DNA from: Neoechinorhynchus agilis
Lineage: Eukaryota > Animalia > Acanthocephala
Assembly: GCA_051530055.1 (NCBI GenBank)
Contig: CM121341.1
Coordinates: 1,302,001-1,366,000 of the forward strand
Length of the DNA stretch: 64,000 bases
Direction: 5' to 3'
The notes beneath the pieces were generated by a model. That model saw only the letters and a list, made by a program, of their open reading frames with translations, searched no databases and was not told where the DNA came from. A program made the translations under genes and the position numbers. Shown here in pieces: positions 1 to 64,000 of this stretch. The stretch's first letter is position 1. Every line of letters begins with the position of its first letter.

Positions 1-1124
1 TTTCACAATGAGAGTTCGTCAGCGAAAATCGATACTCATTAGATGTATTAAAAAAATGAGCCTTGCCTTTACTCGCAAAGGAAAATCTCTTGGGCTCTAT
101 TCAATTGATGATCTCGTCAATACAAACATTACCTTCAAAGTTGCGACGAATTAAGAAAATAATATTTTTTTGAAAATAATTATAATGTTGCTGTTTATGG
201 ATATGGGCTAAATCAGTAAGCTTGAAGGAAACCGGTCAATCCGCTAATCAAGTTTTTTAACTTTTGTTGGATGCCGGCTAAACCGCTTCAAAGCAAAACG
301 ATAGAATGGAACTTAAAATCGCAGAAATTCGGATGGAATAACGAACTTGATAACATAAAAGATATTTTTATTAAAATAAGAAATATCACCTAAATGCCGT
401 ATTGATTTGGTTTTCAGATATAAAGTTTTTTGAGAACAGGATCGCTGATGATGCAATCGAAGTTCAGATCGCTCGGTTAAAGGATTTCGGGTAAGATGAA
501 CGGAGCTTAAAATGTTCGGTAAAAAATATGAAACGTTAAAGACAATAAAACGCAAATAAAATACTACGCTTGAACTAATTGACTGGTATGAATATGGAGA
601 CAATTTATTATTCATCGAGAGAAATTCCTCCGGGATGATAGAGCAATTCAATACAAAACAACCAATATGTTTTTAGAAAGGATTTATTCGGGGTTTTTCA
701 AAATGGGAGCGGTACTATGCAAATATTTACAGTTGAATAAACCCGTGGCAGAAGGATAGCGCCTTGAACTACAGAGGTTTTCAGTATTTCGTAATTTTGT
801 TGGAATATTGAAGTCTTGTTAGAAACGTGTGGATTTGATTTTTATTATTATCGCAAGAGTAAAAAAAGTAAGAAAAATTTACAGCGCATTTTATAAATAT
901 AGAATTCAATTAGCTTTGACGGTTTCAAAAGAAACGCACTCTTTTTGTTACAATTTCACCAAATTTTTATTAAAAAGATTTCACTGTAAGCTCGGCGGTG
1001 CTTTACTTGTCCAGTTCGTCCAAGGAACACCTCAGATTAAAACCACCGCATTTTAAAGAGAAGCTTGCATGAAAGTATTTCTTTATAACTTTTATTAGGA
1101 ATTTGGATAATTGGTTGCACAGAT

Positions 1125-3006
1125 TTAATCATCTTCCTCGTCTTCAGACACGTATAATCCCATTGAGGAAAGCATGGTACTGACTGGGTTCACGGTGTAA
1201 CTCTCATTTGCAACACTAAGTGATTCCAACAAATTCTTGAGTGCCTCGCATTCATCCGGATCCTCGAGCTCGGAATCGTTTTCAGAATCCGATGACTGTG
1301 ACGAACTGGTACATAACAACATTTTGTCTATACTCTTTAAAATCTCATTTCCGTCAATAGAAGGACAATCGTTCTTCATACTCCAAGGTTCCTCGGCACC
1401 TTCCATCAATCCACTTCTGCCCTTGACAAAGTCACCGATCGCCTTTGGTATAAGATCAGGTTGAAATCTTACGTTAATGGAAGATGTCACGTATTCTTCA
1501 TGAAGCTCCGGTACAACGCCAAGTTGGTTTACGCAATCCATCTTAGGTGCTTTAAGCCAACCGCAGTACAGCTTGGCGCTAAGTGTTCCCTCTGACGAAG
1601 TACTTTGATAAGTATTCCAAGGAACGGCCGATGCGCTCCGGGCTGCATTGACTTTGGAATATAGCATTTTGTGAATGCATACCATTATTTTTTTCAATTC
1701 CGGTTGCTTGCCCGCTTCAAAAGTGACCGTGCAAGTGTTTGGATTGTCTAAAAAGTGGTGGCATATTGACGACAGAGAAATTTTATTCTGTTGAATCTCG
1801 TTTGCCATTTTTACAGGGCATGTGATTTCAAACGATTTCGAACAGCATCTCGGATCTGTGTATTTGAATATTTTTGCTTTTATATTAAAAGGGAATCGAT
1901 TATTAAAAGGTATTGAGCAAGCAGTTGATCTTTTTCAGATTAAAATTTGATAATGTTATTTATACAACTAACTAGAATTGCTCTTGGAATGAAATTTTGA
2001 ACATCAGCCTTTCAAGCCTGTCAAACAAACAAAGTAGAATGAGATATCGCGAATTGAGCATGCCGTCATGGACAGCGAAGAAGTTAATTCGATCATGTGA
2101 TAAATGAACTTTTCCTTTCTCAAAAATCAAACAGATATTTTATAGCTTTGAGATCCATGGGCGATTATCGTTAAACTTTCTAAGTCAAAAAATTCTTAAA
2201 CGACGTAACGACATTCAACTATTAAAGAGAAATCGTTTGGTAGGACAAAAAGATGTAATAAAATGGCAAGATGATTTTCTCTGAGATCTAAATCAATTCT
2301 CCTTTTTCACAGTCCTGAACACTTTCCTTCATTTCGGTGGCGTTATCAGAAACATGTTTATGAAACTCCTTAACAACTGTTTTATCTCTTACCAAATGTA
2401 TCTTTCCATTAGCGACGAAAATCCTGTCATCGATATCGTCAACCAAATCTTCTTCATCTAGGAAATAGGCGCACTCAACCAATAAGAATTGACAACCTTC
2501 GGCTGGATTAATTATTCGTATCACACATTGGTTTTGTGCACTAAAATCGAATAATATTTTCGTGAGCATCCATTGGTCGTCTATATTGACAGGTTGTGTT
2601 GCAAGATCGGATCACATTTCCAGACGAAAAATACATAGTAGACGAATTTAATAGGTTTTACATTTTTTTCCCTGAATCTGAATCAATTTTACGGTTTCGA
2701 ATGAGGACTATGCACATCGCACACCCTAATTAACATTTGATATCACTTTTAAAATTGACTAAAGAGTCATAAATAATACAAAAAAGCAAAATCTTAACGC
2801 AAAACACAGCCTGTCAAAAATATGCAATCGTCTACGATCTCGTACTTTTTCATCGTGATTAAGTTTTCGGTTTTACAAAGGAACTGAGGAAGTCCAAAAT
2901 GACTGTACCATGAGTACGGACATTCGCGAACAGCTTTATTCAGTGAGTCACTCAGCAATCCACAATTACGCTCAACGAATATCTCACAGAGAACGGCCGA
3001 TTCCAT
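1125..3006 (-). CDS. ECD: Ecdysoneless/hSGT1 homolog, 3 exons: 3006-2799, 2580-2311, 1855-1125 (~402 aa)
   Basis: GT-AG splicing joins three ORF pieces in frame. HDQWMLTKIL..RIINPAEGCQFLLVECAYFL..DRIFVANGKIHLV resembles ECD DEWFIVYVI..RIEDNDGEFLLIEAADFL..NRVFFCHGELCII. The C-terminal IGDFVKGRSG..GAE and NPVSTMLSSMG match the SGT1-domain end. Confidence 0.75.
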
Positions 3007-3063
3007 TTTCGAGAATCTAAAATGTAACCAGCGTTTATGGAAAGGGAACATTGACAGAAAATC

Positions 3064-3270
3064 TCATTTGAAAAAAGAATGGACAAAGCTTGACTCTTTA
3101 CTCCTCGAATCGGTGCTCGCTTTTTCTAAACTGTTTCGCCTGCCGATCTCAATGAAGGCAGAAGTAGTTCTCCTTTTGCGTTGAACGTGACTCCAATAAC
3201 TAACGCCAATTGCTATTGAACATGTGAACGCCATAGAAGTGAACAGGACAACCCTGGACGCAGTTGACAT
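3064..3270 (-). CDS. Small membrane protein, possibly PET117-like (cytochrome c oxidase assembly)
   Basis: 68-aa ORF MSTASRVVLFTSMAFTCSIAIGVSY resembles the PET117 N-terminus MSRSSKVVLGLSVLLTAATVAGVH; the C-terminal match is weak. Ends 57 bp upstream of the ECD ATG on the same strand. Confidence 0.35.
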   Translation of the reverse strand: MSTASRVVLFTSMAFTCSIAIGVSYWSHVQRKRRTTSAFIEIGRRNSLEKASTDSRSKESSFVHSFFK

Positions 3271-3711
3271 TATCCACGAAACCGAAATTAAAAACAGTGT
3301 AAAGCCGCTTAGAAAATGAACTCACTTTTGTCCAAATCGAAAAAGATCTCTGAACGAAGCCTTTATATACGTAAAGATCGGCAAGAACCCAAGTGCAGAA
3401 CAATTATGATGCAACGACCATTCCAATTATGGAATAGAATCTCTAACACTTTTTCAGATATGAATAGGTTTTCAAATCAATATTACATGCGATTTTCGAA
3501 CAAACATGGTGACTCCAGATACAACAATACCATACGTCCGTCAGATAGACAACAACAACAACGGGACGAACGCCTTCAATAAAGGATTTAAAAATACCTC
3601 ACGTCACGTTCGTCAGATAGACAACAACAGCGTTGTGCGCCTTCTACAACTGAGTAAACAAGACCGAACGTTGCATATTAATAGAGACAACAACAGCGTT
3701 GTGCGCGCGCT

Positions 3712-5898
3712 AAAAGACGTAGTGGACGAGACATTACGTCGCCAACGTCAGATACACAACAACATCTTTGTGTTCACGTTCAACGAAGTATTGAACAAGA
3801 CCGAACGCCGCAACGTCACAAAGACAAAAACAGCGTTGTGCGCGCGGTAAAAGACGTAGTGGACGAGACATTACGTCGCAAACGTCAGATACACAACAAC
3901 ATCCTTGTGTTCACGTTTAACGAAGTATTGAACAAGACCGAAAGCCGCTAACGTCAAATAAACAACACAATTGTGCGCACGCTTAGCGACGTAGTGAACA
4001 AAGACCGAACGCCGCAACGTCACAGACAAAAACAGCGTTGTGCGCGCGGTAAAAGACGACGAGACATTACGTCGCAAACGTCAGATACACAACAACATCC
4101 ACGTGTTCACGTTTAACGAAGAATTGAACAAGACCGAACGTCGCTAACGTCAAATAAACAACAATCGAGTTGTGCGCACGCTTAGCGACGTAGTGAACAA
4201 GACCAGACGCCGCAACGTCACAGAGACAAAAGCAGCGTTGTGCGCGCTAAAAGACGTAGTTGGACGAGACATTACGTCGCAAACGTCAGATACACAACAA
4301 CATCCTTGTGTTCACGTTTAACGAAGTATTGAATAAGACCGAACGCCGCTAGCGTCAAATAAACAACAATCGAGTTGTGCGCACGCTTAGCGACGTAGTG
4401 AACAAGACCGAACGCCGCAACGTCACAGAGACAAAAACAGCGTTGTGCGCGCGCTGAAAGACGTAGTGGACGAGACATTGCGTCGCAAACGTCAGATACA
4501 CAACAACATCCACGTGTTCACGTTTAACGAAGTATTGAACAAGACCGAACGCCGCTAACATCAAATAAACAACAATCGAGTTGTGCGCACGCCTAGCGAC
4601 GTAGTGAACAAGACCGAACGCCGCAACGTCACAGAGACAAAAACAGCGTTGTGCGCGTGCTAACAGACGTAGTGGACGAGACATTACGTCGCAAACGTCA
4701 GATACACAACAACATCCTTGTGTTCACGTTTAACGAAGTATTGAACAAGACCGAACGCCGCTAACGTCAAATAAACAACAATCGAGTTGTGCGCACGCTT
4801 AGCGACGTAGTGAACAAGACCGAACGCCGCAACGTCACAGAGACAAAAACAACGTTGTGCGCGCGCAAAAAAGACGTAGTGGACGAGACATTACGTCGCA
4901 AACGTCAGATACACAACAACATCGTTGTGTTCACGTTTAACGAAGTATTGAACAAGACCGAACGCCGCTAACGTCAAATAAACAACAATCGAGTTGTGCG
5001 CACGCTTAGCGACATGGTGAACAAGACCGAACGCCGCAACGCCACAGAGACAAAAACAGCGTTGTGCGCGCGCTAAAAGACGTAGTGGACGAGACATTAC
5101 GTCGCAAACGTCAGATACACAACAACATCCTTGTGTTCACGTTTAACGAAGTATTGAATAAGACCGAACGCCGCTAGCGTCAAATAAACAACAATCGAGT
5201 TGTGCGCACGCTTAGCGACGTAGTGAACAAGACCGAACGCCGCAACGTCACAGAGACAAAAACAGCGTTGTGCGCGCGCTGAAAGACGTAGTGGACGAGA
5301 CATTGCGTCGCAAACGTCAGATACACAACAACATCCACGTGTTCACGTTTAACGAAGTATTGAACAAGACCGAACGCCGCTAACATCAAATAAACAACAA
5401 TCGAGTAGTGCACACGCTTAGCGACGTAGTGAACAGGACCGAACGCCGCAACGCCACAAAGACAAAAACAGCGTTGTGCGCGCGGTAAAAGACGTAGTGG
5501 ACGAGACATTACGTCGCAAACGTCAGATACACAACAACATCGTTGTGTTCACGTTTAACGAAGTATTGAACAAGACCGGTGCCGCTAACGTCAAATACAA
5601 CAACAATCGAGTTGTGCGCACGCTTAGCGACGTAGTGAACAAGACCCACCGCCGCAACGCCAGAGAAAAATAAAGCGTCAGTGCGTTACTAAAAAAGACG
5701 TAGTGGACGAGACATTACGTCGCAAACGTCAGATACACAACAACATCCTTGTGCTCACGTTTAACGAAGTATTGAACAAGACCGAACGCCGCTAACGTCA
5801 AATAAACAACAATCGAGTTGTGCGCACGCTTAGCGACGTAGTGAACAAGACCGAACGCCGCAACGTCACAGAGACAAAAACAGCGTTGTGCGCGCGCT
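3712..5898 (+). repeat. Tandem array of a 206-bp unit (3 x ~69-bp monomers), ~10-11 units; degenerate monomers extend left to ~3530
   Basis: Recurring AAAAGACGTAGTGGACGAGACATTACGTCGC every ~206 bp; internal monomers of 69+69+68 bp align to each other. Confidence 0.95.
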
Positions 5899-8215
5899 TT
5901 CGCAAAACGAGCTACGTAGAATGTATTGAAAGATGAGATTATTGATTGGCCCTATCACAAGTCTTCGTACGCAAATTTGACATTTTACCTTAATGTTTTC
6001 TAAATTTGTATTTAACGACTTCGTAAACGAAAATAAGAACATAAGTTTTGCACAAAATAGGTCCTATAATTTATTATCAGCAGGACGCTTTGCACTAGAT
6101 TTTCGATGCATGAACTTAAAAGGTCATCAATATGGTTCATGGTTTCTTTTTCTTCGGGAACAGAGAAATAAAAAGTGTTTTTGCAAACACTTTGCCCTTG
6201 AACAATATGAAATTTTTCAAATGCTACGAATATAATTTTGATGAACGTAACACAAGAAATGAAATTGAGCGAATATTCTCAAATTTCTTACATATTTATG
6301 TTTATACTCCATTGCAAATAAGCGTTTTATTAAAAAATCAGTAAAATTTGTTTCTCTTATAAAATTTTTTTTCACCTAACCGGTTAAAAATTTCGTCATA
6401 CTTTAATACTAAAACGATTGAGAACCCTAATCACTTTCGAAATAAAGGGCAATGACTGCGGAATTTACGACCCTTTTTGGCCAACACTGGAGATTCTTAT
6501 ATGTTAAAACAAAGCATAATTTACATCGCATTTTTATTTTATTAATTTATCGTATCATTTTAATCTTAGCTGACAATGAATTTTTAACTGCTTTCAATTT
6601 TCCGTCAGATTGTTTGAATCCTTAGCTTGCTAGCTTATGTTCTAAAAATATTGTTTTTAAGAATGCTTCATTAATCTCATATAACTGTGAACATATTTTA
6701 ATCCTTGAGATGTTGCTAAAGTAGAACTTGCAAGCGTCAAGCATTCAAATTAAAGTCGTAGATTCTCCATTAAATTCAGAAGAGATACAGGAAAACTCAA
6801 TGCATAAATTATATTCGTAATGTCATGTTTCCATAAAATGAACTTCCAAGACACTATTTAAGAAATAATGTCGCAATATTCTCACAAAACATTTTAGCAT
6901 GAAAAGTGGTGCCAAAAAGCATCAATTGGAAATCGATTATTCGTGCAATTATATTGTTGGCTTTGGTTACAATTAGTTTTAAGGTGTGCATCGTAACTCT
7001 CATTAAACCTAGAAAGGCATGAAACAAAAATAAAATAGAAATTGTGTCGAACGGATTTGATTTGAAACAATTTTCCTAGAAAAACGAATCGTTCGATCAA
7101 TTTGATTAACACAATTATAAAATTCAGCCAGTAAGAAAGTATTACGGCTTCGCATTAGCTATTTATTTGGTCTTATTGAGTTTCACATGGCCTCAAAATA
7201 GTATAAACGTTTTGTATTTTCGCTTACTGAAACCACACTCATTTGAAATTTCAGTAGAAATATTATTGGCGCATGAAGCATTAAATACTTCGCGGCCGCC
7301 AATGAGATCAAAGAAGCGTTGCAAGCACTGACAATTAAATTTTAATAGTTAACTTTCTGCTATGTAATTTATTCAAAGAAAAAAATTCGATTGTTCCTTG
7401 CGTTGCGCCTTAATCCTTAACTTTGCAAGTAAGGCAAATATAAACGCAAGCTAGGCGAGGCCAATACATGGCACGAAAAAATAGTTAGAAAAATCGTTCA
7501 GTAACATTGACATTCAGAGTCAAATACACAAAAGTTTGTCATACAAAAAACCGAATAGCACGGTACAAAATCGGGTTTTTCGCTTTGCAGTGATCCTACG
7601 GTAAAAACCACTTGTACTGAATTTGAAGGAAATTTACAATTGCGTAAAATTTTTTATTTTCGAATACTGTTCCGATCAAAAAAAATTTGCATGTCTTTTT
7701 AAAAGCAAAATTTTGTTTTATGAATAATGCGACTGGAAAATCAAGTAGTATTTCACAAGGCTAACGTCCAAAGCAAATAATATTTTGCATTACAGAAGGT
7801 TGTTGGGTAGAAAACAAGCTGTTAAAAAAGGTAGTATTTTAATTTCCTAAACGAACATAACCGGCTTTCAAAAGTTCAAACTTTTTATGTTCTTTAACGC
7901 CCGTTAATTTACAATATTACTAGCTTTTGTTTTGCAAAACATTTGCTCATTACAAAGTCGTGACACACGAAAAGATTAACACTTGCATATTCTAAAGGGA
8001 GAAAACATTGTGGAAAACACAACCAAGGAGCTCCCACGAAACTGTATTAGCGATGTGTACAAAACAAGCTCATTCGTCAAATCATTGTTTCTAAGCCATA
8101 GGTATATATATGCGCTCTGAAAAATCCCGGATCATTCGTCTTAGTCAAGATAGAACGCGACACTTTTATTAAATTTCCGAATTCTATTCATTAAACCAAA
8201 CATTTAGTTTCACCA

Positions 8216-8971
8216 ATGGATACCGCAGTATATGACATTCTTCGATGCCTCCTTGACCGAGTGGAAAATCTGCAACAAAATCCAGGCTCCGTAGTCGATC
8301 CTTCAAACGTTCGCATACCGGCGAGTTCTCATGTAACAGGGAGATCAGGGCAACAAATTGGAGCGAGGGATTCAAATGATAGTCGACTCAATCCACCAGC
8401 AAATCAAAATGAATTGGCCGATCTTCCTGGTAATCGCAATGATTCACCGAGAATTACAAACCAGTTTCCTGCCAGTGTTCCAGCTCCACAAGTGAATGTA
8501 ATGAACGAGCTTATGGCTAGCATGAGATCAGTCGCTCCAATAATCGCTGCTTCCCTTCCAGCGTTATTTGATTTTGTGAATCGATCTTCGGACACTGCTC
8601 AAAACAATGATCAAAGAATAGCTTCTACGGCGACGCAAAACGCTCAACGATTAATTGGACGAAATGTGCCCAGAATTGAACAACCATCAGGATACAGTGA
8701 ACAATCCTGGCTTGTAAAAGAGCTTGACAACATGATTCGACGGGAAGCTACAAATTACAATAACGCCGGGATCCTTGGACTTGAAATTGTCAATGAGTTT
8801 TTACATTCACAACGCGGCTTAGAAAACATTCCTTCGCGTTTGCTTAAAAGCAAAACAGGAAAACCTTGTCTTCTTTGTGGCACCAATGAATGTGTTTCCT
8901 GGTATTACAAACAAGAAAAAGTCTTGTGTGCCAAATGTGCAAATTCCCTCTTCAAAACGGCCGAAGATTAA
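8216..8971 (+). CDS. Lineage-specific protein with C-terminal GATA-like C4 zinc finger (copy A); frameshifted extension to 9169 encodes a second degenerate finger
   Basis: 251-aa ORF ending CLLC-x16-CAKC. A probable 5'UTR intron (AG|GTATAT at ~8101 to CATTTAG at ~8207) precedes the ATG. Confidence 0.55.
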   Translation: MDTAVYDILRCLLDRVENLQQNPGSVVDPSNVRIPASSHVTGRSGQQIGARDSNDSRLNPPANQNELADLPGNRNDSPRITNQFPASVPAPQVNVMNELMASMRSVAPIIAASLPALFDFVNRSSDTAQNNDQRIASTATQNAQRLIGRNVPRIEQPSGYSEQSWLVKELDNMIRREATNYNNAGILGLEIVNEFLHSQRGLENIPSRLLKSKTGKPCLLCGTNECVSWYYKQEKVLCAKCANSLFKTAED

Positions 8972-9331
8972 AATAAAAAGATGGTGGTAATCGCGGTCGA
9001 AATGCAAACACCGAATACATATCGGCTTGTCAGAGTTCTCCAAAGTATCGAAAGCAAAGCAACGAGACAATCAGCTGCAAAAGATTCTATGGAACGAAAA
9101 GTTCTTGGTATCGCTGTTATAATCTTCTTTTTGTGCACGAATTGTCCACCTCAAGTTGCATATGAATAAAGAACTTTTATTATGTTATTCTCGAACTTAC
9201 GATTTATCGATATGTGCTGTAAGAATTCTTTTACCCAATTTATCAACGAAAAAGTCGAAGAATATTGAACGTGGCCGATTGAAATTAAAGTAGAATAATT
9301 TCCCTAGCAACGGTTACTGATTCAATTTTAA

Positions 9332-9833
9332 ATGCATTGTCGTCCTTTTTTAGGCGTAATTGCAAATTTGAGAAAAAATGATGTTGAAAGCATGCACAGT
9401 AAAGCGCATCTTCTTGGACGACGTATCATGTTGAATATTTATAAAAATTTAATTTATTCAACAAGAAAAGTGAATTTTAGGAAAATTCACATTCATCGAG
9501 AATATTCTGATATTACCGCTTTAATGGTAAAATCAGCAACAAAAAAAGAACTTGAAAAGGTTGGATTACTTTAACCAATCAGCATCATGTCCTCGATTAA
9601 AGGATCTTTTAAAGGAAGCTAAAATATTAAAGAAGCTTGACCACTTTAGTGTTTGTGTATTTGACAGCAGTGCAATAGTCGATGGACGATTAATACTTTC
9701 ATATTATCCAATCGGGTGGCCATTGAGTCTTATTTTGGTGGATTCTATGATTAGCGTACCACCATCAATTTTGCGAAATTTTACATTTCAAATAGCTGAT
9801 GGTCTTCATTATCTTCATTCAAAAGAAATAATT
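9332..9833 (+). pseudogene. Receptor-tyrosine-kinase-like catalytic fragment (subdomains I-VIa), truncated just before HRD
   Basis: LLGRRIMLNIYK; KSATKKELEK|DLLKEAKILKKLDH after a 43-nt GT-AG intron (9560-9602); FQIADGLHYLHSKEII, then an abrupt switch to RTE sequence. Confidence 0.55.
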
Positions 9834-12090
9834 AGTGAGCTTTCCAACTGGTCTCCTGCACTCCCGCTATGCCGATCCTTCTCATCAACTATTTCTCGAC
9901 TCCTTCCCGTCATCGATCCCACATTTAGCGTTGCTATTCTTAGGTCACTTGTGTAGAATAATTTCTTTAGCCGAAACCGTCCATGCCTCGGTAGCCTTTG
10001 ATGATTTAACACAAGCTCCAGGCGAAGAACTTGCGCGTCGCAGCCTTAGTGCTTTGGTTGATTCGGTTGTTGGTTGTCATTTGGATCAAAATTTGGCAAG
10101 AATTTTACAGCTGGATGCCCTTCATGACGCCAACCCTCCTCCTTTTTCAGCCGGGCTTGGGATTGTCCTTGGCGAGCAAAAAACCTAACACATTTCACAA
10201 GAGGTGCGCTCAAATCTGTTCCTCCGAACTCCTGCCCTTAGAAGAACTAACTTCTCTAATCTTTCAAAAGCACTCAAAAGCGCTTTCATTATCCTCCGCT
10301 CGCGTCGCCCCAACATTTTCCATCCTTCATTTCCTCGCACAAACCTCTACCTTCGATCCTTCTTCCCCGCTGCTTAATCCTCCAAATGCAAATTGATTCG
10401 AAGGAAGGAATGGAAGACTTCATATTCTCACGCTTTTCCCTCTTTCGAGAGGTTGCGGGTCCTAATATTACATCTATTTGGTGAAAAATGTTGAGTCCAA
10501 TTTAACTTCGATCTTGATTTACACAATCCACCCAACGCTTCTTGAGTCTTCCTCTGCGCCGCCTTTCCAATATCCTCTATGCTTATATGCCTTCTCTCGC
10601 TATTCATAACCTTATTGAACAACCGCAATCTTCTTTGAGCTATCAATTCGGTGCATCGGTTATCTAGCATCCTTCTAATATCCTCGTTTCTTTTCCTATC
10701 CCTGAATGTGAAGCCAGCTGCCCATCTCAACATCCTCATTTCATTCGATTCTAATCGACTGAGGTCGTCTTTCTTGGTCGTCCACGTCTCTGCGGCGTAC
10801 AACATTGTTGGTCTCACTACAGTCTCGAATACTCCGATCCTTTTGGCTTTAGCCCGATCCTTTTATCACATACAGAATACGGTTGACATTTTTATCCAGT
10901 TGTGCCATCGGCTTTGTATTCGGGGAGTTATTTTAGGTTTGAGAGAGTTGGCCATACTGACCTTGCTACCAAGATATTGAACTGACGCTTTTAATGTTAA
11001 TTGTTTGGCATCTCATTCTAGATCCTCCGAACCTGTATTCGCTCTGCTTACTTTGATTCCGTTGCTTTCCAATCTCTCACGCCACCCTTCCAGTCTTTGC
11101 ATAGCCACTTGGCGTTTTTCCGTTGTGACTATCAAGTCATCATCGTACTTTAAAGTCCACGGCGGCATTGAATCGTTTTGCTGGGATCCAAATACGTTCA
11201 TGATCGTAATGAATAGGAACGGACTGAGGACAGATCCCTGATGTAATCCAACTGAGACCCCAAAATAATTTGTTTCGATCACACTGCATCGGACACTTAT
11301 GTATGATCCGTCCTACATTGTCCTGATAGTTTGTACGTACTGTTTGGGGCAATTTTTCTTTCTAAGGCAGTTCCATATCAGGTCTCTCGGCACTGTGTCG
11401 TATTCCTTTTCAAAGTCGACGAATGTACTGTATAGCGGCTTCTGCTTTTCATCGAACCTCTTGTACAATTGTCTAATTAAGGAAATCTCATCCGTAGTGC
11501 TTCCTCGACCTGGCATGAAGCCAAGCTGTTGCTCGTCTCTCCCATGCTTCATTGTATGACTGATCAATTTTATACCCCGGTAGCTGCTACATTGTTCAAC
11601 CTCGCCTTTCTGTTTATAGATCGGAGTCACTGTACTTTTCTGCCAAGCTTCCGGCATTTTGGCAATGTCTGATATCCTCCTGAATTGGATGGTAAGCACT
11701 CGAATACCGAATCCGCCCAACGATTTCCAGCCTTCGATCGGAATGTCGTCCAGTCCTGCACTTTTACCGGTTTTCATGCGACGATGCTGTACTGCGAACT
11801 CTTTGTAGGAGAACGGTCGAATTAGATTCGCGTTTGGTGGTGCTTGATCATAAGGCTGGCGAGGATTTTTTGTATTATTGAGTTTGTCGAAATACTCTCG
11901 CCATCTTTGAAGGATATAGTTTTCGCTTCTTAGGTTTTTCTCGACGAGTCTTTAATTCTTTTTACGACTGGAATATCCTAAGATCTTTTGTCGTGAATTC
12001 GGGCGATCTTAAATATCATTTGCACACCTTCATCGTTTTCAAGTGCCTCGTATATTTCTCGATTCGATTCCTTCTTGGAAAGCACATTGG
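9834..12090 (-). mobile_element. Degenerate RTE-clade non-LTR retrotransposon, permuted (RT and 3' end, followed by 5' end and APE start)
   Basis: MKTGKSAGLDDIP..IYKQKGE..SYRGIKLISHTMK..QLGFMPGRGSTTD..FVDFEKEYD (RT); GLHQGSVLSP; RPTMLYAAETW..EMRMLRW (C-term); LRIATLNVGSMTGRSRE (APE N-term). Stops and frameshifts present. Confidence 0.85.
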
Positions 12091-12571
12091 CTGGAAAATC
12101 AAGTAGTATTTTACAAGGCTAACATCAAAAGAAAATAATATTTTGCATTGCAAAAGCTTGTTAGCTAGAAAACACGCTGTTCAAAACGGTAGTATTTTAA
12201 TTTCTTAAACGAACATAACCGGCCTTCAAAAGTTCAAACTTTTTATGTTCTTTTACGCCTGTTAATTTACAATATTACTAGCTTTTGTTTTGCAAAACAT
12301 TTGCTGATTACAAAGTCGTGACAGACAAAAAGATTAACACTTGCATATTCTAAAGGGAGAAAACATTGTGGAAAACGCAACCAAGGAGCTACCATGAAAC
12401 TGTATGAGCGATGTGTAGCAAACAAGCTCATTCGTCAAATCATTGTTTCTAAGCCATAGGTATATATGCGCTCTGAAAATTCCCGGATCATTCGTCTTAG
12501 TCAAGATAGAACGCGACACTTTTATAAAATTTCCGAATTCTATTCATTAAACCGAACATTTAGTTTCACGA

Positions 12572-14391
12572 ATGGATCCCGCAGTATATGGCATTCTTCG
12601 ATGCCTCCTTGACTGAGTGGAAAGCCTACTACAAAATCCAGGCTCCGGAGTCGATCCTTCAAACGTTCACATACCGGCGAGTTCTCGTGTCACAGATAGA
12701 TTAGAGCTACAAATGGGAGCGAGGCATTCAAGTGATAGTCGAATCAATCAACCAGCAAATCAAAATGAATTGGCCGACCTTCTTGGTCTGCGCAATGATT
12801 CACCGAGAATAACAAACCAGTTTCCTGCGAGTGTTCCAGCTCCACAAGTATCAGGCGCTCCAATAATCGCTGCTTCCTTTCCTGCATTATTTTATTTTGT
12901 GAATCGATCTTCGGACAATGCTCAAAACAATAATCAAAGAGCAGCTTCTTCGGCGATGCGAAACGCTACAGGATTGATTGGACGAAATGCACCCAGAATT
13001 GAATAACCATCAGGATACGGTGAACAATCCTGGCTTGTAAAACAGCTTGACAACATGATTCGAAAGGAAGCTACAAATTACAATAACGCCGGGATACTAT
13101 GACTTGAAATTGTCAATGAGTTTTTACATTAAGAACACGGCTTAGAAAACATTCCTTCGCGTTTGCTTAAAAGCAAAACTGGAAAACCTTGTCTTCTTTG
13201 TGGCACCAATGAATGTGTTGTCTGGTATTACAAAAGAGAAAAAGTGTTGTGTTCCAAATGTGCAAATTCCCTTTTCAGAACAGCCGAAGATTAAAATAAA
13301 GAAGATGGCGGTATTCGCGATCGAAATGCAAACACCGAAAACATATCGGCTTGCCAGATTTCTCCAAAGTATTGGCAGCAAACCAATGAGACAATCAACT
13401 GCAAAAGATTCTATAAAACGAAAAAAATTCTTGGTATCGCTGTTATAATCTTCTTTTGTGCAATAATTGTCCACCTCAAATGGCCAGAAAGATTTTTGTA
13501 AGGTCGCGTGAAAAACAAACCCAGGACTTAAATAAACATCAACGTTCATCAGGAGTTCAACCCAATCGAAAAAGTTCCAATACCGTAAATGCCGATCGCG
13601 CACAGCAACAGAATTCTCGCGATTACAAAATCTGTGTTATGTGTAAGATAAACCAAAGTTCGAGGTGGCAAAAGTTGGGGGAATTGTTGATTTGCAAAAA
13701 ATGCATAGATTTGTGTACATTCTCTGTTATGGCACGATTGGCAAACATTCAAGCTGCAGCTGGGCGGCATACAAGCGCTTCTTTAAGAGCAGCGCAAACG
13801 AATGCTGTCGCTAATATCAAAACTCAGCAAGCGAATGATGAGTTAAGCTGCCATCTTTGCGCTGAGAATATCACCGAAGGAACGTCTCTGCATTTTGGAA
13901 TTGAAATATGCGAAATTTGCTACAGTTTCTCCTTAAAAGCAATCGAGGGACCGTTGAATACTGCCCCAATGGCGGAAGCATCCCCGAAACAATCTCGGGT
14001 TGAGCCTCCACATCCAGCAAATGATTCCCGTTTAAACCAATTGATCGAAATGATGTATAGTAGATCAATTGTACTGGAACCTGGGATCGCTCAAAGCTCA
14101 ACGATGTATAATTCTGATGGATTGTGTCATTGCGAGACGTGTAGGAAGTTTAAAACCGCGGCCAATCAAAATGCCGCAAGCAACGTCGGTCGACAAATTG
14201 ACAAATTTGAAACTGTGAATCCGCCAATCGCTGTAACGGAAAAGCCAGCGATTAAGTCGGATAAGCGAGAACGTCGGAATCCATACGATTCCATGCCCAA
14301 ACACTCAAACAAGTGTCGATTTTGTTGCCGATGCAAGAAAATTACAAAACAATCCGGTATCGTCGCCGTATTTTATATTACTGCCAGATGA
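12572..14391 (+). pseudogene. Multi-zinc-finger gene copy B (paralog of 8216-9169) with internal stops/frameshift; longest open part 13456-14391
   Basis: Aligns to copy A from 12091. ATG at 12572 is followed by CGA>TGA and further stops. The 3' part encodes CVMC-x16-CKKC, CHLC-x16-CEIC, CHCETC and CRFCCRC. Confidence 0.65.
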
Positions 14392-14970
14392 CGAATTCTA
14401 TAGCGGTTCCATCTTTCACCGCACCGGTTGCACATTTTATAGCGGTAACGCGAGCCGAGGAAGATAAAACTGAACATTTTATTGATCATCAAACAGCATT
14501 TAGCCTCGAAGCGTCATCAATTAAAACCTATGATTTGGAAAACCTTAAATCTACAGCAACGATTCAAGCGAGTCTTTGATTGGCTAGGGAGTCGCGAGAG
14601 CGAGGTGATGATCAAAGTGCAGAATCAAAAAAACAGGAATAATGCAATCAACATTTTTATCCATTGATCCCCAAACAAAATAAATTGTACTGCATTTTTA
14701 TTGAAAAAAGCATGGATTCTTTATAATCTCATTTGTATTTTTTGTGATTTACAGAGTTGTTGCGCTCGATGATTTAATAGGAGCGATTTTTTGTGAGCGA
14801 TGAAAAGCTACGGTTGGGCTATAAATAATTCTGACAGCTGCTCGTCTTCACAAAATTCGCAAGTAGCTTTAGATGTTCAAACAATGAATTTATTCTCCAA
14901 TAATATCGATTGGGCATACTACACTGCTGAATTTAGAAAACCGAAATAGTATTTGCAATTTATTAGCAAG

Positions 14971-17665
14971 TTTTTTTACAACCAACATAATATATTTTTA
15001 ACAATTCAAGCAATCTGTTTGAAGCACACTCACCACCTCCCGCCAAATTCCAGTTTTTGTCCTTCCTCGACCGTCGCCGTCACGCTGGCAGCATTGCCTC
15101 GTTGTACTGCCAGCGAGATATTTTGTCGAAGGAATACGCCTGCTCTTGAGTCTCCGGTTGCCTCTCTCAATTTCTTCGAGAGATCCTGGAGCAGAGAGAG
15201 TGCCGAGCTGCCGAGCTCTCCATACGTCTCTACCCCAAAGGGGACAAAATAGTTAGCTCTCGATAACTGAATATATTTCCGTATTTTCCTCTCTTCCGCT
15301 GCACTGGCGGCACCACCGGCGATTTCGAGGGAGTAGGGGATGTTGCTGGCTGCGAGGGTGCCCACACACGTGGCCTCCCGCCACGGGAAGACCGAAATTC
15401 CATCGGGTCTACGGCCGTCTAGTCAACAAAGGTGGGCGGGTTCCAGGATGTTCGGGAAGTTCGCCGTTCTCAACGCCCGAGAAATTGCGTTATTGATTTC
15501 AGAATGGCGTGAGAACCTTCCTTCTGACCTTCTGCAGACGAGACCTTGTCGCCCGAAAGCATCAACCAAAGAACCATATCGACAGCGATGGGGCGTGTGT
15601 ATCGGGAGACCAAGTCTTAAGGATACTGCGATCTTCGTTACCTCATCAGTAAGAAGAGTTCCCACTGATGCCAGAGGAACAGCCTCCAACCACGCCCCAG
15701 ATTCTCGTGTTGAAACTGCCAACAGTCTAGCTCGGACGACCCCATCGCGAGAACCTGAAAGTAGAGAGCTGTGAGCTCTCGCGACAAGAGGTCCGTCCAA
15801 GATCGACTGTCTGAGGCCATTCACGGGAACATGGTTAGCGCCTGTCTGCTGGCACCATTCCTAAACCGCCACCACGAAATCCCGGTCAAGACAGAACTTT
15901 TCCTTCAAAATTTTCTTCGATACTGGTAGGCTCCCCTCAAACGATCCAAGAAAGGCCGGCAAAGCAAGGTCCACTAGTGTCCGAATCCCCAATCCCCCAG
16001 AAGACACAGGCAAAGAAGCTTGTCGCCACGCCTTATCTGAGAGCTGGGCATTTAAAATACGCTCGAAACAAGCCCTCACCTTGTCGTCGAGCTTAGCCAA
16101 TCCTTCCTTATGTTTGAAAAATGTTGCTGTGCGAACCTTGTACAATAATTTGTGGATGAAGAGCGCGTTTTTTGTGAGAAACAAGGCTTCATGAGCCGAG
16201 AGAGCGCACACCCTATCGCACAGCAACGAAAGTTTCGGTATGATATGGCCGATCTCATCTTCCACATTTGAATCGAAGACACAACTGCCCAGGAGGCTGA
16301 GTTGCTCCCGAGTCACGAGTTTCAGACCTGGAGCTACGGCCTCGAACCCATCCATTAGTTCTTTGACTTTGGTGGCGTCTCCAATATTGAATATAAGGAG
16401 CTCACATTTTCCAGCATTGAGCTCAATGCCCATCTTCGAGGTCTCCCTAATCAGCGTCTCCAAATCGCGCAGTACAACGGAGGGATCACCTCCGAGCGTA
16501 GCGTCATCCAATTACCAAGCGTTGAAGCTGGAATGGAGAGAATACGCTATTGGATTTACTGTTAGGGAGAATGCGATTGGACCGAGGGGATCTCCTTACT
16601 GCACTCCTATTTCGGACCAAATGAGGTGGTCTTCGAAAAGCAAAGCAGTCGCCGTCCCGTAGGCATTGAGAAAATACTGGAGGGCATCTGGGGCATGATC
16701 CCTAGTTGCGCGGAACATGGTTTCTCTATTGAGAGAGTTAAAGGCGTTCCGAAAATCACACTTAAAAATCACGCACGGCTCTGAGCTTCTCGTAGCAAAG
16801 TTTCGAAGCGAGTGGACAATAGCTTCCGCCCCGCAGGATGTGCAGCAGCCCAGTTGGACTGGACGAAGTTGCTGTCCGGTTTTCTCCTGCGAGTCGGCGT
16901 ATCGTCGAAGATACGGCGATGGGACGGATCCCACCTTCTTTTTTTGTGAGCGCACACAATGAGGCTCCGAAAAATAGGTCCTTTGCAACTGGGTTCAGGT
17001 CCTCTCCAGTCAGGCGGTCGACTATTCGAGAAAGCGCACTTTCTAGAGAGAGCTGCTTCACCAGTTGAAAAGGACATCATGTCCTCTAGGTGCTGAGGCC
17101 TTAGTCCGTCAAGCCCGTGACCCGAACCATTTGCAAAAGTTGAGATGGCCTTTTTTATCTCTGAACTTTAAGTGGGTGTTCTGCTTTGTATAGGAGGAGG
17201 TGGAATTTCAAAACTGTCACTACTGCATGGGTGTTTTGACCGGAGTATTTGTAGTGCCACGTTGTCTCCTTGTGCAAAACTGTCATAGGATGACAATAAC
17301 CGAACAGCCCCCCGAACATCTCCGCCCGCAAACTTCGAAGAGACACGTTTAGTCAGGGATCGCTTTGAAAAACGGCAACGAACCCCTTCCTTCGTGCGTC
17401 CCTTACGAACCCTCTCGAAATTTCATTTCGAAATTGTTAAATATTTGTTCGAAGGAGGTCACCCTTTCTTTGATTGTTGATGTCAACGACACCCCAGAAT
17501 CATCACGGGTGCAAAGGACTAAGCGCGGGAAAGCGAAGAGCCGTGTCCATGATGGCGCACAGTTCGTTTGAAGGCAATCGTTGAGCAATCCCGTAAATGC
17601 TTTGGCGACCAGATATCGCGCGCCTTTAGGGATCCGTTTCAGGACGTTCCTGGGCAGGAACCGCA
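14971..17665 (-). mobile_element. CRE-clade (RLE-type) non-LTR retrotransposon, 5'-truncated, frameshifted
   Basis: KKEGGIRPIAV, GVQQGDPLGP, W*LDDATLGG (RT); RPDG..DAT..TLA, PFGVET.G, FLRQNISLAVQRGNAA (RLE endonuclease); short A-tail at ~14971. Confidence 0.88.
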
Positions 17666-19369
17666 GACTCCGCATGTAGGTGTTGTCGCGGTCTTCTTTT
17701 TGCAAAAACCAGCCAATGTCGTCCCTTTTTTGGCAATAATCCTCAAATTCTGTATTCTTTGTAAGGTCCGTAGTTTGTTAGTGGCCTCTTCACTGATGAA
17801 AGAATGTGCGATATATTTTGTAAGTGGAAGATTCGTTGGCTGACCGTTATTGCGTTGATCGGGTTGTCGCCTGATAATTTTTCTGGCCATATCAATAGCC
17901 CACTTAGGATATCCCCTTAACCGCCCGAAGCGAACTGGAGGCGGAGACTCGTGTATGAGGCCATACACATTGCAGCGAACCGGACAATGGAGGTCTCGCG
18001 CTCCCAATCAACGATTTAAAGCTGAAAGAAAGCCGAACATTGCGCAGGGGGTTCGAGCGGACATTAACTCCACGGGCACGGCTAACCCGCGCTCCTGAGT
18101 CTAAGGTAACCAGTATATAAACCATTTTGTAGATGTCTGACGAGGTGGATTTTGTCGACGAAATATTAAGCAATTAAAATGAGTCTCGATGTTTAATCCG
18201 CACAACAAGAATATCTTTCCACCCGAATGTGATCTTGCATGAAATTTAATTTTTAAGTTTTATATGCAAAACAAAGTTTTGATGGAACGAGGAATAACTC
18301 ATTGTTAACAAGGTTACTTCTCTGATTTAAATTTTTTAATTTCCAAAGCAAATAATAAAGAACCGCTTACCGTAGAATTGAAGGAATAAAGATCAAGAGG
18401 AGTTAACAAAAAAAAGTAGATCGATGGAATAGGTTGGACGACTGGAATGGAGATTGTTGGATATGACTTACTGCGTATGCATTCTTTTCTTTAATAATAA
18501 TGAGATCAAATTTTCTACTACATTTCCAAAGGATCGATCACCAATTGTGCGAATATAAAAAAAATCAAGCGTTTTGCCGCCAATCGCTTCATAGGACCAG
18601 CCAAAAATAACAAAAGGTATTAGGGAGTATGTCCATAAATACGGATTATATAGATCACACATAACAAAAATTGAAATAAAAAATGGTTCTTATTACTAGT
18701 CTTAATTGTATGTATGGTTCATTTTGTATATCCTTTTTTGATTGTCTGATGTTTATTGTAAATTGTTTTGTTCCTATCGAGTTGATTGATTTTGTTTAAA
18801 ATCTTGACTAATTGTATCGCCTCCTTTCCTTTAATGTATTTTATTAAATTGCCTTCCTTGTTGATCATCGCGATCTCACTCCTGTTCGCCTTGATCCTTC
18901 TTTCCTTATTGATTCCGTCATATGATAAAATTTTAGTAACAAAAATCCTCCATAAGAACGATTCTATTTGCTCTTTCAAGTTCAACGTTTGAAAAAATCC
19001 TACTATCTTCTTGATAAAAAATTAAGCAAAGCTATGTTTCAATTCTGGTGGACGGCCTCTTCCAAAGAAGCAGAACGCTCCTCCCAACATAGTTTTAAAA
19101 AAGAGTATGGGACTTGCTATGACGTGCTTCAATCTATTTATTCTTTGATTTTTTCAATAAATAAAACGTGTTATTATTTTAATAAAAAGTGAACCCAGAT
19201 TCGAATTCATTGTAGCCATAATAATAGCACGTTTATTTGTGAGTTAACAAAGCGAAGGATCCAAGTATCTTTGGGTCCTCCGAACACAAATGCGCATGAG
19301 AGATCGTTAGATTGTGAGGTTGTTTCTTTCCTCCGGTTCATGATGATTTAAATTTTGACGTCCAAACAG
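17666..19369 (-). mobile_element. Decayed Penelope-like element (RT region), ending just before the GIY-YIG domain
   Basis: LRGYPKWAI..ATNKLRTL..IIAKKGTTLAGFCKKK..CGV parallels the better-preserved PLE at 35-36 kb (LRSRGFPEYAI..ATGKLRRL..YNKRGASIAGILKRK..SGIY). Upstream RT motifs are only faintly recognisable. Confidence 0.55.
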
Positions 19370-20916
19370 ATCAGAATTATACATCGATGAGCTTTGAGCG
19401 ATCCCAGGTTCCAGTACAATTGATCTACTATACATCATTTCGATCAATTGGTTTAAACGGGAATCATTTGCTGGATGTGGAGGCTCAACCCGAGATTGTT
19501 TCGGGGATGCTTCCGCCATTGGGGCAGTATTCAACGGTCCCTCGATTGCTTTTAAGGAGAAACTGTAGCAAATTTCGCATATTTCAATTCCAAAATGCAG
19601 AGACGTTCCTTCGGTGATATTCTCAGCGCAAAGATGGCAGCTTAACTCATCATTCGCTTGCTGAGTTTTGATATTAGCGACAGCATTCGTTTGCGCTGCT
19701 CTTAAAGAAGCGCTTGTATGCCGCCCAGCTGCAGCTTGAATGTTTGCCAATCGTGCCATAACAGAGAATGTACACAAATCTATGCATTTTTTGCAAATCA
19801 ACAATTCCCCCAACTTTTGCCACCTCGAACTTTGGTTTATCTTACACATAACACAGATTTTGTAATCGCGAGAATTCTGTTGCTGTGCGCGATCGGCATT
19901 TACGGTATTGGAACTTTTTCGATTGGGTTGAACTCCTGATGAACGTTGATGTTTATTTAAGTCCTGGGTTTGTTTTTCACGCGACCTTACAAAAATCTTT
20001 CTGGCCATTTGAGGTGGACAATTATTGCACAAAAGAAGATTATAACAGCGATACCAAGAATTTTTTTCGTTTTATAGAATCTTTTGCAGTTGATTGTCTC
20101 ATTGGTTTGCTGCCAATACTTTGGAGAAATCTGGCAAGCCGATATGTTTTCGGTGTTTGCATTTCGATCGCGAATACCGCCATCTTCTTTATTTTAATCT
20201 TCGGCTGTTCTGAAAAGGGAATTTGCACATTTGGAACACAACACTTTTTCTCTTTTGTAATACCAGACAACACATTCATTGGTGCCACAAAGAAGACAAG
20301 GTTTTCCAGTTTTGCTTTTAAGCAAACGCGAAGGAATGTTTTCTAAGCCGTGTTCTTAATGTAAAAACTCATTGACAATTTCAAGTCATAGTATCCCGGC
20401 GTTATTGTAATTTGTAGCTTCCTTTCGAATCATGTTGTCAAGCTGTTTTACAAGCCAGGATTGTTCACCGTATCCTGATGGTTATTCAATTCTGGGTGCA
20501 TTTCGTCCAATCAATCCTGTAGCGTTTCGCATCGCCGAAGAAGCTGCTCTTTGATTATTGTTTTGAGCATTGTCCGAAGATCGATTCACAAAATAAAATA
20601 ATGCAGGAAAGGAAGCAGCGATTATTGGAGCGCCTGATACTTGTGGAGCTGGAACACTCGCAGGAAACTGGTTTGTTATTCTCGGTGAATCATTGCGCAG
20701 ACCAAGAAGGTCGGCCAATTCATTTTGATTTGCTGGTTGATTGATTCGACTATCACTTGAATGTCTCGCTCCCATTTGTAGCTCTAATCTATCTGTGACA
20801 CGAGAACTCGCCGGTATGTGAACGTTTGAAGGATCGACTCCGGAGCCTGGATTTTGTAGTAGGCTTTCCACTCAGTCAAGGAGGCATCGAAGAATGCCAT
20901 ATACTGCGGGATCCAT
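19370..20916 (-). pseudogene. Truncated inverted copy of zinc-finger gene B
   Basis: Mirror of 12572-14118; ORF 19307-20032 matches 13456-14391 (one substitution, T>S) up to MYNSD, then runs into spacer sequence. Confidence 0.7.
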
Positions 20917-21398
20917 TCGTGAAACTAAATGTTCGGTTTAATGAATAGAATTCGGAAATTTTATAAAAGTGTCGCGTTCTATCTTGACTAAGACGAATGA
21001 TCCGGGAATTTTCAGAGCGCATATATACCTATGGCTTAGAAACAATGATTTGACGAATGAGCTTGTTTGCTACACATCGCTCATACAGTTTCATGGTAGC
21101 TCCTTGGTTGCGTTTTCCACAATGTTTTCTCCCTTTAGAATATGCAAGTGTTAATCTTTTTGTCTGTCACGACTTTGTAATCAGCAAATGTTTTGCAAAA
21201 CAAAAAACCCATAATATTGTAAATTAACAGGCGTAAAAGAACATAAAAAGTTAAAATTTTTGAAGGCCGGGTTTGTTTGTTTAAGAAATTAAAATACTAC
21301 CGTTTTGAACAGCGTGTTTTCTAGCTAACAAGCTTTTGCAATGCAAAATATTATTTTCTTTTGATGTTAGCCTTGTAAAATACTACTTGATTTTCCAG

Positions 21399-23650
21399 CC
21401 AATGTGCTTTCCAAGAAGGAATCGAATCGAGAAATATACGAGGCACTTGAAAACGATGAAGGTGTGCAAATGATATTTAAGATCGCCCGAATTCACGACA
21501 AAAGATCTTAGGATATTCCAGTCGTAAAAAGAATTAAAGACTCGTCGAGAAAAACCTAAGAAGCGAAAACTATATCCTTCAAAGATGGCGAGAGTATTTC
21601 GACAAACTCAATAATACAAAAAATCCTCGCCAGCCTTATGATCAAGCACCACCAAACGCGAATCTAATTCGACCGTTCTCCTACAAAGAGTTCGCAGTAC
21701 AGCATCGTCGCATGAAAACCGGTAAAAGTGCAGGACTGGACGACATTCCGATCGAAGGCTGGAAATCGTTGGGCGGATTCGGTATTCGAGTGCTTACCAT
21801 CCAATTCAGGAGGATATCAGACATTGCCAAAATGCCGGAAGCTTGGCAGAAAAGTACAGTGACTCCGATCTATAAACAGAAAGGCGAGGTTGAACAATGT
21901 AGCAGCTACCGGGGTATAAAATTGATCAGTCATACAATGAAGCATGGGAGAGACGAGCAACAGCTTGGCTTCATGCCAGGTCGAGGAAGCACTACGGATG
22001 AGATTTCCTTAATTAGACAATTGTACAAGAGGTTCGATGAAAAGCAGAAGCCGCTATACAGTACATTCGTCGACTTTGAAAAGGAATACGACACAGTGCC
22101 GAGAGACCTGATATGGAACTGCCTTAGAAAGAAAAATTGCCCCAAACAGTACGTACAAACTATCAGGACAATGTAGGACGGATCATACATAAGTGTCCGA
22201 TGCAGTGTGATCGAAACAAATTATTTTGGGGTCTCAGTTGGATTACATCAGGGATCTGTCCTCAGTCCGTTCCTATTCATTACGATCATGAACGTATTTG
22301 GATCCCAGCAAAACGATTCAATGCCGCCGTGAACTTTAAAGTACGATGATGACTTGATAGTCACAACGGAAAAACGCCAAGTATGCAAAGACTGGAAGGG
22401 TGGCGTGAGAGATTGGAAAGCAACGGAATCAAAGTAAGCAGAGCGAATACAGGTTCGGAGGATCTAGAATGAGATGCCAAACAATTAACATTAAAAGCGT
22501 CAGTTCAATATCTTGGTAGCAAGGTCAGTATGGCCAACTCTCTCAAACCTAAAATAACTCCCCGAATACAAAGCCGATGGCACAACTGGATAAAAATGTC
22601 AACCGTATTCTGTATGTGATAAAAGGATCGGGCTAAAGCCAAAAGGATCGGAGTATTCGAGACTGTAGTGAGACCAACAATGTTGTACGCCGCAGAGACG
22701 TGGACGACCAAGAAAGACGACCTCAGTCGATTAGAATCGAATGAAATGAGGATGTTGAGATGGGCAGCTGGCTTCACATTCAGGGATAGGAAAAGAAACG
22801 AGGATATTAGAAGGATGCTAGGGAACCGATGCACCGAATTGATAGCTCAAAGAAGATTGCGGTTGTTCAATAAGGTTATGAATAGCGAGAGAAGGCATAT
22901 AAGCATAGAGGATATTGGAAAGGCGGCGCAGAGGAAGACTCAAGAAGCGTTGGGTGGATTGTGTAAATCAAGATCGAAGTTAAATTGGACTCAACATTTT
23001 TCACCAAATAGATGTAATATTAGGACCCGCAACCTCTCGAAAGAGGGAAAAGCGTGAGAATATGAAGTCTTCCATTCCTTCCTTCGAATCAATTTGCATT
23101 TGGAGGATTAAGCAGCGGGGAAGAAGGATCGAAGGTAGAGGTTTGTGCGAGGAAATGAAGGATGGAAAATGTTGGGGCGACGCGAGCGGAGGATAATGAA
23201 AGCGCTTTTGAGTGCTTTTGAAAGATTAGAGAAGTTAGTTCTTCTAAGGGCAGGAGTTCGGAGGAACAGATTTGAGCGCACCTCTTGTGAAATGTGTTAG
23301 GTTTTTTGCTCGCCAAGGACAATCCAAGCCCGGCTGAAAAAGGAGGAGGGTTGGCGTCATGAAGGGCATCCAGCTGTAAAATTCTTGCCAAATTTTGACC
23401 CAAATGACAACCAGCAACCGAATCAACCAAAGCACTAAGGCTGCGACGCGCAAGTTCTTCGCCTGGAGCTTGTGTTAAATCATCAAAGGCTACCGAGGCA
23501 TGGACGGTTTCGGCTAAAGAAATTATTCTACACAAGTGACCTAAGAATAGCAACGCTAAATGTGGGATCGATGACGGGAAGGAGTCGAGAAATAGTTGAT
23601 GAGAAGGATCGGCATAGCGGGAGTGCAGGAGACCAGTTGGAAAGCTCACT
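21399..23650 (+). mobile_element. Inverted copy of the permuted RTE element
   Basis: Mirror of 9834-12090. Confidence 0.85.
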
Positions 23651-24152
23651 AATTATTTCTTTTGAATGAAGATAATGAAGACCATCAGCTATTTGAAACG
23701 TAAAATTTCGCAAAATTGATGGTGGTACGCTAATCATAGAATCCACCAAAATAAGACTCAATGGCCACCCGATTGGATAATATGAAAGTATTAATCGTCC
23801 ATCGACTATTGCACTGCTGTCAAATACACAAACACTAAAGTGGTCAAGCTTCTTTAATATTTTAGCTTCCTTTAAAAGATCCTTTAATCGAGGACATGAT
23901 GCTGATTGGTTAAAGTAATCCAACCTTTTCAAGTTCTTTTTTTGTTGCTGATTTTACCATTAAAGCGGTAATATCAGAATATTCTCGATGAATGTGAATT
24001 TTCCTAAAATTCACTTTTCTTGTTGAATAAATTAAATTTTTATAAATATTCAACATGATACGTCGTCCAAGAAGATGCGCTTTACTGTGCATGCTTTCAA
24101 CATCATTTTTTCTCAAATTTGCAATTACGCCTAAAAAAGGACGACAATGCAT
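23651..24152 (-). pseudogene. Inverted copy of the RTK-like kinase fragment
   Basis: Mirror of 9332-9833; identical ORF translations. Confidence 0.55.
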
Positions 24153-24512
24153 TTAAAATTGAATCAGTAACCGTTGCTAGGGAAATTATTCTACTTTAAT
24201 TTCAATCGGCCACGTTCAATATTCTTCGACTTTTTCGTTGATAAATTGGGTAAAAGAATTCTTACAGCACATATCGATAAATCGTAAGTTCGAAAATAAC
24301 ATAATAAAAGTTCTTTATTCATATGCAACTTGAGGTGGACAATTCGTGCACAAAAAGAAGATTATAACAGCGATACCAAGAACTTTTCGTTCCATAGAAT
24401 CTTTTGCAGCTGATTGTCTCGTTGCTTTGCTTTCGATACTTTGGAGAACTCTGACAAGCCGATATGTATTCGGTGTTTGCATTTCGACCGCGATTACCAC
24501 CATCTTTTTATT

Positions 24513-25268
24513 TTAATCTTCGGCCGTTTTGAAGAGGGAATTTGCACATTTGGCACACAAGACTTTTTCTTGTTTGTAATACCAGGAAACACATTCATTG
24601 GTGCCACAAAGAAGACAAGGTTTTCCTGTTTTGCTTTTAAGCAAACGCGAAGGAATGTTTTCTAAGCCGCGTTGTGAATGTAAAAACTCATTGACAATTT
24701 CAAGTCCAAGGATCCCGGCGTTATTGTAATTTGTAGCTTCCCGTCGAATCATGTTGTCAAGCTCTTTTACAAGCCAGGATTGTTCACTGTATCCTGATGG
24801 TTGTTCAATTCTGGGCACATTTCGTCCAATTAATCGTTGAGCGTTTTGCGTCGCCGTAGAAGCTATTCTTTGATCATTGTTTTGAGCAGTGTCCGAAGAT
24901 CGATTCACAAAATCAAATAACGCTGGAAGGGAAGCAGCGATTATTGGAGCGACTGATCTCATGCTAGCCATAAGCTCGTTCATTACATTCACTTGTGGAG
25001 CTGGAACACTGGCAGGAAACTGGTTTGTAATTCTCGGTGAATCATTGCGATTACCAGGAAGATCGGCCAATTCATTTTGATTTGCTGGTGGATTGAGTCG
25101 ACTATCATTTGAATCCCTCGCTCCAATTTGTTGCCCTGATCTCCCTGTTACATGAGAACTCGCCGGTATGCGAACGTTTGAAGGATCGACTACGGAGCCT
25201 GGATATTGTTGCAGATTTTCCACTCGGTCAAGGAGGCATCGAAGAATGTCATATACTGCGGGATCCAT
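24513..25268 (-). CDS. Inverted copy of GATA-like zinc-finger gene A
   Basis: 251-aa ORF differing from 8216-8971 at two residues (T3P, N22Y). Confidence 0.55.
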   Translation of the reverse strand: MDPAVYDILRCLLDRVENLQQYPGSVVDPSNVRIPASSHVTGRSGQQIGARDSNDSRLNPPANQNELADLPGNRNDSPRITNQFPASVPAPQVNVMNELMASMRSVAPIIAASLPALFDFVNRSSDTAQNNDQRIASTATQNAQRLIGRNVPRIEQPSGYSEQSWLVKELDNMIRREATNYNNAGILGLEIVNEFLHSQRGLENIPSRLLKSKTGKPCLLCGTNECVSWYYKQEKVLCAKCANSLFKTAED

Positions 25269-27566
25269 TGGTGAAACTAAATGTTTGGTTTAATGAATAG
25301 AATTCGGAAATTTAATAAAAGTGTCGCGTTCTATCTTGACTAAGACGAATGATCCGGGATTTTTCAGAGCGCATATATATACCTATGGCTTAGAAACAAT
25401 GATTTGACGAATGAGCTTGTTTTGTACACATCGCTAATACAGTTTCGTGGGAGCTCCTTGGTTGTGTTTTCCACAATGTTTTCTTCCTTTAGAATATGCA
25501 AGTGTTAATCTTTTCGTGTGTCACGACTTTGTAACGAGCAAATGTTTTGCAAAACAAAAGCTAGTAATATTGTAAATTAACGGGCGTTAAAGAACATAAA
25601 AAGTTTGAACTTTTGAAAGCCGGTTATGTTCGTTTAGGAAATTAAAATACTACCTTTTTTAACAGCTTGTATTCTACCCAACAACCTTCTGTAATGCAAA
25701 ATATTATTTGCTTTGGACGTTAGCCTTGTGAAATACTACTTGATTTTCCAGTCGCATTATTCATAAAACAAAATTTTGCTTTTAAAAAGACATGCAAATT
25801 TTTTTTGATCGGAACAGTATTCGAAAATAAAAAATTTTACGCAATTGTAAATTTCCTTCAAATTCAGTACAAGTGGTTTTTACCGTAGGATCACTGCAAA
25901 GCGAAAAACCCGATTTTGTTCCGTGCTATTCGGTTTTTTGTATGACAAACTTTTGTGTATTTGACTCTGAATGTCAATGTTACTGAACGATTTTTCTAAC
26001 TATTTTTTCGTGCCATGTATTGGCCTCGCCTAGCTTGCGTTTATATTTGCCTTACTTGCAAAGTTAAGGATTAAGGCGCAACGCAAGGAACAATCGAATT
26101 TTTTTTCTTTGAATAAATTACATAGCAGAAAGTTAACTATTAAAATTTAATTGTCAGTGCTTGCAACGCTTCTTTGATCTCATTGGCGGCCGCGAAGTAT
26201 TTAATGCTTCATGCGCCAATAATATTTCTACTGAAATTTCAAATGAGTGTGGTTTCAGTAAGCGAAAATACAAAACGTTTATACTATTTTGAGGCCATGT
26301 GAAACTCAATAAGACCAAATAAATAGCTAATGCGAAGCCGTAATACTTTCTTACTGGCTGAATTGTATAATTGTGTTAATCAAATTGATCGAACGATTCG
26401 TTTTTCTAGGAAAATTGTTTCAAATCAAATCCGTTCGACACAATTTCTATTTTATTTTTGTTTCATGCCTTTCTAGGTTTAATGAGAGTTACGATGCACA
26501 CCATAAAACTAATTGTAACCAAAGCCAACAATATAATTGCACGAATAATCGATTTCCAATTGATGCTTTTTGGCACCACTTTTCATGCTAAAATGTTTTG
26601 TGAGAATATTGCGACATTATTTCTTAAATAGTGTCTTGGAAGTTCATTTTATGGAAACATGACATTACGAATATAATTTATGCATTGAGTTTTCCTGTAT
26701 CTCTTCTGAATTTAATGGAGAATCTACGACTTTAATTTGAATGCTTGACGCTTGCAAGTTCTACTTTAGCAACATCTCAAGGATTAAAATATGTTCACAG
26801 TTATATGAGATTAATGAAGCATTCTTAAAAACAATATTTTTAGAACATAAGCTAGCAAGCTAAGGATTCAAACAATCTGACGGAAAATTGAAAGCAATTA
26901 AAAGCGAAGATTAAAATGATACGATAAATTAATAAAATAAAAATGCGATGAAAATTATGCTTTGTTTTAACATATAAGAATCTCCAGTGTTGGCCAAAAA
27001 CGGTCGTAAATTCCGCAGTCATTGCCCTTTATTTCGAAAGTGATTAGGGTTCTCAATCGTTTTAGTATTAAAGTATGACGAAATTTTTAACCGGTTAGGT
27101 GAAAAAAATTTTATAAGAGAAACAAATTTTACTGATTTTTTAATAAAACGCTTATTTGCAATGGAGTATAAACATAAATATGCAAGAAATTTGGGAATGT
27201 TCGCTCAATTTCATTTCTTGTGATACGTTCATCAAAATTATATTCGTAGCATTTGAAAAATTTCATATTGTTCAAGGGCAAAGTGTTTGCAAAAACACTT
27301 TTTATTTCTCTGTTCCCGAAGAAAAAGAAACCATGAACCATATTGATGACCTTTTAAGTTCATGCATCGAAAATCTAGTGCAAAGCGTCCTGCTGATAAT
27401 AAATTATAGGACCTATTTTGTGCAAAACTTATATTCTTATTTTCGTTTACGAAGTCGTTAAATACAAATTTAGAAAACATTAAGGTAAAATGTCAAATTT
27501 GCGTACGAAGACTTGTGATAGGGCCAATCAATAATCTCATCTTTCAATACATTCTACGTAGCTCGT

Positions 27567-28677
27567 CTCGCTGAGAATTACTTATAAAGACCATCGAGAG
27601 AATTTTTGTTAACGTGAAATAGTGATTGCGATTTTTTTTGCGTAAAATTAAAAAAACCATCACAACGGAATTTTCTGAATTCCAATGAAGCTACGCAGCA
27701 ATTACGGTCTCACATTTCAAAAAAATAAATTCTATATTTCAGTCAATGGCACAAAACAATGTTGGCATAAAATCGATATCGGAAATAAAAGCATCCAAGT
27801 TTACAACTAAAAATCATGCATTTATACTGGCAAGCATGAATTTAATAACAAGAACGGCGATATTCGAGCGACCAATTTTAGCTTGAATTATCGCATTGTA
27901 ACTTTTTTACATCCTTGTTTTTGAGACGATTTTTATATCTTTAAAATCGATCGAAACGGGTTTAGTTGATGAATTGATCGTTTACTTTTTGGTCCCAAAA
28001 GCGATTACACGAATTATTCGTGAAAATAACAAAAAGGCATTACGGTAAAAACTAAAACTGAATGAACTTAGCAAACGCGAGTGTCCAAAGATGAAATTTA
28101 TTTTTACTATAATAAAAAAATGTCACTTAGACAAACATTTCTTAGTTCGTTCAATGCGCATGCAGTAACCCAAGCGTGGTTTTATCTGAGACCAAATTTT
28201 TAAATCAAAGAATTAATTCTTCGTGGCGTCGAATGACTTTTTGTATCCCTTCTAAAAAACGATTGAATGTATTCAGCTTCGTTAAAATTTGTTTAGATTT
28301 CGTTTTCCTATTCCTGAAACGCAAAGAAGGTCCTCGTGATCGAGTTTGCGAGTGAGAAAGCAATTGATCTTTGCAGAAAAAACCCCAATTCCACCAACAA
28401 TTGATTTCCAATTGACCCTTCTTGGAACCACTTTTCCGGATACAATGTTTTTAGACATTATTCAAGCATCTGTTAGACTGGTTGAATGTACCGTTGATTC
28501 TATAGTCGAGGACGTTGACCTTTCAGTTGTTGCAGTGCAAATCAAAAATTCATTGACTTTAAACGCTTCCAAGATTGTAGATTCACTTAAAATAATAAAA
28601 GATATGATTTATAATTTAATTCTTCTGATACATTTCCAGGTGATTCGCCCTCCACACTTCAGGGGTTAAAGTTGAAG
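27567..28677. other. 1.1-kb insertion unique to the right arm, flanked by 17-bp direct repeats; contains an exon-like fragment
   Basis: CATTCTACGTAGCTCGT at 27550-27566 and 28678-28694; only one copy (5907-5923, reverse complement) and no insert in the left arm. Confidence 0.85.
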
Positions 28678-28702
28678 CATTCTACGTAGCTCGTTTTGCG
28701 AA

Positions 28703-31700
28703 AGCGCGCGCACAACGCTGTTTTTGTCTCTGTGACGTTGCGGCGTTCGGTCTTGTTCACTACGTCGCTAAGCGTGCGCACAACTCGATTGTTTTTTATT
28801 TGACGATAGCGGCGTTCGGTCTTGTTCAATACTTCGTTTAACGTGAACACAAGGATGTTGTTGTGTATCTGACGTTTGCGACGTAATGTCTCGTCCACTA
28901 CGTCTTTTAGCGCGCGCACAACGCTGTTTTTGTCTATGTGACGTTGCTGCGTTCTATCTTGTTCACTAAGTCGCTAAGCGTGCGCACAACTCGATTGTTG
29001 TTTATTTGACGTTAGCGGCGTTCGGTCTTGTTCAATACTTCGTTAAACGTGAACACGTGGATGTTGTTGTGTATCTGACGTTTGCGACGTAATGTCTCGT
29101 CCACTACGTCTTTTAGCGCGCGCACAACGCTGTTTTTGTCTCTGTGGCGTTGCGGCGTTCGGTCCTGTTCACTACGTCGCTAAGCGTGCGCACAACTAGA
29201 TTGTTGTTTATTTGACGTTAGCGGCGTTCGGTTTTGTTCAATACTTCGTTAAACGTGAACACAAGGATGTTGTTGTGAATCTGACGTTTGCGACGTTATG
29301 TCTCGTCCACTAAGTCTTTTAGCGCGCAAGACGCCGTTTTTGTCTCTGTGATGTTGCGGCGTTCGGTCTTGTTCACTACGTCGCTAGGCGTGCGCACAAC
29401 TCGATTGTTGTTTATTTGACGTTAGCGGCGTTCGGTCTTGTTCAATACTTCGTTAAACGTGAACACAAGGATGCTGTTGTGTATCTGACGTTTGCGACGT
29501 AATGTCTCGTCCAACTACGTCTTTTTGCGTGCGCACAACGCTGTTTTTGTCTCCGTGACGTTGCGGCGTTCGAGATAACATTCACGTCGCTAGGCGTGCG
29601 CACAACTCGATTGTTGTTTATTTGACGTTAGCGGCGTTCGGTCTTGTTCAATACTTCGTTAAACGTGAACACAAGGATGTTGTTGTGTATCTGACGTTTG
29701 CGACGTAATGTCTCGTCCACTACGTCACATTAGCGCGCGCACAACGCTGTTTTTGTCTCTGTTCCCGTTGCGGCGTTCGGTCTTGTTCACTACGTCGCTA
29801 AGCGTGCGCACAACTCGATTGTTGTTTATTTGACGTTAGCGGCGTTCGGTCTTGTTCAATACTTCGTTAAACGTGAACACAAGGATGTTGTTGTGTATCT
29901 GACGTTTGCGACGTAATGTCTCGTCCACTACGTCTTTTTGCGCGCACAACGCTGTTTTTGTCTCTGTGGCGTTTCGGCGTTCGGTCTTGTTCAATACTTC
30001 TTTAAACGTGAACACGTGGATGTTGTTGTGTATCTGACGTTTGCGACGTAATGTCTCGTCCACTACGTCTTTTAGCGCGCACACAACGCTGTTATTGTCT
30101 CTGTGACGTTGCGGCGTTCGGTCTTGTTCACTACGTCGCAAAGCGTGCGCACAACTCGATTGTTTTTTATTTGACGTTAGCGGCATTCGGTCTTGTTCAT
30201 TACTTGGTTAAACGTGAACACAAGGATGTTGTTGTGTATCTGACGTTTACGACGTAATGTCTCGTCCACTACGTCTTTTAGCGCGCGCACAACGCTGTTT
30301 TGTCTCTGTGACGTTGCGGCGTTCGGTCTTGTTCACTACGTCGCTAGGCGTGCGCACAACTCGATTGTTGTTTATTTGACGTTAGCGGCGTTCGGTCTTG
30401 TTCAACACTTCGTTAAACGTGAACACGTGGATGTTGTTGTGTATCTGACGTTTGCGACGTAATGTCTCGTCCACTACGTCTGTTAGCGCGCGCACAACGC
30501 TGTTTTTGTCTCTGTGACGTTGCGGCGTTCGGTCTTGTTCAATACTTCGTTAAACGTGAACACGTGGATGTTGTTGTGTATCTGACGTTTGCGACGTAAT
30601 GTCTCGTCCACTACGTCTTTTAGCGCGCGAACAACGCTGTTTTTGTATCTGCGACGTTGCGGCGTTCGGTCTTGTTCACTGCGTCGCTAAGCGTGCGCAC
30701 AACTCGATTGTTGTTTATTTGACGTTAGCGGCGTTCGGTTTTGTTCAATACTTCGTTAAACGTGAACACAAGGATGTTGTTGTGTATCTGACGTTTGCGA
30801 CGTAATGTCTCGTCCAACTACGTCTGTTAGCGCGAACAACGCTGTTTTTTTGTCTCTGTGACGTTGCGGCGTTCGGTCTTGTTCACTACGTCGCTAAGCG
30901 TGCGCACAACTCGATTGTTGTTTATTTGACGTTAGCGGCTTTCGGTCTTGTTCAATACTTCGTTAAACGTGAACACAAGGATGTTGTTGTGTATCTGACG
31001 TTTGCGACGTAATGTCTCGTCCACTACGTCTTTTAGCGCGCACAACGCTGTTTTGTCTGTGGCGTTGCAGGCGTTCGGTCTTGTTCACCATGTCGCTAAG
31101 CGTGCGCACAACTCGATTGTTGTTTAGGCTGACGTTAGCGGCGTTCGGTCTTGTTCAATACTTCGTTAAACGTGAACACAACGATGTTGTTGTGTATCTG
31201 ACGTTTGCGACGTAATCTCTCGTCCACTACGTCTTTTAGCGCGCGCACAACGCTGTTTTTGTATCTGTGACGTTGCGGCGTTCGGTCTTGTTCACTACGT
31301 CGCTAAGCGTGCGCACAACTCGATTGTTGTTTATTTGACGTTAGCGGCGTTCGGTCTTGTTCAATACTTCGTTAAACGTGAACACAAGGATGTTGTTGTG
31401 TATCTGACGTTTGCGACGTAATGTCTCGTCCACTACTTCTTTTTCGCGCGCGCACAACGCTGTTTTTGTCTCTGTGACGTTGCGGCGTTCGGTCTTGTTC
31501 ACTACGTCGCTAAGCGTGCGCACAACTCGATTGTTGTTTATTTGACGTTAGCGGCTTTCGGTCTTGTTCAATACTTCGTTAAACGTGAACACAACGATGT
31601 TGTTGTGTATCTGACGTTTGCGACGTAATGTCTCGTCCACTACGTCTTTTACCGCGCGCACAACGCTGTTTTTGTCTTTGTGACGTTGCGGCGTTCGGTC

Positions 31701-33507
31701 CTGTTCACTACGTCGCTAAGCGTGTGCACTACTCGATTGTTGTTTATTTGATGTTAGCGGCGTTCGGTCTTGTTCAATACTTCGTTAAACGTGAACACGT
31801 GGATGTTGTTGTGTATCTGACGTTTGCGACGCAATGTCTCGTCCACTACGTCTTTCAGCGCGCGCACAACGCTGTTTTTGTCTCTGTGACGTTGCGGCGT
31901 TCGGTCTTGTTCACTACGTCGCTAAGCGTGCGCACAACTCGATTGTTGTTTATTTGACGCTAGCGGCGTTCGGTCTTATTCAATACTTCGTTAAACGTGA
32001 ACACAAGGATGTTGTTGTGTATCTGACGTTTGCGACGTAATGTCTCGTCCACTACGTCTTTTAGCGCGCGCACAACGCTGTTTTTGTCTCTGTGGCGTTG
32101 CGGCGTTCGGTCTTGTTCACCATGTCGCTAAGCGTGCGCACAACTCGATTGTTGTTTATTTGACGTTAGCGGCGTTCGGTCTTGTTCAATACTTCGTTAA
32201 ACGTGAACACAACGATGTTGTTGTGTATCTGACGTTTGCGACGTAATGTCTCGTCCACTACGTCTTTTTTGCGCGCGCACAACGCTGTTTTTGTCTCTGT
32301 GACGTTGCGGCGTTCGGTCTTGTTCACTACGTCGCTAAGCGTGCGCACAACTCGATTGTTGTTTCTTTGACGTTAGCGGCGTTCGGTCTTGTTCAATACT
32401 TCGTTAAACGTGAACACAAGGATGTTGTTGTGTATCTGACATTTGCGACGTAATGTCTCGTCCACTACGTCTTTTTTGCGCGCGCACAACGCTGTTTTTG
32501 TCTCTGTGACGTTGCGGCGTTCGGTCTTGTTCACCACGTCGCTAAGCGTGCGCACAACTCGATTGTTGTTTATTTGACGTTAGCGGCTTTCGGTCTTATT
32601 CAATACTTCGTTAAACGTGAACACAACGATGTTGTTGTGTATCTGACGTTTGCGACGTAATGTCTCGTCCACAACGTCTTTTACCGCGCGCACAACGCTG
32701 TTTTTGTCTTTGTGACGTTGCGGCGTTCGGTCCTGTTCACTACGTCGCTAAGCGTGTGCACTACTCGATTGTTGTTTATTTGATGTTAGCGGGGCGTTCG
32801 GTCTTGTCCAATACTTCGTTAAACGTGAACACGTGGATGTTGTTGTGTATCTGACGTTTGCGACGCAATGTCTCGTCCACTACGTCTTTCGGCGCGCGCA
32901 CAACGCTGTTTTTGTCTCTGTGACGTTGCGGCGTTCGGTCTTGTTCACTACGTCGCTAAGCGTGCGCACAACTCGATTGTTGTTTATTTGACGCTAGCGG
33001 CGTTCGGTCTTATTCAATACTTCGTTAAACGTGAACACAAGGATGTTGTTGTGTATCTGACGTTTGCGACGTAATGTCTCGTCCAACTACGTCTTTTAGC
33101 GCGCACAACGCTGCTTTTGTCTCTGTGACGTTGCGGCGTCTGGTCTTGTTCACTACGTCGCTAAGCGTGCGCACAACTCGATTGTTGTTTATTTGACGTT
33201 AGCGACGTTCGGTCTTGTTCAATTCTTCGTTAAACGTGAACACGTGGATGTTGTTGTGTATCTGACGTTTGCGACGTAATGTCTCGTCCACTACGTCTTT
33301 TTGCGCGCGCACAACGCTGTTTTTGTCTCTGTGACGTTGCGGCGTTCGGTCTTGTTAGCTACGTCGCTAAGCGTGCGCACAACTGGATTGTTGTTTATTT
33401 GACGTTAGCGGCTTTCGGTCTTGTTCAATACTTCGTTAAACGTGAACACAAGGATGTTGTTGTGTATCTGACGTTTGCGACGTAATGTCTCGTCCACTAC
33501 GTCTTTT
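28703..33507 (-). repeat. Tandem array of the 206-bp unit, ~23-24 units, some lacking a monomer
   Basis: Reverse complement of the left-arm unit; shortened units at e.g. ~29940-30000 and ~30490-30545. Confidence 0.95.
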
Positions 33508-33948
33508 AGCGCGCGCACAACGCTGTTGTTGTCTCTATTAATATGCAACGTTCGGTCTTGTTTACTCAGTTGTAGAAGGCGCACAACGCTGTTGTTGTCT
33601 ATCTGACGAACGTGACGTGAGGTATTTTTAAATCCTTTATTGAAGGCGTTCGTCCCGTTGTTGTTGTTGTCTATCTGACGGACGTATGGTATTGTTGTAT
33701 CTGGAGTCACCATGTTTGTTCGAAAATCGCATGTAATATTGATTTGAAAACCTATTCATATCTGAAAAAGTGTTAGAGATTCTATTCCATAATTGGAATG
33801 GTCGTTGCATCATAATTGTTCTGCACTTGGGTTCTTGCCGATCTTTACGTATATAAAGGCTTCGTTCAGAGATCTTTTTCGATTTGGACAAAAGTGAGTT
33901 CATTTTCTAAGCGGCTTTACACTGTTTTTAATTTCGGTTTCGTGGATA

Positions 33949-34155
33949 ATGTCAACTGCGTCCAGGGTTGTCCTGTTCACTTCTATGGCGTTCACATGTT
34001 CAATAGCAATTGGCGTTAGTTATTGGAGTCACGTTCAACGCAAAAGGAGAACTACTTCTGCCTTCATTGAGATCGGCAGGCGAAACAGTTTAGAAAAAGC
34101 GAGCACCGATTCGAGGAGTAAAGAGTCAAGCTTTGTCCATTCTTTTTTCAAATGA
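33949..34155 (+). CDS. Duplicated PET117-like small ORF
   Basis: Identical translation to 3064-3270. Confidence 0.3.
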   Translation: MSTASRVVLFTSMAFTCSIAIGVSYWSHVQRKRRTTSAFIEIGRRNSLEKASTDSRSKESSFVHSFFK

Positions 34156-34215
34156 GATTTTCTGTCAATGTTCCCTTTCCATAAACGCTGGTTACATTTT
34201 AGATTCTCGAAAATG

Positions 34216-35033
34216 ACGGCCGGATGCACTTACTGACGCCAACCCTCCTCATCCAGGCTTGGGACCGGCACCCAGTTTCCTCGATGGCTGGGTTCTTGAA
34301 GACAAATAATATCCTGATCAATATGATTGAAGAATTAAGTTTATTAAAATCCGCGGCTCCGCCGGAGTTCCACTGGAGGCAGTGACGATTTAGTGGTGCT
34401 GGGCAGGTCCCACTGGGCATCATTCGATGGAAATGGGCTCCAAAAATGCATGCGAGTCGCTAGTAATGATTTTACTGGCCGCTATCAACACAGCGTGGAG
34501 CCTTCTTGTTCACTTTGTCACGGGCCCTTGATGTTGGAGTTGACATTCGACATTGAGGCGAATTGGTTGAAAGTAGCTAGTTGCGCTAATGTAAGTAGCT
34601 TGTGAATATGTTCAGCTTGTTGATTCTGCAAAGTATTGAAGAGCGTTGTTATACGCTGCGACACTTCTTCCAATAGTTTCTCAAAGATTCTCTGACATAT
34701 GACATTCTCATTCAATGTAGTTCGATCATTGTCAGCAACGTCCTTAGCAGTAACAACGTTTTTAGACACCATCGCAAGATTCTTATTTCCAGTAACAGCC
34801 TTGGTAGAAAGCGGCTTGCGGGCATTCACATACTCCTTGAAGCAACGGCAGACGTAGCGAATATCGTTGCCGCCCTGAGTTTGCTGTGTAAATTGTTTCG
34901 GTGGTTGCGTTTCTTGTGAAGGAAATTTCCATACATTGGAAAATCCATCGTTTAGCACATAACACTTGCACTTGGTTCACGTCCGCTTCTACCACTGCCA
35001 GAATGTCATATATCATTGTCTTCGGGGTGAATT
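34216..35033 (-). mobile_element. Fragment of an APE-type LINE (ORF1 end plus start of ORF2 endonuclease)
   Basis: CLQWNSGG followed, after a frameshift, by DIICLQEP (APE motifs). The upstream ORF1-like segment has CRCFKEY. Truncated at both ends. Confidence 0.6.
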
Positions 35034-35081
35034 TGATTGTGCGTTGGCGAATCCTGCCCCCGGTGCTTTCGTTACTCATTT

Positions 35082-35128
35082 ATATTCGAAATATTTCACA
35101 AGGTTTTCCTTGCCTCTTCAGTCGATAT
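35082..35128 (-). ncRNA. Minimal type I hammerhead ribozyme in the PLE pLTR (sense to the PLE ORF)
   Basis: AUAUCGA-CUGAAGA-G-GCAAGG-AAAA-CCUUGU-GAAA-UAUU-UCGAAUAU; PLE pLTRs are known to carry minimal hammerheads. Confidence 0.7.
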
Positions 35129-36361
35129 CTAAAATGGAGGATATGGACATCATGCACAGCCGGTCACGTCTGGGTGTAGCTCAGATCCGCGGGTTTGCTA
35201 ATACCCGAAGTGTGGGGAGTTCCATCCGCGCACACCTCTTGCGGTTTGTTGCCGACTAATTTGCCCGTCATGCTACGCAACATTGGTAGCACCAGCGTAT
35301 GGTTAGATTTGTTGCCTTCCATCGTCGAATTTCCTCGGATGTGAATGGCCTCCAGAATCAGTCTTCTCCTCAGATTCGGTTCCCTGGTTAGGAATGCCGC
35401 CTTTTCGAAATCTACCCTGTGCTGGATTGTTTGCTGGTGGTTCGATATGGCAGAGGATTTATCGAATGTCCTGCATGCTTGTTTGTGCTGCGAGATCCGC
35501 TTTCCGATCCCTTGCATGGTTTGTCCAATGTAGACCTTTGGGCATTCTGCACATGGGATTTTGTATATCCCTGATTTTGCCTCTTGACTGGGTTTCCTCT
35601 TGAGAATGCCCGCAATGGATGCGCCCCGTTTGTTGTAGATAAAGATATTTGGAACGAGGTAGTTCAGGCGCCTCAGTTTTCCGGTCGCATTGTCACTTAT
35701 GTGGTTGAAGCCAGCGTATTTGGGGGAGATGTTTGCGGTATCCTTCTTCTTGGGATGCCCGCTATGTGTTGCCTTTTTCAGGCTGATTTTGATGGCATAT
35801 TCAGGGAAGCCTCGTGATCTGAGAACTTTTGTGATACTTTGTTTTTCTTCTTCCCAATCCCTGCTTTCTGAAGAAATCATCCTGGCCCTCTTGAAGTAGG
35901 ACGTTGCCGCTGTTATTTTATAGTGGAACGGTTGGTGGCTCGACCAGTGAGGTGGACCCCATGGTATACCTGGCTTGCGGTAGAGCTGTGTGGATCTCGC
36001 AGCACAAACAAGCATGCAGGACATTCGATAAATCCTCTGCCATATCGAACCACCAGCAAACAATCCAGCACAGGGTAGATTTCGAAAAGGCGGCATTCCT
36101 AACCAGGGAACCGAATCTGAGGAGAAGACTGATTCTGGAGGCCATTCACATCCGAGGAAATTCGACGATGGAAGGCAACAAATCTAACCATACGCTGGTG
36201 CTACCAATGTTGCGTAGCATGACGGGCAAATTAGTCGGCAACAAACCGCAAGAGGTGTGCGCGGATGGAACTCCCCACACTTCGGGTATTAGCAAACCCG
36301 CGGATCTGAGCTACACCCAGACGTGACCGGCTGTGCATGATGTCCATATCCTCCATTTTAG

Positions 36362-36408
36362 ATATCGACTGAAGAGGCAAGGAAAACCTTGTGAAATATT
36401 TCGAATAT
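36362..36408 (+). ncRNA. Minimal hammerhead ribozyme in the inverted pLTR copy
   Basis: Identical to 35082-35128 in opposite orientation. Confidence 0.7.
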
Positions 36409-36456
36409 AAATGAGTAACGAAAGCACCGGGGGCAGGATTCGCCAACGCACAATCA

Positions 36457-37020
36457 CATGGGAGCTTCTTGGATGTGTTTTCCATAATGTTTTCTCCCCT
36501 TAGAATATGCAGGTATTAACCTTTTTGTGTGTCGTGTGTAATCAGCAAATGTTTTGCAAACAAAAACTAATAATATTGTAAACTAACAGACGTAAAAAAA
36601 CATAAAAAGTTAGAACTTTTGAAGGCCGGGTGTGTTCGTTTAGGAACTTAAAATACTACCTTCTTGAACAGCTTGCTTTCCAGCTCAAAACGTTCTGAAA
36701 TATGAAATATTATTTGCTTTGAACGTTAGCCTTGTGAAATACTACTTGATTTTCAAGCCGCATGAATGATAAAAATATTGTTTGTTTTTGAAAAACGCAT
36801 ATATTTTTCGATTGAAAGCGTAGTCTAAAATAAATTTTTTAACGCAATTGTAAATTTCCTTCAAATTCAATACAAGTGGTTTCTTACCATAACATTACTG
36901 TAAAGCGCAAACCCCGATTTCATGCATTGCTTTTCTGGTTTTTTGTACGACAAACTTTTGTGTATTTGTATCTAAATTTAAATATCACTGAACGATTTTT
37001 CTAACTATTGTTTCGTTCAA
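36457..37020 (-). repeat. Older diverged paralog of the zinc-finger gene upstream region (7480-8040), cut off by the PLE
   Basis: Shared blocks e.g. TTAGCCTTGTGAAATACTACTTGATTTT, AATTGTAAATTTCCTTCAAATTCA, GACAAACTTTTGTGTATTTG. Confidence 0.75.
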
Positions 37021-37362
37021 TGTACTAACTTTATTTTAAAAATAAAGGATCATTATTTTGCTCGTTAAGGCTTCGATCTCGTCATTTCTTATACGTTTTC
37101 CGACCGGAAATGGAAGTCGGGTCACCTGCGTGGAAAACTCTACAATTGTTTATATAGCTGCCGCTTTATGCAATTAATCGTCTGTGATCAGTTAAGATAC
37201 TTTTAAACTTGATCTTTTCTGTCTTTTGATTAGTGAAATTAAAGATAGCTGTTTAACGCGGTATAATTTTTCACGAATGCATCACTGCTCAATATTACCC
37301 GCTCGTAGTAGATGAATGCAACATGAAATTATTTATTAGAAAATCGAGGGAAACAATTTTTA

Positions 37363-37861
37363 TTAATACAAAATAGGTTCCTGCTTAGTATTAATGGAAA
37401 TGCGACTGTGAGCATTTATCTCTGCTTCTTTTAATCGGCGATATTCGTCGTATATTGGTCTAACGATATGCGTTGATCTCGGGGAATTGGGGCGGCCGTA
37501 CGAGCGTTCAAAATTTACCAGGAGCTCCTTCATTGTTGATCTTGTTCGTCGAATTTGTCCCCTGGACATGCTGTCTACATTACTTGGCTGATACCCAACC
37601 TTAAACCGAAGATTTCAAAGTGCATGTCTACTTTGAAATACGCGATTTACAACGGATTTTAGTCATTTCCGTCGCAATGTTACTCAACCGCTCAGCATCC
37701 GAAGACCATGCCATAATTGCAGAAACTTTGAAATCAATTGCATTGTTAGAGTTCGAATCATCCTCGTTGAAAAAGATAAACTTTTGTACAGCCCGTCGAA
37801 TGGCTTCATGATAAGCTTCATCGAGTGTTTTGTTTGGCATTAAATGACAAAAATCAGACAA
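37363..37861 (-). CDS. FAM13-like C-terminal domain protein (3' exons; 5' end not resolved)
   Basis: SMSRGQI..TMKELLVNFERSYGRP..VRPIYDEYRRLK resembles FAM13 DMTKDQI..LQKALLYYESIHGRP..MKPLYDRYRLVK. A 49-nt GT-AG intron (37631-37583) joins the two ORFs in frame. Confidence 0.55.
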
Positions 37862-38924
37862 TGAAGCTACAAAGATCGATATGGGAATGGAGTGTGGAAA
37901 TATTTTGTGAGTTAAAACGTTTTCTCAATGCACTCCCTAGATAAAAATTAAAATTTGATCTGATAAAAGTCTATATTCGTGATTATTCGACAGCTATGTT
38001 TAAAGTAATAAACATTGTACTGAGGCAACAGTTGGTGCGGCTATTTTTGATGACTTGTTGCCCACGAAATCACATTCCTATTTTGAATGGCACCGTAACC
38101 GGGTCAAATGACACGCTAAAAGAAAGTTTAAGCATACAATAAACTTGGGAAAATCAAGATAAGTAGGAGGTAGTTTCTACATGCAGGCTATTAGCGCGCT
38201 TGTTCAATCAAACCTCAGCAAATATTGCAGTGATTCAAACACAACGCGGATGTATAAGAACTACCAGAGAGAATGCTGCACATAGTTACTTTTATTATAT
38301 TTCGACAAGGAAAGGCTATCACAATATACCGAAATAGGGTTTTTTCTTTGCACAGATCAGCAAAAAATGGCAAGTGTAAAAGATTTCTTCTTATTTTATA
38401 AGCTAATCTTATAAGACATTCTTGAAGAACACAAATTACGCAATCTCAGATTATCACAATATAAGAATCGCTTTTGTTCAGTTTACCCAACATACTCCTT
38501 CGGCCCAGTGGGAAGAGTATATATAGTTTAATTCTTGAAATCCATAAGTAAATTTCTCACCTACGATTTCATTGGAGAGCCATTCGATTTTTAACACAAA
38601 TAAAGAAAATTATGAAATGTATACCTTAAAATGTGTACCTCCATTTTTTGCTCGGTCGACCCTTTTTAAATCTACAAACTCGGTAACTATTACTTAAAGT
38701 ATGAATTTAAATTATAATGTTCTTTTAGGACAATGATTTCAGAAAAGTTTGCAGAGCGAATATTTCCAATAATGGATTTGCAACAAAACTCAGTGACTTT
38801 GGAATAGATAATGCTGTGATATTTCAATAATTAACAAACACGTTCAGATTATTATTTTCAAAATATTTTGTTAATATGGTGGTACTTGGAACCGCACAAG
38901 TATCTTTTAATCGACAGTGACTAA

Positions 38925-40783
38925 TTATCCTTGAAATAACACTTGGTTGATTTCGAGCTCCTTTCTACTTTCCTCAATCAGTTTGGCACCTTCTTTATTA
39001 ATTTGTGCGATTCTATCTTCAACCAATTTTAAGTTTTCACACAGTTGATTATAAGCCTTGACGTCGAAATCCATTTTACCGGAGACCTTGTAGAACTTGC
39101 TGAGGTATATACTTTTGCTTACATTAAAAAAATTGAAATCCTAGAAACAAGGTTGATAGAAACGTTTCTTACATGACAAAAAACAAACCTTATCGCTTAA
39201 AATGAAGAATGCATAATATCCGATAACAGAACTATAGCCGATAAAATAAGTCATCGGTTCCACAATGTCCCATGAATACTCGTACCACGTCCATCGGGCT
39301 AATATACCGATTTGAAAGGCGAGGTATGCGAGTGATGACCATAGGACAGTGCTTAGATGTCGGTCGCACACTGATTCCACCTTTAATTTGACCTAAATAA
39401 TCGATATGTGAGGTACTGGGAATGTGATTGGAATTATTGTTTAGGTCTACACCCGGTAAATAATTTTTGATTAAAAACGTTCTGCAAACCTCGTCTATTA
39501 CTAACTAACAAACTGATGATGAACCCGACGAGGTTTGAAGCATCTTTGATAAATAATATTTTACCGGGTGAAGACTTCTAAACAATAATGCTTCGTTTAA
39601 TATTCCAAGGTTACTGAAAATTTTGTAAGCGAAGAAAAACACCTAACGATCAAAACTTCGAACAATGGACGTTTTTACGGCAAAAGCTCTATAAAGTCAA
39701 GTATTATGGCGGCCTGCTATGGGACAGCAATATAACGACCGCTAAATTAGGAGCAAACGTAAGACCGCGAAGTATCATGAGCTAGCCTCTCAGTTTTTGT
39801 TCCTGCCCTTCGGAGTCGAAACTTACGGGGCATTTGGAAAGGCCGCAGCGGAATTCGCGAGTGAACTGGGGCGACGTATCGCGAGTGTGACGAAGGAGCC
39901 GCAGTCAATCACTTTCTTGCGACAAAACTTGAGTCTGGCGGTCCAGCGTGGGAACGCTGCCAGCGTCCGGATGACATGTAATGGGCCTAATGTAATGTAA
40001 AGAATTTGAAAATTGCATCAATTATTTATGTTTACCGGGGTATATGATTAGAAGTAAATTTTTTATTAAAGACGTTTCGAACTTCGTCGGCTTCATCATC
40101 AGTTTGTTAGTTATAAAAAAGTACGAGGTTCGTAGCGTCTTCAATCAAAAATTATTTAAGCATTTCTATCAATACCTCGTTCAATGGATCCAACTTATTA
40201 AGAAGCTGCGACCTTCTTGATTGCAAATCCTGTAGATTCTGCTCAGAATTCTTTAGTTCTCTGTAGAAATCAATTAAGCGACAACATTTTTCGTCCATTA
40301 AATGTTCCAACTCGTCTTCTAAGCGTTTGTTTTCTACTTTGATAATATTACCATCACTATCATATTTGAACTGATGTTTAATCAGTTCGAATATATTTAA
40401 ACTTCATAGAGAAGAAAATTTGCTTCAGATTACCAATAAGAGTGGAATCATCAAATGGATATATGCCTTACGAATTGAAAACTTTGTGAGTAGGTTTTGT
40501 TAGAGCACTACAAACCTGAATACGTCGGCCCAGAACAGAATTCAACTTTATCCAAATCTGCTGATTTAGATAAAAGTCGATTTTTTAAATCGCGAATCGT
40601 TTCATTGTCCCTGACAGAAACTTCAATTCTATTCCCTTCACTTTTATCTATGATAAACTGATGTTCGTCTTTATTTGGCCCTGTTAATTTACAGGCTGCA
40701 TAAGTGCTAAGTAGACTTTTCAGGCGATTTGATCCAATCAATAATCCACGTTGCCATGATAGCCTTAGCGGTTGTTGAAACAT
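38925..40783 (-). CDS. MCU: Mitochondrial calcium uniporter; exons 40783-40516, 40466-40176 (frame unresolved internally), 39392-39189, 39140-38925
   Basis: Pore motif ILARWTWYEYSWDIVEPMTYFI (cf. WWEYSWDIMEPVTYF); C-terminal FDVKAYNQL (cf. FDLEKYNQL); N-terminal mitochondrial-targeting-like sequence. Confidence 0.85.
39506..39551 (+). ncRNA. Degenerate hammerhead motif (GAAA>GAAG)
   Basis: TAACAAA-CTGATGA-TGAACCCGACGAGGTTT-GAAGCATC-TTTGATA. Confidence 0.45.
39790..40020 (+). mobile_element. CRE-clade 3'-end fragment
   Basis: FLPFGVETYGAFG..FLRQNLSLAVQRGNAASV. Confidence 0.8.
40064..40109 (-). ncRNA. Minimal hammerhead ribozyme motif, sense to MCU pre-mRNA
   Basis: UAACAAA-CUGAUGA-UGAAGCCGACGAAGUUC-GAAAC-GUC-UUUAAUA; core intact, stem I weak. 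Confidence 0.6.
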
Positions 40784-41170
40784 CTTAAAATATTTGATAG
40801 TTTGAACTGCAATAGAATTTGTCGTCCTTGGTTGCGGATATTTTCTCAAAAACAAAGGAGCCCCGGATCGAGCGAAGAGATTGTAAAAGAAGGAAGTACT
40901 AAAACATCAGTAATTCTTAATACAATATGTTCTGACGGCATTGATAAGAAGTCTCATCTAGTGAAAAGTAGCAGAAATTTTACAGAAATCATTCGATTAA
41001 CGTATTCAAAGATCACAAAAACGAAGTAAACTCGTCAAGATTTTTGATTTTGAGAATGGTATGATTTTTACTTTCCATCAGACTTCAAAAATCCTCTGTG
41101 ACCTAAAATAAGAGGATTGAAATTTTTGAATATTTCTAATCGGTATTTCTTTCATCAGTCTATATACTAT

Positions 41171-41344
41171 CTTTTTCTTAGTTATACTATTGCTCGGATT
41201 CAAAATTCACTGAATTATCTCCGATATTTCACGTCGCATAACTGCGACATTTCCTCATCGTTTGTCATTGTTCAACGTGAAATATCGGGGAAATAAATCA
41301 TTGGTGAATTTTTGAATCCGAGCGATGGTATAGCTAAGAAAAAG
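41171..41344. repeat. MITE-like hairpin (~65-bp imperfect terminal inverted repeats)
   Basis: CTTTTTCTTAG..CTCGGATTCAAAA..CCGATATTTCACGT mirrored by ACGTGAAATATCGG..TTTTGAATCCGAG..CTAAGAAAAAG. Confidence 0.7.
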
Positions 41345-41677
41345 AAAGTCTTTTTCCCCGCAAAGATAATAATCCAAGACATTAATCTACGTTCGATCGA
41401 ATTGTTTACACTTTTGGAGATTTGGCTTGAATTGAACTAATAATATTCATGACATTGAATTTTAGATGTTTCAATTGAAAAAGCAATTTTTTTATAAAAG
41501 TGCGCACGAAAAAACCCCCGGTTTAAAATGTTATTAATATAAAACAGGAATTCACTCTGAATACTAATCGATAATTTATTGTTCCTTCCTTTTCTTCGAA
41601 AAAGACTACAGCATGCACACGTCTTCCTCGCTTCTGTATCAAACAACATATAACTGATTTTGCTCCTTACAAGTGAG

Positions 41678-42109
41678 CTAGGATTTAATCCTGATCGGAG
41701 TTGCTTCCGGTCGTGCTCGTCCAATTAAAGCGTGGCCACTAAGACCAAAAACCATAATGACAAGAAATACTGCAGATAAACAGAGCAGGATTACTGGCCA
41801 AACAGCAAGCCACCCTCCCATTAATTCATAGACTTTGCGTTCCATGCACCGACTACCTTTAGAGGCACGAGCATATTCTTGAGGAAAGAAAAATGATGTT
41901 CCTTTGTTGTCTTGTTTAAGTTGATCCGTAGATTGCTGTTTAAACGCTTCGACTGGCTCGGTTTGCTTAGCAGAGGAAGCGACGATTGTAGACTCATTTA
42001 TAATTTGATCGGGTGGAGTCTTTCCTGGTATTTCCTGCTTGCCGGGTACTATGACACCAAAAATGCTTATTGCCAATAGAAAAAGCAGGAAGCGAAGTAT
42101 CTGATACAT
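41678..42109 (-). CDS. Uncharacterised small protein with signal peptide and one C-terminal transmembrane segment
   Basis: ATG directly after TTTTCAG; hydrophobic N-terminus MYQILRFLLFLLAISIFGVIV; TM segment WLAVWPVILLCLSAVFLVIMVFGL. Confidence 0.5.
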   Translation of the reverse strand: MYQILRFLLFLLAISIFGVIVPGKQEIPGKTPPDQIINESTIVASSAKQTEPVEAFKQQSTDQLKQDNKGTSFFFPQEYARASKGSRCMERKVYELMGGWLAVWPVILLCLSAVFLVIMVFGLSGHALIGRARPEATPIRIKS

Positions 42110-42464
42110 CTGAAAAGGAAATAGCTTCACTTTGAAATTAATCTACAGCTCTATTCCACAACATTGTGCCTAAGAAATATTCATTTTTTCACTGTCTTAC
42201 AAAAATTCAATGTTCAACACAAATTGACAAAATTGAGTGATTATGGACGAAAAACCCGAACTGACTATTGCACTACTAAGCTTCCAGAATAGAATAAGAG
42301 TTTTAAGAATAGATTAAGAAAGTCCACATTGTTAATCGCTTTTCCGAAGGCATTAACACAGAATGACAATGTAAATTGCGGCTTTTAAAAAATAATCAGA
42401 AAAATCACTTTCACAAACTGTGTGGCGTTCACTAAACACGTGAAAATTTAAACTATTTCCTCTT

Positions 42465-42690
42465 TGGAGTTGAGACTCTTGGTGCGCTCGGTAGCTCGGC
42501 ACGTAGATTTACGAAGGAGTTATCGAGTAGACTCCAGGCCAAGAGAGGAAATGTGAGAGCTGGTGCCTTCCTGCGCCAAAACATTGGTCTCGCGATAGAA
42601 AAGAGTAAACGCAGCGAGTGTGGTCGCGACCACTGAGGGGGGAGCGATGCTTCTTCGTGGACGGTGGTGATTGTTTAAACGTTTTGTTGT
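42465..42690 (+). mobile_element. CRE-clade 3'-end fragment
   Basis: GVETLGALGSSA..AGAFLRQNIGLA..NAASV..GRW*. Confidence 0.7.
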
Positions 42691-43064
42691 TGTGTGTGTA
42701 AATGAATGAGTTGCTTTCAGAAAAAATTTCTTAACAAAAAATAATAAAAAAAAGGTGCGGCCTTACCATTTGTCGATACAAATCGATAATTATGATGTTG
42801 ATCTCGATAATAGTACATGTTTGGGATTTGTTTTTATGCGTTCTGATCCAAAACACCAAGCACGTAAATGTAAGATATGTGCAAATACTAAGATGAAAAG
42901 GATTTTATATTGCCATCCAGTCCAAAACTTTTGATTTTCTACGATCTCTTGATCTTATGATAGATTGTGATGTAAACGGCGGAAATTCCCATTACCGTGA
43001 AATATATTAGATTTCATTTTCTTTTTTAACTTTTCTAGATTTTACAATAATAAAGTACAAAACG

Positions 43065-43355
43065 TGCAATCACCACCGTCCGCAAAATCTTAGCTTCTCT
43101 CCTTCCTCGGCTGTCGCTATCACGCTGATATTTTGTCTCAGGAATACGCCTGCTCTTGAGTCTCCGGTTGCCTCTCTCAATTTTTTTCGAGAGATCCTGG
43201 AGCAGAGTGCCGAGCTGCCGAGCGCTCCATACGTCTCTACCCCAAAGGGGACAAAATAGTGAGTCCTTGCTAAATCCCTATAATTTCGTACCTTCTTCTC
43301 TTCTGCTGCACCTCTAGCGATTTCGAGAGAGAGTAGGGAATGTTGCTTACTGCGA
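43065..43355 (-). mobile_element. CRE-clade 3'-end fragment (same family as the 15-17 kb and 47-50 kb copies)
   Basis: Shares GGAATACGCCTGCTCTTGAGTCTCCGGTTGCCTCTCTCAA and CCATACGTCTCTACCCCAAAGGG with the long copies. Confidence 0.85.
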
Positions 43356-45043
43356 GTAGTTGCATCAGTTTAAAAGAATTACTAACGAGAATTCAAAGCA
43401 AAAGATTCATATTTTTAATAATTCGTTGAATTGGGGTTGGCGGAATTTGTAAGATCGATTTACAGTTCATCCAAGAGATAAAGAAAACTAGAAGGCTTCT
43501 AAGAAACATAATAGAAAGGGAAGGCGTGGCATAGACTTCCTACAAGGAAAAGAAAATAAGCTTGACAGAAAAGATACGTGTAAACGTCGATTATGAAGAC
43601 AGTGACGTTACCGAAAGTCGGGAAGAAACATAATGTTTTAACATGACAGAAAATTGGTATATTCGGGAGGTATAATATTGTACGCCTTTCTAGAAGGTTA
43701 TTTAAGAGTTTTATCTGGTAAAGGCACAAAATTGTGCCTCCGAAATATTGGAATTTTCCGCCATATAAAAACATTAGAAAAATTCACTTTTCAAACAAGA
43801 GCGCGGCCGACATTTTCCTATTCAAAATGTGATTGGTCCAGTGAAGCATCGCTACGGAGGGAATCGATTGATCATTGGTTAATAACGACGATCACCTTCT
43901 CATTTACGAGAAAAATCCAACAACATCAACGTTATGTAATTGATGGTGCCGTATTGAGCACTTCTGGGATTTGTTTGAAAATTAAATTATTCATGTTTGT
44001 TTATGACGAAAAAAAGAGAGGACCTTGATTAAGGCACGAAATAGTGTCGAAATATCGGATTTAATAAAATGCCTTCAAACAAACACTTCTGGGATATCTG
44101 CATAATTTCAGTGCAATTTCGGAGATTTCAACAGTTTCTATCATATAATCGTCCAAATTTAATGGGTTTGAGACTGTGAAGATTGTCTTTGTTTGCTTTT
44201 TATATGGATTCACAAATCGAACTTATAAGGCCGAATAAGATTATTGTTTGATCGGTGTTAAACTATGAGCATTTCTTAAATATTGTTTCTATATCTGTTC
44301 ATGCAATTAATTCCTCGGAGCGGCAATATCCCTTTCATCATTTCTTTTCGCTCAATGGGCAAAAAAAGTGACTCGTTCGCTCATTGGCTCGATTAGTCAA
44401 GATTGTTTAATGCCTTAAGAAGAATAGATTATTTCGTGAAGATTCTATCTTTTAGTAAACGATTGCGTAAATTTTATTCGTTAAATTTGAATCGCGTGCA
44501 CTTTTTCCATAATTATAAAAGTGCAAAATTTTGTACGAATCTTCGTGAATTTTAACGACTAAATCGCGAATCCAAGAAACTTGGGTACCGAACTTTCGTG
44601 TAAAATGTGTAAGTTGTGAGTTATTTTTGCAATTGGCATGATGACTTATAAATACGGAATGGAAGGTCTTAACTGTGGTCAAGGATCAGAATGTCTTTTA
44701 AATTAGATACAATTTTCAATCCCGTCCACTTGGTAATAAGGTGTCCTCTAACCATCACTAAATTTAGCCGAAGAAACTTTGGCGATCTAGCAGTAAAAAT
44801 AGTGTTCGCTTTTACAAAGTTGCTTTCTGTTGTCTAAATATTTAAGTACGAAACTTTTGAACCATGCTAATTTTTACGAAAGTTATCTTAATTCTGTTTG
44901 CAATACCGACTTTTGATACGCGTACAGATTTGTGAAAATCAGAATTTACGAAATTGCCGGTCTTAAAAAGACTTGTTTTAAACAAAAGTGTAACACTTGA
45001 TTTTTTGACTCCCTTGCTGACGACACTACTCGCAGATTTTTAT

Positions 45044-46048
45044 TTAAATTAAGTCTGTTTGATAGTTAAATTTTCGGTAGTCCCTTGCAATTGTTTCCAA
45101 CGACAATCGAAATCTCCTCTTAAAGTCATTTGTGCTGAGCTCACTCAGTACCACTCGTCCTTGTGCTTTGACACTGTCATTGAGTGGCTTATTTGAAATA
45201 AGTGTTGATTGTCCAAAGTAATCTCCAACACCATACACTCTTTTTTCGGTCATTGAGGCGCCTTTTCTTTTTACTACAACTGATCCAGATTCAACTACAT
45301 AGAGACCGTTTCCAGGAAATCCCCGGATCATAATATACTCATTGTTTTGATAAATTCTTTCCTTCATCATATTAGTAATTAAAAGCCTTTGATCATTGCT
45401 GAGACTTCGCAGAAAGGGAATTTTTGATAGAATCTGCATAAAAAGGTTGCTGCGTCGACACATTGGACCGAGGTGAGCTCTTCGGAAATTCAGCCTATCT
45501 ATTTTCCAAAGTACCCCTTTTGTTAAAGACGTTACCGTCGATTCTCGATTTCCGCTACATAAAAGCGCCATTTCACCGAAGTATCCCTCGTCTTTCAATG
45601 TTTCCTCTAGAACTCCCCGTGAAGTGACTTCAAATGTACCGTTTGCAACCATGAAGAAATCCCGTGCATCCTCATCCCCTTCTTGAAATATGATTTCTCC
45701 TGGAGACGTATCTACACGCACCATTGCACTAACTATTTTGTCCATATCTGTTTGTCGAACTTTATCAAATATATAGACTTCAGATAGTGATTTTTGCATA
45801 TTGTTTTTATCTCTATTGGTCTTTGGATGACACTGCGGCTCAGCGTTGTCGAAATCAGGATTAAACCGGTCGGTGTCACAAATGGTGATCCTTGGAGCGT
45901 ATTCGGTAAGTGGTTTGCCAACTGGAACTTCTACTACGATTTTCACTTCCTCATTACGAAAAATCGATTGAATTTGTCTCTCATTTTCTTCGATCAGTCC
46001 ATTGCACTCGTCTAGAAGATCCGACAAATCCACTCCTTTGTGATTCAT
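45044..46048 (-). CDS. Divergent, intronless PKA type II regulatory subunit-like protein (two cNMP-binding domains)
   Basis: HPKT motif, FNPD, YFGEMALL..R..T..LWKIDRLNFRR resemble RII-alpha HPKT, YNPD, SFGELALM..PRAAT..LWGLDRVTFRR. Confidence 0.75.
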   Translation of the reverse strand: MNHKGVDLSDLLDECNGLIEENERQIQSIFRNEEVKIVVEVPVGKPLTEYAPRITICDTDRFNPDFDNAEPQCHPKTNRDKNNMQKSLSEVYIFDKVRQTDMDKIVSAMVRVDTSPGEIIFQEGDEDARDFFMVANGTFEVTSRGVLEETLKDEGYFGEMALLCSGNRESTVTSLTKGVLWKIDRLNFRRAHLGPMCRRSNLFMQILSKIPFLRSLSNDQRLLITNMMKERIYQNNEYIMIRGFPGNGLYVVESGSVVVKRKGASMTEKRVYGVGDYFGQSTLISNKPLNDSVKAQGRVVLSELSTNDFKRRFRLSLETIARDYRKFNYQTDLI

Positions 46049-46779
46049 TTATTGACGTTTGGAACGAGTCATTTATTCAAATGGTGTTGCCTTAGTATCG
46101 CAATTGTAAAAAATCAATTATTGTTTAGTAGAACCGATTTTTCAGACGAAATATACAATGTTGTCCGACGTCTTGTCGGATATTTTTCTGGTGTAAATTG
46201 AACGAACCTCAATGCATACAAGACCCTAAAAATATAAGGTTTAGATTATCGAGCTGTTGGCAAATAAGGGCTCATAATTGATTGGAATAAAATTTATCAT
46301 TGACGAGTTCCTATTTGCTAGTCAAACTTTTCTTTGTGCAATGCCTTGAAGTGTTTTGATCGACCCGATTAGCCGAAAAATAATCAATGCCGCGGTTGAC
46401 TGATGAAGTATACTATGATTTAAATTAAATCATCCTTTGGAGTGCATTAATAAATATTTTATTCCCTTTTCCTAAAAATAAACCAAGCGTTTCATTATTA
46501 ATGATTTATTTATTTATTAATAAATGAATTAAGAATATAAAAATCTGGCTCGGCTTCTGTTGCTGGCGCATTGCGATATCTACAGTCTTCCATTTGCAAG
46601 TTTTGCACAAATTGGTATTGCTCGAAGCTTTAGCATAATTTTTGACGGATTGTCCCCGTAAGTGATTCGCATATTTGGTACATCAGAGACGATCATCGTT
46701 TTAATGATTGGTTTTCGTTTTGATTTCTCGAGCAATGATGTAATGAGAAAACTTGGATATTTTCAACAAGCTCTGGATC

Positions 46780-47000
46780 ACTCAACTGCTGTCCTTGTGT
46801 AATGGTCGATAGGACGGATACAGCGCTCCCATCCCCATTGCAGTCCAGCCATGGTATCATCAGTGATTCGTCTCAGTCTCTTAGACAATTGATTGACCAG
46901 GTTCTGCGCCGCGGTACCAAAAGATCCGAGTGTTTCGACACCAAATAGAACGAAATGATGATTTCAACCAAATTCCCGGTATTGCCGCTGCTCGGTTTAA
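46780..47000 (-). mobile_element. CRE-clade 3'-end fragment (different subfamily)
   Basis: HHFVLFGVETLGSFGTAAQNLVNQLSKRLRRIT. Confidence 0.6.
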
Positions 47001-47097
47001 CAGCGGCGAATTTTATGTACATTTGTTAAGACTGTAATTTGAAATATATTTATCAGCATATTAAATCCAAGCTCTTAAAAAAACGGAATTCATTGGA

Positions 47098-50047
47098 TTT
47101 TTTTTACAACCAACATAATGTATTTTTAACAATTCAAACAATCTGTTTGAAGCACACTCACCACCTCCCGCCATATTCCAGCTTTTGTCCTTCCTCGACC
47201 GTCGCCATCATGCTGGCAGCATTGCCCCGTTGTACTGCCAGCGAGATATTTTGTCGAAGGAATACGCCTGCTCTTGAGTCTCCGGTTGCCTCTCTCAATT
47301 TCTTCGAGAGATCCTGGAGCAGAGTGCCGAGCTGCCGAGCGCTCCATACGTCTCTACCCCAAAGGGAACAAAATAGTGAGACCTCGATAACTGAATATAT
47401 TTCCGTATTTTCCTCCCCTTCCGCTGCACTGGCGGCACCACCGGCGATTTCGAGGGAGTAGGGGATGTTGCTGGCTGCGAGCGTGTCCACACACGTGGCG
47501 TCCCGGAGAAGGAATTTGCCCTCCCCCCACGGGAAGACCGAAATTCCGTCGGGCCTACGGCCGTCTAGTCGACAAAGGTGGACGGGTTCCAGGATGTTCG
47601 GGAAGTTCGCCGTTCTCAACGCCCGAGAAATTGCGCTATTGATTTCAGAATGGCGTGAGAACCTTCCTTCTGCAGACGAGACCGTGTCGCCCGAAACCCA
47701 CATCGACAGCGATGGGGCGTGTGTATCGGGAGACCAAGTCTTAAGGATACTGCGATCCTCGTTACCTCATCAGTAAGAAGAGTTCCCACTGATGCCAGAG
47801 GAACAGCCTCCAACCACGCCCCAGATTCTCGTGTTGAAACTGCCAACAATCTATCTCGGACGACCCCATCGCGAGAAGCTGAAAGTAGAGAGCTGTGAGG
47901 TCTCGCGACGAGAGGTCTGTTCCAGATCGACTGTCTGAGGCCATTCACGGGAACATGGTTAGCGCCTGTCTGCTGGCACCATTCCTAAACCGCCACCATG
48001 AAATCCAGGTCAAGACAGAACTTTTCCTTCAAAATTTTCTTCGATACTGGTAGGCTCCCCTCAAACGATCCAAGAAAGGCTGGCAAAGCAAGGTCCACTA
48101 GTGCCCGAATCCCCAATCCCCCAGAAGACACAGGCAAAGAAGCTTGTCGCCACGCCTCATCTGAGAGCTGGACATTTAAAATACGACCGAGACAAGCCCT
48201 CACCTTGCCGTCGAGCTTAGCCAATCCTTTTTTGTGTTTGAAAATTGTTGTTGTGCGAACCTTGTACAATAATTTGGGGATGAAGAGCGCGTTCTTTATG
48301 AGAAACAAGGCTTCATGAGCCGAGAGAGCACTCACCCTATCGCACAGCAACGAAAGTTTCGGTATGATATGGCCGATCTCATCTTCCACATTTGAATCGA
48401 AGACGCAACTGCCCAGGAGGCTGAGTTGCTCCCGAGTCACGAGTTTCAGGCCTGGAGCTACGGCCTCGAACCCAGCCATTAGTTCTTTGACTTTGGCGGC
48501 GTCTCCAATATTCAATACAAGGAGCACACATTTTCCAACATTGAGCTCCATCTTCGAGGTCTACCTAATCAGCGTCTCCAAATCGCGCAATACAACGGAG
48601 GGATCACCTCCCAGTTTAGCGTCAACCAAGTACCAAGCGTTGAAGCTGAAATGGAGAGAGTGCGCTATTGGATTTACTGTTAGTGAGAATGGGATTGGAC
48701 CGAGGGGATCTCCTTGCTGCACTCCTATTTCGGACCAAATGAGGTGGTCTTCGAAAAGCAAAGGAGTCGCCGTCCCGTAGGCATTGAGAAAATACTGGAA
48801 GGGTTCTGGGCATGATCCCTAATAGCGCAGAACGCGTTTTCTCTATTGAGAGAGTTAAAGGCGTTCCGAAAATCACACTTAAGAATCACGCACGGCTCTG
48901 AGCTTCTCGTAGCAAAGTTTAGGAGCGCGTGGACAATAGCTTCCGCCCCACAGGATGTGCAGCAGCCCAGTTGGACTGGACGAAGTTGCTGGCCGGTTTT
49001 CTCTGTAATACGTTTGCAGAGAATCTTTCCTGCGAATCGGCGTATCGTCGAAGATACGGCGATGGGACGGATCCCACCTTCTTTTTTTGTGAGCGCACAC
49101 AATGAGGCTCCGAAAAATAGGTCCTTTGCAACGGGGTTCAGGTCCTCTCCAGTCAGGCGGTCGACTATTCGAGAAAGCGCACTTTCTAGAGAGAGCTGCT
49201 TCACCAGTTGAAAAGGACATCATGTCCTTTAGGTGCTGAGGCCTTAGTCCGTCAAGCCCGTGACCCGAACCATTTGCAAAAGATGAGATGGCCTTTTGTA
49301 ACTCTGAAATTTGAGTGGGCGTCCTGTCTTGTATGGGAGGAGATCTAATTTCAAAACTTCCGTTACTACATGGGTGCTTCGACCGGAGTATTTGTAGCTT
49401 CTCGCTGTCTCCTTTTGCGAAACTGTCAGAGGTTGACGAACATTTCGGTCCGCAAGCTTCGAAGAGACATGTTCAGTCAATGATCGCTTTGAAAAACGGC
49501 AGCGAAACTCTTCCTTCGTGCGTCCCTTACGAACCTCGCGGATATTCCTTTCAAAATCGCTAAATATTTGTTCAAAGGAGGCTAACCTTTCCTTGATTGT
49601 TGATGTCAAAGACACCCCAGAATCACCGCTGGTGCAGAGGACTAAGCGCGGGAAAGCGAAGAGCTGCGTCCATGATGGCGTACAGTTCTTTTGAAGGCAA
49701 TCGTTGAGCAATCCCGTAAATGCTTTGGCGACCAGATATCGCGCGCCTTTAGGGATCCGTTTCAGGACGTTCCTGGGCAGAAACCGCACGATATCAGGTA
49801 TCGAAATAGAATCAGTGGTGATCTGAGGGTTTGCGTCAGCAGCGTCGATTGTAGGCGACTTGAACACATTGTGACGTAATTTGGAATTTCGGCAAAACCT
49901 ATCCGATGCTGAGACCATCCTGAGCCTTCTTGGAGGTACAGGGCTGGGAGATGAATCTGATCCGTCGCTATATCCATCGTCTGATTTCCTCATTTTCGTT
50001 CCGTCAATTTCCATTGTTTCGCAGGATTTCTGAATTTTAGTCGAGTT
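47098..50047 (-). mobile_element. Longer CRE-clade retrotransposon copy, frameshifted; possible TSD AAAATCCAA
   Basis: Same RT and RLE motifs as 14971-17665 at high nucleotide similarity; extra N-terminal ORF from 50014; TTGGATTTT at 47093-47101 and 50048-50056. Confidence 0.88.
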
Positions 50048-50314
50048 TTGGATTTTAATATGTTGACCGTGTCATGCAAAATACGAAATGGGTCAGGATT
50101 GGCTGACACTGTCGTCTTGTTTGCACCATTTCACCTGCCAGAAAATATTTTTACTGGCGAGCTTTTCTTAAATAAAAACTAATATAGATGACTTCAAAAT
50201 TACGATTTGCAAATGGACTATTTTTATACTGCGATTGTGAATATTCGCAAAAGATATTTTTGATACGCATGCAGTGAAAAATTGGTGTAACTGTTGAACG
50301 ATTGAATTTTATAA

Positions 50315-50388
50315 TGCCCCAGGTGAGGCTCGAACTCACGACCTCCAGATTATGAGACTGGCGCTCTAACCAACTGAGCCACTGAGGC
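50315..50388 (-). tRNA. tRNA-Met(CAT), elongator type
   Basis: GCCTCAG/CTGGGGC acceptor stem, anticodon loop CTCATAA in the CCAGT..TCTGG arm, GTTCGAG T-loop, G1-C72. Confidence 0.92.
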
Positions 50389-50822
50389 GTTGATTCAGAA
50401 TTGTTAGCAGATTAATTCTAAAATTTATTAGCAATTGTTGTTTTGAAATCGATTTTTGATTAGTGTATATAGGTGAAAGTTTTGAAGAAATGTAATAACC
50501 TGAATTAAAAATACAAACTGCTCTAAATTCTTTATATAAATGTAAAGCGTCTATGAAATGGGCTTTTGCAATAAGTTAGTTGAAATGTTCGTTCTTTTTT
50601 AGTATCACTAACACTCACAAATCTTAGAGTTTCTGCATGTTACTAAAAAATTAAAAAGCGACTAAAAAAGCCAATCATGAGCAAGAACAATAAAATGTAT
50701 GAAAATTTTTTGCTTAAAAAGTTAATTTCGCCGAGTAGTCTTTCGATTGCTACCAAGGCCGCAGCCAATTTCCGCACTTTGAAAAGGTGCAAATTAAGAT
50801 TTAATGTCGAAAAATTGCACAT

Positions 50823-52193
50823 TTATTCATCGACATACTCATTTTCGGCTTCATCGTCTTCGTCAAGGATTTCATTATCGACTTCGTCCTCTGCTGCAAC
50901 TTCCCCTCGTGCCGATTCGTACTGTTCATACTCACTGATAAAATCGACCATACTGGACTCTGCTTCCCCGAACTCCCTTGGTTCCATTCCTTCGTTTGTG
51001 TACCAGTGAAGAAATGCCTTTTTCTTCACCATCGAAGAGAACGCTCCACCGACTCGCTTCCATAGCGTACAAATGGATGTGGTGTTTCCAAGGAAAGTTG
51101 ACGATCGAGGCATTCCTCTTGGCGGTATATCACAAACTGCCATCTTCAATGAATCCGGAATCCATTCTACGAAATAAGGACTGTTCTTGTTTTTAACATT
51201 TAAAATTTGTTCTTCAACTTCACGCATTGAGATCCTTCCTCTAAAGATGCATGCCGATGTAAGATACTTTCCTTCGCGTGGATCGCAGGCAGCCATCATG
51301 TTGCTCGCATCAAAACATTGGCGGACCAACTCCGGGACGGTCATTTTCATATAGAATTGATTTCCGCGACTATGAAGAGGAGCAAATCCTGGTACGAAGA
51401 AATGGAGCCTACTAAAAGGTACCATATTCGTCGCGAGTTTCCTCAAATCCGCATTGAGTTGTCCTGGGAATCGGAAACAGGTCGTGATTCCTGCCAATGC
51501 AATTGACGCGAGATGGTTCAGGTCGCCAAACGAAGGTCTCATGAGTCTTAGTTTTCTAAGGGCGATATTGTAAAGCGCTTCGTTGTCCAAGCAGATTGTC
51601 TCGTCGCTGCATTTTGCAAGTTCGTTGATGGACAACACGGAGTTCAAAGGTTCAGTTACAGTGTCAGAAACCTTCGGAGATGGCACGACTGACATTGTGA
51701 GATTCATTCGATCTGGATACTCATCTCTTATTCTTGACAGGACCAACGAACCCATTCCTGATCCGCAACCGCCTCCTAAGGAATGGAATATTTGGAATCC
51801 TTGAAGGCAATCGCAACCCTCAGCCTCTCGTCGCACAATGTCCAGCGTTGGATCGATTATTTCTGTTCCATACGTATAGTATCCTTTAGCCCAATTATTT
51901 CCTGCTCCTGAGAATCCGAACATGTAATTATCTGGCCTATATATTTGCCCATAAGGACCAGACCGAATGGCATCCAATGTTCCAGGCTCAAGATCGATCA
52001 AAACGCCCCTTGGTACATACCTTCCACATCGAGCTTCTTCAAAATACACGTTTATACGTTGGAGTTGAACACTCGAATCTCCATGATAAACTCCGTTTGG
52101 ACCAATTCCATGTTCATCACAAATGACCTGCCAAAACTTGTGGCCCATTTGGTTGCCACATTGGCCAAGCTGAAGATGAACAATCTCTCGCAT
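50823..52193 (-). CDS. TUBB: Divergent beta-tubulin, intronless
   Basis: [47 protein letters not shown], acidic tail; 456 aa. Confidence 0.95.
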
Positions 52194-52269
52194 GATGTTT
52201 CTATATTATAATTTTTGTGCTAATGGAGGTGCGCTGGTGAGAGACATGAACGTCCATGTAAAGGCCTAA

Positions 52270-52545
52270 GAGGACTTTCCCGGGATGTCCTGAGTAACCA
52301 TGACAACTCGGCTTTACAACGGACTCCGATCCACGCATAGCCGTTTAGAGCGTTGGTATTCGATTGATAATTCAGATCTTTACCGAATCAAAAACAGCCG
52401 TAAGTTTAGGATACCGGTAGATTGTAGCGATATGAATTTTCATGCGCCCCAGCAGCTTCTTGATGCAGCGAATCAGCGCGGCGATCCAACGCGGCAATGT
52501 GGCGGCCATCAAGGAAGCTGCCGAACAATCATGACGACAGTTGCA
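52270..52545 (+). mobile_element. CRE-clade 3'-end fragment (third subfamily)
   Basis: AV*SVG..SFLMQRISAAIQRGNVAAI. Confidence 0.6.
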
Positions 52546-52799
52546 GAATTATACGAAGAGGAGTAATTTTGAACGAAAAGAATGAATTATATTTTAAATT
52601 TTATCTAAGGTTGGCGATAACTGCAGAAAAGAATGCTTCTATTTGGCGAAGTTGGAAAGACGTCTCATAAGTATATTTTAAATGTTAATTTGCAAAATTT
52701 ATTGTCAATTCTTACTCCAAAGTTTATATCAGCTATTAACTATCACTTAAGCGATAATTAACGCACCCATTAAAAAACTAATCTCAACCTTTGAACATC

Positions 52800-52871
52800 T
52801 CCCAGATGGTCTAGTGGTTAGGATCCCTGCCTTTCACGCAGGTGGCCCGGGTTCGATTCCCGGTCTGGGAA
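52800..52871 (+). tRNA. tRNA-Glu(TTC)
   Basis: TCCCAGA/TCTGGGA acceptor stem, CCTGC-CTTTCAC-GCAGG anticodon arm, GGTTCGATTCC. Confidence 0.93.
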
Positions 52872-53043
52872 GTGCGTCACGAGATCACGACTACGGATAT
52901 CGTTCCGTCAATGAAACACTTCGGCAATTCCGAAGAGGGTCCCCCCACCGCAGAGAAAGAAATTCAACCACAAATAATGCATGCTTGCTCTAAATCAAAT
53001 CATTTTTCTATCTTTTTTTAATCCTTCGAGTGGATGTGTGTTC

Positions 53044-53292
53044 TCAGTGGCGAATTGTAACGCACTCGAGTTTTATTATTGAAACCTTCATTGCGAATTT
53101 TCAAGGCCTCAGCCTCCTTCTCAAGCATCTAAAAATGGATGTCGTGGGGGTTCCTAAGTTGGTAGCCTTGACTCGGGTGCGCGGGACATCCCACCACATC
53201 CATTTTTAGATGCATGAGAAGCAGGCTGGGCATGAAAATTCGCAATGAGAATTTCAATAATAAAGCTCGAGTGTGTAAAAATTCGCCATTGA
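53044..53292. repeat. MITE-like fold-back element (~105-bp arms, ~40-nt loop)
   Basis: TGGCGAATT..CACTCGAG.TTTATTATTGAAA..CATTGCGAATTTTCA..GCATCTAAAAATGGATGT mirrored on the right. Confidence 0.75.
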
Positions 53293-53774
53293 AAATAAAT
53301 CATTTTTCTTTATTTCGCCTGACGATAAAAAATCTGTGGATAACATCCAAGTGGATGCAATTCCACGAAAATGCATCTTAAAATGATTCTCAGTGGTCAA
53401 AATTCAGAAATCAATTCAGAATATTCGGCTCACGTCTCACGCCGGTCAAATCGCATCCTTAACGAAGTAAAATTGTTTCAGAAATGTTCAAATGAGGTGC
53501 AAAATGCTTGAATATTTTAAAAGACCTTCACAATGAATCACTTTGTAAGTTTTTGAATTAAAAACGTGAAAAATCTCTAAACTCGTTTAACTTTTGGTGT
53601 ATAATTTCCTAAACGAACACTTCTTTTGTTCTAAAATGCTCATAGATCTTCTGTGTTAAAATTAAAGCTGATGAAACGTTTGACAGAATTAGTTTTCCGG
53701 GACATCATCTCGCAAATGCTGCCTATCTTTGAAAATATCCTCACCAATTAAGCGAAACAAACCCACCTTCGAAT

Positions 53775-55898
53775 TTATTTAGTTTGAGGAAAGATACTCG
53801 TAAGATTAATGCCCTGCTGATCAGCATTTAAGAGCTGGCACATCTCTTGCTGAATGTACTCGTCCGACTTTCTTCTTTTACCGCCATATCTGAGCCGCAA
53901 CCTCTCCTCATGTTGTCCGGCTAAACGCCCTTTATTTGTATTTCTTATCAAATTTATCCGTTCAGTGAGTGCCATTCGCAAAGCCATTTGTCCTTCCGTA
54001 AGTTTGCAAGCGAGGGCTTCGTCTATTGCCCTGAATTTCGCGTTGAATTTGTTCATGTCGCGTTTAACCAGCTTTATTTGATTGGGTGTGATAATTTGGG
54101 GATGCCGAGGTCTCCATGTAAACTGTTTCAATCCAGCAATCCGTTTGCGAGCCAACTTCTTTCCTTGAAATGAGTAAATAGTAAATGCGCTGTCGATTGG
54201 AATTGAACGTACAAGAGCGCACGCTGCAACATATCGTCCACTCGGATCAAAGAAGACATAGTTCAGCATGGCGTGTTCTTCGCTATGAGTAATCGATTGA
54301 TTTTGAACGTCGACAAACATGAGTTTCTGGTTCATTCTTCCCTTGGTCCACGCTAAGACACAATGTTGTCCAGTAGGAGACCAACTGGCTTCATTGACTT
54401 CAACTGAAAATTCACTAGTCATTTTTAGGTCAATTGGTGTCACTTGATAAAATGTTGCTCGCATCCGTGTTCCACTTTGGAAATTTAGAGTTTCGTGAAT
54501 TATTAAAAGCCGATTTCCAGCATTTGGCTGCCATCCAAAATATTCTGGTTTCGAGTCTATCTTCAATGTATCCACTGGACAATCCTTTTTCGAAACTCGG
54601 AATATTTCAAAGTTGTAATGTAGGTTTGTGTAGATGGGTTTTGAACATCCATTGTCTTTTGCGTGTTTTACCTTCTTGTACAAATCTACTTTTACACAAA
54701 GAAAGTCTCCGTTGTCCTGCCATTCGAGATGGCACCGAACTACGTTATACAGATTTTTGGTTCGAATGTCTTTTTTGTTAACGATGTTAAGAATGGAAAC
54801 ACATGCGGGTTTGTTATTCTGTTCAGCTGTCCAAAAAGCGACAAATTCTGAACGTTTTGGAGAAGGGGCGTAATCAGCAACTGGTATACCTACACCGGCA
54901 ACAGGTTCCGTGTGGAGAAGAGCGAAATTTCGATCGTTTGTGTCATGAACGAACAGTTGTCCATTGTCCAGTCGAAGCATGTAACGGTCATCCGCAGTCC
55001 ACTTCACCGCTAAATCAGGGTCATTTTTCTTATGATTGGACAACACAAACGAGTACATTTGAAGACATGAAACAACGTCGTATACTCTGACATTAATATC
55101 AAATAATTCTTCACTTTGAGATATCTTAAGATACGACGATGTTAGAATGAATTTTTCCTTTAGTGAAAATTTGAGAAATGAAACACGAGGTTGACCGAAG
55201 TTCCCGAATCGCTCGAAGGTATCACCAGCCCATAAAACGACTCCTTGTTGATGAAAAGTGGACAAAAATGTTCCTAGTGGCGACCATTGGCATGGCTGAT
55301 CAGAAAAGTCTTCACGTTTCATCAATTCTTTGCTTTGTGGAAGAGAATTTAAGTGGATTTCGGTGGTTGTACCATGAGTATAGCTGAATTGATCGTAAGC
55401 ATACTCATCGCTCATCCAATCGAAGATGGATGAAATGGATTTAAGAGGATGACATTCAACTTTCGGAGATTCATCTTTAACTTGAAGAAAAGATTGAACT
55501 TGATTCATTGTTTGAGCAATCAAAGTGTGTGATTTATCGAGTCTATGTCCGTTGAGCCTCGCAGCGGCACTCTGAGCTTCCTTTATATCGCCGTATTCGA
55601 CGAACAATAAACCAGTGGTCCGTGAACTTTTTAACGGCATCTCAACACCTAATATGTTTCCAACTCCAATAATGCCTTTCATATGGTTCAATAGCTTGTT
55701 GTATCGATTCATTTCAACAACAGGCAAATTGTCGATTACCATTATGTTAGCCATGCACCGGTTGACTTTTGGTTCTTTAGCTTTGAAAGCAAGAAGCTCC
55801 TCGTCTTCATCAATGGACTCGTCCACGAAATCCTCTGGGTCACTGAAATCTGGCTCAGCCTCCATCTTCGTTTGTTCGCTGTTTTGATTGATATACAT
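53775..55898 (-). CDS. EIF3B: Translation initiation factor eIF3 subunit b, intronless (true start may be Met at 55862)
   Basis: EPDFSDPEDFVD, RRM (VIDNLPVV..GLLFVEY..GHRLDKSH), WSPLGTFL..HQQGVVLW, WSPTGQH, FDPSGRYV, WRPR. Confidence 0.9.
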   Translation of the reverse strand: MYINQNSEQTKMEAEPDFSDPEDFVDESIDEDEELLAFKAKEPKVNRCMANIMVIDNLPVVEMNRYNKLLNHMKGIIGVGNILGVEMPLKSSRTTGLLFVEYGDIKEAQSAAARLNGHRLDKSHTLIAQTMNQVQSFLQVKDESPKVECHPLKSISSIFDWMSDEYAYDQFSYTHGTTTEIHLNSLPQSKELMKREDFSDQPCQWSPLGTFLSTFHQQGVVLWAGDTFERFGNFGQPRVSFLKFSLKEKFILTSSYLKISQSEELFDINVRVYDVVSCLQMYSFVLSNHKKNDPDLAVKWTADDRYMLRLDNGQLFVHDTNDRNFALLHTEPVAGVGIPVADYAPSPKRSEFVAFWTAEQNNKPACVSILNIVNKKDIRTKNLYNVVRCHLEWQDNGDFLCVKVDLYKKVKHAKDNGCSKPIYTNLHYNFEIFRVSKKDCPVDTLKIDSKPEYFGWQPNAGNRLLIIHETLNFQSGTRMRATFYQVTPIDLKMTSEFSVEVNEASWSPTGQHCVLAWTKGRMNQKLMFVDVQNQSITHSEEHAMLNYVFFDPSGRYVAACALVRSIPIDSAFTIYSFQGKKLARKRIAGLKQFTWRPRHPQIITPNQIKLVKRDMNKFNAKFRAIDEALACKLTEGQMALRMALTERINLIRNTNKGRLAGQHEERLRLRYGGKRRKSDEYIQQEMCQLLNADQQGINLTSIFPQTK

Positions 55899-57019
55899 TT
55901 CGGAATGTTCAATAGTGATGAATAAAGGTAATTGTGATCAGTGCAAATGGACAGGTATCTAGCCTTTCTGCTCTAAAAAATTCAAGAAATTTTCTCGTAA
56001 ATGTTTTTCCCGCCAAGTCTGTCAAAATGGTGAGCAAAGATTGTATTTATAAAATTGTTGAAGCAATTTGATAATTGCCTGCTAAATTCTATTTGATAAA
56101 TATTAACGATTAAATTTTTTTAGCGGAGATATAGACATCTTCTTTCAATAGAATGATCGTAAAAACGCTGTTAATTCGATGCATAAAAACCCCCAGAACA
56201 TGTAGCCAATTGTAAAGATTTATGTTATTATCGGTGCCGAATCTCAGAGAAAAAGTATCCAGGCAATACCTTATTTGGCAATAACATCGCATGGAAGATT
56301 TCCAGGGAATGTTTTCTTAATGATAGCTTTCCATAAATATAACAAGTGATTTCTTGGAAGGAACTTGATCGATTAGTTGGTAAATGGACAATTTTAATTT
56401 AAAAAAACACTGGATGTTTGGTATATTAGATAAAGCACATTGATAACTTTTTTAATTAACAAATCTACGCGATAAAATTGCAGTCGAATTCTTCAAAAAA
56501 TTACCCAAGTATTTTCTTGAAAAACATGTTAAATCAATAGTTCACCGGGCGGAAGAATTTTTATTGGTTAAAACTGATGGATTTGAACGGAAACGAACTT
56601 TCTAATGGCGTTAGATTAAATAAAGACACTACGAGAACGATTGTTGCGTTAGTGTATGGGAAAGAGCGTATTATAAGTGTCGGATTTCCGCATTTAAAAT
56701 CGTGCTTAGAAATAGTAAAGTGCTTTTGAACCAAAGAAATAGTCGTGAGTTTTGTAGGGAATTTCAAAAAAAAGGAAAATAGGCGCATCGACTAAAACGC
56801 GAAATAGAAAACGGTCAAAGCATCACAGGAAGATTATGTAATTCCGGATTTTAATTTGCATTCAAGCACCTACTGGTTTTATGCATATATATATAAAACC
56901 ACTTAAAACATAGTATTATGTAACTCGAAACTTTATGGCCAACAGTTTCACCGTTTATACACACACACACACTTGGCAGTATAAAAATGCATTTTAGAAT
57001 TTCGTTTTTATAAAAATAA

Positions 57020-57267
57020 ATCTGTACCGAGTGGTGTGTGCGTTCAAAATGCGCTCAATTAGTCGCTGGTTCAAATCCACTGATCGCTGGGTTTCACGGG
57101 CCGCTGGAAGGGTGAGGTCAGGAGTGAGATCGCCCATTGAATCTAAAAAAGAGGGATGGCCCTGTCTTTTTGAGTGAGGCTAAGCGCTTCCGAAGTGCAT
57201 GAGTTAGCTAAGAAGCTCCCAAAGACATGCCGTGAGGCAGTGTAGGCGATTTAAAATTAAAAAAAAA
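57020..57267 (+). mobile_element. Probable tRNA-derived SINE
   Basis: A-box-like TACCGAGTGG, B-box GGTTCAAATCC ~35 nt downstream, GC-rich body, A-rich tail; no cloverleaf. Confidence 0.45.
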
Positions 57268-57584
57268 GTAAGTACTTGTACGCGGATAAATATTATGTAG
57301 AAACATAATAAATGCAATGCGAACAATCAAGGGTATCCTAAATTAAAAATCGAAGTAGTTATCAAGATGATATCTCACCCATTAATAATTAAGGAATAAA
57401 TTTAGCAACACTTTACAAGGGATATTTATTTTGGCGTTGTTTGCAAAGATAAAAGGAATTCTCACGGTGAGTTCAAAGTTTTCACTGATATTTACACGAT
57501 CGTATGTTTTCAAGAATGCAAATCACTTATTCAGCTTATGAACAAGGCGATTTAATCCATAAATAAAATGAAAAATATTTTTCT

Positions 57585-59363
57585 TTAGACCAATCTTCCT
57601 TTCTCATTAGCGCCCGTCCCTTCACTCTTTTTCGCACTTAAGGTCGCCTTTTCTGCTTCAGCCTTCTTCGCAGCCTCAGCCTTTTCAACCGCAGCTTTTT
57701 CAGCGTTTCGATTACTCAATCGATTATTGATAAGATCATGAAGACTAACGATAGCCCGACAAAGAACAGCAACGTAAATAACGGCCATTTGATCGTTTAA
57801 AGCATGAAGGAAATGTTTCGAAAAGGATTTACTTCCTTCGAGTTGGTCGTAGAGTGGATTGATTATGTGTTGAAGATGTTCAAGGATTGCATTATTATAA
57901 AATGTGGTCTCATCACCGCTTTTAGACGCTTCTTCAAGGTACTCTTTGATTTGATGAAGACAATAGGCAAGGCCTTCGGCGCTACCGATCTGTTTGTCGA
58001 CTCGTTGACTTAACGATCCAGCAGTTATATTACGAATCCCACGAAGTAAATGCTCTACTCCTACTTCTTCTGCTTCCTCAGCTTCAATTTCACATGCGAG
58101 ATGTTCAAAGGTTACAAGAGAAGAAACTCCAACTTCATTCGGTAACTGTTCAGTCAAAAGATATGCTTGTGTGGGCATCCGTGGATTTGATGCATTATTG
58201 TTCGTTAGAAGAGAAGGAGAGGAGAATGGTTGAGATCGTATTATCACGAGTACCTTTTTAGAGAAGATATATTGATTTTAGACAATAACTAGAATACATA
58301 TGAATAATATATTTGATACTTATTATAAATGTCATGAAATCATTCATATCATCGCCGGTCGAAAGGACTGAAGCAGCGTTTCCTAGCGTTGCGTAGTTAG
58401 ACTAATGTTTTGTAGGAGGAATTCTCCTGCTGTTTGAAGATTGAATTATTCTGATGAAGGAATTTCGACTAAAACCGATTGTTTTCGAGGGCACATTTGG
58501 AACACTTTTAAAAACAACTTTGATTAACACATACACAAGATTTAATAAAAATTAATTTCAATTTTTAGCCGTCACAAACAAACATCAGACAGACGAATCA
58601 CTGAAAATTCGAGGGCGGGGGGGCGCTGCATCCGACATTTCGACCGTTACACCACTAAGGAAGCTCAGTGATCCGGAGCGGCGGTATGAACGTTAATTTC
58701 GGTCAACATTTCTTTAGCCGCCATAAACAAACATTAATTTTTCTTCTGTGAACTAAAATAAACAGTAGGATCAGGAGATACTCAGTGACGTATTTTTTTG
58801 CTGATAAGATGCATAGAATTTGGAAGATTTATCGTAAAAAACAGGAGATAATTTCAGGAGCGATCAAGAGCTCCAAATGGCGAGGTTTCTTTGTTAAACT
58901 TACAGGATCAGGATTGTATTTCCTGAAAAAGTCACATATTTCCACATCATTTGGTCGAAGATCAGGTCCTGTGTGGTACCAACCTACAATCTTTTCTCGA
59001 GCTTGAAGCACAGGTCTCAAAAAAAGGTTTAGAAAGTACATGGATCTAACCGTTTATTTTCCAGAACATTCCGTACATTGTGTCGAGATAATCATCATTC
59101 AAATACCAAATATACGAGCCTTCTTCACTGAATGGAACGGCGAAGCTATTGGTTATATCGAGGACGCGGCCGCTGGCTGTCCCCAGAAGTACACCGACGA
59201 CGCGTTCGTCCTCTGATATTACTGCATCCGAGCGGTTGTAGTGGTCAACAGCGTTCAACAAAACCAAAGGATGGATTATTACTCGATCGTATCGAGAAAC
59301 CTGGCGAGGTGGCTTCAATATATCAGTAAAGAAATCATTGCTAGATGGTACAACTGGATCCAT
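57585..59363 (-). CDS. PSMD7: 26S proteasome lid subunit Rpn8; exons 59363-59051, 59001-58904, 58253-57585 (~359 aa)
   Basis: VIIHPLVLLNAVDHYNR..RVVGVLLG..ITNSFAVPF; KIN|AREKIVGWYHTGP; VLVII; EAEEVGVEHLLR. All junctions in frame with GT-AG. Confidence 0.92.
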
Positions 59364-60160
59364 CTAAGATGACCGTTTCAGAAAATCGAACGTTTTTTGA
59401 ACTAAAGAACTTTTTTGGCAAATTTCTTGAGTTACAGTGGTTATTCCCAAAATCCAATTTCGGAATACTGTATCCGTTCCAAAACTGCTGTATAAGCTGC
59501 GTACAGCACCTTCTTAGACATATGGATAAGCTGGCAAAATTAGACGAGTATCTTTGAATTGTTTATTTTTTTCAATATGAATTATTAAGTATAGAAAGAG
59601 AGAGCGTAAAACAAAAACACCAACATCTTCAACTCTATTATCCCGACGAATTTTCTCCGGATTATTAAAAAAAGAAGTTCAATTCCAATTCACAAGAAAT
59701 CTGTGATTTGAATTGATTTCAAACGCGTATTGGCCCGAAAAATTAAATCGGTCATCTAATTTTCATCATTCTCCCTCGGATACTTTCTCCGATTTAGCGC
59801 GGAAACAAAAAACAATTGAACATTTAACTTTTCAAATTTGCAAAGCGCATTTTTTATGCAAATACGAAACTTTGGTCCCGAAATTCATCTCGGATTTTTT
59901 CCTTTTTTTGGTTCACTTCTTATTTCATACGTTGGCGAAAAGCATGACGTACATTTTGTTAGTTTAAGCAAATATGTTCGAGATCTTGGTTTAATTGTGG
60001 AGATTAGATTTGGTGCGTTTCAAAATTGCACTCTAGGATTCTTCCGTATCAATTTGTCATGTACGATTCTTCCGTGTCTTCGCTCAACTTTACTTTGTGT
60101 GTCAGTGCTCATCTCCTCGCTTGCTTTTCTTTTCAGAGGCTCCTCGCGCTCCGCATCAAA

Positions 60161-63100
60161 ATGGTAGTACAGCAACAATTGTCAGTGAATGAGGCTGTGG
60201 TAGCTCTCCTTCGATCGCTTTCGTCAGTGGACGGTAAGTTGATAAAGGATGCTACAACGGAGTTTAAGTCGTTTTTGAAGACGCCTGAAAGTACTGGTCA
60301 GTTGCTTGGAGTGCTTGCTAGTAAGCATTGCAATGCTGCTATACGAACTGCCGCTGGAGTAATGCTTCATAAGAAGGTGAAAACGTTCAAAGCTTGGAGT
60401 GAAGAAGAACGTGTGATGGCAAAAGCCATTCTTTTGGACATGCTTCCAATTGAACAAGATAAAGCGATCCAGCGAAATTTGACCGAATTGGCTGCTCGGA
60501 TTTTCTCGGCTTCGTACACTTTAAAAGACGATGGCACGGCTGACTATTGGCTACAACTCGTCGAATTTATCCACTCTTGCATCTCTTGCCCACTGGAACA
60601 ACGAACTCTCGGTTTTTCACTTTTATACGCTCTATTGGAGGGTGTTACCGACGATATTAGTCCTTTATTTGACTTTCTTACGAATGCCCTTTCTGCCGGT
60701 CTTCAAGATAAAGAGTCCAACCAAGTGAAATACACTGCTTTAAAGTCATTGTCCACACTCGTGACCGACACCGAATGTTGGCCAGGAGCTGCTATTTATT
60801 CAGAAGAAGACGGAAAGCCTCTTGATGGAGCAGATGAACAAAAATACGACAAACAAATGGAGAAGTTGGCTTTGGTGGTCAATTTGGCAACTCCGGTCGT
60901 CAAGTCCCTCCTTCATGCTCGTGATGTGACCTTCGATACGGATCTATTTGACGTTTTCGCGTCTGTCGTTAATCATTCTAAGCTTGCGAAACTGGCTGAT
61001 CTTCGAGAATCGATTGAATTGGCCGTAGAGGTGATTGGTGCGCGTGAACTTGACGAATTTATCAGAAAAGGTGCTCTTCAATACATCATCGACTCTGCTC
61101 GTGCCCGATCGTCGCTCATTTCCAAAAACCCCGTTGTGTTTGAGACCATCTTTACTCGGATTTTCGCCATAATGTGTACATGTGAAGAAAGTGAACGGGA
61201 AATGGACTCTCTCCTTCAGACGTGTGCTCAAGCTATTGACTCCATTACACAACGTCTACCGAGTTCAACCGTTGTACCCTTACTTCAATCATGCATTGAA
61301 CCAATCATGAAACCAGATCAACCCAAATTCACACGGCGAGCTGCTTTTTTGACACTTGCTGTCAGTGTCGAAGGATGTTGTCGCTATTATGCTGAACATT
61401 GTCTTGAAAGTCTCATTGTTCATGTATTGGAAGGAATCAAAGATCCAGAAAGCATTGTGAGTCTAAGTGCTCTTTTTGCACTCGGAGAACTTTTGTCATA
61501 TGTCGAAGGAAATGCAAATCAATATGGACCTATTTTCATGCCAGTTATACTAGAAGCTCTTACAAAAGTAAAGGATATTAATTACGAACAAGCTGATGCC
61601 GACACTCAATTGTTCATCAGTCGACTATTTTATTCCATTGAAGAAGCATGTGAATGTTTAGACAATGATTTGGTCGATTATCTCAACGATCTCTTCCATC
61701 GACTTTTCTATATTCAAAAGAACAATCAATCAGTACGATTGCAAGAGTTTGTGTTCGAAAGTCTCAGTTTTGCTGTATCTGCCGTTGATCAATTGATTGA
61801 ACCATGGGTCAATGACCTTCTTGCCGTTCTTAGTCAGTGTCTAAAACCCAGAGACGTCACAAATGAACAACCGGCGTTCACTGAAGCATTGTCGGCATTA
61901 TCAACTGTATTTCGATACGCCAATACTCCTCAAGTTCGAGCTCATTCCGACAGCGCCGCTGAATTCGCATCAGCTCTTCTTCATAATGAGGATGCCGATG
62001 CTGCTGAACGAAGTGGTGCCTATGACGTTTTGGCTGCTCTTACGAATATTTACAAGGAGAACATCAGCGACCAACTCGTTCATAGTCTCGTCGAATGCAC
62101 AGGAAAGACGTTTGCGATTGATGGCGATATTAAATTACCAAGTTTACGAAACGGAGCTAGCAGCAATTCGGACGATATTGATATCGGTGGTGATCATGAA
62201 AACGGTCTTCATTTAGACGATTCCGATATGGACGACGACGACGATGATGACGACGACGATGACGATGAAGATGATTCCAGCGATGATGACGAGTTTGAAC
62301 TTTTTGAACGCGATTACGCTGATGAGCGATCAAGTGCTCTTGGAATGATATCCGATTTGGCTATTAATGCAGAACTAAAACTAGTCGGTCATTTTGATCG
62401 CCTTTGGACTTTGGTTCATCGTCAGCTTGACCATCCGGAAGAGGATATACAAAACAGTGCAGCCCGATGTGCATGCTGTCTTCTCGTAATGTGCTATAAT
62501 GTCGCTTCAAAAACTGTTAAAGAAGGAAAGCCATTGCCTGCCGGTGCTGTCAATGAACAAAGAATTGAAACGCTTCTAAAAAAGACCTACCAAGAACTTG
62601 AAGAAAAGGTTCGAACTGCCAATCAACACTCATTTGCCTCCAGTGCTCTCAATGCAATTCAAATTTTGGTTGGTGGTTTCGATAAGTCATTTTTCTCGGT
62701 TATTCCCGTCGATCACGTTGCAAACCTCATTGAAAGCGTTCTAATGCGTACATTGGAGATTTAGACAGGTTTCTGGGGTTTTTCTTCTAAAACGCATCTC
62801 TTACAATTCATTAAAATTGTTCTGATTTTTCTGTAACGACCTGTGTAATCTCCTTAAGGTGGAATGCTTTAAAGATACAGCTGATCCTGAATCAGACGGG
62901 GAGGAACCAGAATTGGACTCACTTGTGACCGAAGCAGCCGGCGATCTCCTTCCAACGTGCGCAAATGCTCTTAATCAAGACCAACACACATGTGAGACAT
63001 TTGAACGAGTCTTCACAAGTTGCATTGGTCATTTATTGAACCAGCTCAAGCAAGGCAATTCAACTCGTAAATCGTTCATCTTAGCTACTTTGGCCTGTAC

Positions 63101-63749
63101 TCTTAACAATCAGGACCGAATATTCATGGAGCCTCAGTTGGCCCTTGAGGTATTCGACACTTTCTTAAATGATAATCATGAAGAACTCGTCCAAAATTGC
63201 ATATACGGTATACGTGTGTTAGTTTCTAAGAAGCCGGAATTCTGTGCTCCGCATTTCTCTAACATTCTTAACAAACTACACGAGATTGTGAAGAATCGCG
63301 CGCCAATCGCTACACAAGGAGAATCAAAGAAATCATCACTAAGAGACAATTTATGCGGTTGTACGGGCCAAATATTGAACACAATCGCCCAATATTCGCC
63401 AAACGACGAAGCGTCCATGCGTGCCGTGTTCGAATTCGCAATAAGTATGTTGCCATTACGGAAGGATCTTGAGAATTATGGACCTCTGTATGAAGCTCTT
63501 ATTCAACCAGTCATTATTAAGGCGAGTTTTGCGGACACTGACGATTTGGTTGACCGGTTGGTTAGAATCGCTTTTAGTCTTATTGTAAAGGATGACGACT
63601 CGGATCTGTCACAAGAGGGGAAACTTGCTGTGATTAAATATTTAGTTTGGCAAACAGAATACAAAAAAGCGATTGTCTTAAAGGCTCTAGAAAACTATAG
63701 CGACGAGCAAAAGGTGATCTTGGAGTCGAAATTGCGACAGGAGCAGTAA
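60161..63749 (+). CDS. IPO4: Importin-4 (Kap123)-like karyopherin; two exons, intron ~62750-62860 with uncertain boundaries
   Basis: HEAT-repeat protein with N-terminal IBN-like segment, RRAAFLTLAVSVEGC (cf. RKAGLLVLAVLSDG), acidic loop, AAGDLLP, RDNLCG, DLENY. Confidence 0.75.
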
Positions 63750-64000
63750 GACTAACGAATATGTGCGCGTTAGTCAGAAAAACACATTAACGGAATTAAG
63801 AAGACATTCGCACATCGGCAAAAAATAAACGAACAAATTTGAATCGGTTTTTTACTGCATGGAAAGATTGTCTTGAAGTGCACGACGGAGTGATCGTTTG
63901 ACTTGGGAACCCGGACCTTTTGGTTAGCCAAAATGCCGCCTGCGGTGTTGAGAACATCCCAGGTTCCAGTGTTAAACGAACACTCGTGTCGTCTGATTTT

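Follow-up and report, generated by a model that had tools for sequence, protein, structure and literature searches.

A candidate recent inverted segmental duplication within a cluster of nested duplications in the Neoechinorhynchus agilis assembly

The palindromes of the human Y (P1-P8) and X chromosomes have inverted arms that are >99% identical (~99.97%), range from tens of kb to >1 Mb and are separated by a unique spacer. Their arms hold multi-copy, lineage-restricted genes, they are surrounded by a cluster of further duplications, and their arms can potentially undergo gene conversion with each other and their spacers inversion. Among mobile elements, Drosophila Foldback (FB) and Galileo have long inverted arms in which the number of tandem subrepeats differs between arms, and Penelope elements have been reported to build inverted structures and to duplicate genes of their hosts (PMC3846280). 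Replication-based rearrangements (FoSTeS/MMBIR), among them the DUP-TRP/INV-DUP type with an inverted copy between direct copies, produce a DNA-level inverted copy close to its source, with sharp junctions, three copies in total, and possible short microhomology and short filler. Palindromes were also present in the first assembly of Adineta vaga (AV13), which belongs to the same wider clade as the species studied here (Rotifera including Acanthocephala), and were later traced to the scaffolding of phased haplotypes (PMC8494291).

The window, i.e., the whole 64,000-nucleotide stretch that was analyzed, corresponds to 1.302-1.366 Mb of N. agilis chromosome CM121341.1. Surrounding DNA was fetched to a total of ~155 kb out of a 159-kb span, leaving two short gaps unfetched, and no Ns occurred in the ~155 kb fetched around the palindrome. 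The assembly is a MaSuRCA/Flye hybrid draft built from ONT R9.4 and Illumina reads of ~50 pooled worms and then processed with purge_dups, instaGRAAL and TGS-GapCloser (PMC12690905). A hybrid pipeline run on pooled worms can mis-resolve haplotypes and near-identical repeats. The original prediction was of a 31-kb inverted duplication around a 5.25-kb spacer; this structure is present in the assembled sequence and its predicted coordinates were correct. Its features are as follows.

3004..14118, + strand: left arm, 11,115 bp; ancestral position, with flanks continuous in paralogs
3004..3519, - strand: segment P, left copy, 516 bp; upstream region of the ECD gene
3611..5899, + strand: 69-bp satellite, left array, 2.3 kb, with a 206-bp higher-order unit
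5891..5923, - strand: left-arm deletion scar; one 17-bp repeat CATTCTACGTAGCTCGT left, 1,128 bp absent relative to the right arm
8216..8971, + strand: family gene A, left copy; 251 aa, lineage-specific, Cys-rich
9153..9833, + strand: fragment of a protein-kinase gene; a paralog with Pfam Pkinase is 94% identical to it
9840..12088, - strand: 5'-truncated piece of a non-LTR (RTE-like) retroelement; its conserved tail motif, GGAGGGTTGGCGTCA, lies at 10113-10139
12588..14579, + strand: broken copy of a 686-aa-type family gene, spanning the inner boundary at 14118
14119..19369, no strand: spacer, 5,251 bp, without counterpart in the arms
14119-14970: spacer part, ancestral continuation of the zinc-finger gene
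14971-17705, - strand: spacer part, 5'-truncated non-LTR retroelement
17706-19369: spacer part, unclassified AT-rich DNA holding a 77-bp kinase-gene relic
19307..20008, - strand: truncated zinc-finger gene of the right arm, 233 aa
19370..34215, - strand: right arm, 14,846 bp; relocated inverted copy
24513..25268, - strand: family gene A, right copy; differs from the left one in 2 amino acids
27567..28701, - strand: 1,135-bp segment that, of the two arms, only the right has kept
28702..33608, - strand: 69-bp satellite, right array, 4.9 kb
33700..34215, + strand: segment P, right copy; end ...CGAAAATG, then retroelement debris in place of ECD
34216..35033, - strand: retroelement patchwork adjoining the right arm, beginning with ~60 nt that are RTE-tail-like (34216-34278)

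The unique part of the arms (5907-14118 vs. 27566-19370) is 99.34% identical over 8,214 alignment columns, in which 35 mismatches and 9 gap openings were counted. Chance cannot account for 8 kb matching at 99%. No differences were found between the arms in their outermost 707 bp (3004-3710 vs. 34215-33509), and the right arm breaks base-sharp at both ends. As had been predicted, the arms differ by SNPs, by an indel (11 bp, 6571-6581) and in the length of the satellite array, and the arrays themselves, if gaps of whole repeat units are permitted, differ at 22 of 2,758 aligned positions (99.2% identity). Of the single-base indels that distinguish the arms, three lie in homopolymers. The unequal length of the arms is due to the satellite and to a 1.1-kb difference that had been read as an insertion. 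This is in fact a deletion from the left arm, as a 17-bp direct repeat brackets the 1,135-bp segment in the right arm (at 27550 and 28678) and ~450 bp of the segment were found in a third copy and in older paralogs.

The third copy, ~99% identical, lies 3.4 kb upstream of the window and carries a 16-kb satellite array. Along the chromosome, the third copy (+) is followed by the left arm (+) and then by the right arm (-). ECD and a beta-tubulin gene are each present a second time elsewhere, in inverted orientation, and these larger duplicates are not colinear, with ECD followed by tubulin on one side and tubulin followed by ECD on the mirrored side. In addition, a second palindrome was found 77 kb away (record 1213829..1228816) that also ends at an ECD start codon. 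In each palindrome one arm stops at ECD and the other at a common ...CGAAAATG(AC) breakpoint, past which the two diverge into an RTE tail in one and a gypsy fragment in the other. Segment P, whose end coincides to the base with the start codon of ECD (ATG = 3006..3004, minus strand), has four copies in the region at ≥99.4% identity, and both of its ends recur as junctions with differing partner sequences. The arms are 99.3-99.4% identical within each palindrome and gene A is 95-97% identical between palindromes; the inner part of the second palindrome is just 96% identical between its own arms. Many duplicate pairs at ≥98.6% identity occur inside 150 kb, a pair density that is unusual for a genome of 46 Mb. 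The picture of two copies alone thus has to be given up, given the third copy, the second ECD gene and the second palindrome adjoining the window. As assembled, the palindrome is the youngest layer of a cluster, at least 150 kb in size, of nested, mostly inverted, gene-sized duplications.

The second ECD copy aligns unbroken across position 3004, at 99.85% identity including flanks, and two older paralogs (80-89%) align unbroken across 14118 and up to 14971. Since these sequences cross the boundaries of the left arm, the right arm is the relocated copy and its boundaries are derived; this bears out the prediction that the left arm runs on into ECD and the zinc-finger ORF and that the right arm is derived. 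The right arm was also said to abut truncated retroelements on both sides, which could be demonstrated for the outer side only; on the inner side it meets 1.66 kb of unclassified AT-rich DNA. In the 5.2 kb common to the third copy, each arm has 11 private sites, most of them in a derived state when compared with outgroup paralogs, and the left and right arms agree against the third copy at 32 sites. Among three sequences, such a pattern is fitted as well by a simple recent duplication as by an old palindrome with converting arms. Ten differences are clustered at 12211-12282, where the left arm agrees with a paralog inside the arm in the manner of a conversion tract.

On balance, it is somewhat more likely than not that the locus is a real segmental duplication, recent, inverted and made at the DNA level, within a hotspot of duplication. 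It is rather unlikely, though the foremost alternative, that the right arm is instead an alternative haplotype or mis-resolved repeat from the ~50-worm pool that was threaded in reversed, in which case the true genome would have one copy fewer or another arrangement. The pooled-worm ONT R9.4/Illumina hybrid with gap closing is a plausible source of such an error, the palindromes of A. vaga are a precedent, the arm divergence of 0.4-0.8% fits allelic variation, 0.4-1% being possible between alleles too, the three homopolymer indels resemble ONT errors, and the density of ≥98.6% duplicates is out of the ordinary. Because the assembly derives from ~50 pooled worms, the haplotype caveat is more serious than the original prediction had allowed. 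The likeness to AV13 thus extends to a draft assembly with more than one haplotype present and to arm divergence in the allelic range; the N. agilis junctions, however, are gap-free, the flanks are non-allelic on both sides and there is a 5.25-kb spacer, and at a scale of 5-15 kb the contig assembler, not the Hi-C scaffolder, must be the source of any error. As the flanks of the right arm are not allelic to those of the left on either side, an artefact would need two independent false joins. The fetched stretches are without N gaps, genome-wide duplication is low (BUSCO duplication in N. agilis is just 1.8-2.7%), and the ATG-side end of segment P recurs in the second, differently built palindrome, which arbitrary contig ends would hardly produce. 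The differing flanks, the lack of Ns in ~155 kb and the larger duplicates, which are not colinear as those of two joined haplotypes would be, speak against a head-to-head join of haplotigs. A simple fold-back read chimera was rejected, as the original prediction had argued from the arm differences: the 5,251-bp spacer is asymmetric and continuous with the left arm only, which does not suit a fold-back read; each arm has its 11 mostly derived private sites in 5.2 kb; and 1.1 kb of ancestral sequence, missing from the left arm, are present in the right.

Two further readings give the palindromes a greater age or a different agent. An old palindrome could have formed once at the ECD start codon, been duplicated as a whole unit into two mirror-image palindromes and been kept near-identical since by arm-to-arm conversion, the arm pairs evolving in concert. 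Each palindrome with one arm at ECD and the other at the common breakpoint, the higher identity within palindromes than between their gene-A copies, and the cluster of 10 differences in which the left arm matches the intra-arm paralog are consistent with such a history. We nevertheless consider it improbable, as the sequences past the common breakpoint are unlike, the inner part of the second palindrome is poorly matched between its own arms, the three-sequence pattern suits a simple recent duplication just as well, and the near-identity of ECD and its flanks between loci speaks for recent copying and not for an ancient origin. That segment P itself is a site-specific break or recombination hotspot, with old, conversion-maintained palindromes anchored base-exactly at the two ECD start codons, is likewise improbable; if true, a parasite with a compact genome of 46 Mb would have an ampliconic region comparable to the palindromes on primate sex chromosomes. 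The N. agilis palindrome does share with the human ones the features listed above, and arm-to-arm conversion and spacer inversion would be possible in it, but its arms are only 11-15 kb long, unequal through the satellite and the 1.1-kb deletion, and 99.3% identical in the assembly. It is very improbable indeed that a mobile element is involved, be it a giant transposon of the Foldback type whose inverted arms are built of satellite, or a Penelope element that captured host DNA. The tandem subrepeats of unequal length in inverted arms are reminiscent of FB/Galileo, the arms stop sharply at their outer ends, both outer flanks contain ACGGCCG as a 7-nt direct repeat (2993-2999 and 34216-34222), and a Penelope-like element (35034-36456) lies 0.8 kb from the right arm. 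However, the repeat is flush at the right end and offset by 4 nt from the left end, its CGGCCG core is itself palindromic, and there is no flank repeat at the second palindrome. In contrast to FB/Galileo, the arms are of much greater length and include host genes as well as pieces of retroelements, a clean target-site duplication is lacking, no transposase was found, and the inner arm ends are truncation points in a longer ancestral sequence; the third copy, with its 16-kb array, also stands outside any inverted pair. Foldback-like copies would carry the same two termini at unrelated sites, but the flanks of the four segment-P copies are common pairwise in a 2x2 pattern, which implies duplication and recombination and not transposition. 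Capture of the Penelope type, in which pseudo-LTRs and a target-site duplication bracket the host DNA (PMC3846280), was rejected because Penelope-like sequence is restricted to 35034-36456 and is missing from the inner side.

Under the favored reading of a recent inverted segmental duplication, the palindrome is a structure of an ordinary, already known kind. A source module of ~11-15 kb, comprising the ECD upstream region, the 69-bp satellite, the Cys-rich gene, the retroelement-interrupted kinase fragment and most of the second family gene, would have been copied in inverted orientation into DNA ~5 kb downstream, with breakpoints at the ECD start codon and in the interior of the zinc-finger ORF. 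RNA-mediated copying was rejected because upstream DNA, satellite and retroelement fragments were copied along. The copy may have arisen through the repair of a break or through template switching during replication, the filler at the outer junction being derived from TEs. Like FoSTeS/MMBIR products, the locus has a DNA-level inverted copy close to its source, sharp junctions and three copies in total. CGGCCG occurs on either side of the outer junction, where ~60 nt of filler resembling an RTE tail are also present; the motif is a possible short microhomology that is not statistically secure, and neither microhomology nor templated insertion was seen at the inner junction. The DUP-TRP/INV-DUP arrangement itself was rejected, as the inverted copy in N. 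agilis is terminal (direct, direct, inverted) and the copies are unlike in extent. Since copying, each copy has gained ~0.2% private substitutions, the left arm has lost 1.1 kb between the 17-bp direct repeats and the number of satellite units has changed. The palindrome might in turn undergo gene conversion or inversion of its spacer, or give rise to hairpin RNA.

At 46 Mb, the N. agilis genome is among the smallest of any animal. If the structure is real, it contains a 150-kb hotspot in which a lineage-specific Cys-rich gene family, a kinase, ECD and beta-tubulin are being copied, mostly in inverted orientation; the region would offer a natural series for the study of palindrome formation and decay, and a duplicated, possibly redundant, ECD gene would adjoin recombinogenic repeats. 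If it is an artefact, a region of the sole chromosome-level Neoechinorhynchus assembly is mis-resolved and the counts for these gene families are inflated. Either way, the region bears on inferences of synteny and gene-family size.

Several smaller observations concern the genes and elements themselves. The protein of family gene A has a C-x2-C...C-x2-C motif at its C-terminus, and its left copy shows no differences from the upstream copy. The kinase fragment is interrupted at 9833/9840 by the retroelement. Two annotated models, of 122 aa and 350 aa, and the zinc-finger ORF at 13456-14391 make up the broken family gene at 12588..14579, for which a RING-like match was weak. The truncated zinc-finger gene of the right arm reads across the inner junction, its final 20 residues being encoded by spacer DNA, and the junction-specific ORF was unmatched by any protein from an independent assembly or transcriptome in the protein collections searched. 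Beyond the right arm, the RTE-like stretch of the patchwork is followed by an ORF1-like ORF and then by the start of a putative AP-endonuclease domain, as judged by motif reading only.

Self-comparison of the window resolved an inverted repeat between 3004-14118 (left arm) and 19370-34215 (right arm), separated by a spacer of 5,251 bp; together with alignment, it bore out every coordinate of the original prediction. Homology between the arms stops to the base at both ends. The outer 707 bp are identical, and the unique part (5907-14118 vs. 27566-19370) is 99.34% identical; its alignment of 8,214 columns contains 35 mismatches and 9 gap openings, distributed along the whole length. A 69-bp satellite with a 206-bp higher-order unit occupies 2.3 kb of the left arm and 4.9 kb of the right, and the two arrays show 22 mismatches in 2,758 positions when gaps of whole units are allowed. 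Read inward, both arms have the same content, listed here with the left-arm coordinates and the outer neighbor of the left arm:

From 3006 leftwards: ECD/SGT1-family gene, its start codon adjoining P
3004-3519: segment P (516 bp), the outermost part of the arm, ending exactly at the ECD start codon
Next inward after P: the satellite
8216-8971: Cys-rich gene, 251 aa
Cut at 9833/9840: protein-kinase fragment, interrupted by an RTE-like retroelement
9840-12088: RTE-like retroelement, 5'-truncated
Innermost: disrupted copy of a 686-aa-type family gene; the "zinc-finger ORF" of the original prediction is its last ORF

The ECD label is tentative and derives from a weak Pfam SGT1 match and a reading of the ORF. 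A search of 1.8 billion representative proteins detected no homolog of the Cys-rich and 686-aa-type family genes beyond N. agilis itself. A search of solved structures gave no convincing relative of the family, the zinc-finger ORF yielding a weak RING-like match (E = 0.013), and a PDB search with the 251-aa protein was without match. Rfam and tRNA scans returned nothing in the arms.

As had been proposed, the right arm is the relocated copy, because paralogs are continuous through both boundaries of the left arm. A second copy of ECD, from another part of the chromosome, aligns across 3004 at 99.85% identity, and two older zinc-finger paralogs (80-89% identical) align unbroken across 14118 up to 14971, where a retroelement begins. 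The left arm and spacer thus preserve the ancestral continuity, and both boundaries of the right arm are novel junctions. One breakpoint coincides with the start codon of ECD. The other lies within the C-terminal portion of the zinc-finger ORF, 20 codons short of where the truncated product ends; the right-arm zinc-finger gene is truncated and gains 20 new C-terminal residues. Independent support for this junction-crossing ORF was not found in other assemblies. At the outer junction, right-arm P is followed by ...ATG|ACGGCCGG... in place of ECD. The prediction that the right arm abuts retroelements on both sides held for the outer flank, a patchwork of about 60 nt resembling an RTE tail, an ORF1-like ORF with the first motif of an endonuclease domain, and a Penelope-like element. 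It failed for the inner flank, which is 1.66 kb of unclassified AT-rich DNA with no recognizable retroelement. When the right-arm flanks were joined (34216... + ...19369) and aligned with the RTE-like tail that is intact within the arm, the outer 60 nt matched well and the inner flank was colinear just downstream, but 30 of 500 shuffles attained the inner-flank score of 34. This alignment is no more than suggestive of an empty site. Additional matches to the RTE tail motif all proved to duplicate the copy known from the arms, and a related element from another chromosome (one fetched) was truncated before the tail. PDB searches aimed at classifying the retroelements returned nothing.

The arrangement is one layer within a larger duplication mosaic. 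Inverted duplication of the 11-kb segment was confirmed by alignment, but a two-copy system was not, since a third copy (U) brings the number to at least three. U is located 3.4 kb left of the window, at 1,293,232-1,298,578 in whole-chromosome (record) coordinates, corresponds to arm 5907-11105, and has the same orientation as the left arm, with which it shares 98.9% identity; its identity to the right arm is 98.0-98.6%. A 16-kb array of the 69-bp satellite (record ~1,276,750-1,292,754) precedes it; this array is much longer than those of the arms, and its left-hand units are about 78-80% identical to arm units. In the right arm, 27567-28701 (1,135 bp) lies between 17-bp direct repeats (CATTCTACGTAGCTCGT) at 27550 and 28678, whereas the left arm has one copy, at 5907. 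The first ~450 bp of this segment, beside the same unique sequence, were also found in U and in older paralogs. The segment is therefore ancestral and was lost from the left arm between the direct repeats, so that the 1.1-kb insertion originally described is in fact a left-arm deletion.

The chromosome examined, CM121341.1 (19.4 Mb), on which the window covers 1,302,001-1,366,000 and the ORF spanning the inner junction of the right arm is recorded, belongs to GCA_051530055.1. This assembly of the acanthocephalan Neoechinorhynchus agilis totals 46.2 Mb, with three main chromosomes and low BUSCO duplication genome-wide (1.8-2.7%; PMC12690905). The data comprised 4.2 Gb of ONT R9.4 reads obtained by pooling about 50 worms, Illumina reads of the same pool and of one female, and a HiFi data set, very small, derived from two individual females; the assembler was MaSuRCA in hybrid mode with Flye, followed by purge_dups, instaGRAAL, manual curation, and TGS-GapCloser (PMC12690905). 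The reads certainly contained several haplotypes. Our survey covered about 96 kb upstream of the window, reached via the genes encoded there. instaGRAAL moves bins much larger than 5-15 kb, so a structure of that size would come from the contig assembler rather than from the Hi-C scaffolder.

A fold-back read chimera is excluded, in agreement with the original prediction. The spacer, which is long and asymmetric, continues into just one of the arms, and the right arm retains ancestral DNA that is missing from the left. Across the 5.2 kb common to all three copies, 11 sites are private to the left arm, 11 are private to the right, and 32 join left and right against U; judged against outgroup paralogs, most of the private states are derived. 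Two haplotypes joined head to head are also unlikely, given that neither flank of the right arm is allelic, no N occurs in the roughly 155 kb of sequence fetched, and the larger duplicates are non-colinear (ECD then tubulin vs. tubulin then ECD on the mirrored side). We lean toward a real inverted duplication that arose as a recent event. An artifact of assembly is a doubtful but serious competitor: the source worms were pooled, the divergence of the arms is within the allelic range, some arm-to-arm indels fall in homopolymers, and published palindromes of a related rotifer, Adineta vaga, proved to be artifacts (PMC8494291). An older palindrome whose arms were homogenized by conversion appears improbable, and an origin as a mobile element is very improbable. 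Nor does the arrangement fit mobile structures of Foldback type or mediated by Penelope: there is no target duplication flush with both ends, a second set of independent termini is absent, and the inner side is without Penelope sequence.

For the favored inverted duplication, copying occurred at the DNA level, since upstream DNA, satellite, and retroelement fragments were all carried along. The junctions may have arisen through break repair or replicative template switching. At the outer junction there is short TE-derived filler, with the hexamer CGGCCG present on both sides. The heptamer ACGGCCG occurs in direct orientation in both outer flanks of the 31-kb structure (2993-2999 and 34216-34222) and could represent microhomology, an imperfect target duplication, or chance; by rough estimate, a few in a thousand pairs of 12-nt flanks would share a 7-mer in this way by chance. 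After copying, as judged from the aligned arms, divergence proceeded through substitutions, one repeat-mediated deletion, and changes in satellite units. Ten arm differences are clustered within 72 bp (12211-12282 vs. 21206-21278), where the left arm equals an intra-arm paralog at 7853-7924 and the right arm carries private states. This match suggests that the cluster is a candidate for ectopic gene conversion between paralogs. The structure is a further instance of an already known kind: it works in the same mode as the near-identical palindromes found in ampliconic regions, although on a smaller scale and at lower identity, and any conversion between its arms is putative. It lacks the layout that defines DUP-TRP/INV-DUP because its inverted copy is terminal. 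Any repeat of this type could plausibly lead to spacer inversion and to hairpin RNA, both of which are putative here.

P, ECD, and a piece of an RTE fragment form a 4.6-kb block present in two inverted copies (1.2283-1.2329 Mb and 1.2973-1.3055 Mb) that are 99.4-99.85% identical. Within it, the ECD/SGT1-family gene at window 1-3519 is matched in inverted orientation at record ~1,228,300-1,231,736 (99.85% identity). Both ECD copies encode an identical 227-aa C-terminal ORF, and the annotation divides each into two gene models (110 aa or 152 aa, plus 227 aa), so the gene may be reduced, mis-annotated, or decaying. A separate, second palindrome occupies record 1,213,829-1,228,816, and its arms are 99.36% identical over the outer 2.6 kb. 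Four copies of P were found, as follows:

Window 3004-3519
Record 1,213,829
Record 1,228,300
Record 1,335,700

Their junctions form a 2x2 pattern, with an RTE endonuclease fragment or satellite on the inner side and, on the ATG side, either ECD or debris of transposons (for the right arm an RTE tail, at the second palindrome a gypsy fragment). In each palindrome, ECD bounds one arm, and the other arm stops at a shared ...CGAAAATG(AC). These recurring boundaries could reflect either one old event that was copied later or a hotspot of recombination or breakage at a fragile P. The Ty3/gypsy-type fragment adjoining P of the second palindrome (record ~1,209,700-1,213,830) has gag CCHC, protease, RT, and integrase with DDE-transposase matches; the integrase also has matches in NCBIfam. 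A search around it found no LTRs, and it is thus a fragment. A 5.4-kb piece with a 686-aa-type family gene likewise has an inverted duplicate; identity is 98.6-99.8% over most of it and falls to ~95% in a ~0.7-kb stretch.

Other elements were observed in and beside the palindrome. Two non-LTR retroelement copies in the same orientation, one in the spacer (14971-17705) and one at 47099-50014, are 90.8% identical. Their element includes the RT motif …MDDATLGG… and, at the C terminus, RPDG…D.T, which resembles a motif of restriction-like endonucleases. Further copies occur on at least two N. agilis chromosomes, none with a Pfam label. A homology search with the RT piece of the spacer element returned only N. 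agilis copies without Pfam label, so its putative assignment to the RLE-type non-LTR class derives from the motif reading. A perfect inverted repeat of 465 bp at 35034-36456 (35034-35498 / 35992-36456; 100% identical, 493 bp apart) consists of two 5'-truncated Penelope-like copies, head to head; their 310-aa ORF gave one match, a weak GIY-YIG endonuclease hit in NCBIfam (E = 0.003). Inverted head-to-head structures are typical of Penelope elements (PMC3846280). Starting exactly at the end of the Penelope-like element is a third, older family-gene upstream fragment (36457-37024; 83-85% identical) in the same orientation as the right arm.

Long, intron-poor ORFs lie in 45044-63749, where tool-confirmed identities are limited to tubulin and tRNAs. 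Candidate readings are a cAMP-dependent kinase regulatory subunit (45044-46048), eIF3 subunit B (53775-55898), and an importin (60026-63749). The beta-tubulin gene is duplicated in inverted orientation: with its upstream DNA, it pairs window 50823-52441 and 52997-53684 with record 1,253,665-1,256,541, about 98 kb apart, at 99.26% (the gene) and 98.1% identity. Homology breaks off inside the final codons of the tubulin ORF, and the other copy is a 700-aa fusion model in GenBank that extends past this end. Around the tubulin gene are tRNA-Met (50315-50388) and tRNA-Glu (52800-52871).
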